From the IMG/VR virus record IMGVR_UViG_3300029119_000326: a DNA stretch of 64,000 nucleotides; one strand, 5' to 3'. Positions within the stretch are counted from its first letter, which is position 1; each line of letters opens with the position of its first letter. Of the stretch, positions 1-64,000 are shown in pieces. Source of the stretch: a virus. The position numbers and the translations under genes are program-made. The notes beneath the pieces are model-generated. The model made no database searches. It saw nothing but the letters and a program-made list of their open reading frames with translations, and had not been told where the DNA came from.

Positions 1-234
1 ATGGCTGAATCGGTTAACCAATATTCATATTTAACTAATTTACTGAATCAAGCTGAAAATCAATGGAGATTTCTTCAATATGACAAGAAAAATCATGCAA
101 AAGAATTTTACGATGCACTTGACCGTAAAACTGTTATAAACAGAACATTGGATATGGTTAAGCTTAGGCAGAAAACATTAAGCAGGCTAATAACGATTAA
201 GCAGATTAACAACCAAGAAATTAGTATGTATTAA
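1..234 (+). CDS. hypothetical protein (77 aa, may be partial at the window edge)
   Basis: ORF from position 1; no recognisable motif. Confidence 0.3.
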   Translation: MAESVNQYSYLTNLLNQAENQWRFLQYDKKNHAKEFYDALDRKTVINRTLDMVKLRQKTLSRLITIKQINNQEISMY

Positions 235-243
235 GGAGTATTT

Positions 244-924
244 ATGTTATACGATTTAGAAAACAAAAATTTGCAAAACTGGGTTAATAATTTTGATGAA
301 AAAACAAAAATTGAATCAGCCAACGCCTTTAATACTTATTATAAGATGAAATTACAAAATGTTATATATCCAAACAGTGCTGATATTTATAATGCTTTTA
401 AGAAAACTTCTTATGATGATGTTAAAGTTGTAATTTTAGGTCAAGACCCATATCACGAAGAAGGACAGGCAAACGGTTTAGCTTTTTCAGTCAATAACGG
501 TGTTAAAATGCCACCTTCATTAAAGAATATTTTTAAAGAACTTCAAGATGATGTCGGTGGTAAATTTCGTACTAATACTGATTTGACCGATTGGGCTGAG
601 CAGGGTGTATTTCTTTTGAACTCGTCTTTAACTGTTATAGAAGGTAGACCTAACTCAATGGCTGATATTTGGAATACTTTTACCGACAGTATCATTAAAC
701 TACTGAACAATAAGGAAAAACCTATTGTATTTGTTCTTTGGGGCAAAAATGCAAGAGATAAGAAAAAGCTGATTGATACCAAAAAACATTTTATTGTTGA
801 ATCTGCACATCCAAGTCCATTATCAGCTTACAGAGGTTTCTTTGGTTCAAAGCCGTTTTTAAAAGTAAATGAATATCTTATTTCTACCGGTCAAGTACCG
901 ATTGATTGGTTTGGTGAAAAATAA
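244..924 (+). CDS. ung: uracil-DNA glycosylase (family 1 UNG)
   Basis: Motifs GQDPYH...GQANGLAFSV and HPSPLSAYRGFFG; RBS taaggagta upstream. Confidence 0.9.
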   Translation: MLYDLENKNLQNWVNNFDEKTKIESANAFNTYYKMKLQNVIYPNSADIYNAFKKTSYDDVKVVILGQDPYHEEGQANGLAFSVNNGVKMPPSLKNIFKELQDDVGGKFRTNTDLTDWAEQGVFLLNSSLTVIEGRPNSMADIWNTFTDSIIKLLNNKEKPIVFVLWGKNARDKKKLIDTKKHFIVESAHPSPLSAYRGFFGSKPFLKVNEYLISTGQVPIDWFGEK

Positions 925-990
925 AAGAGAATTATATCTTATTGTATTATCAATTTGTGAGAGTTGTATGACAGAAAGAGGGTAGATATA

Positions 991-1212
991 TTGACAATTG
1001 TTCACTATAAAGGCTATTCAGGAGAAATCCATTATTCTAAAGAAGATAATTTGTTTGTTGGTCAGATAATAAATATCGTTGATTCAATCAATTTTCACGG
1101 AAAGACAATTGAGGAATGCATTGATAACTTTCATTTTTCTGTTGATGGTTATAACAAACTAAAAGAAAACATTTCAAAAAAGGAGAAAAAATATGCCGGA
1201 CAAAATCGTTAA
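991..1212 (+). CDS. HicB-like antitoxin family protein (orphan, no hicA seen)
   Basis: YKGYSGEIHYSKEDNLFVGQI...FHGKTIEE pattern typical of HicB_lk antitoxins. Probable TTG start at 991 after agaaagaggg. The 3' end overlaps the TIR gene start. Confidence 0.55.
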   Translation: MTIVHYKGYSGEIHYSKEDNLFVGQIINIVDSINFHGKTIEECIDNFHFSVDGYNKLKENISKKEKKYAGQNR

Positions 1213-2254
1213 TGATATACGAAAATTTGTAAAAGAAAATTTAATTAGTGACAATAAAAAAGTACATACATTTTCATTTGATGAAATCGGACCTGATTCA
1301 AACAATGATTTTATGGTAAGAAGATATGCAGAATTCATATGCTCTATTGCTAATCGTTCTTATTATTATGACAATATTGAATTCCTTTGTGGAATATGTT
1401 ATAGTACAAGAAATGTATTTTTTATAAGGAATGATATTGAAATGAGTCACGAATTAGTCTTTTCTATACCATATTTCGAAAGAAGTAAATACTACGATTT
1501 AATTTTAAAAATCAACAATTTAATCGGTCGTTTCGATTTAATGGCTGCTTTTGTAAATAATGCTCCTATTGCTTTTGAAATTACTTTTGTAGTTCAAACT
1601 GACTCTTCGGATGTATATGAGCAATGTAAAAAACTTACTTCTGAATGTGATGTTATAAAGAACAAAACATTTTATAACTATTTTTCCGAATGTAGAAATT
1701 TTAAAAGATATAATTTTTATTCATTGCCATTTGAAATGGATTACGACTCTTTTGTTAATGTCATGAATTATATCTGCTTCTTTGCTGAAAGTGACAAATT
1801 AGAAGAACAAGGCTATGCTCCTGTTAAGAAAAAGAAAAATGTACCAAAACTTTTCATATCATATCCACACGGCAGTAAAGATATTGTATATAAGATAACT
1901 GATTATCTTGTTGAACATAATTTTGATGTTTGGATTGATAAAAATGAAATCTTACCGGGTGATTCTTTCTTCAAAGCAATTTCTGATGGCTTTTACGAAG
2001 CTGATTTCTTTTTGATGTTTATAAGCAAAACTTCAATAAATGCTAATTATGCAAAAGAAGAAATACAGCATATTATCGACAACAAAATAAAACAAAATAA
2101 ATCGTTTTTTGTAATCAAATTAGATGATGTGCATCCAAATGACATTATGCAAAACTTGGATAATTACATGTATTACGATTTCTCTAAAAATGACAATTTA
2201 GAAGATTTGGCAAAATCAATAAAAGTAAAATTGGATAGAGATTTAACAGATTGA
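1193..2254 (+). CDS. TIR-domain protein (unknown ~230 aa N-terminal domain + C-terminal TIR)
   Basis: C-terminal KLFISYPHGSKD...WIDKNEILPGDSF...ADFFLMFISKTSINANYAKEE matches the TIR fold pattern. Perfect RBS aaggag. Confidence 0.75.
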   Translation: MPDKIVNDIRKFVKENLISDNKKVHTFSFDEIGPDSNNDFMVRRYAEFICSIANRSYYYDNIEFLCGICYSTRNVFFIRNDIEMSHELVFSIPYFERSKYYDLILKINNLIGRFDLMAAFVNNAPIAFEITFVVQTDSSDVYEQCKKLTSECDVIKNKTFYNYFSECRNFKRYNFYSLPFEMDYDSFVNVMNYICFFAESDKLEEQGYAPVKKKKNVPKLFISYPHGSKDIVYKITDYLVEHNFDVWIDKNEILPGDSFFKAISDGFYEADFFLMFISKTSINANYAKEEIQHIIDNKIKQNKSFFVIKLDDVHPNDIMQNLDNYMYYDFSKNDNLEDLAKSIKVKLDRDLTD

Positions 2255-2262
2255 GGAAAACT

Positions 2263-2586
2263 ATGGAACAGAAAAACATCAAAGAAAAATTACATAATCA
2301 TATTAAGCCATTAGGAGTAGGTAATATGTATTTTCTATATTATGATATTTCTACTCTTAGCGAAACAACTGCAACGGCGTTTCTAAATGACTTATATAAT
2401 CATTTTGTGAAGAGTATTAAAGAATATAACTGTAAATGCAAAAAGTCCGAACTTATGAAACCTAAGAAATATCAAATAGGATATGTTGTTAGTGTAGAAG
2501 GAAATTTTGCTGATTTGTCTAAAGTTGCATTTTTTGTTTCTAATATAATCAATGATGATGTAATGGGAAGGGTGAACAATGTATAA
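2263..2586 (+). CDS. hypothetical protein, translationally coupled between the TIR gene and the nuclease gene
   Basis: ATG after gagg. Overlaps the downstream gene start by 8 nt. Confidence 0.4.
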   Translation: MEQKNIKEKLHNHIKPLGVGNMYFLYYDISTLSETTATAFLNDLYNHFVKSIKEYNCKCKKSELMKPKKYQIGYVVSVEGNFADLSKVAFFVSNIINDDVMGRVNNV

Positions 2587-3418
2587 AAAAATTTCATTAA
2601 GTGTTATTTCTGTTATTATATCGTTGATTTTTTTGTTTGGTTGTTCAGCTAATGTAGTTAATAATACAACACAGCAGAGTACATTTGTATCTAATACTGC
2701 ATCAACTACAAACAGTCAAAATAGTACCGAAAATGATTTTACAAGTAGTACGACAACAGAACAGACTTTTGATATTTCTTCGATACCTGAATACAACGGT
2801 TCGCCCTATGTTGAAATTAACGATAATGTACCACAATTCACAGAAAGTGAAATTACTACATCATCATTTGAGATATACGGTGATTTAGATAGTCTTGAAC
2901 GGTGCACAACGGCTTTTTCCTGCATAGGTAAAGACTTAATGCCAACAGAAAAAAGAGGAGAAATAGGCTCAGTAAAACCGACAGGCTGGCATCTTGCTAA
3001 ATATGATTTCATTGACGGCAAATATCTTTACAATAGGTGTCATTTGATAGGTTATCAACTTACAGGTGAGAATGCTAATGAAAAGAATCTGATTACAGGC
3101 ACGAGATACCTCAATGTTCAAGGTATGCTGCCTTTTGAGAACGAAGTAGCTGAATATATTAAAAATACAAACAACCATGTTATGTACCGTGTAACACCTA
3201 TATTTGAGGAAGATAATCTTCTTGCCGATGGTGTGCAAATGGAAGGATATTCAGTTGAAGATAAAGGTGAAAGTATTTCGTTCAATGTTTTCTGTTATAA
3301 TGTTCAACCCGGTGTGAACATTGATTATGTAACCGGTGATAATTCTGCATCAGGAGAATACACAACAGCGACTGATGAAGATATAACGGATGCATATATT
3401 GTAAATCTCAATACATAA
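2579..3418 (+). CDS. secreted lipoprotein, DNA/RNA non-specific endonuclease (EndA / DNA-entry nuclease-like)
   Basis: Signal peptide with lipobox LFGC. NRCHLIGYQLTGENANEKNLITGTRYLN resembles the Endonuclease_NS_2 active region. Confidence 0.7.
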   Translation: MYKKISLSVISVIISLIFLFGCSANVVNNTTQQSTFVSNTASTTNSQNSTENDFTSSTTTEQTFDISSIPEYNGSPYVEINDNVPQFTESEITTSSFEIYGDLDSLERCTTAFSCIGKDLMPTEKRGEIGSVKPTGWHLAKYDFIDGKYLYNRCHLIGYQLTGENANEKNLITGTRYLNVQGMLPFENEVAEYIKNTNNHVMYRVTPIFEEDNLLADGVQMEGYSVEDKGESISFNVFCYNVQPGVNIDYVTGDNSASGEYTTATDEDITDAYIVNLNT

Positions 3419-3547
3419 AAATTCCACAAACCAAGTTGTAGTTCAATATCTCGAATGAGTGAGAAAAATAAAAAACAATACAAAGGAAAAAGAAGCAGTT
3501 TGATTAACAATGGTTACGAGCCTTGTAAAAACTGCAATTCATAAGAT

Positions 3548-3784
3548 ATGACTAATTACACATCAGACAAGCCCAAAAGTACAGAATATACATATTTTGT
3601 TGCAACAGCAGTGAATAGTAAGGATAATTCTACAAGCAAACAGTTATTCAGAGAACACTTTGCTACTGTTGAGGTATATAATATACATAACGGTCATTTT
3701 GTAGAAAATACTAATTATGTTCCTATTAGAACACATTTTATTTCATCTTCATTTGACTTGGCTCTGTCATATCGCTTACGATAA
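3548..3784 (+). CDS. hypothetical small protein (78 aa)
   Basis: ORF only. Confidence 0.3.
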   Translation: MTNYTSDKPKSTEYTYFVATAVNSKDNSTSKQLFREHFATVEVYNIHNGHFVENTNYVPIRTHFISSSFDLALSYRLR

Positions 3785-3802
3785 TTCAAGGAGGAAAATT
3801 CA

Positions 3803-3961
3803 TTGAAAAAATATAAAGTGATTTGTAATGGTAAAGTCAGTTATCATACACAAAAAGAAACAAAAAAATTAATACAAGAATGGGGCAAAAAGAATAATGA
3901 TCCAATCTATTTACTCGATGAGACTTGGATGTTGAGAGATACAATATATTTGAACAAAATA
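3803..3961 (+). CDS. hypothetical small protein (52 aa, TTG start)
   Basis: Strong RBS aaggagg 7 nt upstream of TTG. Followed by a terminator. Confidence 0.35.
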
Positions 3962-3973
3962 TAATATTTTTTA

Positions 3974-4001
3974 GAGTAACCTTTATGGTTGCTCTTTTTT
4001 T
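3974..4001 (+). terminator. rho-independent terminator
   Basis: gagtaacc-tttat-ggttgctc hairpin followed by a T7 run. Confidence 0.5.
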
Positions 4002-4007
4002 ATCAAT

Positions 4008-4068
4008 TTGTTATAGTAACTATAACAAATTTTATTGACAATTTTGAATATGTACAGTATAATGTACA
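4008..4068 (+). promoter_or_regulatory. yefM-yoeB promoter and operators
   Basis: 21-nt perfect palindrome ttgttatagtAactataacaa (4008-4028). -35 TTGACA (4035-4040), 17-nt spacer, -10 TATAAT (4058-4063). Two TGTACA motifs (4051-4056, 4063-4068) like the known YefM operator core. Confidence 0.6.
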
Positions 4069-4092
4069 TATAATAAGATTGGAGATGATATT

Positions 4093-4341
4093 ATGACTAA
4101 CACAAATATAACTAATTTCAGAAAGAACTGCTTTGAATATATTAATCAGGCTGTAATGTACAATGATGTTGTTAGTGTTAATACTAAAAACGGAAATGCT
4201 GTTGTTATCAGTGAAGATGATTATAACGGCTTACTTGAAACTCTTTATCTTTCCAATGACCAAAAGGTTAAGAATGAAATTATTGCCGGAAAAAATGCTA
4301 CGCTTGAAGAATGTGTTGATGAAAGTGAGATTGACTGGTAA
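4093..4341 (+). CDS. yefM: Phd/YefM family antitoxin
   Basis: YefM-like N-terminus. Stop overlaps the yoeB start (taATG). Confidence 0.8.
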   Translation: MTNTNITNFRKNCFEYINQAVMYNDVVSVNTKNGNAVVISEDDYNGLLETLYLSNDQKVKNEIIAGKNATLEECVDESEIDW

Positions 4342-4604
4342 TGTATAAAATTGTATATACAAAGACTGCTGTTAAGCATATTAAAAATCTTAAATTATCA
4401 AATCTTGATAAAAGAGCAAAAGCTTTGATTGAGGTTATTAGAGAAGAACCGTTCAAGAATCCACCACCTTATGAAAAATTAGTGGGAAATATGGATGGTT
4501 TGTATTCTCGAAGAATTAATATTCAACACCGGCTTGTTTATCAAATTTATGAAAATGAAAAAACAATAAAGATAGTAAGTATGTGGACCAATTATGAGTT
4601 CTAA
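4341..4604 (+). CDS. yoeB: YoeB/Txe family toxin (ribosome-dependent mRNA interferase)
   Basis: ...SRRINIQHRLVYQI...Y C-terminal YoeB signature. Confidence 0.85.
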   Translation: MYKIVYTKTAVKHIKNLKLSNLDKRAKALIEVIREEPFKNPPPYEKLVGNMDGLYSRRINIQHRLVYQIYENEKTIKIVSMWTNYEF

Positions 4605-4622
4605 TTATTTATACAAGAAAAA

Positions 4623-4661
4623 AGGCTTAAATTCAAATTAATGAATTTAAGTCTTTTTTTA
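4623..4661 (+). terminator. rho-independent terminator after yoeB
   Basis: aggcttaaattc-aaattaat-gaatttaagtct stem followed by T7. Confidence 0.6.
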
Positions 4662-4925
4662 CATTTTATAGTACATTGGAATACAATCTTTAATTCATAA
4701 ATTACATAAATTAAATGTCAATATTAAGTTCATGCCTACTGTGTCTTATTTGTAGTGTTTATTTTCCAATATTTACCTGTTGTTTAAGCAAAAAAACGGT
4801 ATTAAAATTAAATTATAAACAAAAAACACATTGAAAAAATGTATTTTTAGTAAAAAATTACTATATACTGTCAGAACGAAAAATAAATATTTTTCACAAA
4901 CTAAAAAATATTGAGGCGATTATAT

Positions 4926-5021
4926 ATGTCAAAAAGATTACATTTGAAAGAAAGAAAACTCCCTAAGAGTATTGTAGATAAATTGGTTGATATTTTGACA
5001 GAATTAGGATACGAACAATAA
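4926..5021 (+). CDS. small ORF (31 aa), truncated paralog of the N-terminus of the next gene
   Basis: SIVDKLVDILTELGYE resembles KIVNDLVNTLNDLGYK in the 5039 gene. RBS gagg. Confidence 0.25.
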   Translation: MSKRLHLKERKLPKSIVDKLVDILTELGYEQ

Positions 5022-5038
5022 TTGAAAGGAAATAAGTA

Positions 5039-5419
5039 ATGAAGCCTGAGAAAATTCCTAAAAAAATAGTTAATGATTTAGTAAACACTTTAAATGACTT
5101 GGGATATAAAACGGAAGTATTGGAAAATACAAATGATTTATATGTTGTTTGGAAATCAAATGATGGATATTATTTTTGTGCATCTGATTACTTCCCAAAA
5201 CGCAGTGATATACCGGCAATAATTGGTAGTGGATATTTATATATGGATAGTATGCTGTTTTGTTGTCCTATTGATGTACCAATTAGCAAGGATAATGTTG
5301 CATACATCATTAATGAGTTAAAGAAAAATATAGCAAAATTATATGACGAAAAAAATATTGTAAAATTTCTTTTAAACAGTGACAAATATTTTGAAAAATG
5401 GAAGAAAAGTGAAAACTAA
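5039..5419 (+). CDS. hypothetical protein (126 aa)
   Basis: RBS gaaagga; no motif. Confidence 0.4.
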   Translation: MKPEKIPKKIVNDLVNTLNDLGYKTEVLENTNDLYVVWKSNDGYYFCASDYFPKRSDIPAIIGSGYLYMDSMLFCCPIDVPISKDNVAYIINELKKNIAKLYDEKNIVKFLLNSDKYFEKWKKSEN

Positions 5420-6180
5420 AACTTAAATATTATATTTTTCGTATTTGATATAATACTATATGTCTTACTTCCATGCTCATTTTCTTCTTGTGAAAACCAA
5501 TTACCAAAAATAACTATTTTAGTTTTTATATACTTTTTAAAATTAGTGAAATATTTATCTTCAATTTCCCAAAATAATTTTGTATCTAAAACACGCAATG
5601 TTAGTTTTAGAATTTTATTTGTATCTGTTGTTGATTGAATTTCTATCGTGAATTCATGCGTTTTTTTATTATAAATAACAATATTACCTTCAACTAATTT
5701 TAAACCTGATATACCATTATTAATAATATTATAATCAAGTGTATTTTTGTTGATGAAGAAATCCTTGATTTTTAATCCGTTAAGATATTCTGTGTTGTAG
5801 TCATTAGCACAACAATAAGCGTATAGTTGTCTTGTAGTATGTATGTTACAAGTTTTCACATCACCATCATGACTGCGATTATCAGTATTATTCTGTCTGT
5901 TATTGCCTTCTTCATTGGAATTGCCTCTCTCAAAAATATCTTCGAGTGAGTGTTTATCAATTATATTATCAGACTTTTCAGAATAGTCTGATATATATTT
6001 ACAATCACTGTTTTTATCATGCTCGTTTTTTGCTCTGAAATATGGAGGATATATTCCTTTAAATGATGCAACAATTACTTCTGTTTTACAATAAGGACAA
6101 TAATACTTATTTCCTTTATTATCAGAATTAATATCTCTGATGTTTATCAATTTACCATTTTGATCTAATGCTATTCTCAT
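5416..6180 (-). CDS. CoiA-like family protein (N-terminal zinc ribbon; competence CoiA-like nuclease superfamily)
   Basis: MRIALDQNGKLINI...YYCPYCKTEVI...YFRAKNEH resembles the CoiA N-terminus. Confidence 0.45.
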   Translation of the reverse strand: MRIALDQNGKLINIRDINSDNKGNKYYCPYCKTEVIVASFKGIYPPYFRAKNEHDKNSDCKYISDYSEKSDNIIDKHSLEDIFERGNSNEEGNNRQNNTDNRSHDGDVKTCNIHTTRQLYAYCCANDYNTEYLNGLKIKDFFINKNTLDYNIINNGISGLKLVEGNIVIYNKKTHEFTIEIQSTTDTNKILKLTLRVLDTKLFWEIEDKYFTNFKKYIKTKIVIFGNWFSQEENEHGSKTYSIISNTKNIIFKF

Positions 6181-6288
6181 TTTTACAATTCTCCAATCTT
6201 AATAATAATGTAATTATATAGCATTAACGGAGAAAATACAAATAAATCATATCAGATTAAATAGAAAAGTGAGGTTAAAAAAGCAATT

Positions 6289-6471
6289 ATGAAAACCTTT
6301 TACAAGAAAGCTTTGAAAAATCATTATGCTGTTACTTGCCCTTATTGTTGTTCGGCATATGTTTCCGAATTAAACCATCCTATTAGCAGTATCGACAATA
6401 ATATTACTGTTTACTGTTATCTTTGCCATGATTGTGGTGAAAAATGGATGGATAAAGAGTTTAAGTTATAA
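6289..6471 (+). CDS. small zinc-ribbon protein (60 aa, CxxC...CxxC)
   Basis: CPYCC...CYLCHDCG; RBS gtgagg. Convergent with the CoiA-like gene. Confidence 0.4.
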   Translation: MKTFYKKALKNHYAVTCPYCCSAYVSELNHPISSIDNNITVYCYLCHDCGEKWMDKEFKL

Positions 6472-6873
6472 GAAATTTGCAGTAAAAAAGCACCTTGATT
6501 CAACAAGGTGCTAAATTGTGTTACATTTTTTATCAACAACGAGGGAATCTTTTGTATTATTTTATTTTGTATTTTTACTAAAAATGCAAAATTCTGTTGT
6601 TTGTGGATTTTTCTATACTGATTTATACAAAAGAAATTATATGGATAAATACAACATTTTTTTATGTGTTTTTTGTTTTTGGTTACTATATATGATTAAA
6701 GAAGCTTATATAAGTTGTTTTAAAAATTCTTTACGAATAACCAATGTGTTAAGTGAACAAGTGTTATTCTACACTAATTGTTTTGATTTGTCTACAGTTA
6801 TATTTTTCCAATTTGTGAAAAATATATTAATTTTTCACAAATGATAAAATAAATTTTCGGATTTTTAAAAATA

Positions 6874-6883
6874 TTACTATATA
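6874..6883 (+). promoter_or_regulatory. TTACTATATA promoter-like motif (copy upstream of the tracr/mini-array RNA)
   Basis: Member of a motif that recurs at least 10 times, T-run + TTACTATATA. Confidence 0.4.
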
Positions 6884-6949
6884 TATCATGAAAAGGTTAA
6901 TAAGCCTTTTAGGTAGAATTAGCTACCAGAAGCTATCGCTAAACATTTA

Positions 6950-7054
6950 TGTTAGATAGTAATGAATTAACAAAGGTTAAATAGTTAGTCCGCTTGCAAC
7001 TATGCCAGAGCATGAGATAGAGCTATTTAACAATGTTTAACTTTGTGATTTGAG
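6950..7054 (+). ncRNA. tracrRNA-like module (anti-repeat + nexus-like TAGTCCG + hairpin)
   Basis: ttagatagt is complementary to repeat positions 9-17. ggttaaat is complementary to the repeat 5' GTTTTA. agtTAGTCCGcttgCAACTatg resembles the S. pyogenes tracrRNA nexus ggcTAGTCCGttatCAACTtg. Conserved at 61245-61347. Confidence 0.5.
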
Positions 7055-7153
7055 GTTTTAGAACTGAAATTACATGATACTAAAAGCGCAAAAGGATGTG
7101 GAACGAATGACCGGAATGGTTTTAGAACTGCATGAATTGCATGATACTAAAAG
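7055..7153 (+). CRISPR. mini-CRISPR array, type II-like: repeat (32 nt) - spacer (32 nt) - repeat (35 nt)
   Basis: gttttagaactgaaattacatgatactaaaag / spacer cgcaaaaggatgtggaacgaatgaccggaatg (50% GC vs ~30% locally) / gttttagaactgcatgaattgcatgatactaaaag. Confidence 0.55.
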
Positions 7154-7179
7154 CGAAAGACAAAATTAGTATCATAAAG

Positions 7180-7204
7180 TCCTAAAAGCTTTTAGGATTT
7201 TATG
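7180..7204 (+). terminator. terminator after the mini-array
   Basis: tcctaaaag/cttttagga perfect inverted repeat followed by ttttat. Confidence 0.5.
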
Positions 7205-7325
7205 ATGTTAATTTAAAACATCATTGAACCTTGAAAATTGAATATTGATAGTTTTTAAAAAAATATAGTTTCTCTGAAAAAATGAGATTTTTTAGAAGAA
7301 AAACCGAACATAAAAAAAGGCCGAA

Positions 7326-7347
7326 AAGCCTTGATTTTACTACGGTT
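7326..7347 (+). terminator. possible terminator
   Basis: aaggc-cgaaaa-gcctt followed by tgatttt. Confidence 0.3.
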
Positions 7348-7494
7348 TTAGTTGAAATTTGAGTACCTATATGGTATAATAGAAGTAGATAAAGGAAACT
7401 ATCGAATACGGTAGGCGGTTAGTCCTCTCAATTACAAAATTTGGGAGGATAATAAAATTCCTCCCTTAAATAAATATGAAGGGAGGATGATATT

Positions 7495-7560
7495 ATGGAA
7501 TATTCAGTGATAACAACATTAATACTTATTATTACTCTAATTCTCATAATAAAAAAATAA
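7495..7560 (+). CDS. candidate type I toxin-like small hydrophobic peptide (21 aa, MEYSVITTLILIITLILIIKK)
   Basis: Strong SD gggagga 7 nt upstream. An upstream gggagg/cctccc hairpin (7444-7465) could sequester the SD. 12/13-nt inverted repeats (aggcggttagtcc at 7414-7426; ggactaaccgtct at 7599-7611) flank the unit. Promoter-like ttgaaa-N17-tataat at ~7351-7380. Confidence 0.35.
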   Translation: MEYSVITTLILIITLILIIKK

Positions 7561-7713
7561 CCGCCCAGTCTGAATGAGCGATTATTTTTAAAAATAAAAC
7601 ACCTTTGGACTAACCGTCTATCCGACAAGTCCTTTATCTATAAGTATATTAACACAGGAAATAATATTTGTCAAGATTATGAATATAATCTGAATTTATA
7701 AGGAGGAAAATAA

Positions 7714-8943
7714 ATGAAAAACAAAACTAAAATGTTATCAATCGTTTTGGCGATTGTTATGATTCTAACAAGTGTCAGCATTGGTGTGCCGACATTCGCA
7801 GCAAGTAAGCCAAGCGCAACGCAAATTACTTCAATTAAGGCTGTTGATAATGGCTTTAAAGTTAAGTGGAAAAAGAAATCTTGCACAGGTTATCAGGTGC
7901 AGTACAGTACCTCAAAGAAGTTTACTTCAAAAACTTCTAAAACTTTGAAAGTAAACAAAGCAAAGACTACAAGCAAAACTGTAAAGAAACTCAAAGCAAA
8001 AAAGAAGTATTATGTAAGAGTAAGAACATACAAAACTGTTAAAAAGAAGAATTACTATTCAAAGTGGTCGGCTAATTACAGCGTGACTACTAAGGCAAAG
8101 AAAGGTTCTTCAAGCAGACCAAATAATTCTTCTGTTATTGCAATTCGGTCGGTATCGTATATAACCGGTAAAAACTATGGCTTTAAAGTTACTTGGAATA
8201 AAGTCAGTGGTGCGCAGGGATATAAAGTAGAGTGTTCACAAGATAAAAATTTTAAAGAATTTCTTTATTCTTGTGAAATCAACAACGGAAATATTACATC
8301 TAAAACATTTACTGAAAATAAAGATGGAATTGATACCGATGCTGCGGCAATTACTACTTGGTATTTTAGAGTAAAATATTATGATAAAAATTTCAACTCT
8401 AAACCTTGGTCAAAAGTTGTTGTTAAAGACTCATATGAAAAAAATGACTATACAAATCTAATGAATAATGCTTATAATGAAATGAATATTACATCTTCAA
8501 TGACTGATATTCAAAAAATAGGTGCTATTCAAAATTGGATTGGAAATCATTGGGAGTATGCACAAAACAAAAATTACGAAGATGCTTTTGATACTTACCA
8601 ATTAGCAAAATACGGATATGGCGCTTGTGGTCAGTTTGCAGAAAATTTTGTCTATTTCTGTAACAAAGCTAATTTAAAGTGCTATGTTATTAGTGGTTCA
8701 AGAAAGATAACAACAGGTGACCATACTTGGAACTTTATATGTGTTAATGGCGAATGGTATAATTACGATTGTGAATCAGGAGTTGGAAAAGCTGGCTTTT
8801 TTCCTGAAAGTAGAGCTACTGAATCATATAAACTTGATAGTTTAAGCGAATCAATTTTCATGTCGAATCAACCACATGGCAATAACCATAAAGCGTTAAA
8901 TGAAAAATTATATTATTTTTATCCATTGTGTAAAAATAATTGA
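7714..8943 (+). CDS. secreted protein with Fn3-like repeats and a C-terminal transglutaminase-like cysteine protease domain
   Basis: Signal peptide. Repeats ...GYQVQYSTSKKF...KKLKAKKKYYVRVRTYK. GACGQFA...GDHTWNFI...YNYDCE Cys/His/Asp core. Confidence 0.6.
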   Translation: MKNKTKMLSIVLAIVMILTSVSIGVPTFAASKPSATQITSIKAVDNGFKVKWKKKSCTGYQVQYSTSKKFTSKTSKTLKVNKAKTTSKTVKKLKAKKKYYVRVRTYKTVKKKNYYSKWSANYSVTTKAKKGSSSRPNNSSVIAIRSVSYITGKNYGFKVTWNKVSGAQGYKVECSQDKNFKEFLYSCEINNGNITSKTFTENKDGIDTDAAAITTWYFRVKYYDKNFNSKPWSKVVVKDSYEKNDYTNLMNNAYNEMNITSSMTDIQKIGAIQNWIGNHWEYAQNKNYEDAFDTYQLAKYGYGACGQFAENFVYFCNKANLKCYVISGSRKITTGDHTWNFICVNGEWYNYDCESGVGKAGFFPESRATESYKLDSLSESIFMSNQPHGNNHKALNEKLYYFYPLCKNN

Positions 8944-9087
8944 GCAAAAGTCAATTTTAAAAAAGTGTACTTTATATTAAATAATAATATATCATCTAAT
9001 TGTCATCATGTATAGGCAAAAGTATTGAAAAAGCAGTTTAAATGTTACTGAAAAACAATCATAGTTTGTTGCAATTAAAATAATTTT

Positions 9088-9126
9088 AAGAACTATCAAA
9101 TTTTATGTTTGATAGTTCTTTTTTTA
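9088..9126 (+). terminator. rho-independent terminator
   Basis: Perfect 13-bp stem aagaactatcaaa/tttgatagttctt followed by T5. Confidence 0.55.
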
Positions 9127-9280
9127 TGCATAAAACTAAATAATTGAAAGGTGGTGAATGGTAATGAAAAAATATTTTTCAGGATTTATTTAGAATGAAA
9201 TTGAAAGATTTTATTTTATTTTCCGGAAAGTAAATTAAAAAAATTAAAAACTAAAAGTCTCAAAGAAAGGAGAGGACTAT

Positions 9281-12200
9281 ATGAAAATTCGAAATAAAAC
9301 GATCGGGAAGCGCATATTAGCTGTGCTATTATCATTGCTTACAGTATTAAGCTGTATGACGATAGGATTCGCACCGGCATATGCACTTGATTCGACAGCT
9401 AAAGAATGGAACGGACATCACCGGTTTTCTGTTGATGGAAAAGATGCATATTGTATTAACTACGGTCAAGCTTCAAATGGCAAATTTGAAACAAATACTG
9501 CGGCAAGAAAATATTGGTCCAGTTTAGGTTCAACTAAACAAAACAATATTGAAAAAGTTCTTACATATGCAGGTGATAAAGGCTATTTGAATTCATCAAA
9601 AGATGAAACATATTTTGCCGTTCAAAGAGCAATTTGGAAACAAATAAACAACAAAGCTGAAAACGAACTGAAGAGCTGGTTTAAATCTCAAACCAAGAGT
9701 GTTTACGATGATATTATTGATAATTATAAAGGTAGTGCATATAAAACTACTAAACCAAAATTTAGTAACATAATACTTGAAGCACAATATGATAAAGACG
9801 GTAATGTTACATCATACAAAGGTTCAGGTACAGATAAAAATAGTGTATTGTCTAATTGGTCCATTACTGATAAAGCAGGACTTACTGTTAGCACTTCAGG
9901 CAGTAAACTCAATGTATCGTCAAGCAGTTATTTTGCTGGTAAGAAGACCATAAAACTTAAAAGTAAAAAGAAATTTTACACTATCGCTTCAGATCAAATA
10001 GGACATTTTGGTGACCAAGAAGTTATTGCTATTGGTACTTCAAAAGCTATTGAATCAAAGTTGTCAGCATCTATTGATAAAAATTATGGTTCAATTCAAA
10101 TTACAAAAATAGCTGAAACAGGCGAAGTAATGAGTGGTATTCAGTTTGATTTGTATGATTCGACAGGCAATACATATTATGCTTCTGATTGGACTGATGA
10201 AACAGGTGTGGCATCGTTTGATGATATTAATGCCGGTACATATGTAGTTAAGGAAGTATGTCCTGATGGTTATGTACCTTATGGTTCAATTTATCAGCAA
10301 ACGGTAACAGTAACAGCTAAGCAAACAACCAATGTAGCAAATCATCCAAGCGGTAAATGGGTAAATACCTTGCAGCGTGGTGATATTTATATCCATAAGA
10401 CGATTGAGGATACAAATACACCGTATCAAGCACAATTTACATTGTATGATTCAGACGGTAATTATGTATTGTCAGGAACAACAAATACTGCCGGTGATTT
10501 GTATTTTTGTAATGTACCGATTGGATATTATCAACTTAAAGAAACCAATACATTTAACGGTAATGTTATAGATTGGCAAAAGGTATATTATACTTACGAT
10601 TATAATTCCGGTCAGTATGTAGCAAATAAGGGTGATTCGATATATGTAGCATGGGATGGTCAAACAAGTTATCCATATGCAAATCAAGTATGTCATAACG
10701 GTTGGTTGAACGATAATGATGATGTAACAAAAGGTGGCGTAAATCTTTGCGATTGGTATAACCTTATTAACTATTCAGGTGAAAATACAATAGTTAATAG
10801 ATATAAGCGTGGCGATTTAAGATTGCATAAATTAGCAGAAGAGCCAGTAGAAGTATCGGAAAACGGTTATACATATAAGTACACATCAAACGATAATGTA
10901 GGAACATATAAATCATTATCCGGTGCAACATTTACTGCTACAAGCTACTCAAATCAAAATGTTTTGGGTAGAGATTTAACATTTACAACTACTACCGGTG
11001 CAGACGGATATGCATATTTCTGCGATATGCCAATTGGTGTATATACAGTACAAGAGGTTAATACAGACAGTAAGTATGTTCAACCGGCTTCACAAACATT
11101 TTATGTTGATTGGGATGGCAATACTTCCTATGATGTATCAGGTGCTAATTTTAGAAACACTGCAAACTACTTTACAGGTAATAATACAAACACATTAACC
11201 TTTATCAATTACTTGAAGTATTTTAGATTTGAGTTTTCAAAACTTGATGAAACTACAAACAGTTCAACTGCTCAAGGTGATGCTTCACTTGCAGGTGCTG
11301 TGTATGAATTGTATAAAGGTGATGAACTTGTAGGCACATATACGACAGATGCAAAAGGTAAATTTACCACAAAGTATCATGTATGCGGTTCAGATTATTA
11401 CCTTAAAGAAAAATCATCTTCATCCGGTTACTTTATCAACCCTGATAAAATAACCATTTCGGAAGATTGTACTAAATATACTGCACGATTAAATGATACA
11501 AAGTATTCACAAACCGAACTTGAAAAATACGGCAAAATCGAAATCATTAAGCATTACGATCCTGATGATGAAACACAAATTGAGCAACCTGAAGAAGGAG
11601 CTGAATTTCAAGTATATTTGAAATCTGCCGGCTCATATGATAATGCAAAAGATAATGAAAAGGATTATCTTGTAACGGATAAAGACGGTCATGCTGTATC
11701 TAAAAAATTGCCTTACGGTGATTATGTAATTCACCAAACAAAAAGCACTGAAGGCACGCTTTTTGTACCTGATAAAGTACAAGGTATACAAACAGGTTTA
11801 AACGGTGATAAATTTTATTCTGATGATTACCTTATTAAAAACAACGATGTATCAATTGAAGATACTGTAATTTCATATAAGTATTTGATGTTAGATACAC
11901 TCGATAAAGCGTATATCAAACTTGTAAAAGAAGACAGCGAAACAGGTAAAATAATTCCATATAACGAATTACAGGGTGCTGTGTTCCAAATTCTTGATAA
12001 GGATTTGAATGTTATTTCAATGACATATACATACCCAAAGAAAATAACTGTTAACTCTTTTACAATTAACGATGAAGGATATATTATCACTCCACAGAAG
12101 CTTAAATACGGCACATATTATCTTGTAGAAGTACAATCACCATACGGATATTATAATCCAAACGGTGAGCTTGTAAGCGTTGATAACGGTACATATAAAT

Positions 12201-15148
12201 ATGATGCAAATAAGGTCGTTAAAACTAAATTCAAAGTTGATACAGTTAATAATGATTACGAAGTTGATAAAAGTGATAAAGAGTTTATTACAATTAACAT
12301 TCCAATCAAAAATACAAATCAGTATCCAACACTTTCAATTGAAAAGAGAGGTGAAGTCTTCTCATCAGTAATTGAAAAAGATAATACATATTATCCGGTA
12401 TATCAAGTTGAAGGCTTAAAGAATGCAGTATATGCAGTCACAGCAAGTGAGGATATTGTAACACCTGACGGTACAGTTCGTTACAAGAAAGGTCAAATGG
12501 TTTGCAAAATGACAACAGGTGAAAATGGCATTGCTAATTCACAGTCAAGCAAAACTGAATGGCTTGGAGACTGGAAACATTTGTATCTCGGTAAATATGA
12601 AATTACTGAAATCAAAGCACCGTATGGATATATTCTTAATTCAAACACACAGTATGTTGAGTTTACATATCAAGGTCAAAATGTCGAAACATTTGATACT
12701 TCATTAACTTATAATAACGATAGACAAACTGTCGAAAGTAAAGGTAATAAACAACTTGAAGTAAACAAAACTTATGGAATAGGTGACAACGGTGAAATTC
12801 AATCAGTAGTGTTTGGTCTTTTTGCAAGTGAAGATATTGTAGCATCAGACGGTAAGAAGATTCCAAAAGACGGTTTAATTCAAGCTGTAAATGTATCAAG
12901 TGACGGTACATTTGGTTTTGATGCGGACCTTCCAATCGGTCACAAATATTATGTAAAGGAAATCTCAACTGATAATCATTACATTCTTGATGATACAAAA
13001 TATCCTGTTGACTTTGAGTATAAAGGACAGGATGTTGAAAAACAAACTATCAATATTAACGATAATAAAGTGATAAAGAATTCACTTAAATACGGTAAGT
13101 TAAGCGGTCTTAAAAAGGATGATTTGGGTAATAAACTTCAAGGTGTAACATTTGGTTTGTTTAAATCAACTGAAACGAAGTTTACAAAGGACACAGCAAT
13201 TGTAACAACTACTACCGATAAAAACGGTAAGTTTGAATTTACAAACATTCCGGTAGGTGATTACAAGCTTGTAGAACTTAAAGCACCAAAAGATTATGTA
13301 TTCTCCAAAGAACCTGTTGCAATTACAGTCAGTGAAGACGGACAAACAATTACCAAAGAGATAACAAATATCCTTGCAAGAGGACAGGTTAAAATATCAA
13401 AAGAGGGCGAAGTCTTTTATTCTGTAAAGGAAAATGAAGACGGTACTCAAACACCTATATATAAGTTACAAAAGCTTGCAGGTGTAGTATTTGACATTGT
13501 AGCTGCAAAAGATATTGTAACTCCTGACGGTGTAGTTCGTGCAAAGAAAGGCGATGTAGTTGATACAATTACAACTAATGATTCCGGTTATGCCGAAAGT
13601 AAAAAGCTTTTCCTCGGCGAATATACAGTCAAAGAAGTTAAAACTCCTGCCGGTTATTATCTTGATACAAATAACTATAAAGAAGGGGAAAATCTCTTTA
13701 ATGTAACGCTTGAATTTGAAAACAGTGATAAAGAAATTGTTGTTAAAAATCTTGATGTAATCAACCAAAGACAAAGAGCAGAAGTTTCACTTCTTAAATC
13801 AATGGAAAAGGATGAAACCTTTAATATTGACGGTAAGAATGAAATCAAAAATGTAGTATTTGGTCTTTTTGCAAAAGAAGATATGACAGCATTAGACGGT
13901 TCACAAATCACAAAAGACAGCGTAATTGCACTTGCCAAACCGGATGAAAACGGTAAAGTTTCCTTTAATGTAGATTTACCTTACGGTTATAAATACTATG
14001 TAAAAGAAATGGCAACCGATATTCATTATTCGCTTAATGAAGCTGAATATGAGTTTTCATTCGATACAAAAGATAACTCACTAAACACACAAAAGATAGC
14101 TTTAAATAATAGTAAAGAAGTTGTAAATGAACTTAAAAGAGGTACAATAATCGGTCATAAAACATCCGAAGACGGTACTGCACTTGCAGGTGCAACATTC
14201 GGTTTGTTCTATTCTGACTGTACTCAATTTACTGCAGATAACGCCATTATGACAGCTACATCTGATGCAACCGGCACATTCAAATTTGAATATGTTGACT
14301 ACGGTAAGTTTATTATAAGGGAAATTCAAGCCCCTGCAAAACATGCACTTGATACTACAAATTATGAAGTATCAATACAAGAACATAATCAAATAGTAAA
14401 CATAAATGTATCAAACAAACTTATCAGAGCAACCGTAATTGTTACAAAGATTGATAAGGAATATCCTGACAACAAGCTTTCAGGCGCAACCTTTGCAATC
14501 TTCAATGATGTAAATGAAAACGGTATCTATGATGAAAATATTGATACCCTGTACGGTAATCTTAATGAAACCGAACAAGGTATTTACAAATTATCAAACA
14601 TTCCTTACGGTCATTATTTAGTTAAAGAAACTGAAGCACCAAAAGGTTTTGAACTTGACAATACTTATTATCCGGTATTCATTTGTGAGGATCAAGCAGT
14701 GTACAACATTCAAAACAACGGCGAATGTTTCATAAATAATGCACTTACCGGAACGCTTAAAGTTATTAAAAAATCTTCTGACGGCACAGTAGAAGGCTTT
14801 GATTTCTTAATCAAAGGTGTATCTGATTCAGGTACTCCTGTTGAAATTACAGCTACTACAAATGCTGACGGTGAAATAGTTATTCCTTCACTTCGTACAG
14901 GTACTTATACAATTTCGGAAGTTCAAAACAAACTTTCCAAAAAGTATATTACTCCTAAATCTCAAACAGTTACCATTCTTGAAGGTAAAACTACTACCGT
15001 TAATTTCTTCAATAAGCTTAAAGATGTTGGTATTCCTAAAACCGGTACGAATATTGCAATTGTATATGGAACAATAATCGTACTTGCTGTTTCTCTTGGT
15101 GCTTCTTTAATAGTTTATTCAAAAAGGAAGAAAAATTCAACAAAATAA
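9281..15148 (+). CDS. sortase-anchored giant adhesin (1955 aa): N-terminal thioester domain (TED), many CnaB/SpaA-type isopeptide repeats, C-terminal IPKTG sorting signal
   Basis: Signal peptide. AYCINYGQ (YC-phi-N) and FAVQRAIW (Q-x-A-I-W) TED motifs. Repeated ...GAVYELY.../...GATFGLF...KFEF... Cna-B-like modules. GIPKTG + hydrophobic segment + KRKK. Confidence 0.8.
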   Translation: MKIRNKTIGKRILAVLLSLLTVLSCMTIGFAPAYALDSTAKEWNGHHRFSVDGKDAYCINYGQASNGKFETNTAARKYWSSLGSTKQNNIEKVLTYAGDKGYLNSSKDETYFAVQRAIWKQINNKAENELKSWFKSQTKSVYDDIIDNYKGSAYKTTKPKFSNIILEAQYDKDGNVTSYKGSGTDKNSVLSNWSITDKAGLTVSTSGSKLNVSSSSYFAGKKTIKLKSKKKFYTIASDQIGHFGDQEVIAIGTSKAIESKLSASIDKNYGSIQITKIAETGEVMSGIQFDLYDSTGNTYYASDWTDETGVASFDDINAGTYVVKEVCPDGYVPYGSIYQQTVTVTAKQTTNVANHPSGKWVNTLQRGDIYIHKTIEDTNTPYQAQFTLYDSDGNYVLSGTTNTAGDLYFCNVPIGYYQLKETNTFNGNVIDWQKVYYTYDYNSGQYVANKGDSIYVAWDGQTSYPYANQVCHNGWLNDNDDVTKGGVNLCDWYNLINYSGENTIVNRYKRGDLRLHKLAEEPVEVSENGYTYKYTSNDNVGTYKSLSGATFTATSYSNQNVLGRDLTFTTTTGADGYAYFCDMPIGVYTVQEVNTDSKYVQPASQTFYVDWDGNTSYDVSGANFRNTANYFTGNNTNTLTFINYLKYFRFEFSKLDETTNSSTAQGDASLAGAVYELYKGDELVGTYTTDAKGKFTTKYHVCGSDYYLKEKSSSSGYFINPDKITISEDCTKYTARLNDTKYSQTELEKYGKIEIIKHYDPDDETQIEQPEEGAEFQVYLKSAGSYDNAKDNEKDYLVTDKDGHAVSKKLPYGDYVIHQTKSTEGTLFVPDKVQGIQTGLNGDKFYSDDYLIKNNDVSIEDTVISYKYLMLDTLDKAYIKLVKEDSETGKIIPYNELQGAVFQILDKDLNVISMTYTYPKKITVNSFTINDEGYIITPQKLKYGTYYLVEVQSPYGYYNPNGELVSVDNGTYKYDANKVVKTKFKVDTVNNDYEVDKSDKEFITINIPIKNTNQYPTLSIEKRGEVFSSVIEKDNTYYPVYQVEGLKNAVYAVTASEDIVTPDGTVRYKKGQMVCKMTTGENGIANSQSSKTEWLGDWKHLYLGKYEITEIKAPYGYILNSNTQYVEFTYQGQNVETFDTSLTYNNDRQTVESKGNKQLEVNKTYGIGDNGEIQSVVFGLFASEDIVASDGKKIPKDGLIQAVNVSSDGTFGFDADLPIGHKYYVKEISTDNHYILDDTKYPVDFEYKGQDVEKQTININDNKVIKNSLKYGKLSGLKKDDLGNKLQGVTFGLFKSTETKFTKDTAIVTTTTDKNGKFEFTNIPVGDYKLVELKAPKDYVFSKEPVAITVSEDGQTITKEITNILARGQVKISKEGEVFYSVKENEDGTQTPIYKLQKLAGVVFDIVAAKDIVTPDGVVRAKKGDVVDTITTNDSGYAESKKLFLGEYTVKEVKTPAGYYLDTNNYKEGENLFNVTLEFENSDKEIVVKNLDVINQRQRAEVSLLKSMEKDETFNIDGKNEIKNVVFGLFAKEDMTALDGSQITKDSVIALAKPDENGKVSFNVDLPYGYKYYVKEMATDIHYSLNEAEYEFSFDTKDNSLNTQKIALNNSKEVVNELKRGTIIGHKTSEDGTALAGATFGLFYSDCTQFTADNAIMTATSDATGTFKFEYVDYGKFIIREIQAPAKHALDTTNYEVSIQEHNQIVNINVSNKLIRATVIVTKIDKEYPDNKLSGATFAIFNDVNENGIYDENIDTLYGNLNETEQGIYKLSNIPYGHYLVKETEAPKGFELDNTYYPVFICEDQAVYNIQNNGECFINNALTGTLKVIKKSSDGTVEGFDFLIKGVSDSGTPVEITATTNADGEIVIPSLRTGTYTISEVQNKLSKKYITPKSQTVTILEGKTTTVNFFNKLKDVGIPKTGTNIAIVYGTIIVLAVSLGASLIVYSKRKKNSTK

Positions 15149-15188
15149 GATTGATTGTAATTATTTTTTAACTTTAAGTATTTAATTT

Positions 15189-15237
15189 AAGGCACAGGGA
15201 ATGACAAATGATTTCTCTGTGCCTTTTAATTTTTTTA
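15189..15237 (+). terminator. rho-independent terminator after the adhesin gene
   Basis: aaggcacag...ctgtgcctt stem followed by ttaattttttt. Confidence 0.6.
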
Positions 15238-15264
15238 CACAAAGATAATGTAAAGGAGAATACT

Positions 15265-15885
15265 ATGATCAATATATATAAGCACAATGATGTGTTAGAT
15301 TTGATTAAATTGGTTAATTCAATGAAAGTTGTTTCTATGCCGCAGATAAAAAAATATTTTGCTAACAAAGGTATTGAAGGTGATAGATTATCTAACATTT
15401 TAACAATCACTGAAAAATCCGGAAGAATTTTTTTTACTGATACGAAAACATTTGCAGTAAATCAAAAACATATGTTAGAGGAAAATTATTTTAATTTGTA
15501 TATGAATATTTATAAAATTGCTTGGCTTTATTGCGAACTTTCTTCAATATATGATGAAATAAATACTGATTGTAAATTTCCATGTAAAGCTTTTTTGTAC
15601 AATTCTAAATCTGCAAAAACAATGCATATTTTTCAAATTTCTAATAACAGTTTTGAAAATGACTGTATAAATATTGAAACTAATTTTGATATTCCAATAA
15701 CTCAAAAGCATCCAATTGATTCGATAATAATACTTGATTCAATTGATAAATTAAATGAAATATGCCTTCCGGATTGTATTAAAGTTATTGCATATTCGGT
15801 GATCAATAAACTCGATAACGGTAATGCCGAAACACTTTTTTATAATTCGAAGGGGGAAAGGATGAAAATAAATACTAATGGGTAA
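15265..15885 (+). CDS. hypothetical protein
   Basis: ATG after aaaggagaatact. The six-frame start at 15208 overlaps the terminator. Confidence 0.45.
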   Translation: MINIYKHNDVLDLIKLVNSMKVVSMPQIKKYFANKGIEGDRLSNILTITEKSGRIFFTDTKTFAVNQKHMLEENYFNLYMNIYKIAWLYCELSSIYDEINTDCKFPCKAFLYNSKSAKTMHIFQISNNSFENDCINIETNFDIPITQKHPIDSIIILDSIDKLNEICLPDCIKVIAYSVINKLDNGNAETLFYNSKGERMKINTNG

Positions 15886-16600
15886 TATAAACAACGAAAA
15901 AATATCTCGTAAACTTATAACAATCAATAAAGGTCTTGATAGAGCAATGTATCAAACTTCGCAATCTAAAGACGGCATTATTGAAAACGATACTAATCTT
16001 TACGAAGATAAACTTATAGAAGCTTTGCTTAATACTGAAAAACAATATATTGAACTAAAAAAATTAGCTGCACTTACAATTAGCAATAAAGTAATTCTTA
16101 AGAACATTGAAAAAAATGAAAAAGAAGTTGCTAACATTGATATAAAATTATTAAAAAAAGGAATTATTTGTTTGTCAATTCCAATTATAACTCCTTTTTC
16201 TATTTATCACACATTGCAGTTATATCCCAAAAATATTGAACGCCCATATATTGTAAATGCAATTGACAAAACTTTTTCTCAATTATATTTGATTCAAAAA
16301 GAACTTGAAAACTTCTTCGATGATAATAATATTGAACAAGAAAAATACAAACATATGTCAGTTATTTTTATAAATCATTATGGCGAAAAGTATGATAACA
16401 TCCGTATTCCTGATTCTAATAATTATGCGTATAAAGCATTAACAGATGTAATTTGTTCTGTATTTAAGTGTGAAGAAATCGGTTCAGTAGTTGACACTAT
16501 CATTCAATCTCGTAGTGGTAGGGAAACATTTACAGAAATTTATATTCTTCCTTGCCAATATGATTTTAAAAAAACTGCTCTTGAACTTCAAAAAAGATAA
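15878..16600 (+). CDS. hypothetical protein, paralog of 16617-17366
   Basis: Shared ...DNYAYK...TFTEIYILP C-terminal block. Confidence 0.45.
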   Translation: MGNINNEKISRKLITINKGLDRAMYQTSQSKDGIIENDTNLYEDKLIEALLNTEKQYIELKKLAALTISNKVILKNIEKNEKEVANIDIKLLKKGIICLSIPIITPFSIYHTLQLYPKNIERPYIVNAIDKTFSQLYLIQKELENFFDDNNIEQEKYKHMSVIFINHYGEKYDNIRIPDSNNYAYKALTDVICSVFKCEEIGSVVDTIIQSRSGRETFTEIYILPCQYDFKKTALELQKR

Positions 16601-16616
16601 CAGGATGTAAAACAAA

Positions 16617-17366
16617 ATGATAAGCGAAAATTTTAAAAACAGGCTTAACGAATCATTGAAAAAAAATCGTGAAAGATTGAAAAAAATTGAATTTTATTTT
16701 GATGAATGTCAAAAAAATATCAATGAAAATGATAAAAAATCTTACGATGAAAATATGATTGAGGCACTATATAACAGTGATTTAATGGCACTGAATTTGC
16801 GTAATTTATCTTCCGTTACAATAGATCCTATTTGGACTATCAATCATCCTAAAGAACAAAATCAAGTATTAAAAAAAGTCGAAAATATGGAATTATCTTT
16901 ATATGATATATCAATTTCAACATTAAAAAACGGCGGTTTTAAAATCAAAATGCCAATTATAAAACCGTTTGCACGATATAAAAAAGTAAAACTTTTTGAC
17001 GAATCTCGAAAAAAAAATTATGCAATTAAATGTATCGAAGATGTTGAATATGATTCAAAAATTATTTCATTAGCAATAAAAAAATTCTTATCAGAAAACA
17101 AAATAAATAAAATCAATACCAACAAATTAACAATTGTTTATGTAAATAATTATGATGAAAAGTATATCAAATCAGATTTTCCTGACACGGATAACTATTC
17201 ATATAAGAGAATTTCTGATGAAATTTTGAAAAATTTTTCGATAGATATTGATGATTCTTGGGTCGATTTTTGCTACTTTTCTCGTAAAAATATTTCTACT
17301 TTTACTGAAATTTTTATTCTTCCGAATGAATCTTTTTTTGAATTTTTTTGCTCTGAAATTGATTAA
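16617..17366 (+). CDS. hypothetical protein, paralog of 15878-16600
   Basis: Shared ...DNYSYK...TFTEIFILP block. Confidence 0.45.
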   Translation: MISENFKNRLNESLKKNRERLKKIEFYFDECQKNINENDKKSYDENMIEALYNSDLMALNLRNLSSVTIDPIWTINHPKEQNQVLKKVENMELSLYDISISTLKNGGFKIKMPIIKPFARYKKVKLFDESRKKNYAIKCIEDVEYDSKIISLAIKKFLSENKINKINTNKLTIVYVNNYDEKYIKSDFPDTDNYSYKRISDEILKNFSIDIDDSWVDFCYFSRKNISTFTEIFILPNESFFEFFCSEID

Positions 17367-17404
17367 AAAATTAACGAATTTTTTTGAGTTTTTATTTCAA
17401 AAGT

Positions 17405-17466
17405 GGGTATTTTTAAGAAATTTTTACCATTCAGAATTAGAAAGGTAAAAATACCCAGTTTTTTCC
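17405..17466 (+). terminator. structured terminator-like element
   Basis: gggtattttta...taaaaataccc outer stem with an inner tttttacc/ggtaaaa stem, followed by T6. Confidence 0.4.
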
Positions 17467-17642
17467 TTTAAAATAGGGCAAAAACAGCACTTTTTGAACG
17501 AGGTAGCGATTAAGTCTTAAAAATCAACACAAAAGTATAAAACCAATAAAAACAAAAAGTAACCATCAAAAATATTTAAACTCACGCTACTAATCAAGAA
17601 AAAAGCGTGAGAAGGAATATTGAAAGAGTGAGGCTAAATGTT

Positions 17643-18851
17643 ATGAAACTGAATATGAAGATTACATCACAGTATCGCAAAAATTTATTATATGTGATTG
17701 GTCAATATCATTTCTTACCAAGTAATGTAACAATGATAGTAAGTGCATATCCATTTTTTGAAAATGAAGAAAAGCTTAATACTACATATAGGCATATGTC
17801 GGAAAAACATCTTGTTCAAAAAATAAAAACACTTAACACAACAAAATCAATTAAAAATCAAAAAGACACGATTGTTACAACAGAACTTGGAAATTTAGCA
17901 ATGGCAAATAATGATATAAAAACAAATCAATTAGTAGAAGGCAAAATAACAAGCACTAAACAAAGAACATTGTATTACGCTGCTGAATGTGAAATATTCT
18001 TTAGAGCGTTTTGTGAAAGCGCAAATGACAAATTCAAAAATTATTTGAATCGACAAATGATACAGTTTGCTTTAAAAAATTCAAAGATAATCAATAAAAA
18101 GATTTTGTTAGCAATTAAGGGTACGAGAGTTTATGGTTTATGGAAAACACCAAACAGGTACTTCCGTTTTTACAATGTTCAAGAATACAACATTCGACTT
18201 ATAACAGCACAAGAGGAAAATTTAGTTACTGCTTTGTGTACCACACAGAATATTACAGAAAATGAAATTGGAGATTCGATTTTGCTTGCCAAGAATGTTG
18301 AAACAATTAACAAGTATATTGATGTGCAAAATGAGCAGGAACTTGAAAAGAAGGTACTTGAAACAAAATACAGTCGAAATACGAATCGAATATTTGATGT
18401 ATCAGGTACTTACTACGATTTTGAACATTTGAAATATTTTGTGTACAACTCGCCAGAGCAAACATACATTTTAAATTTTCTACTTTATAGTAATGTGAGA
18501 AAATCAAATGAACATAGCAATTTGGAACATTTAATACAAAGATACATAATTGCATTGAATCCAAATAGGCACTTCATAGCGAGAAAGTATGGAAATACAG
18601 TTTATGAGAGTAACGAAGAAATTGCTTTTGAAATAGTAACACAGGAACTTAACAAATTAAAAGGTATTGTTGTGAATATAAAAGCAATGCGAAACGGATA
18701 TTTTAATGAAAAAAGAAAGATTGTAATTTACGGATGTGATTTTAACAAAAAACTGTATAACAGATTATTTTCTAAATATGAAAATATAGAATTTAGGTAC
18801 TTAAATAAAAATGAATTGCTTGAATATGTTAAAGCAAGAGCTAACGAATAG
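17643..18851 (+). CDS. hypothetical protein (about 400 aa), upstream of the coupling protein
   Basis: ORF. A ctcacgc...gcgtgag hairpin at 17580-17611 precedes it. No HUH motif seen. Confidence 0.4.
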   Translation: MKLNMKITSQYRKNLLYVIGQYHFLPSNVTMIVSAYPFFENEEKLNTTYRHMSEKHLVQKIKTLNTTKSIKNQKDTIVTTELGNLAMANNDIKTNQLVEGKITSTKQRTLYYAAECEIFFRAFCESANDKFKNYLNRQMIQFALKNSKIINKKILLAIKGTRVYGLWKTPNRYFRFYNVQEYNIRLITAQEENLVTALCTTQNITENEIGDSILLAKNVETINKYIDVQNEQELEKKVLETKYSRNTNRIFDVSGTYYDFEHLKYFVYNSPEQTYILNFLLYSNVRKSNEHSNLEHLIQRYIIALNPNRHFIARKYGNTVYESNEEIAFEIVTQELNKLKGIVVNIKAMRNGYFNEKRKIVIYGCDFNKKLYNRLFSKYENIEFRYLNKNELLEYVKARANE

Positions 18852-18953
18852 GTACTTAAAAATCTATTTAATGAAAGGGTGTGGATGGAAAACAAATAAA
18901 ACCTGTTAGGTCAGTAGGTACTCAAAAAATAAAAATAAAATGAAAGGAAACCG

Positions 18954-21443
18954 ATGAAAGATGAAGAAAAGAAGTTAGGAAATAAAATCAAGAAAAAAAT
19001 AAAACAAATAAAAGAGTTTGTAATGAAACATCCAGTAAAAACAGTATTAAGCATAATAGTTTTATTGTATGTTTCAGGAATAATGAGTGAAGCACTGTAT
19101 CAAGCAATTCACTTTGGGGAAATACGAAACGGTAATGGCATACCATGGTATATGTTGTCTTGGAGTCCGAAAGCAATGTTACAATGGTGTACAAGCGTAA
19201 GAGGTTTCATTTGCCTGTTATTGACAATAGTAGCAGCATATCTATTGTGGATATACGGTGTTAAACCTCGTGTTAAAGAAGAGACAGGTAAGGACAATAT
19301 AGATATACCTTTCAAGTATTCAGAAGAAAAGCCGTATGGTTCAGCAGAGAAAATGACGGAAGAAGATTTGGAAGATATATTGGAATTCAAACCGATAGAA
19401 GAAACACATGGAATTATATTAGGACAAACCTATGATGGAAAGGTAGTATCAATTCCTACATCGGAAGAATTTGAAGAAAAAGCAAAAAGAAAAAATTGGT
19501 CACGAGATGATATGACCAATAATACAAGAAACAGAAACATTCTTGCTATTGGCTCACCGGGTACTATGAAGACAAGAGCACTAATAATGAATCAAGTATT
19601 TCAAGCAATAGTACATGGGGATTCAATAATGATAACAGACCCAAAAGGAGAAATATATGAAAAGACATATAATCGCCTTAAAGAGAATGGTTATGATGTA
19701 AGAATGTTTAACCTTATCAAGCAGGACCACAGTGATAGTTGGAACCCAATAAACGAATTAAAGGTTGAGGACTATGATACATTCAATCCAATTGAGATAT
19801 TAAGAAACTCATCAGATAAGACACAAAGAAAAGTCATATCAAGTGTATACGCAAAAATATTTGCATCCACCATTGTTAATAATGCAGATGAAAACGGAGA
19901 AAAGTATTGGAGCGATAACGCAATGAATGTATTGAAATCATGTTTGATGTTAAAAGATATGGATAGTCTTGGTAAGATATATGATTTCATAAGCAGAAGT
20001 ACGATTGAACAGCTTGCATTAAAGTTTTCAGATGCAGATGATGAATCGGTAGCAAGAAGAGCATTTGATATATTTAATCAAAGTTCAGAAACAGTAAAAG
20101 GTCAAATAATAAACGGACTTGGCATTATGATAGATGTATTTCAGGATGAAAGAATCAGAAATATGACAGGTTCAAGTGAGATTGATATGACAAAACCTGC
20201 AAAGGAAAAGTGTGCATACTTTGTTATAACATCAGACCAACACAGAACATTTGACTATTTGGCAGTTTTGTTTTGGACTATGGCATTCATAAAGCTTATT
20301 GAATACATAGATGAAAACAGAGACGAAAAGGGCGATCCGACCACCTTACCAATACATATGTTGCTTGATGAATTTCCAAATATAGGTGAGATACCGGATT
20401 TCAACCGTAAGTTAAGTACAGTAAGAAGTAGATTGATATATACAACAATAATCATTCAAAACTTACCTCAATTGATGAACCGTTATCCTAACGGAATGCA
20501 TGAAGAAATATTCTCGGACTGTGACTTTACAGTATTCCTTGGTTGTAATGACTACACAACAGCAGAATACATAAGTAAATTAACAGGTATAGCGAGTATA
20601 GAAGTAACAACGCAAAACAGTACCTATGCAAGAAATGTAATGGTACTTAATCAAGACCCGAATTTTAAAGAAGTAAAATCAATAGGTCAAAGGACAGTAA
20701 TGAATGCTGATGAGGTAAAGTCAATTAAGAATACAGATTTGCTTATCTTTATCAGAGGCACAAAGTCTGTATATCAGTGTAAAAAATTTGACTATTCAAA
20801 GCATCCATTTGCAAAGGATTTAAAAATAGCAAAAATAAAAGACTATGTTCCTGAATGGAAACAACAACTAATTGATGATGCAAAGGAACAAATCAGAAGA
20901 AATGAAGAACGCTTAAAGAAAGAAGCAGAAGAAAAAGAAAGAGAAAGACTGATCCAAGAAAAAGCTATTGAAAGAGAAAATCGAAGAAAAGAAATGATGA
21001 AACAAGATGAAGATGATTTCTTTGAAGGATTTACGCAGCAGGCAATCAATTTTGATGATTACCTTCAAAACAAAAAAATAGCAAATAAAGAAGATTTTAT
21101 AAATACAGAAAATGAATCTGAAAACGAAATTAAGTTAATAACAGAGAAGCAAACTCTTGATGAAATAAATACAAATGAAAATGATATATTTTCTACATTA
21201 CTCGGTGATGAAGAAGATACAATTCCTAACCTAACAAACTCTAAAAACAAATCAACTAACAAAAAAGACACAAAGTCAAAAAATGAAAAAAAGATAATAT
21301 CAAGAAATACAATGCAGAATAAATTAAATGCAATAAGTAAATCGCTTGATAAAATCGAAGATGAAAATGTAGAACTGGATATAAAAAAAGAGGCAGAAGA
21401 CATTTTTGGAAATTTTGACTTTAGTAATAATAACGATAATTGA
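18954..21443 (+). CDS. type IV secretion coupling protein (VirD4/TraG/TraD family) with a charged low-complexity C-terminal tail
   Basis: N-terminal TM segments. Walker A GSPGTMKT. TDPKGE. DHSDSWNP. LLDEFPNIGEIP...RSRLIYTTIIIQNLPQL. Confidence 0.8.
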   Translation: MKDEEKKLGNKIKKKIKQIKEFVMKHPVKTVLSIIVLLYVSGIMSEALYQAIHFGEIRNGNGIPWYMLSWSPKAMLQWCTSVRGFICLLLTIVAAYLLWIYGVKPRVKEETGKDNIDIPFKYSEEKPYGSAEKMTEEDLEDILEFKPIEETHGIILGQTYDGKVVSIPTSEEFEEKAKRKNWSRDDMTNNTRNRNILAIGSPGTMKTRALIMNQVFQAIVHGDSIMITDPKGEIYEKTYNRLKENGYDVRMFNLIKQDHSDSWNPINELKVEDYDTFNPIEILRNSSDKTQRKVISSVYAKIFASTIVNNADENGEKYWSDNAMNVLKSCLMLKDMDSLGKIYDFISRSTIEQLALKFSDADDESVARRAFDIFNQSSETVKGQIINGLGIMIDVFQDERIRNMTGSSEIDMTKPAKEKCAYFVITSDQHRTFDYLAVLFWTMAFIKLIEYIDENRDEKGDPTTLPIHMLLDEFPNIGEIPDFNRKLSTVRSRLIYTTIIIQNLPQLMNRYPNGMHEEIFSDCDFTVFLGCNDYTTAEYISKLTGIASIEVTTQNSTYARNVMVLNQDPNFKEVKSIGQRTVMNADEVKSIKNTDLLIFIRGTKSVYQCKKFDYSKHPFAKDLKIAKIKDYVPEWKQQLIDDAKEQIRRNEERLKKEAEEKERERLIQEKAIERENRRKEMMKQDEDDFFEGFTQQAINFDDYLQNKKIANKEDFINTENESENEIKLITEKQTLDEINTNENDIFSTLLGDEEDTIPNLTNSKNKSTNKKDTKSKNEKKIISRNTMQNKLNAISKSLDKIEDENVELDIKKEAEDIFGNFDFSNNNDN

Positions 21444-21456
21444 AAGGATTAAGATT

Positions 21457-22431
21457 ATGAAAAAAATTGTTGAAGTACCGGAAGGTGCTAATACAGCTTT
21501 TGACGAAGAAAGAGAAAAAATAGCTGTATACCAAGTATTAAATGAATCTCTTGAAAGTGCAACAAAAAGCAAGAAAAAATTTATCACTTGCAAAGTTCTC
21601 GGTGCAAAGCATAATATGAACGGTTCAACGCCGGAATATAGAGTTTGTGCTATGTGCCAATATAAAGACTGGATTATACTTGTTAAAGCTGACCAAATGG
21701 GCTTTAATCCAAAAGAATTTGAAGGACTTAACAATCAACAAAAAGAAGCCAAATATGCTAAATTTATCAGCAATATGACTTTTTCAACTATAAATGTAGT
21801 TATTATCGGAATAGATGTCAAAACAAAAAGAGCAGCCGGAAATAGAAATATGGCAATGGAGTATATCAAAGACAGATATTATTTCAAAAGTGATTCAAAC
21901 GGTAAATCGGCAATGGAAAAAATCTTTGAAAGTAAAAAAGAAGTCTTTCCGCAAGCTCGTGTTGTTACCGTAAGCAAGAGCGTTGTTTGGCTTGAAGTGT
22001 TTGGCTTACTAACAGATGTATATGCAAGAGATGTTGAATGGCGATTTGTTGAAAATTTAAAATCTGTTATTTCTGTCGGCGATTTAGTACCGGTTAAAAT
22101 TATGGAATTAACGATAGACAAAGAAAACAAGAAAGTCAAGATGAGAGTGTCAATTAAAGAAGCAAAAGAAAATATGATGATACGAAATATGCAGTATTAT
22201 AACGAAGGTGACACTCTTGCAGGAACAGTTTCTAATATCCAAAATGGAGCATGTTATGTACAAATTGGAGATTTTAAAACAGGTATTGATGTTCTATGCA
22301 AGATAATAAATCTTGATGAGGTGCCAAATAAAAAAGACATTGTACTCGTAACAATAGGAAAAAAAGACAATGAAACCGGAAGAGTATTTGGTCGAATCGA
22401 AGAAATCAGAAAACGAGCAAGTAATTATTAA
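21457..22431 (+). CDS. S1 RNA-binding-domain protein (two S1-like domains)
   Basis: ARVVTVSKSVVWLEVFG...VGDLVPVKIMELTIDKENKKVKMRVSIKEAKE and GDTLAGTVSNIQNGACYVQIGDFKTGIDVL... Confidence 0.45.
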   Translation: MKKIVEVPEGANTAFDEEREKIAVYQVLNESLESATKSKKKFITCKVLGAKHNMNGSTPEYRVCAMCQYKDWIILVKADQMGFNPKEFEGLNNQQKEAKYAKFISNMTFSTINVVIIGIDVKTKRAAGNRNMAMEYIKDRYYFKSDSNGKSAMEKIFESKKEVFPQARVVTVSKSVVWLEVFGLLTDVYARDVEWRFVENLKSVISVGDLVPVKIMELTIDKENKKVKMRVSIKEAKENMMIRNMQYYNEGDTLAGTVSNIQNGACYVQIGDFKTGIDVLCKIINLDEVPNKKDIVLVTIGKKDNETGRVFGRIEEIRKRASNY

Positions 22432-22451
22432 AAAAGAGGTGACAAGTAAAA

Positions 22452-22835
22452 ATGAATGTATCAGAGCAATTACAACAATTCTATACGGAATTACAATATC
22501 TCGTTGCCGTTAAATATCGCACTACACTTCTTGATAGTATCAACGCTGAAAAAGAATACTATAATTCTATTATCAGTGATATTAACGAGTTAGGTGAAAG
22601 GCTGAGCACATATACTATTGAGGACAAAACGCTCAATGATAATGAAAACGAGGCATTCTTACAATGGTTAAAAATTCAGTTGATTGGTGAAATTGAAAAT
22701 TGTAGGAAAAATATTATGAAAAATTATTCAAAATTTTTAAAATCTACATATTCTTCTACTATACCTAATAAAAAGGGTAAAAAAGAAAAACAAGAAGATT
22801 TTACTGATAATGAGAATATGAAGCAAGAGCAGTAA
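22452..22835 (+). CDS. hypothetical coiled-coil protein
   Basis: RBS agaggtga. Confidence 0.4.
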   Translation: MNVSEQLQQFYTELQYLVAVKYRTTLLDSINAEKEYYNSIISDINELGERLSTYTIEDKTLNDNENEAFLQWLKIQLIGEIENCRKNIMKNYSKFLKSTYSSTIPNKKGKKEKQEDFTDNENMKQEQ

Positions 22836-22965
22836 CGGAAAAGCAAATCTGGCTATCTTGTGAGTTTGGCGTGAAGACAGACTAATGAGGCAAATAATTT
22901 CATCGTGAAAATTAAAAAAATAAATTTGTTGATTTAGTCTGTTTTTATGAAATGAAGGTAAAAAA

Positions 22966-23142
22966 ATGAGTAAAAATACAAAAAAATCAAATTATATAAA
23001 ACCGGGGTCGAAAGAAAATTATATTTATGACCTTGAAAAATTTTATAAAGAAAATGGTTATCCAAGCAACAAAACAGCAAGTAAATCAAAAAAAGAAAAA
23101 CAAATAGCAGACGAATATAACGAATTTAAACTTATATTGTAA
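22966..23142 (+). CDS. small lysine-rich ORF (58 aa)
   Basis: RBS gaagg; frame checked by hand. Confidence 0.3.
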   Translation: MSKNTKKSNYIKPGSKENYIYDLEKFYKENGYPSNKTASKSKKEKQIADEYNEFKLIL

Positions 23143-23169
23143 AAATATCTGTGTATTTTTTAAAATTGA

Positions 23170-23179
23170 TTACTATATA
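23170..23179 (+). promoter_or_regulatory. TTACTATATA promoter-like motif
   Basis: Motif copy upstream of the SpoVG-like gene. Confidence 0.4.
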
Positions 23180-23233
23180 CCATACGAGGTAGAGGAGATA
23201 CCTTGAAAAAATTAAGGGAAAGGAGAGAACGAT

Positions 23234-23614
23234 ATGAGTACATATTCATTACCTATCAAGGTAAATTCTGACAGTAATAATACGGATAATATTTTAAATG
23301 TCGAAATTGATTGTCGAATTTATCCTGTTAGAAGAGGAAGAGATGGTCTTCGCGCTACTGCTGTGTTAGATTATTTCGGTTTCACATTGGGTGATATACA
23401 AGTTTATGAAAGGCGTGGTCAAATTTCAATAGTATATCCAACAAGAGAAATTCGCCGTAAAGGTGAATTAAGAGAAGCATCAGTATATTTTCCAAACAAC
23501 AGAGAACTTGGTCAAAATATCAACCATATCATCAATCAAGAATATCTTAATGTTGTCAAACATAATGATGTTCCTACGCTTGAAGGTATGGGTATCAAGA
23601 ACGGTCAAGAATAA
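23234..23614 (+). CDS. SpoVG family protein
   Basis: IDCRIYPVRRGRDGLRATAVLDYFGFTLGDIQVYER...YPTREI...ELREASVYFPNNRELGQNINHIINQEY matches the SpoVG fold pattern. Confidence 0.6.
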   Translation: MSTYSLPIKVNSDSNNTDNILNVEIDCRIYPVRRGRDGLRATAVLDYFGFTLGDIQVYERRGQISIVYPTREIRRKGELREASVYFPNNRELGQNINHIINQEYLNVVKHNDVPTLEGMGIKNGQE

Positions 23615-23635
23615 ATAATTAAGAAAGGAAATAGT

Positions 23636-24706
23636 TTGAAAAAATTTGGTAAAACTTTATCAATAGGACTTGCTACAATTATGGCTGTTTCGTCATTAGG
23701 TATCGGTACAACGGCATTTGCATCACAGGTTAATTCTGTACAAACTGCGGAAAGTATCGGCTTAAATGAGACGAAATCGACAGTATTTAGATATGGGGAA
23801 ATCAATGATGATTTTCTTTCTGAAAATACAAAATACTTTAAATTTGTGGCACCTACTACCGGTTATTATGAATTCGATTTAACCGGGTATCAAAACAGAA
23901 TTGATGGTCAGAATACAACTGCATATATTGATGTTACAGACACAACAGGAAAAAGTGTTGATTCAGGAGGATATTATGACCAATATTATAATGATGTTAA
24001 GGCTGTTGCTGAATTAACACAAGGTCAAACATATTACATCGAATCATATTATTCACCGTTTAAAACTGCGGATTATGAAAATAATGGATACGCAGAATCA
24101 ACCATCAATATTTCAGTTACACCTCACACACACGAATTTTCAGCTGAAGCATATTCGACCACAACATATTATACATGTAACAGATGTCATTATTCGTATT
24201 CAGAGGAAAACAAAAAATCAATCTCAAATATTTATCTTGAAAAGATAAAATATGTTTATGACGGTAAATTGAAAACGCCAAATGTTATTGTTTATGATAC
24301 AGCCGGAAACCTTGTTAATTTAACAAATGTTTCATACGCATCAGGCAGAAAGAATGTAGGTACTTACAATGTATCAGTTACATATGGCAAACAATCATTT
24401 AATTTATCGTTTCAAATTGTACCAAAAAGAACAAATATTTCTTCTGTTAAAGCAGGAAAGAAAAAACTCACTATAAAATGGAAGAAACAACAAAAGCAAG
24501 CAACAGGCTATCAAATCCAATATTCTACTTCTAAAAAGTTTTCCAGAGCAAAAACAATAACTGTTAAAAGTAGGATTACTTCTAAAACAATTAAAGGTTT
24601 GAAAGCCAAGAAAAAATATTATGTAAGAATAAGAACTTATAAAGTTGTAAACGGTAAAAAGCTTGCTTCTTCTTGGTCAAAAACAAAATCAATAAAAACA
24701 AAATAA
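23636..24706 (+). CDS. secreted protein with a C-terminal Fn3-like module related to 7714-8943
   Basis: Signal peptide. GYQIQYSTSKKFSRAKTITVKS...KGLKAKKKYYVRIRTYK. Confidence 0.55.
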   Translation: MKKFGKTLSIGLATIMAVSSLGIGTTAFASQVNSVQTAESIGLNETKSTVFRYGEINDDFLSENTKYFKFVAPTTGYYEFDLTGYQNRIDGQNTTAYIDVTDTTGKSVDSGGYYDQYYNDVKAVAELTQGQTYYIESYYSPFKTADYENNGYAESTINISVTPHTHEFSAEAYSTTTYYTCNRCHYSYSEENKKSISNIYLEKIKYVYDGKLKTPNVIVYDTAGNLVNLTNVSYASGRKNVGTYNVSVTYGKQSFNLSFQIVPKRTNISSVKAGKKKLTIKWKKQQKQATGYQIQYSTSKKFSRAKTITVKSRITSKTIKGLKAKKKYYVRIRTYKVVNGKKLASSWSKTKSIKTK

Positions 24707-24773
24707 TAAGCTTAAGTAGCCCAGCATATATCATGCTGGGCTAAAAGTCAATATAAGAAAGGGGAGAAAAACC

Positions 24774-25205
24774 GTGAAAAATACGAGCATAAGAATTGCA
24801 TTGTTGTTAATGTGTATTATTGTTATTTCTTCTTCAAGTGCTTATGCAGCGACATATAAAGTCGAAGAAGGAAAAGAAGAAACAATTACAGTTAATGTTG
24901 ATTATAACAAGACAACTGCAGAAAGCACTACGAAAAGTGAAACTCAATATACAGAAAATAATACCACTAATGTTGTAACTACTGAAATCGTTAGTACAAC
25001 AGAACCAAATATTGTGCAAACAACAAGTGAAACTATTGCCACAGAAACCACACCGAAGCCAACAAAAACCAAGGCAACAAAAAAACATAAAAAAGAAAAA
25101 AGTGTAAAAACTGGTTTCAACACTTTACCGTTATATTTTACAATAATAGGACTGGCAATATTATTGATTATCATGAAAAGAAAGAGGGTGCGAATAAATG
25201 AGTAA
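24774..25205 (+). CDS. small T-rich surface protein with a sortase-type sorting signal (SVKTG + TM + KRKR)
   Basis: Signal peptide. C-terminal SVKTGFNTLPLYFTIIGLAILLIIMKRKRVR. Confidence 0.5.
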   Translation: MKNTSIRIALLLMCIIVISSSSAYAATYKVEEGKEETITVNVDYNKTTAESTTKSETQYTENNTTNVVTTEIVSTTEPNIVQTTSETIATETTPKPTKTKATKKHKKEKSVKTGFNTLPLYFTIIGLAILLIIMKRKRVRINE

Positions 25206-28200
25206 AAATAAAAAAATAATTTCTGTTTTTTTAGCTATTATTACAATGCTTACTTGCTTTCCGATTTCGGCATTTGCTAATAATATAGACTGGGAATATT
25301 CTGTTAATGAAGACAATACAATCGAAATAACAGGATACAACGGAGATTTATCATCAACTCTTGAATTACCAAAAACAATTGATGATAAAACCGTTATAGG
25401 TACTTCTTCCGAAATTTTTGAAAACAAAAGCGTAGATAATGTAAAAACAATTATAATTCCATATACATATCAATTTATTTGGAATCTTGATTTGTTTTCT
25501 AATTTGAAAAAAATTGAAGCCCATTCGTTAACTATACAAAATATGTATTTGTTAAATGGAGGACAGGAAAACAAATACATTGAATTAAACAGTGAAAATA
25601 TAGAAAAATTTGAAAAATCACTTGCTGTATTGTCAAAATTAAACGAATCGTTATGTGAAAACAATAAAGAAATAAATAAAGAAAAAACAACAGATTGTAA
25701 GAAAGATGGTATAAACTACATTTGTAAAGTGTGTGGATACGAATGGAAAAAAGCTTGTCAAGAGCACCAATATGAGTATGTTAAAGAAAAGAGTACAAAA
25801 GATAATTGCTATTCTGAATGCATTGCTTGTGGCGAGCAGATAAAAAGTAATCATAATTACAAATCTGAAATAACAAAAGCACCAACTTGTACCGAAGAAG
25901 GAACAAAAACATATACTTGTACAAATTGTGGATATTCATATACAGAGAATATACCAAAAACAACTCATAATTATGTTCGCAAGACCTTGGTTGAAGCAAC
26001 TTGTGCACAACCGGGTACTGACGAATTGACTTGTAGCAAATGTGGATATAAAGAGACGGAAAAAACATATAAATCACATGAATATGATGATGGAGTTGTT
26101 GTTGACGAAGGCAATTGCGTTAATGTAAAAATTAAATATACCTGCAAATTTTGTGGAAACACATATGAAGAAACTGAAGATGTTCTTCATGATTGTATAA
26201 TAGAAAATGGCTATTTTCAATGTAAAAGATGTAATAAAAAAGTCAAACTTACTTTTAATTCAATCAATACAAAAAATTATACATACGATTTTGATGATGT
26301 TAATGATTTGGACTGGGATGGTGCATTGAATACATATGTTATAAATTGCAATGAAGATTCTCGGTATACATTTGATTTTTCAAAATTAAATTTCAATTCA
26401 GATCATGGTAGTGTAAGTTTAGTTAAAATAGATCCGGACTTTACCGATGATGAAATTATTTTTTATTCCCTACTTAAACAAGCTTATCCGCGATACCAAT
26501 TAGATAAATATGATACAGATGGTAGATGCCATCCTGTTGAAAATGCACCTAAACTTTCTTATGATTTCTTATCAATGTTTAGTTTATATGATTGGACTGC
26601 ATATGGATGGGATCCAGAATGGTCTGCTAATCTAGAAGATAAATTTGAATGGATTGAAAATTCGGAGCTGCAATTCAAAAATAGTCAAGTCTTTTTTGAT
26701 CTACAAAAAGATAGAAGTAATGGCAAAGCATATAATTATCTTGAAAAATATGGAAGTGAGTGCTTTTTGGGTGGTACTACTAAAGAAACACTTTTATTAA
26801 ATAAAGGTAAATATTTATTAGTTGTAAAAAACGCTTATTCTGATTCTTGCAAAGAACCTATGTTTACAGGAAAATTTGATATAAAAAAAGAATGCAATCA
26901 TGTTTATAACGAAACTATAACAAAAGCACCAACTTGTAATGAAAAAGGAACAAAAACATATACTTGCACAAAATGTGGATATTCATATACAGAGGATATA
27001 CCAAAAATAACACACAATTACAAAGCCAAAATAACAAAAGAGCCAACATGTACCGAAGAAGGAATAAAAACATATACTTGTAAATTATGTGGTGATTCTT
27101 ATACAGAAATCATTCCGGCAACCAGACACGAGTACAAAAAAATCAATATAGACGATAAAACATATAAAATTGAATGCTCAAAATGTGGTTTAAATCGTTT
27201 TTATAAAGAATTAGATGATTGGACTATTACATTTAGCGGTAATGATAATACTTGTACGCTGTATAAATATAATGGTTCAGAAACAATTTTGTCACTTCCG
27301 GAAAAAGTTGGAAAATATAAAGTTTTAGGTTTGGAAAAAAGTGCTTTTGAAAATGTTAAAATAGCTGACGATATAACAGAAGTAACTATTCCTTATACAT
27401 ATAAAAAGGTTGAAGGAATAGAAAATTTGTCTAATTTGCGACAATTGAATTATCATGAAATTTTATGGGATTATTTTAGTAATGAACTAATAAGCTTTTT
27501 TGACCAAAATAATATATACTGTCGTTCTCTTTGCGAAGGACATTGGTATACGGATCAAGATTGTACAAAACAAGACATAGATGTTTATTGCAAAATATGT
27601 GGATATACGGAAAAAAGAGACTCTAATATGACCTATTTTGAGGATGGTCATCAATATGTGATAAGTAATGTTAACGGTGATATAATTACCTATACTTGTA
27701 CACAATGCCCGAATTCATATACAATGATTTGCAAACATAATAATGCCAAATACGACAGAAAAGTTGAAGCAAATTGCCAGCATGGCTCATACGATATATA
27801 TGTTTGTCTTGACTGTAACAACGAAATTAAGCGTCATGAACAATCAACTCTTGGTGAACACTCTTATGAAATAAAAAAAGGAAAAGCCATATGTAAAGTT
27901 TGTCAAAACGAAATCACTTACAAATCATATAATATAGATGAGTTAAATAAACAATACACTTTCTATCAAAAGGATTTCTATGATGATCACTTATCTTCTA
28001 CCGAAAAGAAAAATCGTTATAATTGTATAAAGCTGACAATTGATAAAAATAATACTCCGGTTTATTTCTATCAAACAAAAAGTCAAGGAAAATTTAATAT
28101 AAGGACATTCGAAGGGTTAAGTCAAGATGAAATTGATTATTATTTAATTTCATCTTCGCAGTATGGTTTAAATTATAATAACTTTGAAAAATACAGCGAA

Positions 28201-31113
28201 TTTGAAAATGATATTAACTCGTATTTGAATAATGAAAAAAAGCAAGAAATAATTCCGGAAGAACCAAGTATATTTAAAAATAATGAGCCGGTTTATTTAG
28301 ATAAAGGTATTTATTATCTGTTTTTAGATTTTGGTCCGGGAAGTTTGGCAATCTCTAATTCACCAATATACAAATGTGACACAAAATTGCATTTTCAAAA
28401 TCCGGAAGATTATAATATCATGTATAATCAAATTGCTGAAAATTTGCCGAACAGTTGCACAAATGAAGAATATAAAGAAGCCTTTAAAGATTTTTCAAGC
28501 TACAACAAAACACATAATTTCGTTTTTTATAAGAATGAAAAACTTGCACACGATATAACAACTTATCAGTTTAGCGGCAGCGATAACGAAAAAATCAAAA
28601 ATACTTATGAAGATGCAGAATGTATTTCAATGATTTGTGAAAATTGTGGTGAAATTGTTTATAGCTATGCTAAATTTGAGGTTGAAGCTGATCAAGATAA
28701 GGATCCTGATAATAAACATCCTGAAAAAATAGATGATAGTGACCACAATTTTGTTTACACTTATGATGAGCCAAATTGTATTGAAGCTGGATATAAAAAG
28801 TGGACTTGCAAGAACAGTGTGGTACAAGGATATGTTTTAACCGGAGACACAGAACATCATTCTTATATTGAAGATTACATACAAAATAAGAATGATATAC
28901 CTTCTGATTTTGTTAATGCAACATTTGACGAATTTAAGAATTATTATAATCAAAATTTCGAAAGAAAATTTGAGGAGAAATATCCAGATGTAAATTCATT
29001 TTTAGATTTATATAAAAATAAAAATTCTAATAACTTTTTTGAATATGAATCTAATTATGATGCATTGATGAATTTTATAAAAAGTCATAGTTTTTACGAA
29101 ACTGATTATTGTGATAAGGAAATAAAAGAAGTAGTACCTGCTCTTTCAACTAACCATCAACATAGTTTTAAGGCTACATACACTGCTAACTTTGATGGCA
29201 CACATAACAAAAAAGCCGTTTGCACTAATAAGGGTTGTTATAGTTATATGAAAGAAAAAGAACTTTACAACCTTACTGATTCTGAGGCTTCTGAGTTAAA
29301 TTTAAACTATTTTAGAGATAATAATGGAATATGGTATAAATTCGATGAAAACGGAAATTCGACAGTTGTAAACAGGAACAGTGAGAAAATTGTCCTTAAT
29401 ACTTATGGCAAAAAAGTAAAAACAACAACAAAAATAAATGAAACTGAAAATTGCATTTATGACGACAATTGCACCTGTATCTATTGTGGAGCTGTAAATC
29501 ATAAAAAAATAAACAGTGAAATATCAAATTATATTCCATCAACAGCAGATACAAACGGTTCATATATTAAAACAGATTATTGTGAAAAATGTAACGCGAT
29601 TGTTGATGTAAATAAAATAATTTTACCAAAAGGAGAAATCACTGTTAATGTAGATGACAATATTACTCTAAAAGTAAACAAAAAGGGAACATATTCAGCA
29701 TCATATAACATCAAATTTAACGGTATTGACGACTATTCTAATATAACATTCAAACCAAAAGATACACTTGTTCTTGTTAATGATAAAACAAATGAATCTA
29801 AAATAGCGAAAGTATCACAAAAACAAATTGAATTTTCTAAAGATAAAGGTCTTACAACAACAGGTACGGTTACTGTTGAAAGTTTAACAGAAGGTACTTG
29901 GACCGGATATATTACATTTGACTACTACTTTTGGAAAAATGTAGATGTAACAGATTATTTCATTTGGACTCAAGATACAGAAAATTTGTATGTTTTAAAT
30001 AATGATGGTAAAACAGAAGAATACTGGAATGACGAATTGATTAAAATGATACAGGATAATCAATCGAACAATGTATGGGTGGATGAAAACAAAAATATCA
30101 GAGAAAAGTTGCCTTCGGATTTATATTATAAATATTTGAATTCACGAGTATTTGATAGTTCTTCGTTTGAAGATGATAATTTACAACAAAAAAGTAAAAA
30201 TGCGTATAATCATCATTGTTCTAATAATTTAGCAATTAAAAAAGAAAATACATTAACCGGATATATTCCATATGAAAGAACGGCAATAAACGGATTGATG
30301 GATTTGGGTGCTGAATGGATTAAAGCTAACAATGGCAAGCTTGTTATACCATCGTGCGCAACTGCAATAGCAGATGCCAAAGTTATCAATTCGACTACTA
30401 CATCAGATGAATATAACACAACAGATCCGGTAAGAGATGTATATTCAATTGTAAAATATGGAAAAGGAGCATTTCAACCGTATTTAATTTCCTATGATAA
30501 AAGCGGTAAGAAATATTATGTTGAGGATGATAATGTAACTTTGATTGATCCTTATTCAAGTCGAGGTAGAGAAATTAAACATTATAATGATAATATTTAT
30601 AGTGTTACAGAAGTAATTATTCCAAATAGTTGTAAATCAATTGGTATAAAATCATTTTTCTACAATAGTAGTATTAAAAATATTACTCTCAAAGGATCCA
30701 CATTTGTTAAAAATTATGCATTTTCAGGAATTGATTCTGCATATGCTCTTGGAAATTCATATGAAAATCTTTATGAAGTAAATAATAAGAAAAACGATAA
30801 ACTTGATATATATATCCCTGACGATACAATCTTTAGTTCACTTGTATTTGGATGTGCAAATGCATTAGAATCACTTGAATTGTATGGCTCAATTGCAAAA
30901 GTGCTACTCGTAGATAACAAGTATCCTGATAAGTTAGTTGGATATGATTATCATGAAACTTCTGCGGATATAATTATTCATTATAATTCATTAGAAGAAT
31001 TAAATAGAATAAAAAACGCTTCGCCTATTTACAGATTTTTTGATAATTCTTATAGTGAGAATGAATATTACAAAACTAATAATATGAATTTTATAAAAAA
31101 TAGTGGTACATAA
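25198..31113 (+). CDS. giant secreted protein (1971 aa) with BspA-type leucine-rich repeats at both ends and about 10 four-Cys repeats
   Basis: Signal peptide. Repeats ITKAPTCTEEGTKTYTCTNCGYSYTENIPKTTHNY. LRR-like ...IIPNSCKSIGIKSFFYNSSIKNITLKG. Confidence 0.7.
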   Translation: MSKNKKIISVFLAIITMLTCFPISAFANNIDWEYSVNEDNTIEITGYNGDLSSTLELPKTIDDKTVIGTSSEIFENKSVDNVKTIIIPYTYQFIWNLDLFSNLKKIEAHSLTIQNMYLLNGGQENKYIELNSENIEKFEKSLAVLSKLNESLCENNKEINKEKTTDCKKDGINYICKVCGYEWKKACQEHQYEYVKEKSTKDNCYSECIACGEQIKSNHNYKSEITKAPTCTEEGTKTYTCTNCGYSYTENIPKTTHNYVRKTLVEATCAQPGTDELTCSKCGYKETEKTYKSHEYDDGVVVDEGNCVNVKIKYTCKFCGNTYEETEDVLHDCIIENGYFQCKRCNKKVKLTFNSINTKNYTYDFDDVNDLDWDGALNTYVINCNEDSRYTFDFSKLNFNSDHGSVSLVKIDPDFTDDEIIFYSLLKQAYPRYQLDKYDTDGRCHPVENAPKLSYDFLSMFSLYDWTAYGWDPEWSANLEDKFEWIENSELQFKNSQVFFDLQKDRSNGKAYNYLEKYGSECFLGGTTKETLLLNKGKYLLVVKNAYSDSCKEPMFTGKFDIKKECNHVYNETITKAPTCNEKGTKTYTCTKCGYSYTEDIPKITHNYKAKITKEPTCTEEGIKTYTCKLCGDSYTEIIPATRHEYKKINIDDKTYKIECSKCGLNRFYKELDDWTITFSGNDNTCTLYKYNGSETILSLPEKVGKYKVLGLEKSAFENVKIADDITEVTIPYTYKKVEGIENLSNLRQLNYHEILWDYFSNELISFFDQNNIYCRSLCEGHWYTDQDCTKQDIDVYCKICGYTEKRDSNMTYFEDGHQYVISNVNGDIITYTCTQCPNSYTMICKHNNAKYDRKVEANCQHGSYDIYVCLDCNNEIKRHEQSTLGEHSYEIKKGKAICKVCQNEITYKSYNIDELNKQYTFYQKDFYDDHLSSTEKKNRYNCIKLTIDKNNTPVYFYQTKSQGKFNIRTFEGLSQDEIDYYLISSSQYGLNYNNFEKYSEFENDINSYLNNEKKQEIIPEEPSIFKNNEPVYLDKGIYYLFLDFGPGSLAISNSPIYKCDTKLHFQNPEDYNIMYNQIAENLPNSCTNEEYKEAFKDFSSYNKTHNFVFYKNEKLAHDITTYQFSGSDNEKIKNTYEDAECISMICENCGEIVYSYAKFEVEADQDKDPDNKHPEKIDDSDHNFVYTYDEPNCIEAGYKKWTCKNSVVQGYVLTGDTEHHSYIEDYIQNKNDIPSDFVNATFDEFKNYYNQNFERKFEEKYPDVNSFLDLYKNKNSNNFFEYESNYDALMNFIKSHSFYETDYCDKEIKEVVPALSTNHQHSFKATYTANFDGTHNKKAVCTNKGCYSYMKEKELYNLTDSEASELNLNYFRDNNGIWYKFDENGNSTVVNRNSEKIVLNTYGKKVKTTTKINETENCIYDDNCTCIYCGAVNHKKINSEISNYIPSTADTNGSYIKTDYCEKCNAIVDVNKIILPKGEITVNVDDNITLKVNKKGTYSASYNIKFNGIDDYSNITFKPKDTLVLVNDKTNESKIAKVSQKQIEFSKDKGLTTTGTVTVESLTEGTWTGYITFDYYFWKNVDVTDYFIWTQDTENLYVLNNDGKTEEYWNDELIKMIQDNQSNNVWVDENKNIREKLPSDLYYKYLNSRVFDSSSFEDDNLQQKSKNAYNHHCSNNLAIKKENTLTGYIPYERTAINGLMDLGAEWIKANNGKLVIPSCATAIADAKVINSTTTSDEYNTTDPVRDVYSIVKYGKGAFQPYLISYDKSGKKYYVEDDNVTLIDPYSSRGREIKHYNDNIYSVTEVIIPNSCKSIGIKSFFYNSSIKNITLKGSTFVKNYAFSGIDSAYALGNSYENLYEVNNKKNDKLDIYIPDDTIFSSLVFGCANALESLELYGSIAKVLLVDNKYPDKLVGYDYHETSADIIIHYNSLEELNRIKNASPIYRFFDNSYSENEYYKTNNMNFIKNSGT

Positions 31114-31147
31114 TACCACTATTTTTTTATGTATTTTTTAATTTTTA

Positions 31148-31157
31148 TTACTATATA
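31148..31157 (+). promoter_or_regulatory. TTACTATATA promoter-like motif
   Basis: Upstream of the flotillin operon. Confidence 0.4.
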
Positions 31158-31300
31158 TATGCAGAATGTAAATTATTCGGCGTTGAAATAGGAAGTATTC
31201 TTGACGGTAGTTTATAAAAAGGAGGTAAAATATGAATTAGCAACTATTCTAAAATCGAAAATAATCAAAAAAATCAATCAAAAATTAAAGGAGAAAAAAT

Positions 31301-32716
31301 ATGTTAAAAATCATTATTCCAATCGTTGTAGTTATTGTATTACTTATAGCTTTTTTTAAGGCGTTTTATGTTATTGCCTCACCAAATCAGGCACTTGTAA
31401 TCTCAGGATTTAAAAAAGAGCCACGATTTATTGTAGGTAAAGCAGGACTCAAATTACCTGTTTTAGAAAAGCTTAATAAACTTTCGCTTGCAAATATGCA
31501 GGTGGATATAAAAACCGAAGAAAGTGTTCCAACTGAAGAATTTATCAATATATACATAGATGCTGTTGCTACATTTAAGATTTCGTCTGATCCAAAATAC
31601 CTTTCAATTGCGGCAGAAGCACTTTTAGGTAAAAGTGAAGAAGAAATTAAAGAAATGGTATCACAAACCCTTTTAGGCTCAACGAGGGAAGTTGTCGGTC
31701 TTATCGGTGTGGTTGATTTAAACAATAAGCAAATGATTTCGCAAAAGGTCATGGAAAATGTAACTGATGAACTTTTGAAAATTGGTATTGAAGTAACAAA
31801 CTTCAATATTCAAAATTTCCGTGATGAAAACGGTATTCTTGAAAATCTCGGTATTGATAATACAGAAAAAATTCGTAAAAATGCAGCTATTGCAAAGGCA
31901 GAAGCAGAAAAAGAAACTGCTATTGCAAGAGCGTTAGCTGAAAAAGAAACATTGATTGCTAAAAGTAAAGCAGCACAGGAAGCTAATGAAATAAGAATTA
32001 AAGCTGAAACAGAAATTGCTGAAAGCAATAACAGACTTGCAATCAGAAAAGCAGAACTTAAAGCTATCGAAGAACAGCAACAGGCAAAAACTGATGCAGC
32101 TAAGCAAATTGAAGATGAAGCACAGCGCCGTGAAATTGAAATTAAAAAGCAAGATGCCAATATTGCAAGGCAAGAAAAAGAGGCTGTACTTGCTGAAAAA
32201 ACTGTTGCAGTTCAAGAAAAGAAATATGCTGCTGAAATTAACAAAAAGGCTGATGCTGACAGATATGCTGCAGAACAACAAGCACAAGCTGATTTAGCTG
32301 TTAAAAGAGCTAATGCAGATGCTAAAATTTACGAGGCTCAAAAAGAAGCGGAAGCTATCAAAATTAAAGGTTTAGCTGAAGCTGAAGCTATCGAAAAGAA
32401 AGCAGATGCAATGCAGAAATACGGTGAAGCTGCTATTCTTCAAATGGTACTTGAAAAAATGCCTGAAATCGTTGAAAATGCATCTAAACCTCTTCAAAAT
32501 GTTGATTCAATTACTATGTACGGTGATGGTAACGGTTCAAAACTTGTCGGCGATGTTATGAAAACTGTTAATCAGGTAATGGCAGGCTTGAAATCAAATG
32601 GGATTGATGTTAATGATATAATAAATAAGTCACTTGAAAAGAAAAGCTTGAAATCGGCTGTGGTTGACAATGTAATTGATTCAGATATTACTGAAAATTT
32701 ATCAGAAATTGAGTAA
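31301..32716 (+). CDS. flotillin-like SPFH/band-7 protein (FloT/YuaG-like)
   Basis: N-terminal TM. SPFH core. Long Ala/Glu/Lys coiled coil AEAEAIKIKGLAEAEAIEKKADAMQKYGEAAI. Confidence 0.75.
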   Translation: MLKIIIPIVVVIVLLIAFFKAFYVIASPNQALVISGFKKEPRFIVGKAGLKLPVLEKLNKLSLANMQVDIKTEESVPTEEFINIYIDAVATFKISSDPKYLSIAAEALLGKSEEEIKEMVSQTLLGSTREVVGLIGVVDLNNKQMISQKVMENVTDELLKIGIEVTNFNIQNFRDENGILENLGIDNTEKIRKNAAIAKAEAEKETAIARALAEKETLIAKSKAAQEANEIRIKAETEIAESNNRLAIRKAELKAIEEQQQAKTDAAKQIEDEAQRREIEIKKQDANIARQEKEAVLAEKTVAVQEKKYAAEINKKADADRYAAEQQAQADLAVKRANADAKIYEAQKEAEAIKIKGLAEAEAIEKKADAMQKYGEAAILQMVLEKMPEIVENASKPLQNVDSITMYGDGNGSKLVGDVMKTVNQVMAGLKSNGIDVNDIINKSLEKKSLKSAVVDNVIDSDITENLSEIE

Positions 32717-32739
32717 TAAAGATATAAGGAGTTTTTCCT

Positions 32740-33138
32740 ATGTTTGATGTTAATGTTATTTTATCAGATTTGCCGGCATTTATTATAGTCGGGGCTATTG
32801 TTATCGCTGCAATTACAGCTAAGCATGTTCGTGAAAAGATGGATTCTGATATTGACATGGAAGAAGAAAATGAAAATCAACAAAAAGTTAAAATCAAAGT
32901 AAAAAAATATAATCCTGATGGCACTGAAATGAAAAATGATGATACTAATCATCATAAACCAACTAAAACAAAAGAGCCACTTGTTTCAAATGATTTTACT
33001 GTAAATGATCAATCTGTTGAATCTAAAATTGATATTGAAAATACTAATTTTGATTTTGATGATAATAACTTACTCGGCGGTATTTCAGATGCATCTCAAA
33101 GTTTATTTGATGAAGTCTTTAAACAAAATAACGATTAA
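32740..33138 (+). CDS. small membrane protein with an acidic tail
   Basis: TM helix followed by a D/E-rich tail. Confidence 0.4.
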   Translation: MFDVNVILSDLPAFIIVGAIVIAAITAKHVREKMDSDIDMEEENENQQKVKIKVKKYNPDGTEMKNDDTNHHKPTKTKEPLVSNDFTVNDQSVESKIDIENTNFDFDDNNLLGGISDASQSLFDEVFKQNND

Positions 33139-33230
33139 AGTTAAGAACGCTTGAACTTATTTGTTCAGGCGTTCTTTTTTAAAAATTTTTATGAATATTA
33201 AAGATATTTTTACTAATTTTTTCGAAAATA

Positions 33231-33240
33231 TTACTATATA
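33231..33240 (+). promoter_or_regulatory. TTACTATATA promoter-like motif
   Basis: Motif copy. Confidence 0.4.
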
Positions 33241-33268
33241 CTCTTAGAAAATATTAGGGAGTGTAGTT

Positions 33269-33637
33269 ATGATTATTTTGAAAAAGCATCAATTAGCTGA
33301 TAATTCGGAATATCTTAATGCAACAGATTTGATTGATGAAAAGAACTTGGATAGTACAGAAAAATTTTATCCGATTGGAAAAGCTTGTGCGGATGTTTTG
33401 AACTACTATCAAGAAAATACACCTGATGCATACGGTAATGCTCCATACGCAAGATTAGACGGCTTTTTACAAGGATATTTAGCTGCATCTAAATTAGAAC
33501 TTGTTAAGAACGAGCAATATTGGGATGTTGTAAAAAATAAGCATGTTTTATTAAGAATTGAAGTACCCAAAAAGCCTTCTTCTCATTATGAAACAATTTC
33601 TGATATGAATAATGCATTAGAAAAGGAAAACAGGTGA
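33269..33637 (+). CDS. hypothetical protein
   Basis: RBS ttagggagtg. Confidence 0.4.
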   Translation: MIILKKHQLADNSEYLNATDLIDEKNLDSTEKFYPIGKACADVLNYYQENTPDAYGNAPYARLDGFLQGYLAASKLELVKNEQYWDVVKNKHVLLRIEVPKKPSSHYETISDMNNALEKENR

Positions 33638-33643
33638 TTATAT

Positions 33644-33856
33644 ATGAAGATACCTAAATATATTGAGGAAACCCTCAGAAAACGAAGCAAAGCTTCGGTG
33701 AAGTTAACTGAATTTGATTTGATTGTTACAAAATTCATAGAAGAACATAATATTGATGTTGATGAATATGACTACAATGGTGGTTGTGAAATGATTGTCA
33801 ATCCGTATGAAAGCGAAGAACGAATCAGAACGGCAATTCTAAATCATAAGGAGTGA
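33644..33856 (+). CDS. hypothetical protein (70 aa)
   Basis: RBS aggtga. Confidence 0.35.
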   Translation: MKIPKYIEETLRKRSKASVKLTEFDLIVTKFIEEHNIDVDEYDYNGGCEMIVNPYESEERIRTAILNHKE

Positions 33857-34118
33857 ATACATATGTGACAGAGTAAAAAGGAGAAAATGAAGTTGAAAGA
33901 AAAAAGGCATATATGTTAAGTTTGATTATTTGTATGATTATTGACCAAATCGGAGCAATCACATGTTTGCTCCTTGGATTTACTGAATGTGATGAAAGTG
34001 ATAATTGGGTAATTTTTTGGCTATTTATGTGTGCTTTTTTTGCATCATATGTGGCACACAATATGAAGTTTGACAAAATTTCGCAAACAAATGATTTTTT
34101 AGAATAGGAGAATACAAT

Positions 34119-34436
34119 TTGAAAAATAAAAAAGATACGATATGTTTCTTTTACTATAATGATGAAATTGTTTTTATCGGTAAAACAAAGCGTACTTGTG
34201 AAACATATGTAGAAAGTAAAGTGAAAAATGATAATTCACTTGATGCTCGTAAAATAACCAAAATAAAGTATCATTCGTTTGATAGCAGTGCAGATGCGTT
34301 ACTTTATTATAATTATTTTGTCAACAATTATAAGCCAAGATTTAATAATTATATAAGCCAAGGCAACATAACAGCTATGTTACCACCATTAGATTTTTCC
34401 GTTGTCGGTAAAGAACAACTCGTTTTGTTGAAATAA
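34119..34436 (+). CDS. GIY-YIG-like small protein (105 aa)
   Basis: CFFYYNDEIVFIGKTKR... N-terminus resembles the GIY-YIG block of 34573 and 41134. Confidence 0.4.
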   Translation: MKNKKDTICFFYYNDEIVFIGKTKRTCETYVESKVKNDNSLDARKITKIKYHSFDSSADALLYYNYFVNNYKPRFNNYISQGNITAMLPPLDFSVVGKEQLVLLK

Positions 34437-34572
34437 ACTGTATAAAAATATATTTAGTACAAAAGTTAGTTTCATTTTGAAATTTATGCGAATTTATATT
34501 GTTTACACAAATGAGTTTAATATTTTGAATGTAAAAAATTCAGTTCATAAAAAATAAAAAGGAGTTAATCTA

Positions 34573-35346
34573 TTGAAAAATTATATTGTGTACAAAATTT
34601 ATTACGGCAATACTGTTGCTTATGTTGGAAAAACTGACAGAACAATACAAGAAAGAACAAGAGAGCATCTTTTTGAAAAGCCGTTAAATCGAATTTTTGA
34701 TATAAACTTTGTTACAAAAGTTGAATATCATAATTTTGACTCAGAAGCAGATATGAACTTTTATGAATTATATTATATAAATCTATTAAAACCGCCGCTT
34801 AATTCTTTTGCTAAACTTAAAGATAAGATTACTTTTACTTTGCCGGAAATAACATGGATAAGCGCAGAATTCAAAGATTGGGATAAATGGAAATATGAAC
34901 TGTTGCATATGAATAACAGTTATCTCTCTTTTGACAAGAACTTAAAAATTCTTAATGATAAGAAAAAAGTATTATTAAGTATACAAAATAAAATTGATAC
35001 TGAAACTTTTTGGAAAGCATATGCATCATTACTCCAAAAAGAAAAATCTATTTTACGAAAATATACGATAGTCATTGATAATAAGACATTTGCACCATTA
35101 CCGTTTCCTTTGATGTTCATGAAAGACGATTATGTTTGCTATCGTATTGGTAAAAACTTGTTTTCTATTGGAAAGGTTGTAAATGGTTGTCTGACATTAT
35201 CAAATAATCATGTATTATTTCAGAAACTTTACACTTATAATTCTAAGACTAAAAAATTCGTAAAGGTAAATGACAGATATAATTATGATGCACAAAGGTG
35301 TTCTGCACTTTTAAAATTGGATTATTTGTATTACCAAAAACAATAA
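34573..35346 (+). CDS. GIY-YIG nuclease domain protein
   Basis: YIVYKIYYGNTVAYVGKTDRTIQERTREH... (GIY-YIG + Arg + His/Glu). Confidence 0.6.
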   Translation: MKNYIVYKIYYGNTVAYVGKTDRTIQERTREHLFEKPLNRIFDINFVTKVEYHNFDSEADMNFYELYYINLLKPPLNSFAKLKDKITFTLPEITWISAEFKDWDKWKYELLHMNNSYLSFDKNLKILNDKKKVLLSIQNKIDTETFWKAYASLLQKEKSILRKYTIVIDNKTFAPLPFPLMFMKDDYVCYRIGKNLFSIGKVVNGCLTLSNNHVLFQKLYTYNSKTKKFVKVNDRYNYDAQRCSALLKLDYLYYQKQ

Positions 35347-35396
35347 ACTTTATTAAAAGGAAAAGATGAAAAAACCTAACGAAAGGAAGTATTATT

Positions 35397-35972
35397 ATGA
35401 AAATTATAATTGCTTGTGGAGCTGTTGTGTTGGTTATTATATGTCTTGTGATAAACCACCAAAAAAATATGAAAAATAAGAAAAAGAAAGATGAAATTGT
35501 GAAATTTATTCAAAATTTATCTTTAGATGATTTCGATTTTATCTTATCAAAAAAAGAAAATGCAATTGAAATATCAAAATATAATATAAGCAAAATTCTT
35601 TATTCTGATAAAAAAATTCGCTTAAAAATTAGCAATATTATATCACCATGTCGCTCTTTTATGGAGATATTTAATGATATTAAAGAACTAACTATTGATG
35701 CAAATGAAAAAGAAATTAAAGACTTTTATCTTTTTTTAAACGATGCTGATTCTATGAAATTAGATATATGTTATTTAAAAGCGAATGTCAAAAATCAAAA
35801 AATAAAAGAAGTAATTAATATGATTAGGATTCCTAAATATTTTGCATTTTACAATATTGATTTAAGTCCTTATTTTGAAAGTCAAAAATTTTCATTCACA
35901 GATAAAAACAAAGAAGCGTTATTGGAAGAAATCAAAAACTTTTTCTTGGAACGAATTGATTCGTTATCATAA
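35397..35972 (+). CDS. hypothetical membrane-anchored protein, tandem paralog 1
   Basis: N-terminal TM. C-terminus DLSPYFESQKFSFTDKNKEALLEEIKNFF aligns with the next gene. Confidence 0.4.
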   Translation: MKIIIACGAVVLVIICLVINHQKNMKNKKKKDEIVKFIQNLSLDDFDFILSKKENAIEISKYNISKILYSDKKIRLKISNIISPCRSFMEIFNDIKELTIDANEKEIKDFYLFLNDADSMKLDICYLKANVKNQKIKEVINMIRIPKYFAFYNIDLSPYFESQKFSFTDKNKEALLEEIKNFFLERIDSLS

Positions 35973-35984
35973 TGAGGTGAAAAA

Positions 35985-36551
35985 ATGTTTGAATTTATCG
36001 GAATTGTATTTATTACAGTAATTGTGGCAATTGCAACTTATGAAATTACTGATTCTAAAAGGTTTGATAAAAAATGTAAAGCCAGTGAACTCATATACAG
36101 TTTGACTTTAGATGATTTTGAATTTTCAAAAGAAATAAGCAATTTGCTAATTTCTAAAAAGAATGTAAAAAGAATTTTCTGCGTAAATAGTGATAAAGAA
36201 AAAGCATGTATATTGAGAATATCTGCCGGAAATCACATATTTTCAATTAAAGCGACTAAAAAAGAAACGGATGCTTTTTTGAAATTATTTGATGATACAG
36301 ATTTTATTCAAGTTGATTTACATACTTTCATTATGTATATAAGCACTAAAAGTGAAAAAGCTGAAGAAATAAGAAGAATTAAGCGTTCTTTGTCAAGAGA
36401 TTGTAATATACCATCAATTTTTAAAAAATATAAAGTTGATTTGAGTTCATACTTTGAAGACGAAAGTGCGAAAGCGGAATTTACAGATAAAGATACTAAA
36501 GAATTATTATTTAAAATAAAAGATACTATCAATGCAAATATACCATTGTAG
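35985..36551 (+). CDS. hypothetical membrane-anchored protein, tandem paralog 2
   Basis: DLSSYFEDESAKAEFTDKDTKELLFKIKDTI. Confidence 0.4.
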   Translation: MFEFIGIVFITVIVAIATYEITDSKRFDKKCKASELIYSLTLDDFEFSKEISNLLISKKNVKRIFCVNSDKEKACILRISAGNHIFSIKATKKETDAFLKLFDDTDFIQVDLHTFIMYISTKSEKAEEIRRIKRSLSRDCNIPSIFKKYKVDLSSYFEDESAKAEFTDKDTKELLFKIKDTINANIPL

Positions 36552-36571
36552 TAATTATAAGGAGTAAGAAA

Positions 36572-37060
36572 ATGGTAAAGATAAAAGATATTTTTGGAAG
36601 CATAATTATTTTTCTTATATTCGCAATGCCAATGATTTTAATTAGTGATATGTGCGTTGTTAATATTAAAAATTATGATTATATTAATATTAATGAAACG
36701 GTGAATGCTACATATTCAAATGATGATATTTCAAATCTAACAAAAAGTAGAAATACTTATTACCGACATAAATATTATTTTTATGATGAAAATGGTAATA
36801 CAGTATCAATTGAATTATATGGACCAAAACAGAGATATTACGGCAGAGCTCAACATGAATATAAGTATGTAATTGATGATACTCTCGGAGATACTGTTAC
36901 TGTCAAAGATGTAACGATAATAGAAAAGAAAAATCTTAATAAATTGAATAAATTAAATAGAAAATTAATTTTCAAAAAAAGTAGAAGTAAAAATTATTAC
37001 ATTGTGACCGGCAGTAAAGAAAATATCGAAAGAATTTTGCTTTCGATTGAAGGCAATTAA
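36572..37060 (+). CDS. hypothetical membrane-anchored protein, tandem paralog A
   Basis: ...YYIVTGSKENIERILLSIEG. Confidence 0.4.
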   Translation: MVKIKDIFGSIIIFLIFAMPMILISDMCVVNIKNYDYININETVNATYSNDDISNLTKSRNTYYRHKYYFYDENGNTVSIELYGPKQRYYGRAQHEYKYVIDDTLGDTVTVKDVTIIEKKNLNKLNKLNRKLIFKKSRSKNYYIVTGSKENIERILLSIEGN

Positions 37061-37092
37061 CTAAATAAAAAATTTTCGGGGGGCAATGATAA

Positions 37093-37584
37093 GTGAAACA
37101 AAAGGCGAAAAATTTCATAAATACTAAAATAAAAAACAATATCAAACCAGTATTTTACATTATTTTAATGGCAGTGATGATTGTATTAGTGTTTGATATT
37201 TTGAATGTTAATTTGGAAGATTATGATATTATCAATCCAAAAGAAACGATAAATAACATTTTTTCTGTTCAGGATATTACAACTCAATTTACTAATAATG
37301 ATAATATTTACTATTTTGATGATGAAAACGGATATGTGAAATCGTTTTGTTTTCATCTACCAGATGGTATTGATGATAGTAATGAATATCAAGTATACAA
37401 ATATAAGGTCGATAATTCACTTGGAAATAAAATAGTTATTAAAGATGTAACTGTAACAGGAAAGAAAGACACAAGCACGCTTAATCAATTTAACAAAATG
37501 ATTCTTTTAAAGAAAAATAAAAAGGAAAGACGATATATTATAACTGGAAGTAGAAAAAACATCGAAAGGATTTTAAAACAGTGA
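37093..37584 (+). CDS. hypothetical membrane-anchored protein, tandem paralog B
   Basis: ...RYIITGSRKNIERILKQ; GTG start. Confidence 0.4.
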   Translation: MKQKAKNFINTKIKNNIKPVFYIILMAVMIVLVFDILNVNLEDYDIINPKETINNIFSVQDITTQFTNNDNIYYFDDENGYVKSFCFHLPDGIDDSNEYQVYKYKVDNSLGNKIVIKDVTVTGKKDTSTLNQFNKMILLKKNKKERRYIITGSRKNIERILKQ

Positions 37585-37750
37585 AAAAACAAAAAAATAT
37601 AGTTTTCAATTGGATAAAGAGACAAATGATTGTAAACAGAAATTACTGTAAATAGCCCAAAAGTAGCGAAAAAGGACCACTTTAATTGGTGGTCCTTTTT
37701 TGTTAATAATTTGTAAATTCGTATGAGCATATAAAATTTTTGTTTAAAAA

Positions 37751-37760
37751 TTACTATATA
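37751..37760 (+). promoter_or_regulatory. TTACTATATA promoter-like motif
   Basis: Upstream of the first YopX gene. Confidence 0.4.
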
Positions 37761-37812
37761 CCTGTGAAATGAAAAATGAAAGAATATTAAGCCATTAGAA
37801 AGGATAAATAAC

Positions 37813-38331
37813 ATGAGAGAAATTGTGTTTAGGGGAAAACCTGTTAATAAAGCAATTTATACAGATTTTGAAAAGAAATTCAAAAATGCCAGCTTTTTTA
37901 GTAATGGTTTTGTTTTCGGCTCGTTGGTCATATATGAAAATAAATATTATATTTGTCTAAATATAATATTAAATATGTCAGGAATCATATTTAACAGCAA
38001 CGAAAGTAATATGACAGCGACAATGATTGAGGTTATTCCTGAAACTGTAAGTCAGTTTACCGGCAAATATATTAATAACGCTCGACTCTTTGATGGAGAT
38101 GTTTTAGAGTGGTGTGACGACTACGATGATAGTTGGGGATTCCCAAATACTGCTGTAACGAGAAGTGTTGTATCTTGGGATGAAAATGACAGTTGTTGGG
38201 TTTTAAAACATGATGGTAAGGATGAATGCATTTGCACATTCACTGAATATGATAAATCTGAGTGGGAAAATATGAATTTAATCGGAAATATTTATGATAA
38301 CCCGGAATTGCTATTGGATTATAACAAATAG
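37813..38331 (+). CDS. YopX family phage protein
   Basis: MREIVFRGKP... and C-terminal IGNIYDNPELL typical of YopX. Confidence 0.65.
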   Translation: MREIVFRGKPVNKAIYTDFEKKFKNASFFSNGFVFGSLVIYENKYYICLNIILNMSGIIFNSNESNMTATMIEVIPETVSQFTGKYINNARLFDGDVLEWCDDYDDSWGFPNTAVTRSVVSWDENDSCWVLKHDGKDECICTFTEYDKSEWENMNLIGNIYDNPELLLDYNK

Positions 38332-38357
38332 GTTACTACCGTTTAAGGAGGCAATAA

Positions 38358-38534
38358 TTTGGAAAAATGGTATTACGAAATTATAGATTCATCTAATAAT
38401 GAAACAGTATTTTATGTATCTATTGATTTACCTATCAAGGAAGAAAAGGTGTGTAGTATTCTTGGTTTAGACGGTTTTTCAGCAAAAATGATTACCAAAG
38501 ACGAATATGAAAAAAATACTGACGATGAAACTTA
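38358..38534 (+). CDS. small acidic ORF (58 aa, TTG start)
   Basis: Strong RBS aaggagg; frame checked by hand. Confidence 0.35.
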
Positions 38535-38572
38535 AAAAAATGTTGATGATTTAAAAATTAAGGAGGAAAGAT

Positions 38573-39055
38573 ATGAGAGTACATTTATATAGAGGTAAAC
38601 CTCTTCGTAAAGAAGACTATATACTCAATGAAAATATGCAATATAGTGTTGGATACTTTAAAGACGGATTTGTCTATGGTTCTTTGACTGTAATACATGA
38701 TAAATACTTTATCTGTGTAGGTGTTGCAGGAGTTTTTTTAAACAGTTTAGTAAACAATGCAACGGCAACTCTGATTGAAGTAATACCTGAAACAGTCGGC
38801 GAATATACAAATTTGACCGATAAGAACGACAAAAAGATATTTGAGGGCGATATTATCAAACAAATAAATTCATATGACAAATTGGAAATGACAGGTTTTG
38901 TTCGCTTTTCTAAGTCATCACAATTTGTTATTTCTCACACTTATACCGAAAAAGAAAATTGTTATAAGAGAGGTATGAAAAAAGCATTTGCTATAAAAAC
39001 AAATTGTGAGATTATCGGTAACATATACGATAATCACGAATTGTTGGAGGTGTAA
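38573..39055 (+). CDS. YopX family phage protein (paralog)
   Basis: MRVHLYRGKP...ATLIEVIPETVGEYT...IGNIYDNHELLEV. Confidence 0.65.
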   Translation: MRVHLYRGKPLRKEDYILNENMQYSVGYFKDGFVYGSLTVIHDKYFICVGVAGVFLNSLVNNATATLIEVIPETVGEYTNLTDKNDKKIFEGDIIKQINSYDKLEMTGFVRFSKSSQFVISHTYTEKENCYKRGMKKAFAIKTNCEIIGNIYDNHELLEV

Positions 39056-39057
39056 GA

Positions 39058-39405
39058 ATGAAAGCTTGGGAAGTGAAAAACAAATACGAAGGCTTTAATG
39101 CTGAAATTGTTTTTGCGACAACAGCAGGTAAAGCTAAAACAATTGCTTTAAGTATAAGTGAAGATAATTTAGATGATAGTAACTTCTGTGACCTTGAAGC
39201 TCACAGAGCACCGGCACTTGACAAATATTATAAGTCGGGCAAAACACACATGGATTGGTGTGAACCAAATGACAGGCTTGTGCTTGTTAAGGAATATGAT
39301 TACTACTGTAGTGATGAGTGTTTTAGTGTAAAAGAGTGCTACAAGTGTATAGCAAACCAATACTGTCAAAGATACAAAGATTATGTAGAAAGGAATAAGG
39401 AATAA
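39058..39405 (+). CDS. hypothetical Cys-rich protein
   Basis: ORF; C..C pairs. Confidence 0.4.
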   Translation: MKAWEVKNKYEGFNAEIVFATTAGKAKTIALSISEDNLDDSNFCDLEAHRAPALDKYYKSGKTHMDWCEPNDRLVLVKEYDYYCSDECFSVKECYKCIANQYCQRYKDYVERNKE

Positions 39406-39406
39406 T

Positions 39407-40240
39407 ATGGATATAAAAAGAGCTGAAAAATGTTTTGCAAATCATAAGGCAACATTAACTGATTATGGAAATATTAAGATTTTAGATTTTAAAAATCCAA
39501 AATCTTCTGAATACAGAATAAGATTTCTTTTTGAGGAAGATTATTGCAGACTACATATATCAGGTGATTTAGGTGAACTGACTGCTACTAATTATTACAA
39601 TATGACTTATGAAAAATTTAGTGATATGGTAAGAGATGTAGGCTACTTTGAAGGAAAAATAAATTGCCACAGCAGACCTCTTTACATTTATGATGAAGAT
39701 GCTGTAAAAGAAGATGTTCTTGAACTTATAAAGGAAATGTATGGGCTTGAAGAATTAATAGAAGATTATAGAAATTATGATTTTTATTCTAATGAGGAAG
39801 TTTTGGAAGAATTTTACGATGATATTCTTTCTGATTTTTCTGATTCAACCGGTATAAGTTCTGAAGCTCGTAAAATCTTAGCGAAGTACATTGGTGAGTA
39901 TGATGCCTATTCAGACGATATAGGTAAAAGAAAAACAGATATACTTGATTGGTATATGTTTGCTTTTCAGTTGGCACAAAAACAATTAAATGATGACAAT
40001 GCAGAAATCAAAACACATCCGGCAGTTGAGACAGAAAAATACGCACATTGGATTAAACACAAACCCAATGAAGAACAAATGAAAGCATATCATGAACTTG
40101 GTTTTGGTAAAGCAATGGATGTAAAAAGCACATATTGGTCATGCTCGAACTGTAATTGTTGGGGAACACCGGTATATAAGTATTGTTCAAATTGTGGCCG
40201 CAAAATGAAAAAAGTAAAGGAGAATAACAAGATTGAGTAA
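39407..40240 (+). CDS. hypothetical protein with a C-terminal zinc ribbon
   Basis: ...CSNCNCWGTPVYKYCSNCGRKM. Confidence 0.4.
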   Translation: MDIKRAEKCFANHKATLTDYGNIKILDFKNPKSSEYRIRFLFEEDYCRLHISGDLGELTATNYYNMTYEKFSDMVRDVGYFEGKINCHSRPLYIYDEDAVKEDVLELIKEMYGLEELIEDYRNYDFYSNEEVLEEFYDDILSDFSDSTGISSEARKILAKYIGEYDAYSDDIGKRKTDILDWYMFAFQLAQKQLNDDNAEIKTHPAVETEKYAHWIKHKPNEEQMKAYHELGFGKAMDVKSTYWSCSNCNCWGTPVYKYCSNCGRKMKKVKENNKIE

Positions 40241-41000
40241 AGATTATTATATTTATAAAGCATTAGAAAGGCATAGAAGATTTGCAACTGAAATTTTTGA
40301 TAATTCTCAAAATATTATTGGCTGTTTTCTTATCGGTAGCCAAAATTATCATTTAAGTGATGAAGAGTCAGATGTCGATACGGTTGTTTTAGTTGCACCA
40401 ACACTCAAAGAAATTGCTACTAACAAAAAGCCGATAAGCAAGACATATATTCAACCTAATGGTGAACATACCACAATTAAGGATATTCGCCTTTTTGTTG
40501 AAGGCATTAAAAAAGGCAGATTGGAATGCCTTGAAATTTTACATACTGTTTACTTTATAATCAATGGTAATTGGCATAATTCTGTTGTCTTTAATTATTA
40601 TTTATTATATTTTATTAAACAAAACAAAGAAAAAATTGCTCGTCTTAATGAGAGGGCAGTAATTCAAGCTGCAACCGGAATGATTAAAAGTTGTAATCGT
40701 AAAAATGCAAAACCTAAAGATCTTTATCATTCTATAAGATTAAAAAGTTTCTTACAAAAATATATAAATAAAGAACCTTATGAGGTATGCCTTATTGGTG
40801 AACCCGATATGATTGCTTGTAAAAGAAAGTCAAATTTAACAAATAATGATTTAGTAATTCTTGAAAACAATGCAAAAATGGCTCAGGAAATATTAAACAA
40901 TTTAGACGATTATAAATATTCCTTAACAGATGAAGAAAAAAGTGAAATTGAAAAAGAAGTTGATGCTTTTACAATGAAATTTGTTAAATACGGTCTATAA
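40233..41000 (+). CDS. Pol-beta-superfamily nucleotidyltransferase (ANT/Lnu-like or MNT-like)
   Basis: IGCFLIGSQNYHLSDEESDVDTVVLV = hG[GS]x(9-13)DxD NTase motif. About 255 aa like ANT(4')/Lnu proteins. Confidence 0.5.
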   Translation: MSKDYYIYKALERHRRFATEIFDNSQNIIGCFLIGSQNYHLSDEESDVDTVVLVAPTLKEIATNKKPISKTYIQPNGEHTTIKDIRLFVEGIKKGRLECLEILHTVYFIINGNWHNSVVFNYYLLYFIKQNKEKIARLNERAVIQAATGMIKSCNRKNAKPKDLYHSIRLKSFLQKYINKEPYEVCLIGEPDMIACKRKSNLTNNDLVILENNAKMAQEILNNLDDYKYSLTDEEKSEIEKEVDAFTMKFVKYGL

Positions 41001-41133
41001 GATTATTACTGCTCTATTTGTAGACACTATTTGGGAAATGAAATGGAACTGAAATATGCTTGCTTACAGCCTAAATTCTGTCCTAACTGCGGACAATATT
41101 TAGATTGGAATGATTGAGAGGTGAAAAATCAAT

Positions 41134-41670
41134 TTGAGTAACAGTAAAATACATACTTTATACCGGATATATTATGATAACATTATTGTTTATGTTGGAA
41201 GAACAAATCAACCTCTACAAACTCGTATTAGAGGACATTTATTCAAAAAGCCAATGCATCGGACTTTGGATATTAACCAAATTTCAAAAATTGAATATAC
41301 CGAGTTCGAGTCCGAAGCAGATATGAACTTATACGAAATATATTATATTAATTTGCTTAAACCTGCTTTAAATTGTGATGATAAGGTCAAAGACGAGCTG
41401 ACTGTTAAATTACCGGAAGTAGAGTGGAAAGAAGCTTACTTCAAATTATGGAATAAGTGGAAAAAAGAAATATCAGAAAAAGATAACGAAATTGAAAATT
41501 GTTATCAAAGAATCAAAGATATTGAGGAAGAAAAAACAATATTAAGAGGACTTAAAAGAATAGGTCAAATTTCAGAAAATGAATTTTGGAATAAAATGGA
41601 TTTATATAATCAGGAACAAGACAAAATAAGAAATCAATGTAGGAAAAAAAGAGGAGAAACTTATTTTTGA
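41134..41670 (+). CDS. GIY-YIG nuclease domain protein (paralog of 34573)
   Basis: TLYRIYYDNIIVYVGRTNQPLQTRIRGH...; TTG start after gagaggtga. Confidence 0.6.
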   Translation: MSNSKIHTLYRIYYDNIIVYVGRTNQPLQTRIRGHLFKKPMHRTLDINQISKIEYTEFESEADMNLYEIYYINLLKPALNCDDKVKDELTVKLPEVEWKEAYFKLWNKWKKEISEKDNEIENCYQRIKDIEEEKTILRGLKRIGQISENEFWNKMDLYNQEQDKIRNQCRKKRGETYF

Positions 41671-41697
41671 GTAAATAGGTATTATGTGAGGTAAAAA

Positions 41698-41991
41698 ATG
41701 ACAGACAAGAAAATTAAATTAAAAATAGGCCGACAAATTTATAACATAGGTGCCAAGGATATTATTATGGATAATGGTGCTATTGTTCAACTCATAACAC
41801 AAAAGGGACCATTCCGTGATTATTCTTATACGGTACCCACATTAAGTAAAAAGCTTTTTAAAGACCTTAAAACTTGCTGCTTTATATTCGAGGATCAAGA
41901 ACTTGCTAAAAAATATAGCAATCTAAAGCTTGTATATTATAGGTTCAACATTGAACGAATGATAGAGATGGGCTATGAGGTTGCTGATTAA
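41698..41991 (+). CDS. hypothetical protein
   Basis: ORF. Confidence 0.35.
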   Translation: MTDKKIKLKIGRQIYNIGAKDIIMDNGAIVQLITQKGPFRDYSYTVPTLSKKLFKDLKTCCFIFEDQELAKKYSNLKLVYYRFNIERMIEMGYEVAD

Positions 41992-42016
41992 AACAAGGAA
42001 AGGATAAAATCGTATT

Positions 42017-42265
42017 ATGACACGAAAAGAGAGAAACGACTTTGTCAAATGGACCAAAGGCTTGTCAGACGCCGAGCTCAAAGATACATATTATGATACA
42101 GTTTACTGTGATAGCCTTGGTTCCCAAACTGAAGCAATGTATGAACTGGGTTATGATATGCAGGATATAAAAGAACAAGAAGCGTTTGAAAAATTTTTGC
42201 ATGAAAAAAGTGATATTTTGGAAAACGAATGCTTAAAACGCAACATCAAACTGTGGGAGAAGTAG
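42017..42265 (+). CDS. hypothetical protein
   Basis: ORF. Confidence 0.35.
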   Translation: MTRKERNDFVKWTKGLSDAELKDTYYDTVYCDSLGSQTEAMYELGYDMQDIKEQEAFEKFLHEKSDILENECLKRNIKLWEK

Positions 42266-42601
42266 AAAGGAGATAATTTTATGTTTTATGATGAGTATCA
42301 AGTGGCACTTTTAAGAAGATTGTTAGGACTTTTATTTAACACAGGGGATAATACAAATCTCTATTCTTCCTTGGTAGATTCTTTGTTAAACTCTGAGGAA
42401 GGCAAGTGAAATATAATGCTTGGTGTTTTTTTACTGATGTTTTTATCAATATTTTTGGTTGTTATTTTACTAATAAGTTTAGTGAACTTTGTTTTTTATA
42501 ATAACGATTCTATGAAATTTGAAAACGAAGTTGAAAACTCAAATATAAAAAACATTGATTTTAAGTACAGAAATGTTTTTAAAAAATAAGAGGTGATAAT
42601 A

Positions 42602-43108
42602 TTGCAATCCATATTAGTTAATGTGAAACCCTTGGAAGCTAATTCTATTTGTGAAAAGAAAAATAATTTTATTGAAAGAAAAAGTCAACCAAAATTAGAG
42701 CCGCCGTTCACTTGTTATTTGTACTGTGGCAAAGCAAAAACAAAAAAAGATATAGTGAGCTTTTGTTACTATACCAAAGATGATTTTATTCTTTTTGATA
42801 ATATTATTAATGGTAGAGTTTTTGGCAAATTTACCTGCGATTACATCCAAAAAGAAAAAGATTGTCAGAGAAATGATAAATCAGTATATTTTTGGCATAT
42901 TAGCAACTTGATAATTTACAGACAATCTATTGAATTAAATGCATTTCTGTTTCCTAAATGGAATGAAAAAAGACCTTGTGATTATGGTTATTGTGAATTT
43001 GAAAATAAATGTTTGAAGAAGGGTATTTATTATGACAATTGCCCGAAAACAAAATTAAATAAAGCACCGGTATCATGGTGCTATGTAAATAAGGAGGGTT
43101 TATTTTGA
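42602..43108 (+). CDS. hypothetical Cys-rich protein
   Basis: TTG at 42602 after aagaggtga. The six-frame GTG at 42593 overlaps the RBS. Confidence 0.35.
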   Translation: MQSILVNVKPLEANSICEKKNNFIERKSQPKLEPPFTCYLYCGKAKTKKDIVSFCYYTKDDFILFDNIINGRVFGKFTCDYIQKEKDCQRNDKSVYFWHISNLIIYRQSIELNAFLFPKWNEKRPCDYGYCEFENKCLKKGIYYDNCPKTKLNKAPVSWCYVNKEGLF

Positions 43109-43488
43109 TTTTTATAGAAAAAGGTGATTTTTACTTAGGTCACAGAATAAAGGATGGTAATGGAAATATAATTCAACAAAACGGACCGGAATTTGAACCG
43201 GATGATAATGGCAGTTCTGTTATAGTGGGAAAACTTGATTCAGAAACAAGGAAACAAGTAGGTGAAGCAGATATTTTTGGCGATTTTAATGCAGCAGGTT
43301 ACTTGAAAAAGGTTCTTGAATTGTTGACACCCGGAAGAACAATTAATATTCCGAATTTTAAAGAATTGTTTGTTTCTGCATCTAAGGATAATGTAGATAT
43401 GTGTGATTATTGTGAAGGGTTACATTGTGATAATTGTATAGTGTCCGAATGGAAAGAGAGTTTAGAGGTGATGAAAAATGACTTGTAA
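43105..43488 (+). CDS. hypothetical protein
   Basis: RBS aaggagggt; overlapping starts. Confidence 0.35.
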   Translation: MIFIEKGDFYLGHRIKDGNGNIIQQNGPEFEPDDNGSSVIVGKLDSETRKQVGEADIFGDFNAAGYLKKVLELLTPGRTINIPNFKELFVSASKDNVDMCDYCEGLHCDNCIVSEWKESLEVMKNDL

Positions 43489-43635
43489 AGATTGTATTCA
43501 CTATAATGTGAGTCAAGACTACGACAATAGAGTTGCACTTGAATATGATTTTCAGGTTTTCAGATTTTGGAAAAAAGGTATTTCTTACTCGTGAAGAAGC
43601 GAAAAAAATATAAAATCGCATAAATAAATTAAGGT

Positions 43636-45072
43636 TTGAAAAGTGAAGTGAAATACATGAAATATATAACTGAAATGTTTTTATATATAAATTATTTTAA
43701 GAAAAAATTTAATATCAAAACACAAACCTTTAATCCGTATTATACGGCAATAGAAGGAGTAAAAAAATATTGTGAATACAATGATGTAAATTTAGACAAA
43801 AGAAACAAAATTGAAGATTACATTATTTCTTTGAATGTTCCAAACATTAAAATCAATATATTCAATCTTTTGTATCCAAATGTTAAATGTAATGTTACTG
43901 ATGAAAGAGTTCAAAAATGTGATTTATCTATGCTGTCGGATTCACTTTTATTGAAATATCTTTTTATTATTTTTTCTACAATAAATTTTGTTTATAAAGA
44001 TAATCTAATAGGTCTTAAATACAATGCTGTTATATGGAAGACAGGATTTCATAATCTTGCAAAACTCTGCAGAGGAAAAGTAATAGATAGTAAAACAATG
44101 ACAATAGTTTCATATCCTTTTGATAAATTTTTTAATGTAAACGAAGTATCGGAAACAAAAGAGGATATTATTAAAGAACTTGTGGGTGAAAGCACTTATG
44201 TATATACAACCGACAAAAAAGATGGTTCTACTATTATAGTTTCACTTTATAAGAACAAACCTCTCATCACTACAAATGGTTCTTTTGAAAATGACCAGAT
44301 TGTATTGGCAGAACAACTTCTAAAAAAGAAATATCCAAAATTTTTAAAGGAAATAAAGGAAGGATATACTTATATCTTTGAACTTATACATCCTGAAAAC
44401 AGAATAGCAATAAATTACGGTGATGAAAAATCACTTTATTTACTTGCCGTAAGAGACTTAAGAACAGAAAAACTTCTTTCACTTGATGAAACTCATATCA
44501 TTGCAAATGATTTTGGCTTTCCTGTTCCTCAAACATTTTCTTTTAAAAATCTTTCTGATATTCTTTATCTTGCTCATACAGAAAGAAATACTAACCGTGA
44601 AGGATGGGTACTTCGTATAGGAAAAAAAGATGGTGGAGAATTTATGCTCAAAATAAAATTAGATGAATACTTTGAACTTCACTCAGTTTTCAGTAAAATT
44701 ACTCTTACATTTGTATATCGGCATTTGCTTGCAAATGACCTTGATGATATTATCATCATTGTTTCCGAAAATCAACAAAAAGAAATAAAGGAATATATTA
44801 AAGAAATTGAAATTATCAGAGAAAAAATAAAAGAAAATTCTGAAGATTTAACCGAAGATATTTGCAAAAGATTTGCCACTTCTTCGATAGCTGCAAAAAC
44901 CGACAGAGAACTTACTGTCAAAATTATAAGTGAAATTATAAAAGAAAAAAGTATGTACGGAGATTTTGCTATTGAATATTTGAAATACGGAGACAGCGTT
45001 GAGGATAAAATACGAAAAATTCCTGCAAAAAAATTTAATAAATTTGTTGAGATTTTGAACGAAAAGATTTGA
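43636..45072 (+). CDS. ATP-dependent RNA ligase (T4 Rnl1-like nucleotidyltransferase)
   Basis: Motif I TDKKDGSTIIV (KxDG). EGWVLR (motif IV). MLKIKLDEY (motif V, K-x-K). Confidence 0.6.
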   Translation: MKSEVKYMKYITEMFLYINYFKKKFNIKTQTFNPYYTAIEGVKKYCEYNDVNLDKRNKIEDYIISLNVPNIKINIFNLLYPNVKCNVTDERVQKCDLSMLSDSLLLKYLFIIFSTINFVYKDNLIGLKYNAVIWKTGFHNLAKLCRGKVIDSKTMTIVSYPFDKFFNVNEVSETKEDIIKELVGESTYVYTTDKKDGSTIIVSLYKNKPLITTNGSFENDQIVLAEQLLKKKYPKFLKEIKEGYTYIFELIHPENRIAINYGDEKSLYLLAVRDLRTEKLLSLDETHIIANDFGFPVPQTFSFKNLSDILYLAHTERNTNREGWVLRIGKKDGGEFMLKIKLDEYFELHSVFSKITLTFVYRHLLANDLDDIIIIVSENQQKEIKEYIKEIEIIREKIKENSEDLTEDICKRFATSSIAAKTDRELTVKIISEIIKEKSMYGDFAIEYLKYGDSVEDKIRKIPAKKFNKFVEILNEKI

Positions 45073-45098
45073 ACAATATCATTAATAAAAGACAAATC

Positions 45099-45184
45099 AG
45101 CAAGTTACCGGCAAGTAAAATAACAAACTATAAAGCCAAATAAGTGAAAATATACGCTTTTTAGCAAGTTACCAGCAAGTTAAA
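45099..45184 (+). promoter_or_regulatory. pair of 22-nt direct repeats (each contains 2x GCAAGT) upstream of the LemA operon
   Basis: agcaagttaccggcaagtaaaa (45099-45120) and agcaagttaccagcaagttaaa (45163-45184). Confidence 0.3.
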
Positions 45185-45203
45185 CTGAAAGGAATTAAAA
45201 ATT

Positions 45204-45767
45204 ATGGATAATAAAAATACAGTACAAATTAATTGGAAAACAATGTTTATTATTTTAGGTATTATAGTAGCTATTGTAGTAGCATTCTTCTTAACAAAAC
45301 TTTCAATTAATACGACAGCAATAAACAAGGAAGAACAAATCTTTGAATCAGCATCGTCAATTAATGTTCAAATGGATACTCGAAACAGAAAAATCAAACA
45401 GGTTGCTCAGGTTGTTGAAAAATATTCTGATTATGAAAAAGGCATTATGACAGATTTCGCAGAAGCAAGGAAAGAAATCTCCTCCGGCACTGATAAAGCA
45501 TCTACGGTTCTTAATGCTATTTCTGAGCAATATCCTGCGCTTAAAGCTGACAAGCAATATGAAAAGCTGAGTAATGAAATTATTTCCTGTGAAAACAAAA
45601 TATCTGATTACAGAGAAGATTATAACCAACAAGTGAAAAGTTATCGAAAATATTGTAGAAATCCGGTAAATAAGTTTTTCCTTGGAAATTATAAAATGAT
45701 TAATGATTCGGAATATTTGCAGTTTGATGAAAGTGTATCGGAAGTAGGGGATGTTTTTGAAAACTAA
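45204..45767 (+). CDS. LemA family protein
   Basis: N-terminal TM. ...ESASSINVQMDTRNRKIKQVAQVVEKY... LemA-like. Confidence 0.6.
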   Translation: MDNKNTVQINWKTMFIILGIIVAIVVAFFLTKLSINTTAINKEEQIFESASSINVQMDTRNRKIKQVAQVVEKYSDYEKGIMTDFAEARKEISSGTDKASTVLNAISEQYPALKADKQYEKLSNEIISCENKISDYREDYNQQVKSYRKYCRNPVNKFFLGNYKMINDSEYLQFDESVSEVGDVFEN

Positions 45768-46623
45768 AAACGATAATGTACTGATTGATTGTGATACCTT
45801 TGCGGTAACAAAGCGTGAAGCTCTTGTTTCGATAATAATTGTTGTTTTACTAATTGGAATAGGCATATATACAACTTCTTCTATTATCAACAAAGTAGAC
45901 GAACATAATTCAAAAGTAAATCGTATTCAGTGCTGCGATACTCAAGATATGTTTGACCATTTGGTCGATACTAATGCAGGAAAAGTAATTGCAAAGGCAA
46001 ATGTAGTATGTACTAAACCCGTAGCTATGAACGATATAATATCAGGCGAATACTCTTATATTTATTATCAAAGAGAAAAATATGAAATGAAAACAAGAGT
46101 GGTTACAGATACATATACCGATGCTGACGGCAATACTCATACAAGTTCACATACAGAAACATATTACGAATGGGATACGAAGGATTGGAAATCAAAGTCA
46201 AGTAATGAAATTACAATTAATAATCATAAGTACAAACCGGAAAATGTATCGAAATATTTACCATATAAGTATTTAAGTGCTAAAGACTATAAAGGTAAAT
46301 ATTCTTATGAAAGTGGGAATTATATTTACTTGTCATCACACGAAAGAATATCATTTAAGGTCTATGAATTGACTTCTGCCGGTGTAGTGTATTGTAAACT
46401 TGACAATAACAAAATTGATTATGTTCGTAAATATTACCTTAACAAGGCAAGTCCAAAAGAAGTCAAAAAATCAATGTTGAAAAACGCTAATTCTGTTTTA
46501 GCTGTATTTTGGATAATAGATGCTTTACTTATATTTGGTGTTGTCTTTGTATTTGTCTATTTTGACAATAATTGGCTTTATGGTAAAAAGAAGGAGAGAA
46601 GTTTTGATGAGTACGATTGGTAA
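45751..46623 (+). CDS. hypothetical membrane protein (LemA-associated)
   Basis: Two TM segments; operon with LemA. Confidence 0.4.
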   Translation: MFLKTKNDNVLIDCDTFAVTKREALVSIIIVVLLIGIGIYTTSSIINKVDEHNSKVNRIQCCDTQDMFDHLVDTNAGKVIAKANVVCTKPVAMNDIISGEYSYIYYQREKYEMKTRVVTDTYTDADGNTHTSSHTETYYEWDTKDWKSKSSNEITINNHKYKPENVSKYLPYKYLSAKDYKGKYSYESGNYIYLSSHERISFKVYELTSAGVVYCKLDNNKIDYVRKYYLNKASPKEVKKSMLKNANSVLAVFWIIDALLIFGVVFVFVYFDNNWLYGKKKERSFDEYDW

Positions 46624-47005
46624 AATATTATTTGTGGCAATTATAGTTTTGTTAATTGTAATTGGTATAATTGTTTTTAAATGTGTAAAAAAATCAAACG
46701 ATTATTTTAAAAAAAACGGACAAACTGGAACCGCCGTGATTGTTGGATACGATAGTGAATCTACAAACACAAATGTAAGACTTTCTGTTAAGGTTCTTAA
46801 CTCTGATGATGAACATTCATACAATTTAAAAGGCATATATAATGTAAAGAAAATTGACGGCTCGTTAGATGAAAAATATCCGCATTTTTCTATTGGTGAT
46901 GAAATTAAAGTTATTTATGCAAAAAAGAAAACTTTAGGCATCAAAATGCTTGATGTCAGAATTGATCAAAGTCAATATGATTATCCTAAAAAACAGGAGG
47001 AATAA
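46607..47005 (+). CDS. hypothetical membrane protein
   Basis: ATG after aaggagagaag; N-terminal TM. Confidence 0.4.
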   Translation: MSTIGKILFVAIIVLLIVIGIIVFKCVKKSNDYFKKNGQTGTAVIVGYDSESTNTNVRLSVKVLNSDDEHSYNLKGIYNVKKIDGSLDEKYPHFSIGDEIKVIYAKKKTLGIKMLDVRIDQSQYDYPKKQEE

Positions 47006-47008
47006 TTA

Positions 47009-47137
47009 ATGGGTAAAGAATATAAAAAGTTACTATCTGAACGATTAAAAGATAAAGATTTCAAAAAAGAATATGATAAATTAATACCGGAATGTGAAAA
47101 AATCAAGCAGGATTTAAGGAAAGAAAAAAACAAGTGA
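47009..47137 (+). CDS. small basic ORF (42 aa)
   Basis: Strong RBS aggagg. Stop overlaps the next start (GTGA). Confidence 0.35.
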   Translation: MGKEYKKLLSERLKDKDFKKEYDKLIPECEKIKQDLRKEKNK

Positions 47138-47280
47138 AAATTGGACTCATTGATGTTGACGGTCATAATTTTCCAAATCTTGCTTTGATGAAAATTTCGG
47201 CATATCATAAATTAAAAGGTGACAGTGTAGAATGGTGCGTTCCTTTGCTTCATTATGATATTGTGTATCAGAGCAAATAA
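47134..47280 (+). CDS. 48-aa ORF MKIGLIDVDGHNFPNLALMKISAYHK..., possibly a truncated N-terminal remnant of a longer protein
   Basis: GTG start overlapping the upstream stop. Reads like an N-terminus that should continue. Confidence 0.25.
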   Translation: MKIGLIDVDGHNFPNLALMKISAYHKLKGDSVEWCVPLLHYDIVYQSK

Positions 47281-47508
47281 AATTATATTCAGAAGTTGTG
47301 ATGATTTTAGTGATTATAATAAACTTTGTTGACTTATGCTAATGGTTCGCATATAATGAAGATTATAAATAATTATACAAAAATTGTTTTAAAACTGAAT
47401 ATCGGATACGACTCTCCGCACCTCTATTTTGTATGTGTCACAGTGAGAGATAATTTAACAGCTACAGAATAATTTCTGTGGCTGTTTTTTTGTAATTTTG
47501 TAATTTTT

Positions 47509-47518
47509 TTACTATATA
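47509..47518 (+). promoter_or_regulatory. TTACTATATA promoter-like motif
   Basis: Motif copy. Preceded by a hairpin-T-run (gctacagaataatttctgtggc tttttt) at 47461-47490. Confidence 0.4.
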
Positions 47519-47548
47519 AGTATGTAATAGAAAAAATATAATCTATTT

Positions 47549-47953
47549 ATGGAAAGGATGATTAAAATTAAAACTATTTTATTTAATGAAAAGAAAAATC
47601 AAAAAATTGAAATATATCAGACAGATAATCTGATCGTAATTTTTAAAAGTGCAATCACAGATAAGAAATCAAATCACCATTTTGATTTTAGCGATATTAA
47701 ACCAAAAATTACTGGTCAAAATATGTTGTGTATTTCACAAAATGGCTTCAGTATTTTATTAAATAAATTTTCAAATGAAAATAAGGCAAACGCATATGCT
47801 AAATCATATGCAAAATACCATTTAACTAATGAAGGGTATTGCGTTGCAAATTGTAAAGCGCAAGAACAAAAAAATCAAAAAATTGTACAATGCATGAAAA
47901 ATGTTGCAAAACAATATCCTGATTTCTTTTGCGATTTAAGTGAGGATGTGTAA
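47549..47953 (+). CDS. hypothetical protein
   Basis: ORF. Confidence 0.4.
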   Translation: MERMIKIKTILFNEKKNQKIEIYQTDNLIVIFKSAITDKKSNHHFDFSDIKPKITGQNMLCISQNGFSILLNKFSNENKANAYAKSYAKYHLTNEGYCVANCKAQEQKNQKIVQCMKNVAKQYPDFFCDLSEDV

Positions 47954-47955
47954 CA

Positions 47956-48147
47956 TTGAAAAGTATTCCGAAAAGCCAAAAGCTAATTCTTACATATATT
48001 GCCGAGGGAAAGCCAAAATATTATATTACAAAGAGTAAAACTGAAAAGAAATTCTATCTATATGAGCAAACGAATGAAGAAATTGTGTTTTTAAAGAAAA
48101 ATTCAGTTTCGCCAACAAAATTCACTGAATGTTATTCTAAAAGCTGA
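47956..48147 (+). CDS. hypothetical protein (63 aa)
   Basis: TTG start. Confidence 0.3.
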   Translation: MKSIPKSQKLILTYIAEGKPKYYITKSKTEKKFYLYEQTNEEIVFLKKNSVSPTKFTECYSKS

Positions 48148-48152
48148 GGTGT

Positions 48153-49274
48153 TTGATATTGAAAATAGAAGTTTTAAAAAGTGAATATTATAATTATTTA
48201 AACCTTAATGGCTATTACGAACCTGATATTGCTATTCATTGCGATACGCAAGAAAAAGCCGAAATACTTATGGCAATGTATTATGTCTTAGGGAAAAAAT
48301 GGGGCGTAAATCCGATATTCCTTGAAAAAGAAAATAGATTTGTTACTCGTTGGAAAAAGAATAGAACCGACACCTGTTATCGAATTAGTGCAGAAGATGA
48401 TAGTTGTCTTGTAAACGGTTCAAAAGCATATTATGAAAATAAAAACAATGTAGTTGTTGTTAATTTTAATGAAATATTTAAGTCTGTTGTTAATGAATTA
48501 ACGGAAAATCCTGAAGATTATTATGAGACAAACACAAAGAAAAAAAGTCTATTTGGCAACAAAAAGAAAGAAATCATTCCGTCAAAATCTAATTCATCTG
48601 TTGAAGAAAAGATAATTAACGAGGTGTTACCGGACAATAACTCATCTGTTGAAACTGATAATTCAAATATTGAGTTTGCAGAAACAAGTTCCACCGGAGA
48701 AATTATTTCGGATTCAGATGTTCCTGTTCGGAAAGACACCTCTGAATCAGTTGATTTAGATAATGTTAATACAAATGCTTTTGATTTTGACAACAACGAA
48801 GATGGACCGGAGAAGGATACTAATGTAAGCACAAGTGATAAAGCAGAAAATACTAACGAGAACGGTATTTTTGCATTAGGTGATAAACAAATAAAAAACG
48901 AAGATGAAAATGATGATATATCAAATAATAAGAAGAATAACGATTTTATGAATAAATTCAACAAACTTGTTGAACAGTACGAAGAAAAAGATAAATCGGA
49001 TAGTGAAGTTTCTAATAAACATAATGTTTTAAATTCTGATGTTTCAAGCGGTTTTCATGAATTGGATTATATTCCTATTATGAAACCTTTCATTGTTAAA
49101 AATGACATTTTTGAAGGAAGAATATTCCGATTTAACGAGAATTATTTGCGTGAAGAATTTAAAGCAAAAAACTTTTGGATTCAATGTAATTGTGAATGGG
49201 AATTGTCGCTGATTTTGAAATGTGCTTTTGATAATCAGATTGAACTTCTTTTTGAGGGTAATGATAATGATTAG
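48153..49274 (+). CDS. hypothetical acidic protein
   Basis: D/E/S-rich central region. Confidence 0.4.
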   Translation: MILKIEVLKSEYYNYLNLNGYYEPDIAIHCDTQEKAEILMAMYYVLGKKWGVNPIFLEKENRFVTRWKKNRTDTCYRISAEDDSCLVNGSKAYYENKNNVVVVNFNEIFKSVVNELTENPEDYYETNTKKKSLFGNKKKEIIPSKSNSSVEEKIINEVLPDNNSSVETDNSNIEFAETSSTGEIISDSDVPVRKDTSESVDLDNVNTNAFDFDNNEDGPEKDTNVSTSDKAENTNENGIFALGDKQIKNEDENDDISNNKKNNDFMNKFNKLVEQYEEKDKSDSEVSNKHNVLNSDVSSGFHELDYIPIMKPFIVKNDIFEGRIFRFNENYLREEFKAKNFWIQCNCEWELSLILKCAFDNQIELLFEGNDND

Positions 49275-50469
49275 AAAAAATAAAATTTTATGCGTTCTTT
49301 TATCATTTATTATTGTATTATCTTCTTTACCAATAATAAGCTATGCCGGAACTCCTAATATTCCAAAAAGTTTTTCTGTTGGTTTAGGAGGAACATTGAC
49401 TATACCAGTTGATTTGTCAAATTGTTCAGGAAAGCAAAAAAAATGGAAGATCAATGGTGATGGTTCTGTTGCAACAATATCTTCAAATGGGGATGTTACA
49501 GGAAACAATTTAGGAACTGTGTCAGCCTATTGTTCAACGAGTGCCGGAGAAATCGCAATCTGCAAAGTTACAGTTGTTCCAAGTGCAAATATTTCTATTG
49601 ATAAAGCTAATGTATCACTAAAGATAAGTGATACTGTTAAGTTAAATAGCACTGTTTTTCCGGAAAACGCAGTTCAAAATGTTATTTGGAATTCGCAAAA
49701 TAATTCTGTTGCAACTGTTACTAACGATGGAATTGTTACTGCAGTAGGAAAGGGTTTTACAAAAATTACCTGTATTTCAACTGATGGAACAAATAATAAT
49801 GCAACATGTAACATTACTGTTATAGAACAAACAACTAAACCATTAAAGAAACAACGAAAAAACAAATCAACTACTAAAAAGCGGAAAACAGAAGTGAAAA
49901 CCACAACCACAAAAAAAGAAACTGTTTTGCAAACAGATAAAACAACAAAGAAAAAAATAAAATCTACTTCTGACAATTCTGTGAAAAGAAATGAAGATAA
50001 TATAACTGAAGCTAAGACAACTGCTGCTTCTACAACAAAAAAAATAACTTCAAAAATAAATTTAATTGAAAGTACAACTTCATCACAAAATGAGAGCGAA
50101 AATGAATTTGATATAAATAATGGAGATGAAAGTGTAGCAGACAGCGAATATTCTTTATTTGCAATCAGTAAAAGTAAAAAACCAATTCAAATTACTTGGA
50201 ATAAATTAGAATCGGTATCAGGTTATGAATTATATCAATCAGATAAAGCAAATTTATCAAAACTCAGCTTAATATATGACGGACCACAAAATTATTACAA
50301 TAAGCATTTATATCTAAATGGAAAAAACTATTTTTTTGTAGTTCGTGGATATAGTTTCAACGATAAAGGTGAAAAAATATATATGAATTATTCCAAAGCA
50401 ATTTACATAAAAGCAGTAAACAAATCAATAATAAGAAAAATATTTGATAAATTACAAAAAGATGTGTAA
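49267..50469 (+). CDS. secreted protein with Big_2 (bacterial Ig-like) domains and a T/K-rich linker
   Basis: Signal peptide. VKLNSTVFPENAVQNVIWNSQNNSVATVTNDGIVTAVGKGFTKITCIS Big_2 pattern. Confidence 0.55.
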   Translation: MIRKNKILCVLLSFIIVLSSLPIISYAGTPNIPKSFSVGLGGTLTIPVDLSNCSGKQKKWKINGDGSVATISSNGDVTGNNLGTVSAYCSTSAGEIAICKVTVVPSANISIDKANVSLKISDTVKLNSTVFPENAVQNVIWNSQNNSVATVTNDGIVTAVGKGFTKITCISTDGTNNNATCNITVIEQTTKPLKKQRKNKSTTKKRKTEVKTTTTKKETVLQTDKTTKKKIKSTSDNSVKRNEDNITEAKTTAASTTKKITSKINLIESTTSSQNESENEFDINNGDESVADSEYSLFAISKSKKPIQITWNKLESVSGYELYQSDKANLSKLSLIYDGPQNYYNKHLYLNGKNYFFVVRGYSFNDKGEKIYMNYSKAIYIKAVNKSIIRKIFDKLQKDV

Positions 50470-50482
50470 AAACTATTTTATT

Positions 50483-50492
50483 TTACTATATA
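50483..50492 (+). promoter_or_regulatory. TTACTATATA promoter-like motif
   Basis: Upstream of the HPF gene. A variant AACTATATAA lies at ~50568. Confidence 0.4.
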
Positions 50493-50601
50493 ACATCAGA
50501 AAAGAAAAACAGCATATTTTTTGCTTTGAAAATATTTTATAAAAAATATGTAAAAAAGCAAAATAATAACTATATAACATTGTAACAAAAGAGGAAATGA
50601 A

Positions 50602-51162
50602 ATGTTAAATAAGAATTTTGTAGTAAAGGGTTTTGAGCTTATAGATGAAGAAAAAGAAATAATTTCATCAAAAGTAGACAAGCTTGATAAAAAAATAAAA
50701 ATCAATACAGATGTAACGATTAAAATCAGAACAGCGGCGAGTGGAGACTACAAGTCAACTGTTTCGTTTACATTACTTGGAAAATTTATTAAGGGTGAAG
50801 GTAAAAATAAAAAATCACCTATACCGGCAGTAAATGAAGCCATTGATGATGCAATTCGCAAATATAGAAAGCTTAAGGATAATCGTTTTGAAAAGCAAGG
50901 AAATAAAATTTCTAAACTTCTTGAACCTAAAGCTGTTCTAAAAAATGTCAATATGAAAGAATATGACAACTTTGGCTCAATGTCTGAAAAAATAACAAAG
51001 AAAAAATATATTGAATTAAGACCTCAAACTATTGACGAAGCCATTGACGAAATGCTGTTTCTCGGAGAAAAATTTTATATGTTTAAAAACCTTGATGGTG
51101 AAACTTGTACAATTTTCAAAAGAAACAATAATCAAGGATTCGGATTGTTAGTGTCGAAGTAA
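50602..51162 (+). CDS. hpf: ribosome hibernation promoting factor, long form (HPF/YvyD-like)
   Basis: N-terminal NFVVKGFELIDEEKEII... and C-terminal LRPQTIDEAIDEMLFLGEKFYMFKNLDGETCTIFKRNNNQGFGLLVSK match long-HPF domains. Confidence 0.75.
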   Translation: MLNKNFVVKGFELIDEEKEIISSKVDKLDKKIKINTDVTIKIRTAASGDYKSTVSFTLLGKFIKGEGKNKKSPIPAVNEAIDDAIRKYRKLKDNRFEKQGNKISKLLEPKAVLKNVNMKEYDNFGSMSEKITKKKYIELRPQTIDEAIDEMLFLGEKFYMFKNLDGETCTIFKRNNNQGFGLLVSK

Positions 51163-51174
51163 GGAGTACATATT

Positions 51175-51663
51175 ATGTTTAAATTAGAAATAAGAAGTGA
51201 TAATTATAATATTTATTCTTCTGATTTTGATGAATTTAAGAGAAATGAAAATGATAAATATTCATTAAAAACAACTTATTATTTCCAAAATCGCAGTGAT
51301 GCGATTAAATTCATTGAAAAATTTCTCGTCGATTTTTGTAAATATACAAAAATTCAAAAGGTTAATAACTGTCAAAGCATTTATCCTAATTCAAAAATAA
51401 CTGATAATCAAAGAAAAACATTTCTACGCACAGTACGAAGGTTTGTTCCTGATTTCGGAAAAATATCACAATCTTATAAATGTTTTGATATATTGTTTTT
51501 TATATCTGGCGGAAGCGCAAGTAGAGTAACACCTTTAAGCTTCAATTTAAAGGAAATTAACTATGATTCTACTTTAAGCAATGCAATTAAAATTACAGAA
51601 AAGTATTCTAAAAATTTTGCATTGTTTATATTAAGTTCGCCTGAAGATGTAAAAAACATTTAG
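51175..51663 (+). CDS. hypothetical protein
   Basis: ORF. Confidence 0.4.
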   Translation: MFKLEIRSDNYNIYSSDFDEFKRNENDKYSLKTTYYFQNRSDAIKFIEKFLVDFCKYTKIQKVNNCQSIYPNSKITDNQRKTFLRTVRRFVPDFGKISQSYKCFDILFFISGGSASRVTPLSFNLKEINYDSTLSNAIKITEKYSKNFALFILSSPEDVKNI

Positions 51664-51788
51664 TATGATTTATTTGCGTATATAGCCAAATGCTTTAACT
51701 AAAAAGATTTCTTCGAGCAAATAAGTGGTCAGAAGGTTATTGCATTTGGATTATATAAATATAAAAACATGAAAGGAGGAGGATACCA

Positions 51789-52496
51789 ATGATGAAGAAA
51801 ATTCAGAAAGCACTCGCGATTTGTATGTCAGTAGCTTGTATTGCCGGTTATTCTACACCAGCTCTTGCTGCATCTACAAATGTAAACTCTGTCGGTTCTG
51901 TTGTTGCAGATGCAGCTGCAGACGATCAAAGCGAAAATAACTATGGTTCACAAGGAATTGTAGGTAAGGATGCTACACAGCAGAAAGAATCAGAATACTC
52001 TAAATATGCTAACACTGATAAAACAGTTGAAAACGGTAATGCTGCATCAACAGATGTTTATGCAACACAATCATCAACTTTCTCAGTCGTTGCACCGGTT
52101 GTACTCGTAATGGATGGTTCTGCCGAAAATGAAACTCATAAGGCTGTCGGACAAATTCAGGTTGCAGGAAACCTTGCAGGTAACGAATATGTTGAAGTGA
52201 CACCGCAAGATGCTGATACACAAAAAGACGGTATTAACTTTGCATTGAAACAAACAGGCAAGAGCGATGTAGTTGCTACAATTGTTCAGGATAAAACAAA
52301 GTTCTGTACAGCAACAAGTGGTACTGTTGCAGACATGGATAATATGACTAAAGGTCTTACAACAAGTCTTGCAGATACTACAGCAACAATTACTGTTACT
52401 GCTGATGATTCAACTAAAAGCGGCGATGCCGGTATTTCAGCAGGTTCATGGCATGGTCAATATAATACTAATATTGCACTTAATGTAGCTGAATAA
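51789..52496 (+). CDS. secreted protein, paralog family core module (shared N-terminal domain only)
   Basis: Signal peptide ...ALAASTNVNSVGSV. Block STDVYATQSSTFSVVAPVV...AGSWHGQYNTNIALNV is shared with 54589 and 56293. Confidence 0.55.
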   Translation: MMKKIQKALAICMSVACIAGYSTPALAASTNVNSVGSVVADAAADDQSENNYGSQGIVGKDATQQKESEYSKYANTDKTVENGNAASTDVYATQSSTFSVVAPVVLVMDGSAENETHKAVGQIQVAGNLAGNEYVEVTPQDADTQKDGINFALKQTGKSDVVATIVQDKTKFCTATSGTVADMDNMTKGLTTSLADTTATITVTADDSTKSGDAGISAGSWHGQYNTNIALNVAE

Positions 52497-52626
52497 CTTG
52501 GCAAAAAGTATTTTCTCAACCAAAACAAAAGTTAGTTCATCTTTCTTTTTGTACGGTTGAGAAAATTTGTATTATAAATATTATATGTGTATTTAATATT
52601 TATATTTTTTAAGGAGGAAAATATAT

Positions 52627-53679
52627 TTGAAAGAAAAAAAGCTTAAAGAAGTGTTTGTTACAGATGTAAATAAATATCCATATTTGCATGAAATTCTTGA
52701 TGATGAAGATGTTGAAAACTTAAAGATATTTAAGAAGGATAAAAAAATAATTCCATTCGATTATCTCACAAAAAAGCAATTTAAAGAAATTCTTGACGAT
52801 GAAGATTGTCAGGCTAAAGTTATCGGTAATGTAAGACTTCGTGATAAGTATCATAGAGAAGTTAAAAATAAAAACCAAAAAACTAAAACAAAAAAGAAAT
52901 CAAATGTAATAGGTTGTTTTCACACATATTTCAACGATGAATATATCGAAAAGCATCCTAATGAAGAGTTTAACGAAACTCATACATATGAATTAAATCT
53001 TTATAAGCCTAAAGATACATCTTGCATTGGCTATGCTTATATTGGTAACAATAAGTTTGTACGAATTGAAAATGAACATTATTTCTTTGTTTTCCTTCTT
53101 ATCATGATTATGATTGCCGCTGTTGTTTTAGGTGTGTATCTTATTCCGAAAATTGATATTAACAAATCAAAAGACTTTGAAAACGGTGATTATACTTCAC
53201 CAAATAGTTTCAATTTGTCATACGAAAATAACATTCAATTTGATTTTGTTAACCATTATACTATTGATAAGGAACATACTTATTTGCCAATCGGCAATCC
53301 TGAAAAAAATCAATTTTCTTATAAAGTAAAAGTATATCTTGTTAAACCAGATGATATAAGCAAAAAAAATTACCTTACTACCATAAAAGATAGCGATGGT
53401 AATGATATTCTCTGTTTTGATATGAATAAAAATGGAATAGTTGACAAAAACGAATCGGTTGTTGATGAATTAGTCTGGGAAACGAAACTAATTGAACCGG
53501 GTGGAAATCCGGCTAAAGTTGAGCTGTATGATATTCTCCCAAAAGGAACTTATTATTTGGCGTTTAAATATAGTTTAAGTCAGAAAGACGGTACTGATAT
53601 TACAACACCGGATAATCAAAAATATTCGGTTCAAAACGGTTTTACGGCTGTTACAACTACAATTGATGTAGTTAAATAA
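52627..53679 (+). CDS. hypothetical membrane protein
   Basis: TTG start after aggagg; internal TM. Confidence 0.45.
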   Translation: MKEKKLKEVFVTDVNKYPYLHEILDDEDVENLKIFKKDKKIIPFDYLTKKQFKEILDDEDCQAKVIGNVRLRDKYHREVKNKNQKTKTKKKSNVIGCFHTYFNDEYIEKHPNEEFNETHTYELNLYKPKDTSCIGYAYIGNNKFVRIENEHYFFVFLLIMIMIAAVVLGVYLIPKIDINKSKDFENGDYTSPNSFNLSYENNIQFDFVNHYTIDKEHTYLPIGNPEKNQFSYKVKVYLVKPDDISKKNYLTTIKDSDGNDILCFDMNKNGIVDKNESVVDELVWETKLIEPGGNPAKVELYDILPKGTYYLAFKYSLSQKDGTDITTPDNQKYSVQNGFTAVTTTIDVVK

Positions 53680-53684
53680 CATTA

Positions 53685-54239
53685 TTGTTTATGCTGAAAG
53701 ATAATGAAAAGGTTCTCAAACTAAAAATAAAAAAAATATCATCTTTTTTTCTTACATTTGGACTTGTTCTTTTCTTCTTATTGGCTATCAGACATTATGT
53801 CTGTACCCCAATATATATTCCCTCTGAATCAATGAGCGAAACATTACAAGTTAATGATTTGCTGTTGATGTCAAAAATTTCCTATAATGTTTCAAAACCC
53901 GAAAGAAAAGATATTGTTGTTTTTTCCTCTGATCAAGTTGATGAAAAGGAAACAATACTAATTAAAAGAATTATCGGTCTTCCGGGCGATAAAATTGAAA
54001 TAAAAAAGGGAAATGTTTATGTGAATAATAAACTTCTTAGTGAGTCTTATGCTAAAAAAGACAATTTTTCCGGCACATTTGTTGTTCCAAAAAACAAATA
54101 CTTTGTCCTTGGAGACAACAGAGAGGACTCTTTAGATTCACGATACTGGGATAATCCTTATGTAGATAAAGATGATATAATTGGCAAAGCGATTTTTAAA
54201 TACTATCCAAAATTTGAAAATATTTATAAGAAAAAATGA
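53685..54239 (+). CDS. signal peptidase I (S26, P-type)
   Basis: ESMSETL (Ser box). IKRIIGLPGDKIEIKKGNVYVNN (Lys box). GDNREDSLDSRYW. Confidence 0.8.
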   Translation: MFMLKDNEKVLKLKIKKISSFFLTFGLVLFFLLAIRHYVCTPIYIPSESMSETLQVNDLLLMSKISYNVSKPERKDIVVFSSDQVDEKETILIKRIIGLPGDKIEIKKGNVYVNNKLLSESYAKKDNFSGTFVVPKNKYFVLGDNREDSLDSRYWDNPYVDKDDIIGKAIFKYYPKFENIYKKK

Positions 54240-54339
54240 AACAACCGTAGACATATGGGGATTGCTCAAATAATAGAGAAGCTATGTTTATATAGCGGAT
54301 GTTATAAATTTATAAAAGACTGAAAGAACTGATTGTATT

Positions 54340-54528
54340 ATGAGAAAATTATTGGCAATTTTGGTCGTGTTAGCCATAGTTGGAGCATTAATAGTCGGAA
54401 TATCAGGAAAAGATATTGTTGATTATTGTATCAATTTTATGAAAAATCTATGTGTCTTTATTCTGAATTGGCTTAAACAGATAGCTGATTTTATTCAGGA
54501 CTATATAATATCTCATGTGGCTTCGTAA
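54340..54528 (+). CDS. small membrane protein (62 aa)
   Basis: Hydrophobic N-terminus. Confidence 0.3.
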   Translation: MRKLLAILVVLAIVGALIVGISGKDIVDYCINFMKNLCVFILNWLKQIADFIQDYIISHVAS

Positions 54529-54588
54529 TATAAGGACACTCATTTGAGTGTCCTTGCTTTATTATAAATTAGAATAGAGAGGTAAAAT

Positions 54589-56265
54589 ATGATAAAAAAT
54601 AAACTTATAAATAAAATTATAGCTGTTTCTTTGACGGCGCTGACATTATCAAGTTCCGCAGTACCGGCTATGGCAGCTACACAAAATGTTAATTCAATAG
54701 CTTCAGTCGCAGAAGATATTTCGAATTCACAAAAAGTAGGTCAAGATAAAAATCAAAGTAAGCAAACTAAATATAGTGAATATCAAGATGATACAAATGC
54801 ATCAACTGATGTATATATCACACAAACATCAACTTTTTCGGTAACGGCACCGGTAATTGCAATACTCAATGGTCAACCTGATGACAGCGGTAATTATACA
54901 GGCGATGTAAAATACAGTGTTAAAGGTAATATTGCATCAAACGAAATTGTTAAGGTAGTTCCGGACAATTCGTTATCCTTATCTCAACCCGGCAAAGATG
55001 ATATTGAATGTTCAATTGTTGGAAAAAATAATGAAGTTGCAAAAACAGAATTCACTTATGCTGATGGTCTTCGTGCTAAAAAAGAGTTAAGTCAAGAATA
55101 CACTTTGACTACACAAGATATTACGGCAGGTTCATGGCATGGTAATTTTAACACAAATATTTCACTTGAAAACAATCTTAAATGGTATGATATTACAGAT
55201 AAGATTGATTTAGCAAACGGTGAAAATGCTCGTTGGAATATGTTCGGTATACTGACGAAAGGCAATTCAAAAAATGAGTACAGAACGGTAAATATTCCTG
55301 TTCAACAAGGAGAAAAATATAGAGTAACTGGTGTCGTTTATGGTAGCGATAGATTGTTAACAGCAAGATCTGAACTTGGATATGGTTCTCAGTATACAAT
55401 TGATAATCAAATGATTCCGGCAAACAATATCAATGGAACAGGAACTATTAAAGAACAAGTATTGACTATACCAGAAGGCGCAAAATGGTTATGTATATCA
55501 TCATCAAAGTTTGCTTTGTCACAGTTCAAGCTTGAAAAACTTAGTGATGATTCTGTAAACATTACTTCTTATTCAAGTGAAAATTTCAAATGGGAATTTG
55601 ATAAGCCATATTTGACATTTACTGTTGATGATACAAATGACAATATTGACGAAATTGCAAAAGTTTTTGCAAAACACAATATGCCTTGTAATTACGCAAC
55701 ACAGTATTCAAGAATTAACGGCACTGCAAATAACGGCGAAACAAAAAAAGATATATTATTGAAAGCCCAAGAATCAGGTAGCGAAATTTTGGCTCATCAT
55801 TATCTTGTTCTTGATGATAAATCAACAGAAAATGATTATACCGAAATATACGAAAATATAAAAACACAACTTGAAAAAGCCGGCTTTATTGTAAATGGTA
55901 TTATTGTTTCGGGCGGTTCAACATATTCGAAGCAAGATTTTTCTAAGTCAACAAAACATGCTTACGCTGCTGGTTACTTATATTCGGATTTAACAGCGAC
56001 AAATAATGTATATAATCATAGATATTATAATAGCAGAATTTTTAATGACTCCGCAGATATTAGTTATTGGAAAACTCAAATTGATAATTTGGTGAATGAC
56101 GGTTCTGGTTGGTTAAATATTGGTTCACATGTTGATGCGCAATGGTCAAGTGGTCACACAATGAATCCTGAAATGATTGATAAAATACTTACTTATTGTG
56201 AAGAAAAAGGTGTTGAGGTAACAACTTGGAATTCGCTTTATAATAATTGTGGCGTAAACAAATAA
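54589..56265 (+). CDS. secreted paralog with shared N-terminal module + C-terminal NodB-like (polysaccharide deacetylase-like) domain
   Basis: Signal peptide AMAATQNVNS. Shared block. C-terminal FTVDDTNDNIDEIAKVFAKHNMP. Confidence 0.5.
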   Translation: MIKNKLINKIIAVSLTALTLSSSAVPAMAATQNVNSIASVAEDISNSQKVGQDKNQSKQTKYSEYQDDTNASTDVYITQTSTFSVTAPVIAILNGQPDDSGNYTGDVKYSVKGNIASNEIVKVVPDNSLSLSQPGKDDIECSIVGKNNEVAKTEFTYADGLRAKKELSQEYTLTTQDITAGSWHGNFNTNISLENNLKWYDITDKIDLANGENARWNMFGILTKGNSKNEYRTVNIPVQQGEKYRVTGVVYGSDRLLTARSELGYGSQYTIDNQMIPANNINGTGTIKEQVLTIPEGAKWLCISSSKFALSQFKLEKLSDDSVNITSYSSENFKWEFDKPYLTFTVDDTNDNIDEIAKVFAKHNMPCNYATQYSRINGTANNGETKKDILLKAQESGSEILAHHYLVLDDKSTENDYTEIYENIKTQLEKAGFIVNGIIVSGGSTYSKQDFSKSTKHAYAAGYLYSDLTATNNVYNHRYYNSRIFNDSADISYWKTQIDNLVNDGSGWLNIGSHVDAQWSSGHTMNPEMIDKILTYCEEKGVEVTTWNSLYNNCGVNK

Positions 56266-56292
56266 TTTCTACATAAGTTCAGGAGGTTTTAT

Positions 56293-58914
56293 ATGAAAAT
56301 AAAAAAAATAATTTCTATTATTTTAGCCAATATAATTATTTTCTCTTATGCAACAACAACTTATGCAGCAACAGAATACAAAAATTCATCCGGTTCTGTT
56401 GCGGAGGATATAACGAACACCGATATAGTAGGTGTAGATGAAAATCAAAATGCTCAAACAAAGTATAATGAATTTAATGTTGATAACAGTGCTATAACAA
56501 GCGTATATGTTTCGCAAGCTTCTACTTTTTCTGTTATAGCACCTGTAATTGCCACAATGAATGGAGAAGCAGACAAAAATGGAAATTATACAGGTACAAT
56601 TAAATACAGTGTTACCGGAAATATCGCCGGCAATGAAGTAGTTACAGTAGAACCGGATTCATCCTTTGAATTAAAACAACCTGAAAAAGAAAATATTTTA
56701 TGTAATATTGTATCAAAAGATGGAAACACTGCAAAAACTAAATTTACTTACGGTGAAGGATTAAAAATAGGTAATACAGTATCACAAGAATACACTTTAA
56801 CTACAAAAGATGTAACGGCAGGTTCTTGGGTTGGATATTTTTCAACAAATATTTCTATTTCTGATTCGGAAAAATTTTATTCTTCAGTTAAAAAAGCTGT
56901 TGATGATGCTAATAATTTAACAACCGAGAATGCTGACATTTCTGTAAGTAATGTGAATAACGCAGTAGCAAGTCTTTTTGTGTCGAATAACAATGCTTAT
57001 ATAACTTTATTAAATGATGCAAGTGATGTTGAAGCACTAACATTAAACAACAATACAGTTTTGGATTTACAAAATAATTCATTATCTTTTAAAACAGGCA
57101 AAAATCTTGTTTTTAATAAAGACTTTACAATTCTAAACGGAAATGTTATTTCGACTGATACAAATAAAACAATTCAAGGCTCAACAAGCAATACGAGTGG
57201 TGAATTTTATTTGAATGACATTAAACTTACACAAAATGTTACTTCATCAATCAGTTTTACTGCAATAGGCGTTGACATAAGCACTCTAAATTCAACATTT
57301 AGAAATTTTAGTATAATTCAACAAGGAAACGGCAATAACTCACACAATACATTAGGAATTGCAACACGAAATAAAAGTACGGATTCAAACACACTAATTG
57401 ATAATTTTAACTTTGACTCAACAATAACTGGCGGAGATTATCAGACTGCTGTTCAGCCATTTGGAAATACTGTAATAAGTAATTTTAACATTACTATAAA
57501 TACCGTTAATGCAGGTACAAGGGCATTTAATGCTTCACAATCAGCTGTTAATTTCACTGCTAAAAGTGGAAATATTGATTTGAAAACAAATCGTGAAATA
57601 AACGATAATAAAACATTTGCAGTAAATATATGTGCTTCTGTGGCAAGTAATATAAAAGATGTAAATATAAATTTAAAAGGAAACACATCTGAAATAAGAG
57701 GTATACAGATTCCATCTAATTCTTACAATAATAAGTTAGAAAATGTAACAATAAATCTCGAATCAAATTCAAATAATATATTTGGAATTGCAACTTTTGG
57801 TAATGATTTAACAATGATTGATTCAGATATTCAAGTAAACTCGAAAAACGCTCAAAATGGTAACGCAATTTGCGGAATTACCGGAAATAATAAATATACA
57901 AACGAATATTTAAAAGTAATCAATTCAAAAATTTCTGTTAATTCTGAAGGAAATAATCAACCTGTTGTTAGCGGAATGGAACTTTGGAAATATGATTTAG
58001 ATGTCAATGGAAGTGAAATCACAACGAATTCTGTCAACTCAAATCAGGATTACGGAATTCAAACTACTAATGAAAATATAAATATTGTAAATACTAATGT
58101 TACTTGCAATACGAAGAATGTAACCACCGGTGCTGCAGTTAAAGTTGAAAATGATTCAAATGTTACAAATAAAAAAACCTATATAACAAAATCTGATATA
58201 TACGGAACACATAATGGTGTTATTACATCGGAAAAAAATAAAACTGAAATTAAAAATTCAAATATTACTTCTGCAACTGAACCAATCACAATTAAAGAAA
58301 ATACTGATGTTTATGATTCAAAAATTAAAACTATCAATAGAGATAAGTATAGTGCCAAAGAAATAGGTCCTTCATTTTTTTCAGTAAAAATCATAAGAAG
58401 TGATAATAATGATTCGGCTCGTAATACAATAAATTTCTATAATTGTGAAATAGGAAATCCTATGGATGATGTTTCAAATTATTCATATTACACTTTTCTT
58501 ACCTATAATGATAGTTGTACATCATGTCCTTTCGATGTTAACATTTATGATTCAATAACATATAAAGGTAAAACAAATTATATTTATTTAGGTACACCTA
58601 TTTCATCTTTTGTGAAAAAGGGAATAAAAAAATCGACAACATATAATCTATATGGTTCAACAAAAATAATGAAAGATAATCAAACTGAAATATCGAAAGA
58701 ACAGATTGCATCGGATATTGAATACTTTAATGATCAAAATAACTGGACTTATCCAATAAGAGGTAATGCAAGTGATTCTACACCAGATGATGAAAAGTAT
58801 TATGCATCATTATGGACTCCTAATAGAATTATTGAAGCGCATTATTATTGTGCAGACGGTACACCAAAGTCATATGCATACGAAGATACATGTGGATTGC
58901 ATGATAAACGATGA
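56293..58914 (+). CDS. secreted paralog with shared N-terminal module + long parallel beta-helix-like (pectate-lyase fold-like) C-terminal region
   Basis: Signal peptide. Shared block. Many N-x-T/N-x-N/I-x-I repeats. Confidence 0.5.
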   Translation: MKIKKIISIILANIIIFSYATTTYAATEYKNSSGSVAEDITNTDIVGVDENQNAQTKYNEFNVDNSAITSVYVSQASTFSVIAPVIATMNGEADKNGNYTGTIKYSVTGNIAGNEVVTVEPDSSFELKQPEKENILCNIVSKDGNTAKTKFTYGEGLKIGNTVSQEYTLTTKDVTAGSWVGYFSTNISISDSEKFYSSVKKAVDDANNLTTENADISVSNVNNAVASLFVSNNNAYITLLNDASDVEALTLNNNTVLDLQNNSLSFKTGKNLVFNKDFTILNGNVISTDTNKTIQGSTSNTSGEFYLNDIKLTQNVTSSISFTAIGVDISTLNSTFRNFSIIQQGNGNNSHNTLGIATRNKSTDSNTLIDNFNFDSTITGGDYQTAVQPFGNTVISNFNITINTVNAGTRAFNASQSAVNFTAKSGNIDLKTNREINDNKTFAVNICASVASNIKDVNINLKGNTSEIRGIQIPSNSYNNKLENVTINLESNSNNIFGIATFGNDLTMIDSDIQVNSKNAQNGNAICGITGNNKYTNEYLKVINSKISVNSEGNNQPVVSGMELWKYDLDVNGSEITTNSVNSNQDYGIQTTNENINIVNTNVTCNTKNVTTGAAVKVENDSNVTNKKTYITKSDIYGTHNGVITSEKNKTEIKNSNITSATEPITIKENTDVYDSKIKTINRDKYSAKEIGPSFFSVKIIRSDNNDSARNTINFYNCEIGNPMDDVSNYSYYTFLTYNDSCTSCPFDVNIYDSITYKGKTNYIYLGTPISSFVKKGIKKSTTYNLYGSTKIMKDNQTEISKEQIASDIEYFNDQNNWTYPIRGNASDSTPDDEKYYASLWTPNRIIEAHYYCADGTPKSYAYEDTCGLHDKR

Positions 58915-58924
58915 AGATGAAACA

Positions 58925-58960
58925 AAAGAGAGAAATCGTTATTGATTTCTCTCTTTTGTT
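58925..58960 (+). terminator. rho-independent terminator
   Basis: Perfect 13-bp stem aaagagagaaatc/gatttctctcttt followed by ttttgtt. Confidence 0.6.
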
Positions 58961-58979
58961 ATGTACTTTTTTGTTTTTT

Positions 58980-58989
58980 TTACTATATA
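58980..58989 (+). promoter_or_regulatory. TTACTATATA promoter-like motif
   Basis: Upstream of the sortase gene. Confidence 0.4.
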
Positions 58990-59015
58990 AACATGAATAG
59001 CAAAGGAGGATTCTT

Positions 59016-59885
59016 ATGAGTACAAAATCAATAAAAATAGTGACAATTTTAATTTCGATAGCACTAATTACCTGTGTAGCGTTTTTGTTAATATTTAAAA
59101 TAAATGTTAATAATTCGTATAAACAAACTAATCAAGTTATGCAGAGTGTATTGGTGAAAAATTCAAAAGATGAAAATGATGTCGATTGGGAAAAATTGAA
59201 AGCGAAAAATAAAGATGTTATTGGCTGGCTGTCGATAAACGACACAACAATAAATACGCCTATTGTTCAATCAACAGATAATTCATATTACTTAAAGAAA
59301 AATTTTAACAAAAAATATTCTTTTAACGGTAATCCATTTATTGATTACCGTAATGATATGAATATAGGTGATACTAATACTATTATATACGGTCATAATA
59401 TGAGAGATAGTCAATTATTTGGAGAATTACTTGACATATATAAAAACTCACAAACGGCAAGTAATTACAAAATAATAAAATTGAAAACACCTAAAAGTGT
59501 ACACAAATATGCAATAATTGGAGCTTTTTATACTAATTCAGAACCTAAAGATGATAATGGATATGTTTTTGAATACAATTCACCTAATTTAGACGAAGGC
59601 GATTATGCTGACTTTTTAGCACAACTTGAACAGAGATACATATTTACATCCGGTGTTGATGTGAATATGTCTGATAAACTTCTAACTCTTTCTACATGTG
59701 CTTATCAATTTAAAAATGAGAGATTTGTAGTTGTCGCAAGAGAACTTCGTAATGGTGAATCAGAAAATTCAATAAAATTCAATTTTGAAGATGTAAATAA
59801 TCCGAGGTATCCCGACAAATGGTATAAAGTAAACCACAAAAATAACATTTACAAAAATTTGCCTAAATGGTCATTAAGCGAGTAA
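59016..59885 (+). CDS. srtB: class B sortase
   Basis: N-terminal TM. DVIGWLSINDTTINTPIVQSTDNSYYL...TIIYGHN...LLTLSTCAYQF...RFVVVAREL (His-Cys-Arg triad). Confidence 0.8.
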   Translation: MSTKSIKIVTILISIALITCVAFLLIFKINVNNSYKQTNQVMQSVLVKNSKDENDVDWEKLKAKNKDVIGWLSINDTTINTPIVQSTDNSYYLKKNFNKKYSFNGNPFIDYRNDMNIGDTNTIIYGHNMRDSQLFGELLDIYKNSQTASNYKIIKLKTPKSVHKYAIIGAFYTNSEPKDDNGYVFEYNSPNLDEGDYADFLAQLEQRYIFTSGVDVNMSDKLLTLSTCAYQFKNERFVVVARELRNGESENSIKFNFEDVNNPRYPDKWYKVNHKNNIYKNLPKWSLSE

Positions 59886-59922
59886 TACATATTTTGAAAA
59901 AATATAGGAGGTGAAAAATACG

Positions 59923-60120
59923 ATGTTTAAAAAATTGATTAACGAAATCAAAAAACTTGAATCTTTAAAACAAGCTAAACTTGAACAAAAAGCTAAACTT
60001 GATGCAGAAATCAAAATTATTGAAGCTAAATTAAAGCCAAAATATGCAGCAAGAACCAAATATGAAGAAGCTGAAAAAATGGCTCAAGAAGCTTTAGATT
60101 TTGATACGAAGGAAGAATAA
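59923..60120 (+). CDS. small coiled-coil protein
   Basis: ATG after ataggaggtg. Confidence 0.35.
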   Translation: MFKKLINEIKKLESLKQAKLEQKAKLDAEIKIIEAKLKPKYAARTKYEEAEKMAQEALDFDTKEE

Positions 60121-60230
60121 TTTGGAATAATCGTTTGCAATATTCTCGTGAGTTTGGTTATGAGAGTACTTACTAATTACAGACAATTCTAAAAAATAAT
60201 TATGTAAAAACGCATTTTTTTTACTATATA

Positions 60231-60240
60231 ACCATGTAGC
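60231..60240 (+). promoter_or_regulatory. TTACTATATA promoter-like motif heading the ncRNA/tRNA region
   Basis: Motif copy. About 420 nt of structured non-coding sequence follows. Confidence 0.4.
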
Positions 60241-60352
60241 AATAAAAAGAAGTTGTTTGCTATATCATTTTATCTCTGCGGAGGTACAGTGATTTAAGTG
60301 ATCGTGTTAAGTTACTTGTGAGGTGCTTAACTTGGCATAAGATATTTTTTCG

Positions 60353-60385
60353 GTTTTAGCCTTGTGCATGAATGCACTAAATCAT
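60353..60385 (+). repeat. degenerate CRISPR-like repeat unit
   Basis: gttttagccttgtgcatgaatgcactaaatcat vs gttttagaactgcatgaattgcatgatactaaaag (7119). Confidence 0.3.
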
Positions 60386-60644
60386 AACCATACAAGTAAT
60401 AACAAAAAAGTTAGGACTTTTTGTATTGGAAGGGTTGCTGACCTTTCCGTAGTTTTTCTAATGATTTAAAGGAAGTTTAGCAAAAGTGTACATATTACTT
60501 TACTGAATTTAATCACCGTCATTAACACGCTGATAGACAGTATTTCTCCCACAATTCGGGAAGTAAAGAGATCTATTGGTTGAAAGTAAATGGATACGGC
60601 AGAACAGTGCACATCTGCCGTATCACGATTATTAAATGTGCAGA

Positions 60645-60650
60645 TATAAT
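60645..60650 (+). promoter_or_regulatory. -10 TATAAT just upstream of the solitary repeat unit
   Basis: Perfect TATAAT. Weak -35 (atcacg). Predicted TSS falls at the repeat's first nucleotides. Confidence 0.3.
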
Positions 60651-60657
60651 GTAAGAG

Positions 60658-60693
60658 GTTTTAGAGCAGTATAAAATTGCATGGTACTAAAAA
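60658..60693 (+). CRISPR. solitary type II-like CRISPR repeat unit (36 nt) abutting tRNA-Gln
   Basis: gttttagagcagtataaaattgcatggtactaaaaa, 31/36 identical to the 61348 repeat. Ends 2 nt before the tRNA 5' end. Confidence 0.5.
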
Positions 60694-60695
60694 AT

Positions 60696-60770
60696 AGGAA
60701 TATAGCCAAACGGTAAGGCAACGGACTTTGACTCCGTTATTTGTAGGTTCGATCCCTGCTATTCCTGCCA
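60696..60770 (+). tRNA. tRNA-Gln (UUG)
   Basis: Acceptor AGGAATA/TATTCCT + G + CCA. D-arm GCC-AAACGGTAA-GGC like E. coli tRNA-Gln. Anticodon stem ACGGA/TCCGT, loop CTTTGAC. Confidence 0.8.
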
Positions 60771-60883
60771 TCAAAAAATCAACACAGACAATTCTCCTCA
60801 TTCAGTATAATATAAAAAAACGGAATTCTACATAACAAGGCAAAAGTTTTGTTGATTTCTTTTGCTTTGTTGTAAAAAATAAT

Positions 60884-60958
60884 GCAGATATGATGTAATC
60901 GGTAGCATCTTACTCTTCCAAAGTAAGTGAGCGAGTTCAAACCTCGTTATCTGCTCCA
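60884..60958 (+). tRNA. tRNA-Gly (UCC), divergent
   Basis: Acceptor GCAGATA/TATCTGC + T + CCA. Anticodon stem TTACT/AGTAA, loop CTTCCAA. T-arm GCGAG-TTCAAAC-CTCGT. Confidence 0.6.
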
Positions 60959-60964
60959 AAATAT

Positions 60965-61040
60965 TCTCCATTAGTTCAGAAGGTAGAACGGTAGACTGTT
61001 AATCTATATGTCATTGGTTCGAATCCAATATGGAGAGCCA
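60965..61040 (+). tRNA. tRNA-Asn (GUU)
   Basis: Acceptor TCTCCAT/ATGGAGA + G + CCA. D-stem GTTC/GAAC. Anticodon loop CTGTTAA. Confidence 0.75.
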
Positions 61041-61043
61041 AAC

Positions 61044-61119
61044 GGACCGTTAGCTTAGCAGGTAAAGCAACCGGCTCATAACCGGTAAACCATGGGTTCA
61101 AATCCTATACGGTCCACCA
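61044..61119 (+). tRNA. tRNA-Met (CAU) elongator, or tRNA-Ile2 if lysidinylated
   Basis: Acceptor GGACCGT/ACGGTCC + A + CCA. Anticodon stem ACCGG/CCGGT, loop CTCATAA. Confidence 0.75.
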
Positions 61120-61122
61120 TAT

Positions 61123-61198
61123 GTGTCATTAGCTCAGTAGGTAGAGCAACAGACTTTTAATCTGTGGGTCAAGGGTTCAATTCCCTTATGGCACACCA
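61123..61198 (+). tRNA. tRNA-Lys (UUU)
   Basis: Acceptor GTGTCAT/ATGGCAC + A + CCA. Anticodon stem CAGAC/GTCTG-like, loop CTTTTAA. T-loop GGTTCAATTCC. Confidence 0.75.
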
Positions 61199-61244
61199 CT
61201 TAATAGGGCTGAATTAGCAGCCTGATACTATCGTTAGACATTTT

Positions 61245-61347
61245 TGTTTGATAGTGATGAATAAGCAAAGGTTGAATAGTTAGTTCGTTTGCGGCTATGT
61301 CAGGATGTAATAGAGCTATTTAACAATGCTTAACTTTGTAATTTGAG
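61245..61347 (+). ncRNA. tracrRNA-like module, second copy (about 85% identical to 6950-7054)
   Basis: tttgatagtgatgaataagcaaaggttgaatagttagttcgtttgcggctat... Paired substitutions keep the atagtt...ggctat stem. Confidence 0.45.
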
Positions 61348-61440
61348 GTTTTAGAGCTATCTAAAATTACATGGTACTAAAAGAGAAATATATCTTTTTG
61401 TTTTAGAACTGTATGAAATATGCGTGAACTACCATACACC
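61348..61440 (+). CRISPR. type II-like CRISPR repeat (36 nt) + 16-nt gap + degenerate repeat
   Basis: gttttagagctatctaaaattacatggtactaaaag is 25/36 identical to the S. pyogenes type II-A repeat (first 13 nt identical). Second unit gttttagaactgtatgaaatat... Confidence 0.5.
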
Positions 61441-61458
61441 ATAAAGGTATGTGTTTTT
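61433..61458 (+). terminator. terminator-like hairpin + T-run
   Basis: catac...gtatg stem followed by tgttttt. Confidence 0.4.
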
Positions 61459-61536
61459 ATTGAAAATATTTTATAAAAAAAACGAGGGTTGTCTGTTACC
61501 GGATAGCCCTTTTAAACTAATTGAAAGGAGATAATT

Positions 61537-63822
61537 ATGTCAAAAATACTTGTAATTACTGAAAAATTTAGTCAAGCTAAAGCTTTAAGGGCTGGGTTAA
61601 GACAAAACATAGAAGCAAAAACATACAGTAATTCGTATAACAAGTCTAAAAATCCAAATTTGTATTACGAAGGTGATTCGACAATTATTGTTCCTGCACA
61701 TGGTCATTTATTTGAACTATATGATATTCCTGATTATCTTGAAGGAACAATTCAAAAAAATGAAAATGGAAAAACTAATTGGAGAGAATTTAGTGATAAA
61801 ATACCTTATATACCGGAAACATTTAAGTACAAACTTAAAAGCGGTTGGGAAAAAGGTCAATTTGAGTTAATTAAAAAATTGATTAACAGAGATGATGTCG
61901 AAAAAATATATAATTTTGGTGATCCAGATGCGGAAGGTGAACTTCTCATAAGAGAAATTTTAATACACGCTAACAATACTAAACCTGTCGAAAGAATTGA
62001 AACCAAATCACTTGTGCCATCTGAAATAGCAAACGAATATTATCATCCATATAATTCAAATAATTATACATATTTATATTTTGAAGCATTAGCACGACAA
62101 CAGACAGATTGGCTTACAGGCATTAACTTTACTGTTATGTTAACTTTGAAATCGGGTGTATTCTTTCCGGTGGGTCGTGTGCTTGTACCTATTGTTAGAT
62201 ATGTGTATAACAAAGTGAACGAGCATGAAAATTTTGTTCCTGAAATATCATATGGTATCAATGTGAATTTAAAAAGGGATAAAAAGAAATATATAATAAG
62301 TTCATCACAACCTGAAATATCATTTGCAAAAGATGAAAAAATCTTATGCGATAAACTCAAAAATGAACTTCAAAATGGTATTACAGTTGTTACAAAAGTT
62401 GAAAAGAAAAAGAAAAATTTTTCTCCTAAAAAATTATATTCAACTTCAAAAATTCTTGGCGATATGAGTTCAAAATACGGTTTGTCGATGGATATGACAA
62501 CTAAAGCACTTCAAATCTTATATGAAGATGCAAGAATAATGTATCCACGAACAGACTGTGAATATTTGCAGACTTGTGAAATTGACAACACAAGAAAAAC
62601 AATAGAGGGGCTTATAAGCGCAGGATACCCTTTAAAATTTCATACTAAGAAAAGTGTTTTTGACGATAAAAAGTGCGGAGAAAAAGGCGAGGGAGGACAC
62701 ACAGCGATCATTATCACTAATAAGTTCTTTAGTGACAGCGAATTTGAAGCTTTACAACCATATGTACAAGCGGTATATCTTGCGATATTTAATCGTACTA
62801 TATCTAATTTCTGTGATCCACCTGATGTTGATGAAACAACAGTAACGCTAAAAAATGGTGATTATACTTTTAAAATTAAAGGCAATGTTGTTAATTCACA
62901 AGGCTTTTTTGAATTTGAGCCAAGAGCATTATCAGATGAATTACCATATTTTGCCGAGGGCGAAGTAATTAAGGGTGCTGAATTTGAAACAGTTCAAAGA
63001 AAGACCAAAGCACCGCCTATGCCTACAAATAAAAATCTTACCAAATATCTTGAAAATCCTAATGACAATTATAATGCTGATTTATCACCGATTTCTGATA
63101 CTGAAGAATTAAATGGAATTGATGAAGAACATTATTATGAAAAAATAAAAAACGGTGCAACAATAGGTACTCCTTCAACTATCGGACCTACTGTAACAAA
63201 GGCGATAAGATATGGATATATTACTGAAACAAAAGGCACTTTGAATATTACCAAAAAAGGTAAGGCTTTGATTGAAACATTAGACAGACTCGATTTACAT
63301 AATCTCGATGCTAATCGTACAGTTGAATTAAATAAAACAATTAAGCAAATCGGCAAAAAGGTTTATACGCTTGAACAAAATAAACAAGCAATAAAAAATG
63401 AACTTTGGGAAGCATCAAAAGTAATGCGTGCAAAAAACATTGTTGTTTCTGTTGATGATTTAAGAGAACCTACTGAAACAGTTGGCAAATGTCCTTACTG
63501 CGGTTCTCCTGTATATGTCGGTAAAAATTCATATTATTGTGGAAACAAGGAATGTAAATTTTATTTATATAAGGAAGATAGCTTTTTTAAAAATGTGTTA
63601 GGCAATAAAACAATTACAAAAACCCAAGCAAAAGGATTTCTTTCATCTAATAGACAAGCTAAAGTTACATCCATAAAAAGCAAAAAGAAATTTGATGAAA
63701 ATGGAAAGCCAAAAGTATATGATGCAATAATCACTGTCGATTTTGAAGGCGGCAAAACAAAATTTTCATTTGGCGAATTTGCTGAAAAGAAAAAAATCAA
63801 AAAAGGAGGCAGTAAAAAATGA
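61537..63822 (+). CDS. topB: type IA DNA topoisomerase (TopB/topoisomerase III-like) with a C-terminal zinc ribbon
   Basis: TOPRIM ILVITEKFSQAKAL...FGDPDAEGELLIREIL. Later ...CPYCGSPVYVGKNSYYCGNKEC. Confidence 0.75.
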   Translation: MSKILVITEKFSQAKALRAGLRQNIEAKTYSNSYNKSKNPNLYYEGDSTIIVPAHGHLFELYDIPDYLEGTIQKNENGKTNWREFSDKIPYIPETFKYKLKSGWEKGQFELIKKLINRDDVEKIYNFGDPDAEGELLIREILIHANNTKPVERIETKSLVPSEIANEYYHPYNSNNYTYLYFEALARQQTDWLTGINFTVMLTLKSGVFFPVGRVLVPIVRYVYNKVNEHENFVPEISYGINVNLKRDKKKYIISSSQPEISFAKDEKILCDKLKNELQNGITVVTKVEKKKKNFSPKKLYSTSKILGDMSSKYGLSMDMTTKALQILYEDARIMYPRTDCEYLQTCEIDNTRKTIEGLISAGYPLKFHTKKSVFDDKKCGEKGEGGHTAIIITNKFFSDSEFEALQPYVQAVYLAIFNRTISNFCDPPDVDETTVTLKNGDYTFKIKGNVVNSQGFFEFEPRALSDELPYFAEGEVIKGAEFETVQRKTKAPPMPTNKNLTKYLENPNDNYNADLSPISDTEELNGIDEEHYYEKIKNGATIGTPSTIGPTVTKAIRYGYITETKGTLNITKKGKALIETLDRLDLHNLDANRTVELNKTIKQIGKKVYTLEQNKQAIKNELWEASKVMRAKNIVVSVDDLREPTETVGKCPYCGSPVYVGKNSYYCGNKECKFYLYKEDSFFKNVLGNKTITKTQAKGFLSSNRQAKVTSIKSKKKFDENGKPKVYDAIITVDFEGGKTKFSFGEFAEKKKIKKGGSKK

Positions 63823-63998
63823 CAACACTTACTTTAATTTTAGTATTGCTTAGTATTAGTATTGTCGAATCTATTATATTCACTTTAGCAGTTAAAACTT
63901 ACAAAGTATTTTTTAAAATCATAGGGTTTGTTGCCTTTATCGCAATCATTGTTATAGCGGCATTTTTCTTTTATAAATACGGATATATTATGATTTAA
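63819..63998 (+). CDS. small membrane protein (59 aa)
   Basis: RBS aaaggagg; two TM segments. Confidence 0.35.
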   Translation: MTTLTLILVLLSISIVESIIFTLAVKTYKVFFKIIGFVAFIAIIVIAAFFFYKYGYIMI

Positions 63999-64000
63999 TG

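Follow-up and report, generated by a model that had tools for sequence, protein, structure and literature searches.

A TIR-domain cassette between an orphan HicB-like gene and a lipoprotein nuclease gene in a probable conjugative element of a gut Firmicute

Gene content of the locus

The window, meaning the whole stretch of 64,000 nt that was analysed, is deposited as a virus (IMG/VR record IMGVR_UViG_3300029119_000326) and carries near its beginning four tightly packed genes on the + strand. The initial annotation, made from the sequence alone, described them as a HicB-like gene, a gene for a protein with a TIR domain, a small ORF and a gene for an EndA-like lipoprotein nuclease, next to a uracil-DNA glycosylase (UDG) gene. 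These domain calls proved right (PHROG 9151, Pfam TIR_2 and Pfam Endonuclea_NS_2, respectively), all four ORFs exist at the coordinates listed below, and UDG does adjoin the block. The features of the region are:

244-924, + strand: UDG, a context gene (Pfam UDG, E=4.7e-18)
991-1212 (964-1212 if translation starts at TTG 964), + strand: orphan HicB-like ORF, 73 aa from TTG 991 or 82 aa from TTG 964
1154-2252, + strand: TIR cassette, a presence/absence polymorphism (blastn, junction sequences)
1193-2254, + strand: TIR protein gene, 353 aa, with a strong ribosome-binding site (AAGGAG)
1193-1840, + strand: N-terminal domain of the TIR protein (aa 1 to ~215), family-defining, a putative sensor or oligomerisation domain
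1853-2206, + strand: TIR_2 domain (aa 221-338; Pfam TIR_2, E=5.6e-21)
2263-2586, + strand: ORF3, a 107-aa orphan protein, ATG 2263 with ribosome-binding site GAGGA
2579-3418, + strand: lipoprotein DNA/RNA non-specific endonuclease of the beta-beta-alpha-Me type (Pfam PF13930, Endonuclea_NS_2, E=5.9e-25)
3548-3784 and 3803-3964, + strand: two small ORFs downstream of the nuclease (ORF list)
3973-3995, + strand: intrinsic terminator-like hairpin downstream of the two small ORFs
4035-4063: sigma-70 promoter (12/12) downstream of that hairpin
4093-4604, + strand: Phd/YefM-YoeB type II toxin-antitoxin pair (Pfam PhdYeFM_antitox, E=4e-7; YoeB_toxin, E=1.5e-10)

UDG belongs to the same co-directional transcription unit as the HicB-like ORF, and no terminator was found between the two. 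In relatives they are separated by 1.6 kb holding three extra genes (67, 186 and 253 aa, the 253-aa gene upstream of the HicB-like ORF being Metallophos-like), an insert that the window lacks. Downstream of the nuclease, the ORF at 3548 is kept in relatives (dN/dS 0.10), and the hairpin at 3973-3995 probably ends the transcription unit. The Phd/YefM-YoeB pair that follows is a canonical and separate toxin-antitoxin system with its own promoter (4035-4063) and is given as context only. No Rfam RNAs were found in positions 1-8000.

The phage identity implied by the IMG/VR entry was rejected, since none of 10 large ORFs matched a virion PHROG and the window carries conjugation genes (coupling protein, TED/SpaA adhesin and topoisomerase III). 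The region lies with T4SS genes (together with a methyltransferase and UDG) on one side and adhesin and coupling-protein genes on the other, and relatives carry VirB4 and NlpC/M23 hydrolase genes upstream. We consider, with odds somewhat in favour of this reading, that the stretch is best explained as lying in the variable accessory part of a large conjugative element whose host would be a low-GC gut Firmicute; human-gut metagenomes commonly carry the element.

Backbone genes and the TIR cassette

TTG 991 is the better start for the HicB-like ORF, with GAGGG located 7 nt upstream. The ORF matches PHROG 9151 ('HicB-like antitoxin', E=2e-13) and is named 'predicted HicB family RNase H-like nuclease' in the JGI annotation; no Pfam or NCBIfam family was matched, and its PDB matches by phmmer consisted of superoxide dismutases only and were dismissed as spurious, so that the HicB homology was recovered by PHROGs and tblastn only. 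With tblastn, 128 plasmid records matched, with annotated HicB genes under the matches listed, as did the annotated HicB of Burkholderia phage ST79. BLASTP against the latter (E=4e-16) aligns the ORF to residues 5-73 of 129, and the ORF stops where the RHH of ST79 HicB begins, leaving the C-terminal DNA-binding (RHH/HTH) domain absent. The HicB similarity put forward in the initial annotation is therefore real but, judging from these alignments, it is confined to the N-terminal HicA-binding domain, of which the ORF is a true homologue (dN/dS 0.11-0.13). As had also been noted, hicA is missing: none is adjacent, the upstream gene being UDG in the window or the Metallophos-like gene in relatives, and none was found in the 64-kb window at E<=10 with ST79 HicA as a phmmer query against the six-frame translation, a single-sequence search of limited sensitivity.

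The overlap between the HicB-like ORF and the start of the TIR gene amounts to 20 nt, in agreement with the initial description. However, three metagenome contigs from independent samples (L106, L107 and L108) harbor the HicB-like, ORF3 and nuclease backbone without the TIR gene. There, ~90 nt of intergenic DNA take the place of ~1154-2252 and include a promoter-like TTTACT..GTGTAATAT situated just upstream of the ORF3/nuclease pair. In blastn comparisons, window positions 931-1153 and 2253-3784 match L107, and 926-1146 and 2253-3318 match L106, with no match in between in either case. Repeats flanking the cassette were looked for and none were found. The C-terminal tail of the HicB-like protein differs in the TIR-less variants and switches exactly at the cassette boundary, the last ~20 codons of the ORF being part of the cassette. 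Given these backbones, with ~90 nt replacing the cassette, the overlap of the two genes is a by-product of the cassette boundary.

ORF3 was said to overlap both of its neighbours. The 8-nt overlap with the nuclease start stands, but ATG 2263 is most likely the start of ORF3, which from there begins 8 nt past the TIR stop codon; an overlap with the TIR gene arises only from the upstream TTG 2251. ORF3 is translationally coupled to the nuclease and belongs with it and not with the TIR gene, as TIR+ and TIR- variants alike have it immediately before the nuclease gene. No family, PDB, plasmid or phage match was obtained for ORF3 (dN/dS 0.22; dS 1.6 versus 0.19 in the nuclease), and it is broken by a nonsense mutation in L106 and by a frameshift in L019 next to an intact nuclease in both, the TIR gene of L019 also being present and intact. 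A role as inhibitor or immunity protein of the nuclease fits the constant adjacency but is not supported, since ORF3 is dispensable beside an intact nuclease (L106, L019) and has no homology to any family. Nuclease homologues are found on Lachnospira plasmids, C. perfringens plasmids and gut phages; those in Lachnospira, C. perfringens and a gut phage follow a conserved gene (135-139 aa in two loci, with a shorter form of 86 aa in C. perfringens); equating ORF3 with that gene was likewise rejected for want of similarity (E 1.7-2.4). The nuclease itself scores 88.4 bits against PF13930 (cut-off 27) and matches Spd1 (4.6e-12), streptodornase D (Sda1) and EndA in the PDB. Its motifs NRCHLIGYQ (NRCHL) and EKNLI (EKNL) align to Spd1, so that the catalytic His of the (D/N)R(G/C)H motif and the Mg-binding Asn are kept, and a signal peptide with an LFGC lipobox is seen in the translation.

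These observations bear on the proposal of the initial annotation that the four genes form one operon in which the HicB-like protein would inhibit the TIR toxin as part of a non-canonical type II toxin-antitoxin or defence module. The 20-nt overlap, the tight spacing on a single strand and the constancy of the four-gene block in close relatives (at least 90% amino-acid identity) fit such a design, and small inhibitors of TIR NADases do exist, such as phage Nip acting against SpbK (PMC11984713). Nevertheless, we regard the proposal as very improbable. The HicB-like gene occurs without a TIR gene in L106-L108, where the overlap region can be seen to be cassette-derived, and TIR genes occur without a HicB-like gene in L001-L003, L026-L069, L074, L080, an Enterococcus faecalis plasmid (pGTC3) and a Lactococcus plasmid; the diverged TIR homologues that could be placed lack ORF3 and the nuclease nearby as well, so that co-conservation of the block, on which the initial annotation had made the proposal depend, fails. 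The constancy among close relatives reflects one recent lineage only, the HicB-like protein is without the DNA-binding domain that type II antitoxins usually have, and ORF3 is broken in L106 and L019 while the nuclease, and in L019 also the TIR gene, is intact. The HicB-TIR toxin-antitoxin idea thus fails, and knowing this spares experimental effort.

The TIR protein and its family

The C-terminal part of the TIR protein has the TIR fold by profile (Pfam TIR_2, 75.7 bits versus a cut-off of 28). Its Glu E290 (codon 2060-2062) lines up with the equivalent Glu in AbTIR (8g83), 7uxr and Cat1 (9mud); in AbTIR this is the catalytic residue of the WxxxE motif, at the start of helix alpha-C. At least 90% of 43 aligned family members keep E290, so that the glutamate on which the initial annotation had made its idea depend is in place. 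The TIR_2 match, the alignment and conservation of E290 and the dN/dS of the gene (0.06-0.16) suggest that the domain is catalytically competent, a putative NADase. On the other hand, the Trp of WxxxE is Tyr or Phe in this family, and the AF2 model of the TIR half is of low confidence. Matches to PADLOC and NCBIfam models are confined to the TIR part and have modest E-values (PDC-S66, 1.8e-11; retron-TIR, 2.3e-12; ThsB profiles weak, at 1e-4 to 4e-4), the protein falling far under the curated cut-offs (46.5 bits versus 600 and 31.7 versus 220); the PADLOC model scan returned no SpbK-named family. By eye, the N-terminus of the window protein shows no hydrophobic signal-peptide-like stretch, and the longer annotation of the pGTC3 homologue starts with a hydrophobic stretch.

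The N-terminal ~215 aa, which had been called unrecognisable and a possible sensor, matched no family, as stated there, and are conserved and family-defining, which leaves a sensor role plausible. A search with this domain returned 46 representatives out of 1.84 billion proteins, nearly all of 330-373 aa, and 43 of 43 aligned full-length members consist of the N-domain followed by the TIR domain. Judged by these proteins, the N-domain (~210 aa) is always fused to TIR in a small, rare family for which, as far as we found, there is no earlier description; a scan of GTDB species representatives found the gene in one MAG only. The shared N-terminal module ('KIVND') suggested for the TIR protein and the small ORFs at 4926 and 5039 did not hold up: 6 of 9 residues agree with the ORF at 5039 (BLASTP E=0.11 in a single comparison), which is chance level given this E-value and the location of the echo in the least conserved part of the family alignment.

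Related loci were searched with a 10-sequence subset of the 43-sequence family alignment, and 51 ORFs in diverged loci (L001-L003, L005, L026-L069, L072, L074 and L080) fit the family profile over a stretch that begins with the N-domain. No homologues of the HicB-like, ORF3 or nuclease genes were found beside them within at most 8 kb on each side, some contigs being very short; the diverged homologues that could be placed share 28-42% identity and none has these genes nearby, nor do the annotations of the plasmid loci in E. faecalis and Lactococcus list any of them near the TIR gene. The identifiable neighbours are conjugation genes (relaxase, SSB, VirB4, wall hydrolase, coupling protein and adhesin), the only neighbours common to several lineages. 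L001 carries a solo TIR gene with an SSB gene among its neighbours; the gene order is relaxase, TIR, DUF3801 and coupling protein in L026, SSB then TIR in L029, and ParB, exonuclease, TIR and adhesin in L037. On the E. faecalis conjugative plasmid pGTC3 (TIR gene WP_172689756.1) and a Lactococcus MOBP plasmid (TIR gene WP_120773403.1), a VirB4-like ATPase and a lysozyme/CHAP gene are followed by TIR and SSB. The elements come from gut Clostridia, Enterococcus and Lactococcus, a search of 50,697 phage records gave no hit, and wherever the family was seen it was in a conjugative element, with no case in a defence island or prophage.

With such placement, a conjugation-linked role fits no worse than a general defence against phages. 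The family might thus be an establishment, anti-defence or exclusion factor expressed from the transfer operon, which might consume NAD+ or NAD-derived immune signals, block TIR immunity of the recipient or act in donor-recipient conflict. If true, this would be the first known TIR enzyme with an establishment or anti-defence role, as we know of none. All readable contexts lie within or beside transfer genes (relaxase, SSB, ParB, VirB4, wall hydrolase, coupling protein), the neighbours in the window lineage are typical of establishment or anti-restriction (orphan N6/N4 methyltransferase and UDG; SSB in L001), and the adhesin synteny kept at 28-42% TIR identity suggests long residence in these elements. 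Additionally, leading regions are rich in anti-defence genes (PMC11541004), the placement here being relative to transfer genes and not to an oriT. However, the main text of that study does not mention TIR or NAD, the TIR gene can be done without, as in L106-L108, depletion of NAD+ would be harmful to a new host unless the enzyme is tightly regulated, and SpbK shows that a TIR abortive-infection gene can be ICE cargo (PMC8880864). We hold this role to be unlikely. A broader version, in which everything from the methyltransferase and UDG through the HicB-like, TIR and nuclease genes would be an anti-defence or establishment island, with TIR as a conserved conjugation accessory and the HicB N-domain disarming HicA-type toxins of the host, appears to us rather improbable; within it, TIR might break down immune second messengers derived from NAD, or it might poison the host's TIR-based immunity.

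We also weighed whether the TIR protein is a virulence or immune-modulation factor directed at the host, of the Tcp type (TcpC, BtpA, TcpF, TirE), that is delivered to the gut epithelium or released near it. In favour of this, human-gut metagenomes often contain the element, genes for secreted adhesins and a secreted nuclease are close by, and enterococcal TIR proteins are reported to dampen TLR/MyD88 signalling (PMC4131471, PMC4219826, PMC6304867). The idea is barely credible, as an intracellular enzyme is what the catalytic Glu and the family-specific N-domain suggest and the window protein does not begin like a secreted one, although the longer pGTC3 annotation has its hydrophobic start. 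Identity with TcpF or TirE was rejected on context, which differs (chromosomal with a GTPase; phage-derived element).

The explanation that we favour, with modest confidence, is that three independent units make up the stretch as a mosaic, with a single-gene sensor-TIR NADase as cargo. Their independence follows from the TIR-less L106-L108, the 51 diverged ORFs without the other genes, the solo TIR gene of L001 and the change of the HicB tail. The first unit would be an orphan HicB remnant with the N-domain only; the second a self-contained TIR cassette whose N-domain and TIR_2 domain may act alone as sensor and effector; the third the small orphan ORF coupled to an exported Spd1/EndA-type lipoprotein nuclease. 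The trigger sensed by the N-domain would most likely be a protein of a phage or other invading element, and its recognition would lead to TIR oligomerisation, NAD+ hydrolysis and growth arrest in an abortive infection, as for SpbK of ICEBs1. Arguing against this explanation are the placement in conjugative elements only, the weak PADLOC/NCBIfam matches to the TIR part alone, the Tyr/Phe substitution and the low-confidence AF2 model.

Comparison with known systems

The HicB-like ORF shares with HicAB systems the N-terminal HicA-binding, partial RNase-H-like domain of HicB. Unlike HicAB, the single-sequence search of the 64-kb window found no hicA, the C-terminal RHH/HTH domain is absent, and the downstream gene encodes a TIR protein instead of an RNase toxin, in a pair that is not co-inherited. 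Thoeris ThsB, RT-TIR retrons, SAVED-TIR, TIR-pAgo and PDC-S66 possess the same TIR_2 type, but only the TIR part matches, and a scan of six nearby proteins (HicB-like, TIR, ORF3, nuclease, the ORF at 5039 and the minus-strand ORF 5416-6180) revealed neither ThsA nor a reverse transcriptase, SAVED or Argonaute partner. The nuclease shares the fold family, catalytic His motif and export signal of Spd1, Sda1 and EndA; it differs from them in being a lipoprotein whose long linker is rich in Ser, Thr and Asn, in its location on a conjugative element and in having ORF3 upstream.

The closest likeness is to SpbK (YddK) of B. subtilis ICEBs1, like the TIR gene here a non-essential gene on a Gram-positive conjugative element. 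SpbK is a single cargo gene, necessary and sufficient for abortive infection, whose NADase is activated when its N-domain binds the phage portal, and it needs no partner gene (PMC8880864, PMC11984713), just as the present family has no conserved partner gene. Both proteins have the same two-part layout, in which a recognition domain (putative here) is followed by TIR_2 at the C-terminus, the catalytic Glu being E192 in SpbK and E290 here. They are likened by architecture and placement. SpbK has 266 aa with an N-region of ~95-115 aa, whereas the family described here has ~340 aa with an N-domain of ~210 aa. As to placement, spbK presumably comes directly after the VirB4 (conE) and wall-hydrolase (cwlT) genes of ICEBs1, which would be the neighbourhood that the Lactococcus and E. 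faecalis family members have. The family, with WP_172689756.1 of pGTC3 and WP_120773403.1 of Lactococcus as tractable members, would thus extend the SpbK paradigm of one-gene TIR immunity on conjugative elements with a new putative sensor domain.

Gene arrangement and the conjugative element

The HicB-like ORF, the TIR gene, ORF3 and the nuclease gene are closely packed on the + strand within window 900-3600, with overlaps of 20 nt (HicB-like/TIR) and 8 nt (ORF3/nuclease); an overlap between the TIR gene and ORF3 was also claimed in the initial annotation, but the two genes are instead separated by an 8-nt gap. No intrinsic terminator was found between the UDG gene and these four genes, and no Rfam family was found in window 1-8000.

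Main features of the window
244-924: UDG
964 or, more plausibly, 991 (TTG in both cases) to 1212, + strand: HicB-like ORF; GAGGG Shine-Dalgarno 7 nt before TTG 991
1193-2254, + strand: TIR protein gene, 353 aa; ATG start, RBS AAGGAG
2263-2586 (most likely), + strand: ORF3, 107 aa; ATG start, RBS GAGGA overlapping the TIR stop codon
2579-3418, + strand: nuclease gene, 279 aa; ATG start
3973-3995: first convincing terminator after the four genes
4035-4063: perfect sigma-70 promoter, after that terminator, serving a separate Phd/YoeB pair
9281-15148: TED/SpaA adhesin
18954-21443: type IV coupling protein

Topoisomerase III is also encoded in the window. Dozens of metagenome contigs, the longest of 964 kb, contain close relatives (at least 90% amino-acid identity). 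In these an upstream part with an NlpC/M23 hydrolase, VirB4/TraC, an orphan N6/N4 methyltransferase, DUF1064 and UDG is followed by a variable gene set, the four-gene block, a transglutaminase, the adhesin and the coupling protein. Most close relatives carry, between UDG and the HicB-like ORF, ~1.6 kb that the window lacks (window 918-926 vs 8332-9936 of the related contig L014), which encodes three proteins of 67, 186 and 253 aa, the last being Metallophos-like; ~9 nt are common at the junction. The region is therefore a hotspot of indels and variable accessory genes within a cluster of conjugation genes. Two IMG/VR contigs classed as viral (L112 and L113, UViGs of 47.7 and 166 kb) carry the locus as well. 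The window, however, encodes T4SS coupling and adhesin proteins, and none of its ten large unannotated ORFs that were searched matched a virion PHROG; the viral label in IMG/VR may be wrong, or the element may be a very large composite.

Other genes of the element deserve mention. A 1971-aa ORF in mid-element, downstream of the coupling protein (25198-31113), has no Pfam or PHROG match, and a T4-type RNA ligase (Rnl1 family, E=2.8e-30; 43636-45072) and an SPFH/flotillin protein (31301-32716) are both unusual cargo for a conjugative element. The sole sizeable minus-strand gene of the first 9 kb (5416-6180, 254 aa) is conserved in relatives and shows a weak match, under the cut-off, to a DUF7828/CoiA N-terminal zinc-ribbon-like domain (E=1e-4). 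A 36-aa ORF at 4911-5021 (…KLPKSIVDKLVDILTELGYEQ) resembles the N-terminus of the 126-aa ORF at 5039-5419 (…KIPKKIVNDLVNTLNDLGYKTE), as if the 5' end of a gene had undergone a short tandem duplication; a homologue of the latter ORF forms part of a 268-aa protein in two related loci (L009 and L010).

Co-conservation of the four genes

The block is constant among close relatives, which represent only one recent lineage. Homologues of the HicB-like ORF with 75-83% identity occur in three contigs from three different samples (L106, L107 and L108), in the order Metallophos gene, HicB-like ORF, ~90 nt of intergenic DNA, ORF3 and nuclease gene, with no TIR gene. Window 931-1153 and 2253-3784 match L107 (blastn), and in these TIR-less variants a short AT-rich spacer (TTTACT..GTGTAATAT, just 5' of ORF3) stands for window ~1154-2252, the TIR cassette. 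The C-terminal tail of the HicB-like protein switches at the cassette boundary (...GYNKLKENISKKEKKYAGQNR in the window vs ...KYILLQEDCAQR in L106); the 20-nt overlap thus arises because the HicB-like frame reads on into the TIR cassette and does not reflect evolved coupling. Searches including a metagenome scan also yielded diverged loci (28-42% identity) in which 51 ORFs fit the family profile, starting with the N-domain (the ~210-aa N-terminal part of the TIR protein); no homologue of the HicB-like ORF, ORF3 or the nuclease lies near any of the 51 (up to 8 kb on each side, some of the contigs being very short). Given the TIR-less variants and the stand-alone diverged homologues, the genes are not co-conserved, an outcome that the initial annotation had itself named as contrary to its proposal; the idea that they form one toxin-antitoxin or defence operon does not hold.

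A toxin-antitoxin model pairing HicB with TIR is unlikely; the HicB-like similarity on which it drew was itself borne out, by PHROG 9151 'HicB-like antitoxin' (E=2e-13), while Pfam, NCBIfam and PDB sequence searches gave no match. By tblastn the ORF matches 128 plasmid records; the matches listed fall on genes annotated as HicB, many of them with an adjacent hicA. It also matches the HicB of phage ST79, itself a neighbour of a HicA toxin. The pairwise alignment to the 129-aa ST79 protein covers residues 5-73 (E=4e-16), and the window protein ends where the ribbon-helix-helix domain of ST79 HicB begins; the ST79 HicA query found no match in the six-frame window. Since the alignment stops before this domain and HicA has no match in the window, the ORF is an orphan HicB with the N-terminal domain only, which is under purifying selection (dN/dS 0.11-0.13) and is a minor curiosity.

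The nuclease unit

The nuclease (PF13930 in Pfam, E=5.9e-25) has Spd1, streptodornase D and EndA among its homologues, retains the catalytic NR(G/C)H histidine and carries a lipoprotein signal peptide (LFGC). ORF3 adjoins it in TIR+ and TIR- variants alike and is therefore considered part of the nuclease unit; no ORF3 relatives were detected beyond the element lineage of the window (families, PDB, plasmids and phages). The L107 ORF3 (1453-1776, vs window 2263-2586) shares 54% amino-acid identity, and its dS of 1.6 vs ~0.19 for the nuclease and flanking genes indicates allelic replacement. ORF3 is under purifying selection (dN/dS 0.22), and only its first ~50 residues are well conserved between L107 and the window, so that the C-terminal half is hypervariable. 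A nonsense codon interrupts ORF3 in L106, as does a frameshift in the related locus L019, both beside an intact nuclease; ORF3 is thus not strictly required. A function as inhibitor or chaperone is a reasonable guess, as yet unsupported.

A different conserved gene precedes related nucleases in a Lachnospira eligens megaplasmid, C. perfringens pJFP55F and a Faecalimonas phage.

Genes immediately upstream of Spd1/EndA-like nucleases
L006 3391-3798
L007 2562-2822
L008 2354-2773

Their products (135-139 aa in two loci, 86 aa in C. perfringens; MKLIxxVDDxxGxxFNNRRQSQDKxLR…) form an uncharacterised family with no Pfam match, a candidate nuclease partner or inhibitor. The phage copy overlaps the nuclease gene by 8 nt, as ORF3 does; no relation was found between ORF3 and this family.

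The TIR family and its probable role

The TIR assignment holds down to the catalytic glutamate. Residues 221-338 match TIR_2 (Pfam, E=5.6e-21), PADLOC, NCBIfam and PHROG matches being confined to the C-terminal part, and phmmer against PDB aligns the protein to 7uxr, Cat1 and AbTIR, with E290 (second Glu of NYAKEEI, codon 2060-2062) on the corresponding Glu of all three. In AbTIR this residue is the catalytic WxxxE glutamate. Full-length homologues are very rare (three clusters in a 5.8-billion-protein index); an exhaustive HMMER search that used only the N-domain gave 46 representative clusters, nearly all of 330-373 aa, with the common motifs IPYxxRSxY, FVNNxPY, a GY linker and the TIR signature with E290. 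In one cluster representative (P0001) a 22-nt deletion (L004 1060-1075 vs window 2231-2262) takes out the TIR stop codon and the ORF3 RBS, and the TIR protein is 7 aa longer (…KLDNYGTEKHQRKIT).

Wherever identifiable, the neighbours of the family are conjugation or DNA-processing genes; one locus (L030) has no recognisable marker genes around TIR. Among 50,697 phage records the family had no match.

Neighbourhoods of TIR family genes
L001: DUF6017, SSB ... TIR, CAP protein, TED/SpaA adhesin, coupling protein
L026 and L069: MobA/VirD2 relaxase, TIR, DUF3801 ... coupling protein
L029: ParB, SSB, 64-aa ORF, TIR
L031-L068 (large group): ParB ... DUF6075, RNase T-like exonuclease, TIR, lipoprotein, adhesin homologous to that of the window
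E. faecalis conjugative plasmid pGTC3 (WP_172689756.1, profile E=5e-105): TIR directly after a glucosaminidase-domain gene, possibly a T4SS wall hydrolase
E. faecalis plasmid EFD32pB: TIR family gene present, fragmented
Lactococcus MOBP plasmid (WP_120773403.1, profile E=9e-98): VirB4-like ATPase, hypothetical, lysozyme/CHAP, hypothetical, TIR, SSB ... MobP2 relaxase

A Tcp-type virulence role of the TIR protein is unlikely. The main rival is a role linked to conjugation itself, in establishment, anti-defence or exclusion, which agrees with the exclusive placement of the family among transfer genes and with the company of the TIR gene in the window lineage (methyltransferase, UDG, SSB). That leading regions are islands of anti-defence genes is known (PMC11541004), but TIR and NAD do not occur in the main text of that study.

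On the best-supported reading, the TIR gene would act autonomously as a sensor-effector, carried as cargo by conjugative elements in the manner of SpbK. Its N-domain is conserved and private to the family, and its distribution is that of a single gene; the N-domain would bind a trigger, the TIR domain would act as an NADase and the outcome would be abortive infection. There is precedent for TIR cargo genes on ICEs, and nothing is unusual about the nuclease, UDG or Phd/YoeB; the novelty lies in the N-domain family and in how tightly it is associated with conjugation modules of Gram-positive bacteria. In SpbK, a single gene of ICEBs1, the N-terminal region binds a phage portal protein, and this binding switches on the TIR_2 NADase and leads to abortive infection (PMC8880864, PMC11984713). 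The TIR protein of the window resembles SpbK in its intact TIR domain with the catalytic Glu, its single-gene organization and its residence in conjugative elements.

Follow-up and report, generated by a model that had tools for sequence, protein, structure and literature searches.

We asked whether a 10-nucleotide word, TTACTATATA, that recurs in a 64,000-nt stretch of DNA (IMG/VR record IMGVR_UViG_3300029119_000326, analysed whole and hereafter called the window) marks a promoter class of its own, and which factor would read such promoters. The window is part of a conjugative element, 166 kb or more in length, which IMG/VR files as a virus; the element comes from human-gut bacteria and is common in human-gut metagenomes. 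TTACTATATA has 11 exact matches in the window, all on the + strand and none on the – strand, against a mean of 0.36 (maximum 2) in dinucleotide-preserving shuffles. This bears out the original prediction of at least 10 + strand copies, far above chance in number and placement, although the chance level is ~0.4 and not the one or two copies it had assumed. Its positions were correct for most copies; that at 6683 had been missed, and the last copy starts at 60221 rather than 60231. A single variant, TAACTATATA at 50567 (+ strand; previously given as AACTATATAA at ~50568), brings the number of sites to 12. All 12 are intergenic, in a window of which intergenic DNA makes up 12.2% (P ~ 1e-11); chance alone would put just 0.09 copies per strand into that intergenic DNA. 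One-mismatch variants of TTACTATATA are at background level (5 on the + strand, 10 on the – strand), so the 10-mer is essentially invariant; among the five on the + strand, only that at 50567 is intergenic with full context. The sites and the terminator hairpins next to them are as follows.

4839..4875, + strand: site 1; 10-mer 4858-4867 with aTGTA, T-rich spacer, N7 and A; followed by a 31-aa ORF (4926) and a 126-aa gene (5039-5419)
6664..6700, + strand: site 2; 10-mer 6683-6692; TGTG at the -35 position; 191 nt upstream of site 3
6855..6891, + strand: site 3; 10-mer 6874-6883; TTTCGG at the -35 position, as at the site before a regulator gene at L169:14676
23151..23187, + strand: site 4; 10-mer 23170-23179; 54 nt to a weakly SpoVG-like gene (23234-23614)
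31095..31127, + strand: terminator hairpin; ends the gene for a 1971-aa surface protein, its T tail entering site 5
31129..31165, + strand: site 5; 10-mer 31148-31157; precedes the flotillin gene (31301-32716)
33212..33248, + strand: site 6; 10-mer 33231-33240; 28 nt to a 122-aa gene (33269-33637)
37664..37705, + strand: terminator hairpin, 46 nt upstream of site 7
37732..37768, + strand: site 7; 10-mer 37751-37760; 52 nt to the YopX gene (37813-38331)
47457..47486, + strand: terminator hairpin adjoining site 8, upstream
47490..47526, + strand: site 8; 10-mer 47509-47518; 30 nt to a 134-aa gene (47549-47953); orthologue at L170:4546
50464..50500, + strand: site 9; 10-mer 50483-50492; distal member of a tandem pair before the HPF gene (50602-51162); orthologue at L170:7580
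50548..50584, + strand: site 10; TAACTATATA at 50567-50576, full context; 25 nt to HPF; orthologue at L170:7707
58921..58960, + strand: terminator hairpin adjoining site 11, upstream
58961..58997, + strand: site 11; 10-mer 58980-58989; 26 nt to the sortase gene (59016-59885)
60202..60238, + strand: site 12; 10-mer 60221-60230; followed by a 460-nt ORF-free leader and a cluster of five tRNAs (60696-61198)

Aligned sites read aTGTA-N14-TTACTATATA-N7-A in a fixed register, with (t)aTGTA as a fuller form of the first element and mostly T/A in the N14. A census of the element, which covered contig IMGVR_UViG_3300045988_183523 plus matching loci (~156 kb), returned 20 sites, none on the – strand; all are intergenic and on the same strand as the genes, and a 38-kb anti-restriction block, which does not differ in composition, contains none. 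The aTGTA stands 18 nt ahead of the 10-mer (13 of the 20 sites have exact TGTA at -18), and an A stands 8 nt past the 10-mer in 20/20 (0.4^20 ~ 1e-8); the original description had neither feature. The two conserved elements are thus spaced as aTGTAt-N17-TATATA, a generic bipartite promoter layout of the sigma-70 family. The invariant A is likely to be the transcription start. A start there would place TGTA at -35 to -32 and TATATA at -13 to -8, would let the TTAC of TTACTATATA fill the slot of the TG extension in Firmicute sigma-A promoters, and implies 5′ UTRs of 18-51 nt for most genes. The sites had been said to have no canonical -35, which is true of a canonical one, but a conserved aTGTA occupies the position. 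The T-rich DNA described upstream of the 10-mer is present; its reading as an UP element, which would be an A/T-rich block at -40 to -60 separate from adjacent features, is confounded, as the T runs at about -42 to -36 are at many sites the tails of preceding terminators.

What lies downstream was foreseen in part. Between the motif's last base and a start codon lie 25-58 nt at seven sites (4858, counted to the 31-aa ORF, 23170, 33231, 37751, 47509, 50567 and 58980), within the 25-70 nt originally claimed for every copy; the gap is larger at 31148 (143 nt to flotillin), 50483 (109 nt to HPF) and 60221 (465 nt to the first tRNA), and no credible ORF follows 6683 or 6874. The ~820 nt downstream of site 3 contain no ORF and are presumably a non-coding RNA. 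Among the gene identities proposed earlier, Pfam returned flotillin, YopX, HPF and sortase, with a weak match for SpoVG (E = 4.7e-4). Four sites (31148, 37751, 47509 and 58980) lie directly behind terminator hairpins that end 19-45 nt before the 10-mer, which leaves no space for another promoter there. These terminators also bear on the possibility that the motif works in RNA, as UUACUAUAUA at the start of each cistron, where it would be a processing, antitermination or stability element in transcripts made by read-through. Strand specificity and co-orientation with genes would fit that role equally well, but the terminators just upstream are strong, the -35 and +1 partners at fixed distances are of a DNA type, and around the motif we found neither conserved secondary structure nor a match to an Rfam family; an RNA element is very improbable.

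The motif is retained in a diverged relative (L170), of which 12 kb contain four exact copies of TTACTATATA. These are orthologous to the window copies at 47509 and 50483/50567, and one precedes a regulator homologue; protein identity is 36-66%, and the DNA around the copies has drifted. At L170:7707 the relative has TTACTATATA where the window has its only variant. Other related or low-GC elements (332 kb) yielded just three copies, all context-less, and the motif is absent from relatives with ~60% and 44% identical VirD4 and from sister elements, where promoters are of the TTGACA/TATAAT type or have motifs specific to those elements. One CTACTATATA site, which has a terminator and an A at +8, is present in the more distantly related L176. 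Conservation of this kind weighs on non-transcriptional explanations, in which the word belongs to a recently copied cassette, is skewed by replication, or serves as a nicking, partition or restriction site. The strand bias does recall skewed words such as KOPS or Chi; however, the word never occurs in coding DNA, which is 88% of the window, and different lineages keep it at the starts of orthologous genes. Since the sites share only ~10+4+1 bases and have unrelated flanks, it cannot be a copied cassette. We find such explanations scarcely credible.

We compared the sites with known promoter classes. A scan for canonical sigma-A promoters (at least 9/12 matches to TTGACA-17-TATAAT, and A as the second and T as the sixth base of the -10) called no motif site: sigma-A needs T at the last position of the -10 hexamer, and TATATA has no T at position 6. 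Genuine sigma-A promoters with 11-12/12 matches occur elsewhere, at 4035 (TTGACA-17-TATAAT), 4995, 7352 and 47329, and because these coexist with the motif on the element, the host consensus is ordinary. An extended -10 (TGnTATAAT) requires TG at -15/-14, where the invariant bases are A and C (TTAC-TATATA). The ACTATA within the word resembles the T7/SP6 core, yet no domain of a single-subunit (T7-like) RNA polymerase was found among ~110 ORFs across ~156 kb, a set that excluded a few large ORFs. Promoters of the TcdR/UviA group-5 sigma factors have TTTACA at -35 and GTTATA at -10 (PMC4031146). The sites carry aTGTA and TTACTATATA instead, and Pfam detected no TcdR-like protein, which speaks against the TcdR/UviA-like regulator suggested at first. 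We know of no described sigma factor that reads TTAC-TATATA, nor, to our knowledge, does any sigma consensus beyond these three (sigma-A, TGn extended -10 and TcdR/UviA) fit. The failure to match these three consensuses tells against promoters read by a host factor, be it an alternative host sigma or sigma-A with a host or element activator, through which late or cargo operons of the element would join a regulon of the host. So do the invariance of the 10-mer, which is unlike housekeeping promoters, the motif-less relatives and sister elements, and the sigma-like genes that the element has of its own. A host reader would be compatible with the sigma-70-like geometry (aTG at -35, TATATA at -10) and with the fact that no factor is computationally linked to the motif, and the L176 site hints at wider motif use; we rate it as unlikely.

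No sigma factor is encoded within the window. Elsewhere the element encodes two divergent sigma-like proteins in tandem, the paralogues P0272 (278-282 aa) and an adjacent protein of 272 aa. With Pfam Sigma70_r4_2, a region 4 helix-turn-helix, P0272 scores 36.6-37.3 bits (cut-off 25.7), and a profile built from both paralogues of L171 and of L172, four sigma-like proteins in all, matched region 4 of SigA in the PDB (E = 3e-3). Sigma region 2 had no Pfam match in these candidates; the N-terminal profile had a single PDB match, to region 2 of sigma WhiG (E = 2.1), and both AlphaFold models are poor (pLDDT 41-43; < 50 in the region 2 part). The proteins are too divergent for placement in any described group. 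Their operon, which includes a sliding-clamp (DnaN) homologue, stands behind a perfect 12/12 sigma-A promoter that is kept in the relative L172; L172 (8.8 kb) has the sigma pair and shows no motif, and L170 (12 kb) has the motif and no sigma gene in the part read. A second candidate, likewise outside the window, fuses sigma region 4 (match to SigA region 4, E = 1e-21) with the C-terminal domain of the RNA polymerase alpha subunit (alpha-CTD; E = 1e-22), retains the SigA recognition helix TRERVRQI, and also has a helicase-associated domain. Its own gene has a motif copy 40-57 nt upstream, in two lineages. The predicted element-specific sigma factor or activator accordingly has candidates elsewhere on the element, with no computed link between the motif and either the pair or the fusion protein.

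The fusion protein also figures in a different reading, in which the 10-mer is an operator that overlaps weak sigma-A promoters and is bound by this protein or by a repressor, so that invariance would reflect regulator binding and not polymerase recognition. Two DNA-binding modules (the SigA recognition helix and the alpha-CTD) and the motif copy ahead of the protein's own gene would suit an operator. On the other side, TTACTATATA contains no palindrome or repeat structure, it is placed exactly as a -10 element relative to the conserved A, and a SigA-type region 4 is expected to favour TTGACA-like DNA at -35, not at -17 to -8. An operator is improbable.

The sites exist beyond chance, are co-oriented and intergenic, keep a fixed register, and are conserved in a diverged relative; on these sequence features, they are very probably promoters. 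Co-orientation, intergenic placement, sigma-70-type geometry, proximity to terminators and conservation in L170 support a dedicated class, and we lean towards one with a TTACTATATA core in the -10 region that may be read by a sigma-like protein of the element. This evidence agrees with the original prediction that one class co-regulates cargo, adhesion and RNA modules; by inference, an element-specific factor is likely. The sites would restart transcription downstream of terminators and head operons encoding the type IV secretion system, adhesins, sortase, flotillin, HPF, YopX and further cargo, together with the cluster of tRNAs and one or more non-coding RNAs. That the reader is encoded by the element we consider somewhat probable, and the sigma-like pair is a tentative choice for it. 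In the proposed mechanism, host core RNA polymerase would carry the element's sigma-like protein(s), which is the least certain step; expression of the pair from a host sigma-A promoter would then give a two-step cascade, like early-to-late switching in phages, with the fusion protein as a possible co-factor or feedback component. A more elaborate version, which we hold to be doubtful, is a private -10-dominated TTACTATATA programme of sigma-like pair, clamp and fusion factor that is undescribed for conjugative elements. Here the tandem pair, co-encoded with a sliding clamp, would read TTACTATATA promoters with the help of a new factor class (SigA-type region 4, alpha-CTD and helicase-associated domain) that would imitate the polymerase's two promoter-upstream DNA-binding modules and redirect or supplement the host enzyme, a logic analogous to the sigma appropriation and clamp-activated late transcription of phage T4.

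What is known of conjugation control in Gram-positive bacteria comes mainly from a few model plasmids, with their repressors and quorum signals. The 20 sites define, from sequence, a regulon in which one switch would serve T4SS, adhesins, sortase, a ribosome hibernation factor, tRNAs and a non-coding RNA. Should the reader turn out to be the sigma-like pair or the fusion protein, a new promoter specificity would be added to the known repertoire, RNA polymerase modules may have been re-used in a new way, and the motif would serve to detect elements of this kind in metagenomic data. A 10-bp handle for reporters and two unusual candidate factors make the hypothesis open to direct testing.

Several known systems resemble this one in part. 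The TcdR/BotR/TetR/UviA group-5 regulons for toxins and bacteriocins differ in their TTTACA/GTTATA promoters (PMC4031146) and would be similar in pairing a few A/T-rich promoters with an accessory sigma, encoded at a mobile or accessory locus in low-GC clostridia. As in Firmicute extended -10 (TGn/TRTG) sigma-A promoters, conserved bases just ahead of a TATAAT-like hexamer would offset a weak -35, although the extension is TTAC rather than TG and TATATA has no final T. AcaCD boxes (IncC plasmids) and SetCD boxes (SXT/R391) are activator sites upstream of sigma-70 promoters in Proteobacteria; they share with our sites an element-wide motif before transfer operons and, as we infer here, co-regulation through an element-encoded factor, whereas here it is the -10 region that the motif fills, in an element of a Firmicute. 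The Bacillus phage SPO1 makes the sigma factors gp28 and gp33/gp34, with promoters AGGAGA/TTTnTTT and CGTTAGA/GATATT. Its likeness lies in many co-oriented copies of a private, near-invariant promoter word on a mobile element and in the proposed cascade, with a sigma made first from a host sigma-A promoter; here the sequence is another, the element is conjugative and not a phage, and the sigma-like proteins are divergent and putative in role. T4 late promoters, TATAAATA, are recognised by gp55 together with gp33 and the sliding clamp gp45. Unlike them, our sites have a conserved aTGTA at -35; any homology to gp55/gp33 would be hypothetical, and involvement of a clamp pure speculation. Like T4 late promoters, which carry little -35 information, they are dominated by one invariant A/T-rich word in the -10 region, and the candidate sigma-like pair shares its operon with a sliding-clamp (DnaN) homologue.

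The 64-kb window contains the 10-mer TTACTATATA 11 times, in every case (11/11) on the + strand, which also carries nearly all of the window's genes. Dinucleotide-preserving shuffles of the window contained 0.36 copies on average and at most 2.

Motif sites in the window, named by the start of the 10-mer
4858, 6683, 6874, 23170, 31148, 33231, 37751, 47509, 50483, 58980 and 60221, + strand, exact match to TTACTATATA
50567, + strand, variant site TAACTATATA, one mismatch, intergenic

The original prediction had most of these positions, although it overlooked 6683 and gave 60231 for 60221; the variant that it placed near 50568 is present as well, at 50567 and with the sequence TAACTATATA. Coding DNA and tRNAs make up 88% of the window, and all 12 sites fall in the intergenic 12% (P about 1e-11), where 0.09 copies per strand would be expected by chance. 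The occurrence of the motif is real and well beyond chance. One-mismatch variants were found at background frequency (5 on the + strand, with 50567 the only intergenic one, and 10 on the - strand), so the word is essentially invariant and not the peak of a degenerate motif.

Genes of the window were identified by Pfam.

Pfam-identified genes of the window
18954-21443, VirD4-type coupling protein
SpaA-type adhesin, sortase and S26 signal peptidase
Flotillin, HPF, two YopX proteins, RNA ligase and topoisomerase
TIR protein and YefM/YoeB pair

The window belongs to a conjugative element, which IMG/VR files together with its sisters as viral (166-192 kb: 3300045988_183523, 3300029136_000219 and 3300045988_183299); neither a capsid nor a terminase gene turned up, and VirB4, VirD4, sortase and adhesins are present. 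Among annotated coupling proteins, the closest share about 33% identity and come from plasmids of 140-270 kb in Subdoligranulum, Vescimonas and Clostridium botulinum/sporogenes. The element has a GC content of 30%. Its window DNA recurs in many human-gut metagenome assemblies, in contigs of up to 964 kb, and a megablast comparison of 22 kb of it with annotated plasmids and phages returned no match. In the region 51789-58914, the S26 signal peptidase gene (53685-54239) is flanked by genes for three secreted proteins (235, 558 and 873 aa) that resemble one another in their N-terminal region; the layout recalls SipW/TasA-type fibre loci, and the region may specify a surface fibre for mating. The cargo region contains runs of paralogous genes (34119-35346 and 41134-41670; 35397-36551; 36572-37584; 37813-39055), among them the two YopX genes and three genes whose products resemble one another in an N-terminal 'YxVYxIYY...VGKT' region; these runs suggest repeated local duplication.

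A census covering about 156 of the 166 kb of IMGVR_UViG_3300045988_183523, a contig of the same element, gave 20 sites (18 exact copies, TAACTATATA and TTACTATAAA), again all on the + strand. The operons headed by these sites include those of VirB4, a methylase, adhesins and replication-type genes, among others. There are no sites in a 38-kb block at ~107.8-145.8 kb of the contig (L148:1400-20606, L160 and L161, loci outside the window), where the gene content is of the anti-restriction and leading-region type.

Gene content of the motif-free 38-kb block
ArdC, ArdA-like protein, YodL, DUF3848, several orphan methylases, MutS_I-domain protein and zeta toxin

The block is probably the first part to enter the recipient, and its expression probably differs. 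Across 332 kb of related and other low-GC elements, we found only three copies of the motif, none of them in a promoter context (0/3). A scan of IMG/VR with the pattern TGTA-N14-TTACTATATA returned at least 120 matches, and all among the matches listed were background singletons.

Alignment of the sites revealed only three features in common: an aTGTA that begins 19 nt 5′ of the 10-mer (exact TGTA in 13 of the 20 element sites), a spacer of 14 bases, mainly T/A, between aTGTA and the 10-mer, and an A exactly 8 nt 3′ of the 10-mer (20/20 element sites; 21/22 with L170, a diverged relative, added). Since the flanks are otherwise unrelated, the sites did not arise by copying of a cassette. With transcription starting at the invariant A, TGTA would occupy -35 to -32 and TATATA -13 to -8, with 17 bp between them, and the layout is that of sigma-70-family geometry. 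Strong terminator hairpins 19-45 nt upstream of four sites (31148, 37751, 47509 and 58980) leave no space for another promoter, and the T runs upstream are partly terminator tails, which confounds their reading as UP elements. For most genes behind sites, the leader implied by this layout is 18-51 nt long.

Three sites (6683, 6874 and 60221) have no ORF behind them. Behind 6683 and 6874, ~820 nt to ~1 kb (6700-7713) contain no credible ORF and no match to Rfam; this stretch probably represents one or two non-coding RNAs.

Repeats within the ORF-free region 6700-7713
7068 and 7135, 24-nt direct repeat
7163-7214, 26-nt perfect-register palindrome

Site 60221 is followed by a 460-nt ORF-free leader and then by five tRNA genes (Gln, Gly, Asn, Met and Lys), and Rfam found nothing but the tRNAs in this region (60238-61198).

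The motif is also present in L170, whose proteins are 36-66% identical to those of the element. Its 12 kb contain the exact 10-mer four times, always on the + strand (4/4) and always between genes (4/4). Three of the four have orthologous sites in the window, namely 47509 and the tandem sites 50483 and 50567 upstream of HPF, and the intergenic DNA around them has drifted, terminator stems included. No other computational evidence speaks as strongly for selection on the word itself. In relatives with a 44-61% identical VirD4 (L016-L018, L175 and L176) the motif is missing, except for a lone CTACTATATA in L176 with a terminator and an A at +8; the motif is thus not a trait of the whole plasmid family. 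One VirD4 relative without the motif has textbook TTGACA/TATAAT promoters, and in L017 (VirD4 60% identical) a different intergenic word, TCTTAT(G/A)yTTTCT...AAAGTAAAG, recurs upstream of several genes (L017:14000-19000). Private promoter words may differ between lineages. The leading-region modules of the sister elements are 88-95% identical, and all DNA that they share is motif-free, which precludes a comparison of orthologous sites there. Anatomy, placement and conservation together lend strong support to the original reading of the sites as promoters.

The sites do not fit the promoter classes with which we compared them. They do not match a sigma-A promoter because the TATATA of the motif lacks the final T, nor a TGn extended -10 promoter because AC stands in place of TG. 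The suggestion of a TcdR/UviA-like regulator fails, as the sites do not fit its consensus (-35 TTTACA, -10 GTTATA; PMC4031146). A perfect sigma-A promoter (TTGACA-17-TATAAT, 12/12) lies at 4035-4063, upstream of the YefM/YoeB toxin-antitoxin pair (4093-4604); because such canonical promoters coexist on the element, the host consensus is ordinary and the motif forms a separate class. In a full-text literature search, the 10-mer appeared in unrelated primers and constructs only, never as a regulatory sequence.

The element-specific sigma factor that had been proposed was not found by Pfam in the window, and a divergent sigma-like pair was found elsewhere on the element.

Candidate readers of the motif, outside the window
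L171:11302-12150, P0272 (278-282 aa), Pfam Sigma70_r4_2 above gathering score
L171:10431-12150 and L169:17604-19603, tandem paralogous, very divergent sigma-like genes
L169:14734-16011 (~150.1 kb on IMGVR_UViG_3300045988_183523), P0121 (425 aa), fusion protein

The gene directly upstream of that of P0272 encodes its paralogue (272 aa). A four-protein profile of the pair matches SigA region 4 in PDB (E 3e-3), and the sole PDB match of the N-terminal halves, region 2 of sigma WhiG (E 2.1), is only suggestive. The operon also encodes an HD protein and a DnaN sliding-clamp homologue. Upstream of it is a perfect TTGACA-17-TATAAT, the pattern that would be expected of a sigma cascade from host to element; the pair and this promoter are both kept in the relative L172. 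The leader 3′ of the promoter forms a hairpin followed by a T run (17738-17757, within L169:17604-19603), which could be an attenuator. A metagenome scan with the sigma alignment recovered the same element only, and the literature on conjugative sigma factors yielded nothing relevant.

The gene of P0121 begins 40 nt downstream of a motif copy, and a copy likewise precedes the gene of its L170 homologue (53% identical). Proteins of this family (~400 aa) combine three domains: helicase-associated (HA), SigA-type region 4, in which the recognition helix reads TRERVRQI, and RpoA alpha C-terminal (37.7, 56.1 and 65.8 bits in Pfam for the member P0188; family profile against PDB: SigA region 4, E 1e-21; alpha C-terminal domain, E 1e-22). 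Without region 2, the fusion protein cannot be a complete sigma; it might be an activator, co-factor or competitor. Annotated plasmids and annotated phages contained no close relative of P0121, distant family members were found on contigs of only 2-3 kb (L174, L177 and L178), and we found no description of this domain fusion in the literature. AlphaFold models of the two candidates, built from two-sequence alignments, were poor (pLDDT 43 and 41).

The motif might instead be read by a host-encoded factor, which we consider rather unlikely. The motif-bearing relative L170 and the sigma-bearing relative L172 are short contigs that do not overlap. A reader encoded by the element itself is plausible, and there are concrete candidates for it. 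The system is of a known kind, a mobile element with a promoter class of its own, and its candidate factors are unusual.

Follow-up and report, generated by a model that had tools for sequence, protein, structure and literature searches.

Five tRNA genes set between predicted orphan type II-A CRISPR mini-arrays on a putative Gram-positive-type conjugative element

Why should a mobile element carry a compact cluster of five tRNA genes, and what are the CRISPR-like repeats that lie on both sides of it? The first-pass annotation of this DNA had placed the cluster on a mobile element, and proposed that together with an RNA ligase and a ribosome hibernation factor it might protect translation against host anticodon nucleases. 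In the window (the whole stretch of 64,000 nucleotides that was analysed) we found genes for a T4SS coupling protein, a SpaA/thioester adhesin, a sortase and a topoisomerase III, and the window is predicted to be a Gram-positive-type conjugative mobile element. This gene content, along with the variability of the tRNAs between alleles of the locus, upholds their assignment to a mobile element. Related loci were fetched by using the flanking topoisomerase gene as a marker:

61537..63822, + strand, topoisomerase III gene (the flanking marker)

The five genes themselves were readily confirmed. ARAGORN called exactly five tRNAs, all on the + strand between 60696 and 61198, with the species and coordinates that had been assigned to them before, and the Rfam tRNA model gave them 56.7-74.9 bits, the gathering score being 29 (E 1e-9 to 1e-14):

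60696..60770, + strand, tRNA-Gln (UUG); ARAGORN, Rfam 66.6 bits, CCA encoded
60771..60883, + strand, 113-nt tRNA-Gln/tRNA-Gly spacer, 100% conserved between alleles
60884..60958, + strand, tRNA-Gly (UCC); ARAGORN, Rfam 56.7 bits, CCA encoded
60965..61040, + strand, tRNA-Asn (GUU); ARAGORN, Rfam 70 bits, CCA encoded
61044..61119, + strand, tRNA with CAU anticodon; ARAGORN, Rfam 71.9 bits, CCA encoded
61123..61198, + strand, tRNA-Lys (UUU); ARAGORN, Rfam 74.9 bits, CCA encoded

The genes are separated, 5' to 3', by 113, 6, 3 and 3 nt. All five have a cloverleaf fold and a 7-nt anticodon loop, and the loops (CUUUGAC, CUUCCAA, CUGUUAA, CUCAUAA and CUUUUAA) are all canonical, with U33 and a purine at position 37. 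MFE folding drew the cloverleaf for four of the five and mis-drew the anticodon arm of tRNA-Asn, in the MFE structure only. The possibility, raised with the original calls, that these are pseudogenes is contradicted by the Rfam scores, and neither score nor fold gave a pseudogene feature in any of the five. The anticodon arm of tRNA-Gln is identical to that of the tRNA-Gln of loci L022 and L035 (the latter host-type), with compensatory changes in the acceptor and T stems. The CAU tRNA has a G1-C72 pair and an anticodon stem without a run of three G-C pairs, and is predicted not to be an initiator. It also has C4-G69 and C5-G68, which we take to be TilS identity pairs; its sole PGAP-annotated matches are 'tRNA-Ile' (72% identity, E 0.2), while phage annotations of its matches mix Met and Ile. 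It is probably a tRNA-Ile2, carrying lysidine and reading AUA, and not an elongator tRNA-Met.

An internal promoter may lie in the long spacer 3' of tRNA-Gln, as TTGATT-N17-AAAAAT was seen by eye just upstream of tRNA-Gly, below the scan threshold; neither promoter nor terminator scans gave matches above chance. A stretch within this spacer (60846-60881) considered as a decayed repeat was unsupported, and is more likely promoter-like AT-rich sequence. By themselves the tRNAs are ordinary, and the more interesting feature is that mini-arrays and their leaders are physically fused to the tRNA cluster.

The flanking repeats had been described as CRISPR-like, a reading that proved correct and fell short of what is there. 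The repeat pattern GTTTTAGAGC..CATGGTACTAAAA occurs in two copies, at 60658-60692 and 61348-61382, with none expected (100 shuffles), and the window comprises three leader/array units:

60658..60693, + strand, R1, 36-nt type II-A-like CRISPR repeat (nhmmer E 8e-6), ending 2 nt before tRNA-Gln
61199..61347, + strand, leader 2, about 150 nt, structured, starting directly after the CCA of tRNA-Lys (gap of 0 nt) and ending GTAATTTGAG
61348..61383, + strand, R2, first repeat of array 2, GTTTTAGAGCTATCTAAAATTACATGGTACTAAAAG (E 7e-7)
61384..61399, + strand, short 16-nt spacer of array 2, AGAAATATATCTTTTT; an unrelated 14-nt sequence stands in its place in L025
61400..61435, + strand, R3, degenerate terminal repeat; 17 of the first 20 nt agree with R1 and the 3' half is diverged; aligned with L025 and L032
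61433..61458, + strand, weak terminator-like hairpin and U-run, seen by eye and not called by the strict terminator scan; the end of the non-coding unit, ahead of the topoisomerase gene
6897..7054, + strand, leader 3, third leader copy, ending GTGATTTGAG; aligns with the other leaders, no tRNA upstream
7055..7153, + strand, array 3: repeat 7055-7086 (32 nt, 4-nt deletion), spacer 7087-7118, repeat 7119-7153
7087..7118, + strand, 32-nt spacer of array 3, CGCAAAAGGATGTGGAACGAATGACCGGAATG, between its two repeats
7177..7203, + strand, intrinsic-terminator-like hairpin TCCTAAAAG/CTTTTAGGA followed by TTTT, seen by eye, 3' of array 3

R1, R2 and the array 3 repeats fit the type II-A repeat form, a 36-nt GTTTTAGAGC…AAAA(C). 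R1 is the last repeat of an array 1 whose leader, first repeat and spacer are missing from the window allele. Spacer length is 32 nt in array 3, 30 nt in array 1 of the L025 allele and only 16 nt in array 2. Leaders 2 and 3 both end at ATTTGAG directly before the first repeat, and ATTTGAG/GTTT is the leader-repeat junction of Group 1 type II-A systems (PMC5382924). When the four to five homologous leader copies were aligned, a consensus with three hairpins emerged, in which 7 pairs show compensatory changes. A putative degenerate repeat at 61307-61342 ('R2-prime') was rejected, being a conserved part of the leader, and a likeness of the leader to a tracrRNA nexus had no Rfam support in 59800-61700. 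A profile built from the units also matched bona fide mini-arrays with 30-nt spacers, formed by repeats of the same sub-family, on the E. faecium plasmid pHTbeta and on the Streptococcus satellite Javan415.

No Cas domain was found by Pfam in 46 ORFs (the other, mostly small, ORFs lay outside the scan), no tracrRNA was matched by Rfam within 59800-61700, and no anti-repeat on the element rose above shuffle level. Because of this the type II-A CRISPR mini-arrays, which have their own leaders, are predicted to be orphan. Searches for spacer targets gave only 13-14-nt chance matches in the window and in related loci up to L031, and none in phage and plasmid collections for twelve spacers of 23-32 nt, a query set that excluded the 16-nt and 14-nt spacers. 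The exact repeat pattern had no match in GTDB representative genomes; a looser pattern found one ordinary Streptococcus array and one phage-like contig in JGI metagenomes, and none came from viral contigs. With the patterns used, no cognate CRISPR-Cas9 host array was recovered from GTDB representatives or JGI metagenomes, and Pfam assigned none of the neighbour genes to an Acr or Aca family. As the leaders carry a motif sufficient for spacer acquisition, the orphan arrays may capture spacers in trans, by means of a host's Cas1-Cas2-Csn2-Cas9.

Other alleles of the locus differ in their content of tRNAs and arrays. A fuller allele, L025, reads leader, repeat, 30-nt spacer, repeat, 2 nt and tRNA-Gln in its 5' part, and tRNA-Lys, 0 nt, leader and repeat in its 3' part. 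In a third allele, L032, there is one hybrid leader, array 2 is kept and there are no tRNAs, which suggests that the tRNAs are a cassette with direct copies of the leader on either side, and shows that neither tRNAs nor arrays depend on the other. The tRNA set thus appears to be a gain/loss cassette, present or absent among near-identical elements. In the variant L033, array 3 begins with a complete 36-nt repeat, and its spacer differs by 1 SNP. Copies of the window allele from metagenomes were all about 100% identical and therefore useless for covariation, and searches of phage and plasmid collections for DNA relatives of the locus, near or distant, returned generic tRNA similarity only. The region around the cassette is mosaic.

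More diverged relatives carry related arrangements built from other parts. In L019 (53% identity) two other tRNAs alternate with mini-arrays of two repeat types, and a leader unrelated to that of the window starts at the tRNA CCA ends in two of its five copies; promoter-like hexamers lie ahead of the tRNAs that are followed by leaders, ending 6 and 11 nt short of them, in a setting where promoter calls are at chance level. Like leader 3 of the window and leader 1 of L025, the remaining three leader copies of L019 have no tRNA upstream, so that the leader does not need one. No GC-rich terminator was found inside the tRNA/array locus of either the window element or L019. At the same locus in L037, a 64% relative, there is a tRNA-like element with a truncated anticodon arm along with two acceptor/T-arm minihelices, each of which sits 3' of a conserved 21-nt unit; judged by their structure, the element and the minihelices would be unable to decode. 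L035/L036 (46%) is a small element with topoisomerase and integrase, inserted at the tRNA-Lys of a host-type Gly-Arg-His-Gln-Lys operon, three species of which are also present in the window. Relatives carry tRNAs for A/U codons beside the same topoisomerase (Gln-UUG, Leu-UAA, CAU and Ile-UAU). Those at 38-42% topoisomerase identity have no arrays within ±9 kb and one tRNA-Ser (Ser-GCU), and the coupling of tRNAs to arrays therefore seems limited to the closer clade.

What the tRNAs might do is suggested by the codons of the element. It had been proposed that they match codons that the element uses heavily, and this holds: AAA is its most used codon and AAT the second, with ATA ninth and CAA fourteenth, and the codons read by the five tRNAs make up 26.6% of all element codons, a coverage equalled by 2.4% of random five-tRNA sets. 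This coverage is driven by Lys and Asn; Gly-UCC (1.5% of element codons) and Gln-UUG (2.8%) are of mid to low rank and neither is in high demand, and decoders of the heavily used Glu, Asp and Tyr codons are missing from the set. Plasmid tRNAs have been shown to follow plasmid codon usage, with Asn and Ile among the preferred types (bioRxiv 10.64898/2026.09.01.748738). The element has a GC content of 29-30%, and the GC fraction of its tRNAs is 0.39-0.50 as opposed to 0.53-0.61 in host-type tRNAs, the stems being kept by compensatory changes. Between alleles the tRNAs are 97-100% identical, with 3 substitutions that all fall in the D-loop or at position 26, while leader 2 is 93% and R2 83% identical and the short spacer is replaced. 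The low GC with compensated stems, and conservation above that of leader 2, R2 and the spacer, suggest that the tRNAs are long-resident and under selection.

Taking these observations together, we hold with middling confidence that the tRNAs most likely supply A-rich codons and are co-expressed with CRISPR RNAs that make use of a host Cas9. As functional tRNAs of a mobile genetic element (MGE), they would top up the decoders for AAA/AAG, AAU/AAC, CAA, GGA and probably AUA, and would raise translation of the element after transfer, a benefit that shrinks if the host is equally AT-rich. The cassette would lie within a non-coding RNA locus composed of orphan type II-A mini-arrays, the order in the full allele being leader 1, repeat, 30-nt spacer, repeat, 2 nt, tRNA-Gln, Gly, Asn, CAU, Lys, 0 nt, leader 2, repeat, short spacer, degenerate repeat and terminator. 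The entire stretch might form one transcription unit, from which RNase P and the 3' tRNA-processing enzymes would part the tRNAs from the CRISPR RNAs; the latter may load onto host Cas9:tracrRNA and either target rival elements or blunt host immunity. If host Cas9 is indeed hijacked, one would expect a host type II-A locus with GTTTTAGA[AG]C..CATGGTACTAAAAC repeats, and a tracrRNA that pairs with R1 and R2. More tentatively, such loci may be CRISPR RNA operons punctuated by tRNAs, in which the tRNA promoter and processing machinery of the host (RNase P, 3' trimming) would express and release Cas9-hijacking or silencing guide or decoy RNAs directly upon transfer, with A-rich decoders coming from the same transcript. 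In them, modular leaders and orphan mini-arrays of several CRISPR types would be joined to tRNAs or, in some relatives, to minihelices dead for decoding.

The translation-protection toolkit of the first-pass annotation did not fare as well, although the two genes on which it drew were verified by Pfam, PDB and PHROGs:

43636..45072, + strand, T4 Rnl1/gp63-like RNA ligase (Pfam; PDB 2C5U, E 1e-13; PHROG 562, E 3e-49)
50602..51162, + strand, ribosome hibernation-promoting factor (HPF), long HPF type (PF02482 and PF16321)

In that scheme the element would survive host nucleases of the PrrC, RloC, PARIS or colicin-E5 sort by supplying tRNA-Lys(UUU), Gln(UUG) and Asn(GUU), as spares or in insensitive form, with the Rnl1-like enzyme repairing cleaved tRNAs and HPF protecting ribosomes. 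Nucleases are documented to act on Lys-UUU and Asn-GUU, and in T4-like phages tRNA-Lys(UUU) goes together with Rnl1 repair (PMC10264068, PMC11464382). The presence of a true T4 Rnl1/gp63 homologue and an HPF on the element agrees with such a role, which would also suit an anti-defence locus that encodes CRISPR-mimicking RNAs; ArdC is some 5 kb downstream. We know of no anticodon nuclease directed against a Gly-UCC or CAU tRNA, however, which counts against a defensive choice of this set; Gln-UUG is known as a target of eukaryotic toxins only. Furthermore, a search of the ligase and its neighbours for the kinase/phosphatase domain of a Pnkp-like end-healing partner came up empty, 16 kb separate the ligase and 10 kb the HPF gene from the tRNAs, and relatives have Leu-UAA, Ile-UAU and Ser-GCU instead. 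All five anticodon loops are canonical, as opposed to the loop mutations of resistant phage tRNAs (PMC10264068). We found no specific evidence for the toolkit and consider counter-defence quite unlikely.

It is unlikely, too, that the tRNAs and tRNA-like structures are mainly promoter and processing modules (acted on by RNase P, RNase Z and exonucleases) for leader and CRISPR RNAs, with decoding secondary, which would make them a natural counterpart of engineered polycistronic tRNA-gRNA arrays. The five tRNAs have kept their anticodon loops, CCA ends and identity elements perfect, all of which would be superfluous in a processing signal, a number of leader-array units lack a tRNA, in L032 array 2 is retained with no tRNA at all, and the promoter calls are at chance level. 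Moreover, type II crRNA maturation relies on RNase III and tracrRNA, not on RNase P. Such a role is nevertheless consistent with the base-precise junctions (repeat 2 nt before the tRNA, leader at the CCA) seen in two lineages with unrelated leaders, with the non-decoding structures of L037 at the same locus, with the hexamers of L019 and with the finding that engineered tRNA-driven CRISPR arrays work (PMC9120480). Least probable, in our judgement, is that the tRNAs are functionless passengers acquired from a host operon by imprecise excision or recombination at a tRNA attachment site, their adjacency to the arrays reflecting a recombination hot spot. The insertion of L035/L036 into an operon that shares three species with the window fits this idea, as do the presence or absence of the cassette among near-identical elements and the mosaic region. 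Yet the tRNAs are strongly AT-shifted with all stems compensated, are far better conserved than the adjoining leader and repeats and in no case look like pseudogenes, and tRNA carriage recurs in several diverged relatives.

The tRNAs and mini-arrays of MGEs have so far been treated as unrelated cargo, and their base-precise fusion, which recurs in diverged elements with unrelated leaders, suggests that the non-coding "entry" RNAs of conjugative elements have a common logic of expression or processing. If true, this would provide a natural precedent for tRNA-gRNA arrays, a new route by which CRISPR-hijacking or anti-CRISPR RNAs of plasmids and ICEs come into play in new hosts, and a new reason for MGEs to keep tRNA genes. 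This element, pHTbeta-type Enterococcus plasmids and Streptococcus satellites also stand out as carriers of one family of orphan type II-A-like arrays.

To our knowledge, tRNA genes wedged base-to-base between Cas-less type II-A mini-arrays have not been described before; tRNAs and mini-arrays of MGEs are each known, and their coupling is what is new. Like the MGE tRNA clusters of a recent plasmid study (bioRxiv 10.64898/2026.09.01.748738), in which a CRISPR link is not mentioned, the cluster described here consists of redundant ordinary tRNAs in a set biased to MGE-heavy codons, but it is fused base-to-base to mini-arrays and leaders and appears to be a recombination cassette bounded by leader copies. 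Like the orphan mini-arrays by which viruses and plasmids use host Cas (PMC11656645; bioRxiv 10.1101/2021.06.04.447074 = PMC9071438), the arrays have one or two spacers, no cas genes and an MGE location. The described mini-arrays have repeats identical to those of the host and spacers against related MGEs (PMC11656645; bioRxiv 10.1101/2021.06.04.447074), whereas here no host array or target was found, one spacer is only 14-16 nt long and the arrays alternate with tRNA genes.

Racr solitary repeats (PMC10651486) and viral scaRNAs/vsgRNAs (bioRxiv 10.64898/2026.06.01.729453, 10.64898/2026.06.03.729762) are likewise MGE-encoded and repeat-derived, and these RNAs need host Cas9:tracrRNA. No acr or aca gene was recognised near the present locus, there is no tracrRNA-like tail, and tRNAs are not mentioned in those papers. 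R1 is nonetheless effectively a solitary repeat in the window allele, as in Racr, and a 14-16-nt guide followed by repeat and terminator resembles scaRNA, which binds without cutting. The element shares with the T4 Rnl1 and Pnkp repair of PrrC damage a T4 Rnl1 homologue and a tRNA-Lys(UUU) on one MGE, and differs from it in that no Pnkp was found and the ligase is 16 kb off. Engineered tRNA-gRNA or 'drive-and-process' arrays (PMC9120480) are synthetic and eukaryote-oriented, while the locus described here is natural and bacterial, with processing that we infer; in both, tRNAs stand directly beside guide units, where tRNA-processing enzymes could cut them apart.

A cluster of five tRNA genes in this element is joined with base precision to orphan CRISPR mini-arrays carrying a type II-A leader-repeat junction, an arrangement that recurs in a diverged relative and is polymorphic, as a cassette, among alleles. 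The tRNA genes called in the first-pass annotation agreed exactly with ARAGORN in position.

Features of the tRNA-array locus and of array 3 (tRNAs from ARAGORN)
6897-7153, leader 3 and two-repeat array (array 3) with a 32-nt spacer, terminator hairpin afterwards
60658-60693, repeat R1
60696-60770, + strand, tRNA-Gln (UUG)
60884-60958, + strand, tRNA-Gly (UCC)
60965-61040, + strand, tRNA-Asn (GUU)
61044-61119, + strand, tRNA with CAU anticodon
61123-61198, + strand, tRNA-Lys (UUU)
61199-61347, leader2 (149 nt), starting directly 3' of tRNA-Lys
61348-61383, repeat R2
61400-61435, degenerate repeat R3

The five genes scored 56.7-74.9 bits with the Rfam tRNA model (gathering score 29), and each has a canonical anticodon loop of 7 nt and an encoded CCA. 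The tight spacing described earlier held for Gly, Asn, CAU and Lys, separated by 3-6 nt, but not for tRNA-Gln, which lies 113 nt off. Initiator features are absent from the CAU tRNA, which carries C4-G69/C5-G68, the TilS identity pairs; its PGAP-annotated matches were weak and all tRNA-Ile, and phage annotations were mixed. It is probably Ile2, reading AUA, which fits the tRNA-Ile(UAU) found in a relative (L021). The GC content of the element tRNAs is 39-50%, versus 53-61% in the host-type tRNAs of a small related element (L035); compensation of their stems is complete, and tRNA-Gln has the same anticodon arm as the L035 host-type copy. These features indicate that the tRNAs have long resided on AT-rich elements and been under purifying selection. 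The 21 nt directly 5' of R1 (60639-60659, TGCAGATATAATGTAAGAGGT) have 86% identity to 60883-60903, which takes in the junction and the 5'-most 20 nt of tRNA-Gly, and may be a recombination scar, a spacer-like relic or chance.

The mobile-element setting proposed earlier was borne out. The window, with a GC content of 29-30% and coding nearly all on the + strand, is a Gram-positive-type conjugative element encoding a VirD4/TraG coupling protein, a sortase, an adhesin (SpaA/thioester type, 1955 aa), topoisomerase III, YopX, GIY-YIG, flotillin and signal peptidase; a RecD2-like helicase, ArdC and more genes lie shortly past its end. Since it was found in many metagenome assemblies on contigs reaching about 1-1.5 Mb, the element probably is integrated or belongs to a large replicon. 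The left end (244-3418) holds a cluster of genes for a uracil-DNA glycosylase-family protein (UDG), a TIR-domain protein and a non-specific (NS) endonuclease, which could be defence or counter-defence cargo. The largest uncharacterised protein is encoded by an ORF of 1971 aa (25198-31113) for which no Pfam match at E<=1e-3 was found. The promoter match at 7352-7380 (TTGAAA-17-TATAAT with an upstream TG, 11/12), the best of its region, is followed, to 7560, by hairpins and a tiny ORF, and then by a transglutaminase/fn3 gene. A 540-nt non-coding stretch 5' of R1 (60121-60657) is near-invariant across alleles in its first ~300 nt; its last ~230 nt are diverged and rich in hairpins (e.g. a perfect 12-bp stem, 60592-60625), and in two alleles (L025 and L032) this segment is swapped for a longer homologous-but-divergent version. 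No Rfam match was found for the stretch; sRNA, oriT and single-strand promoter are candidate identities.

The repeats noted as CRISPR-like proved to be so: two 36-nt copies (R1 and R2) bracket the tRNA cluster, with 0 expected by chance, and the units start with GTTTTAGAGC, as type II-A repeats do. By BLAST the downstream unit matched regions without annotation in pHTbeta, a conjugative plasmid of E. faecium (L027; NC_007594 43.5-44.2 kb; likewise in about 30 plasmids related to it), and in satellite prophages of Streptococcus (L026; Javan415, 1210-1460). These are true mini-arrays, with 36-nt repeats of the window's sub-family, unique 30-nt spacers between them and a duplicated leader before each array, and a profile made from these units recovered further copies. 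In the window, a minimal array (array 2) consists of R2, a spacer of 16 nt and R3. The 3' end of the leaders is (G)TAATTTGAG or GTGATTTGAG, with GTTTT directly after; ATTTGAG/GTTT is the hallmark leader-repeat junction of Group 1, the ancestral type II-A, and the last 10 nt of the leader with the first repeat are enough for spacer acquisition (PMC5382924). An alignment of four full leaders and the truncated copy of a further allele (L007) gave a common three-hairpin fold, with compensatory changes at 7 pairs. No Cas domain was found among 46 ORFs scanned on the element, no Rfam tracrRNA match within the tRNA locus (59800-61700) and no anti-repeat exceeding shuffle level; thus the arrays are orphan and would have to rely on host Cas9 and tracrRNA. 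No spacer match was found within the window, among the relatives' loci compared or, for the twelve spacers of 23-32 nt, in phage or plasmid collections, and pattern searches of GTDB representatives, JGI metagenomes and viral contigs found no cognate host array. A phage-like contig with YopX-like genes (L023) carries a two-repeat mini-array at 2699-2800 (+) and, ~2.5 kb from it, a solitary unit at 191-225 (-), about 80% complementary to its repeat as RNA. This unit is a possible anti-repeat or tracrRNA-like gene carried by a phage.

L025 is a 99% variant of the element and lies on a contig of 112 kb. Its locus runs in the order leader1, repeat, 30-nt spacer, repeat, 2 nt, tRNA-Gln, Gly, Asn, CAU and Lys, and then, with 0 nt between, leader2, repeat, 14 nt, degenerate repeat, terminator and topoisomerase. 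This order identifies the window's R1 as the closing repeat of an array (array 1) that lacks, in the window, its leader, its first repeat and its spacer. The junctions are precise to the base, leader2 beginning right after the tRNA-Lys CCA.

Window compared with L025
tRNAs, 97-100% identity, 3 substitutions (D-loop or position 26)
topoisomerase, 99.2% identity
leader2, 93% identity
R2, 83% identity
short spacer, replaced

Between the two alleles the array part turns over, whereas the tRNAs stay constant. The tRNAs are absent from a third allele (L032; 99% topoisomerase identity, on a 166-kb IMG/VR contig), whose sole leader is a hybrid: its first ~85 nt, upstream flank included, are those of L025 leader1, the remainder is window leader2, and it continues into an array 2 of window type. 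The tRNAs and array 1 are thus a cassette between two direct leader copies (~150 bp), gained or lost via recombination between these copies. In the 97% variant L007 (1-270, in a MAG) a different tRNA-like 3' half precedes the leader; the variant's one hybrid unit is missing both the GTTTTAGAGC start and the entire R3/terminator, so that its array 2 is decayed, and the contig stops before the remaining locus.

A relative with 53% topoisomerase identity (L019, 232-kb contig) shows the same tRNA-array logic with different parts. Five copies of a leader unrelated to that of the window stand ahead of one solitary repeat and four mini-arrays (units at 5975-6110, 7756-7955, 12085-12416, 12613-12871 and 13270-13594), with two repeat types, GTTATATAACTACTACATTTGTAGGGGTAGTAGAAC and the type II-like GGTTTGGACCTCTGTTAAATAACACAGTAGTAAAAC; a tRNA-Leu(UAA) and a CAU tRNA lie between arrays, their CCA ends adjoining two leader copies. 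As this leader has a shared 5' part and a type-specific junction to each repeat type, it behaves as a modular expression element of the MGE, a single leader being fused to several CRISPR types. L022 (57%) has a tRNA-Gln(UUG), and a mini-array at another place on the contig. In L021 (58%), where no array was found, a UUA-anticodon tRNA, labelled 'tRNA-Stop' by ARAGORN and ochre-suppressor-like, adjoins tRNA-Ile(UAU) 5' of the topoisomerase (1730-1807 and 1867-1943). The same position in L037 (64%; 1-436) holds a 63-nt tRNA-like element (Rfam tRNA 44 bits) whose 'anticodon' arm is truncated to 3 bp/4 nt. It is accompanied by two acceptor/T-arm minihelices, and a conserved unit GAAGTTTTTGGATACAGCAAT directly precedes each of them; these tRNA-shaped RNAs cannot decode. 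No arrays were found within ±9 kb in relatives at 38-42% topoisomerase identity. The small element of L035 and L036 (46%), which has a topoisomerase and a tyrosine integrase, sits at the tRNA-Lys of a GC-richer, host-type Gly-Arg-His-Gln-Lys operon (L035 639-1262, 5040-5114), with tRNA-Lys duplicated as att site. Insertion at tRNA-Lys is a plausible route for such elements to capture tRNAs.

Taken alone, the tRNA cluster is an ordinary MGE tRNA set. Codon supply, one of two functions suggested in the first-pass annotation, is the likelier one: the five tRNAs are able to read 26.6% of element codons, AAA, AAT, ATA and CAA ranking #1, #2, #9 and #14, and only 2.4% of random 5-tRNA sets cover as many (typical 32-species repertoire; element's own codons only); the signal comes chiefly from Lys and Asn. 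Plasmid tRNAs that follow the codon usage of their plasmid have been described before, and the types favoured there include Asn and Ile (bioRxiv 10.64898/2026.09.01.748738). The other suggestion was that the tRNAs, an Rnl1-like ligase and a ribosome hibernation factor (HPF) counter host anticodon nucleases. The HPF call is correct, and the ligase is a genuine homologue of T4 gp63 (2C5U E 1e-13; PHROG 562 E 3e-49). Among the tRNAs described as classic nuclease targets, Lys-UUU and Asn-GUU are known ones, whereas Gln-UUG is, to our knowledge, a target of eukaryotic toxins only; Gly-UCC and CAU, at least two of the five, have no known target status. In T4, Rnl1 repair is coupled with tRNA-Lys (PMC10264068). 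However, Pnkp was not found in the ligase or its neighbours, all five anticodon loops are canonical, and the ligase and HPF lie 10-16 kb from the tRNAs, so that a translation-protection toolkit was not upheld and counts as a minor rival.

For the tRNA-array coupling, we propose that tRNAs and arrays would form one + strand transcription unit in which RNase P cuts the tRNA 5' ends and 3' maturation enzymes act at the CCA ends, and that the mini-array RNAs would use host Cas9:tracrRNA. No GC-rich terminator was found inside L025 1250-2520 or L019 11950-13700, and terminator-like hairpins lie 3' of arrays 2 and 3. Since promoter predictions were at chance level in the window, L025 and L019 scans and several leader copies have no upstream tRNA, co-transcription is plausible, not established.

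Orphan mini-arrays on MGEs (PMC11656645), Racrs (PMC10651486) and viral scaRNAs/vsgRNAs have already been described. No tRNA-CRISPR link was found in the literature on these or on plasmid tRNAs, synthetic tRNA-gRNA arrays (PMC9120480) being the sole such pairing in the literature examined. Each part is known by itself; the novelty would lie in the coupling of tRNAs to mini-arrays. Like viral scaRNAs, with which Cas9 binds without cutting (bioRxiv 10.64898/2026.06.01.729453, 10.64898/2026.06.03.729762), array 2 of the window and L025 has a 14-16-nt guide, then a repeat, then a terminator.
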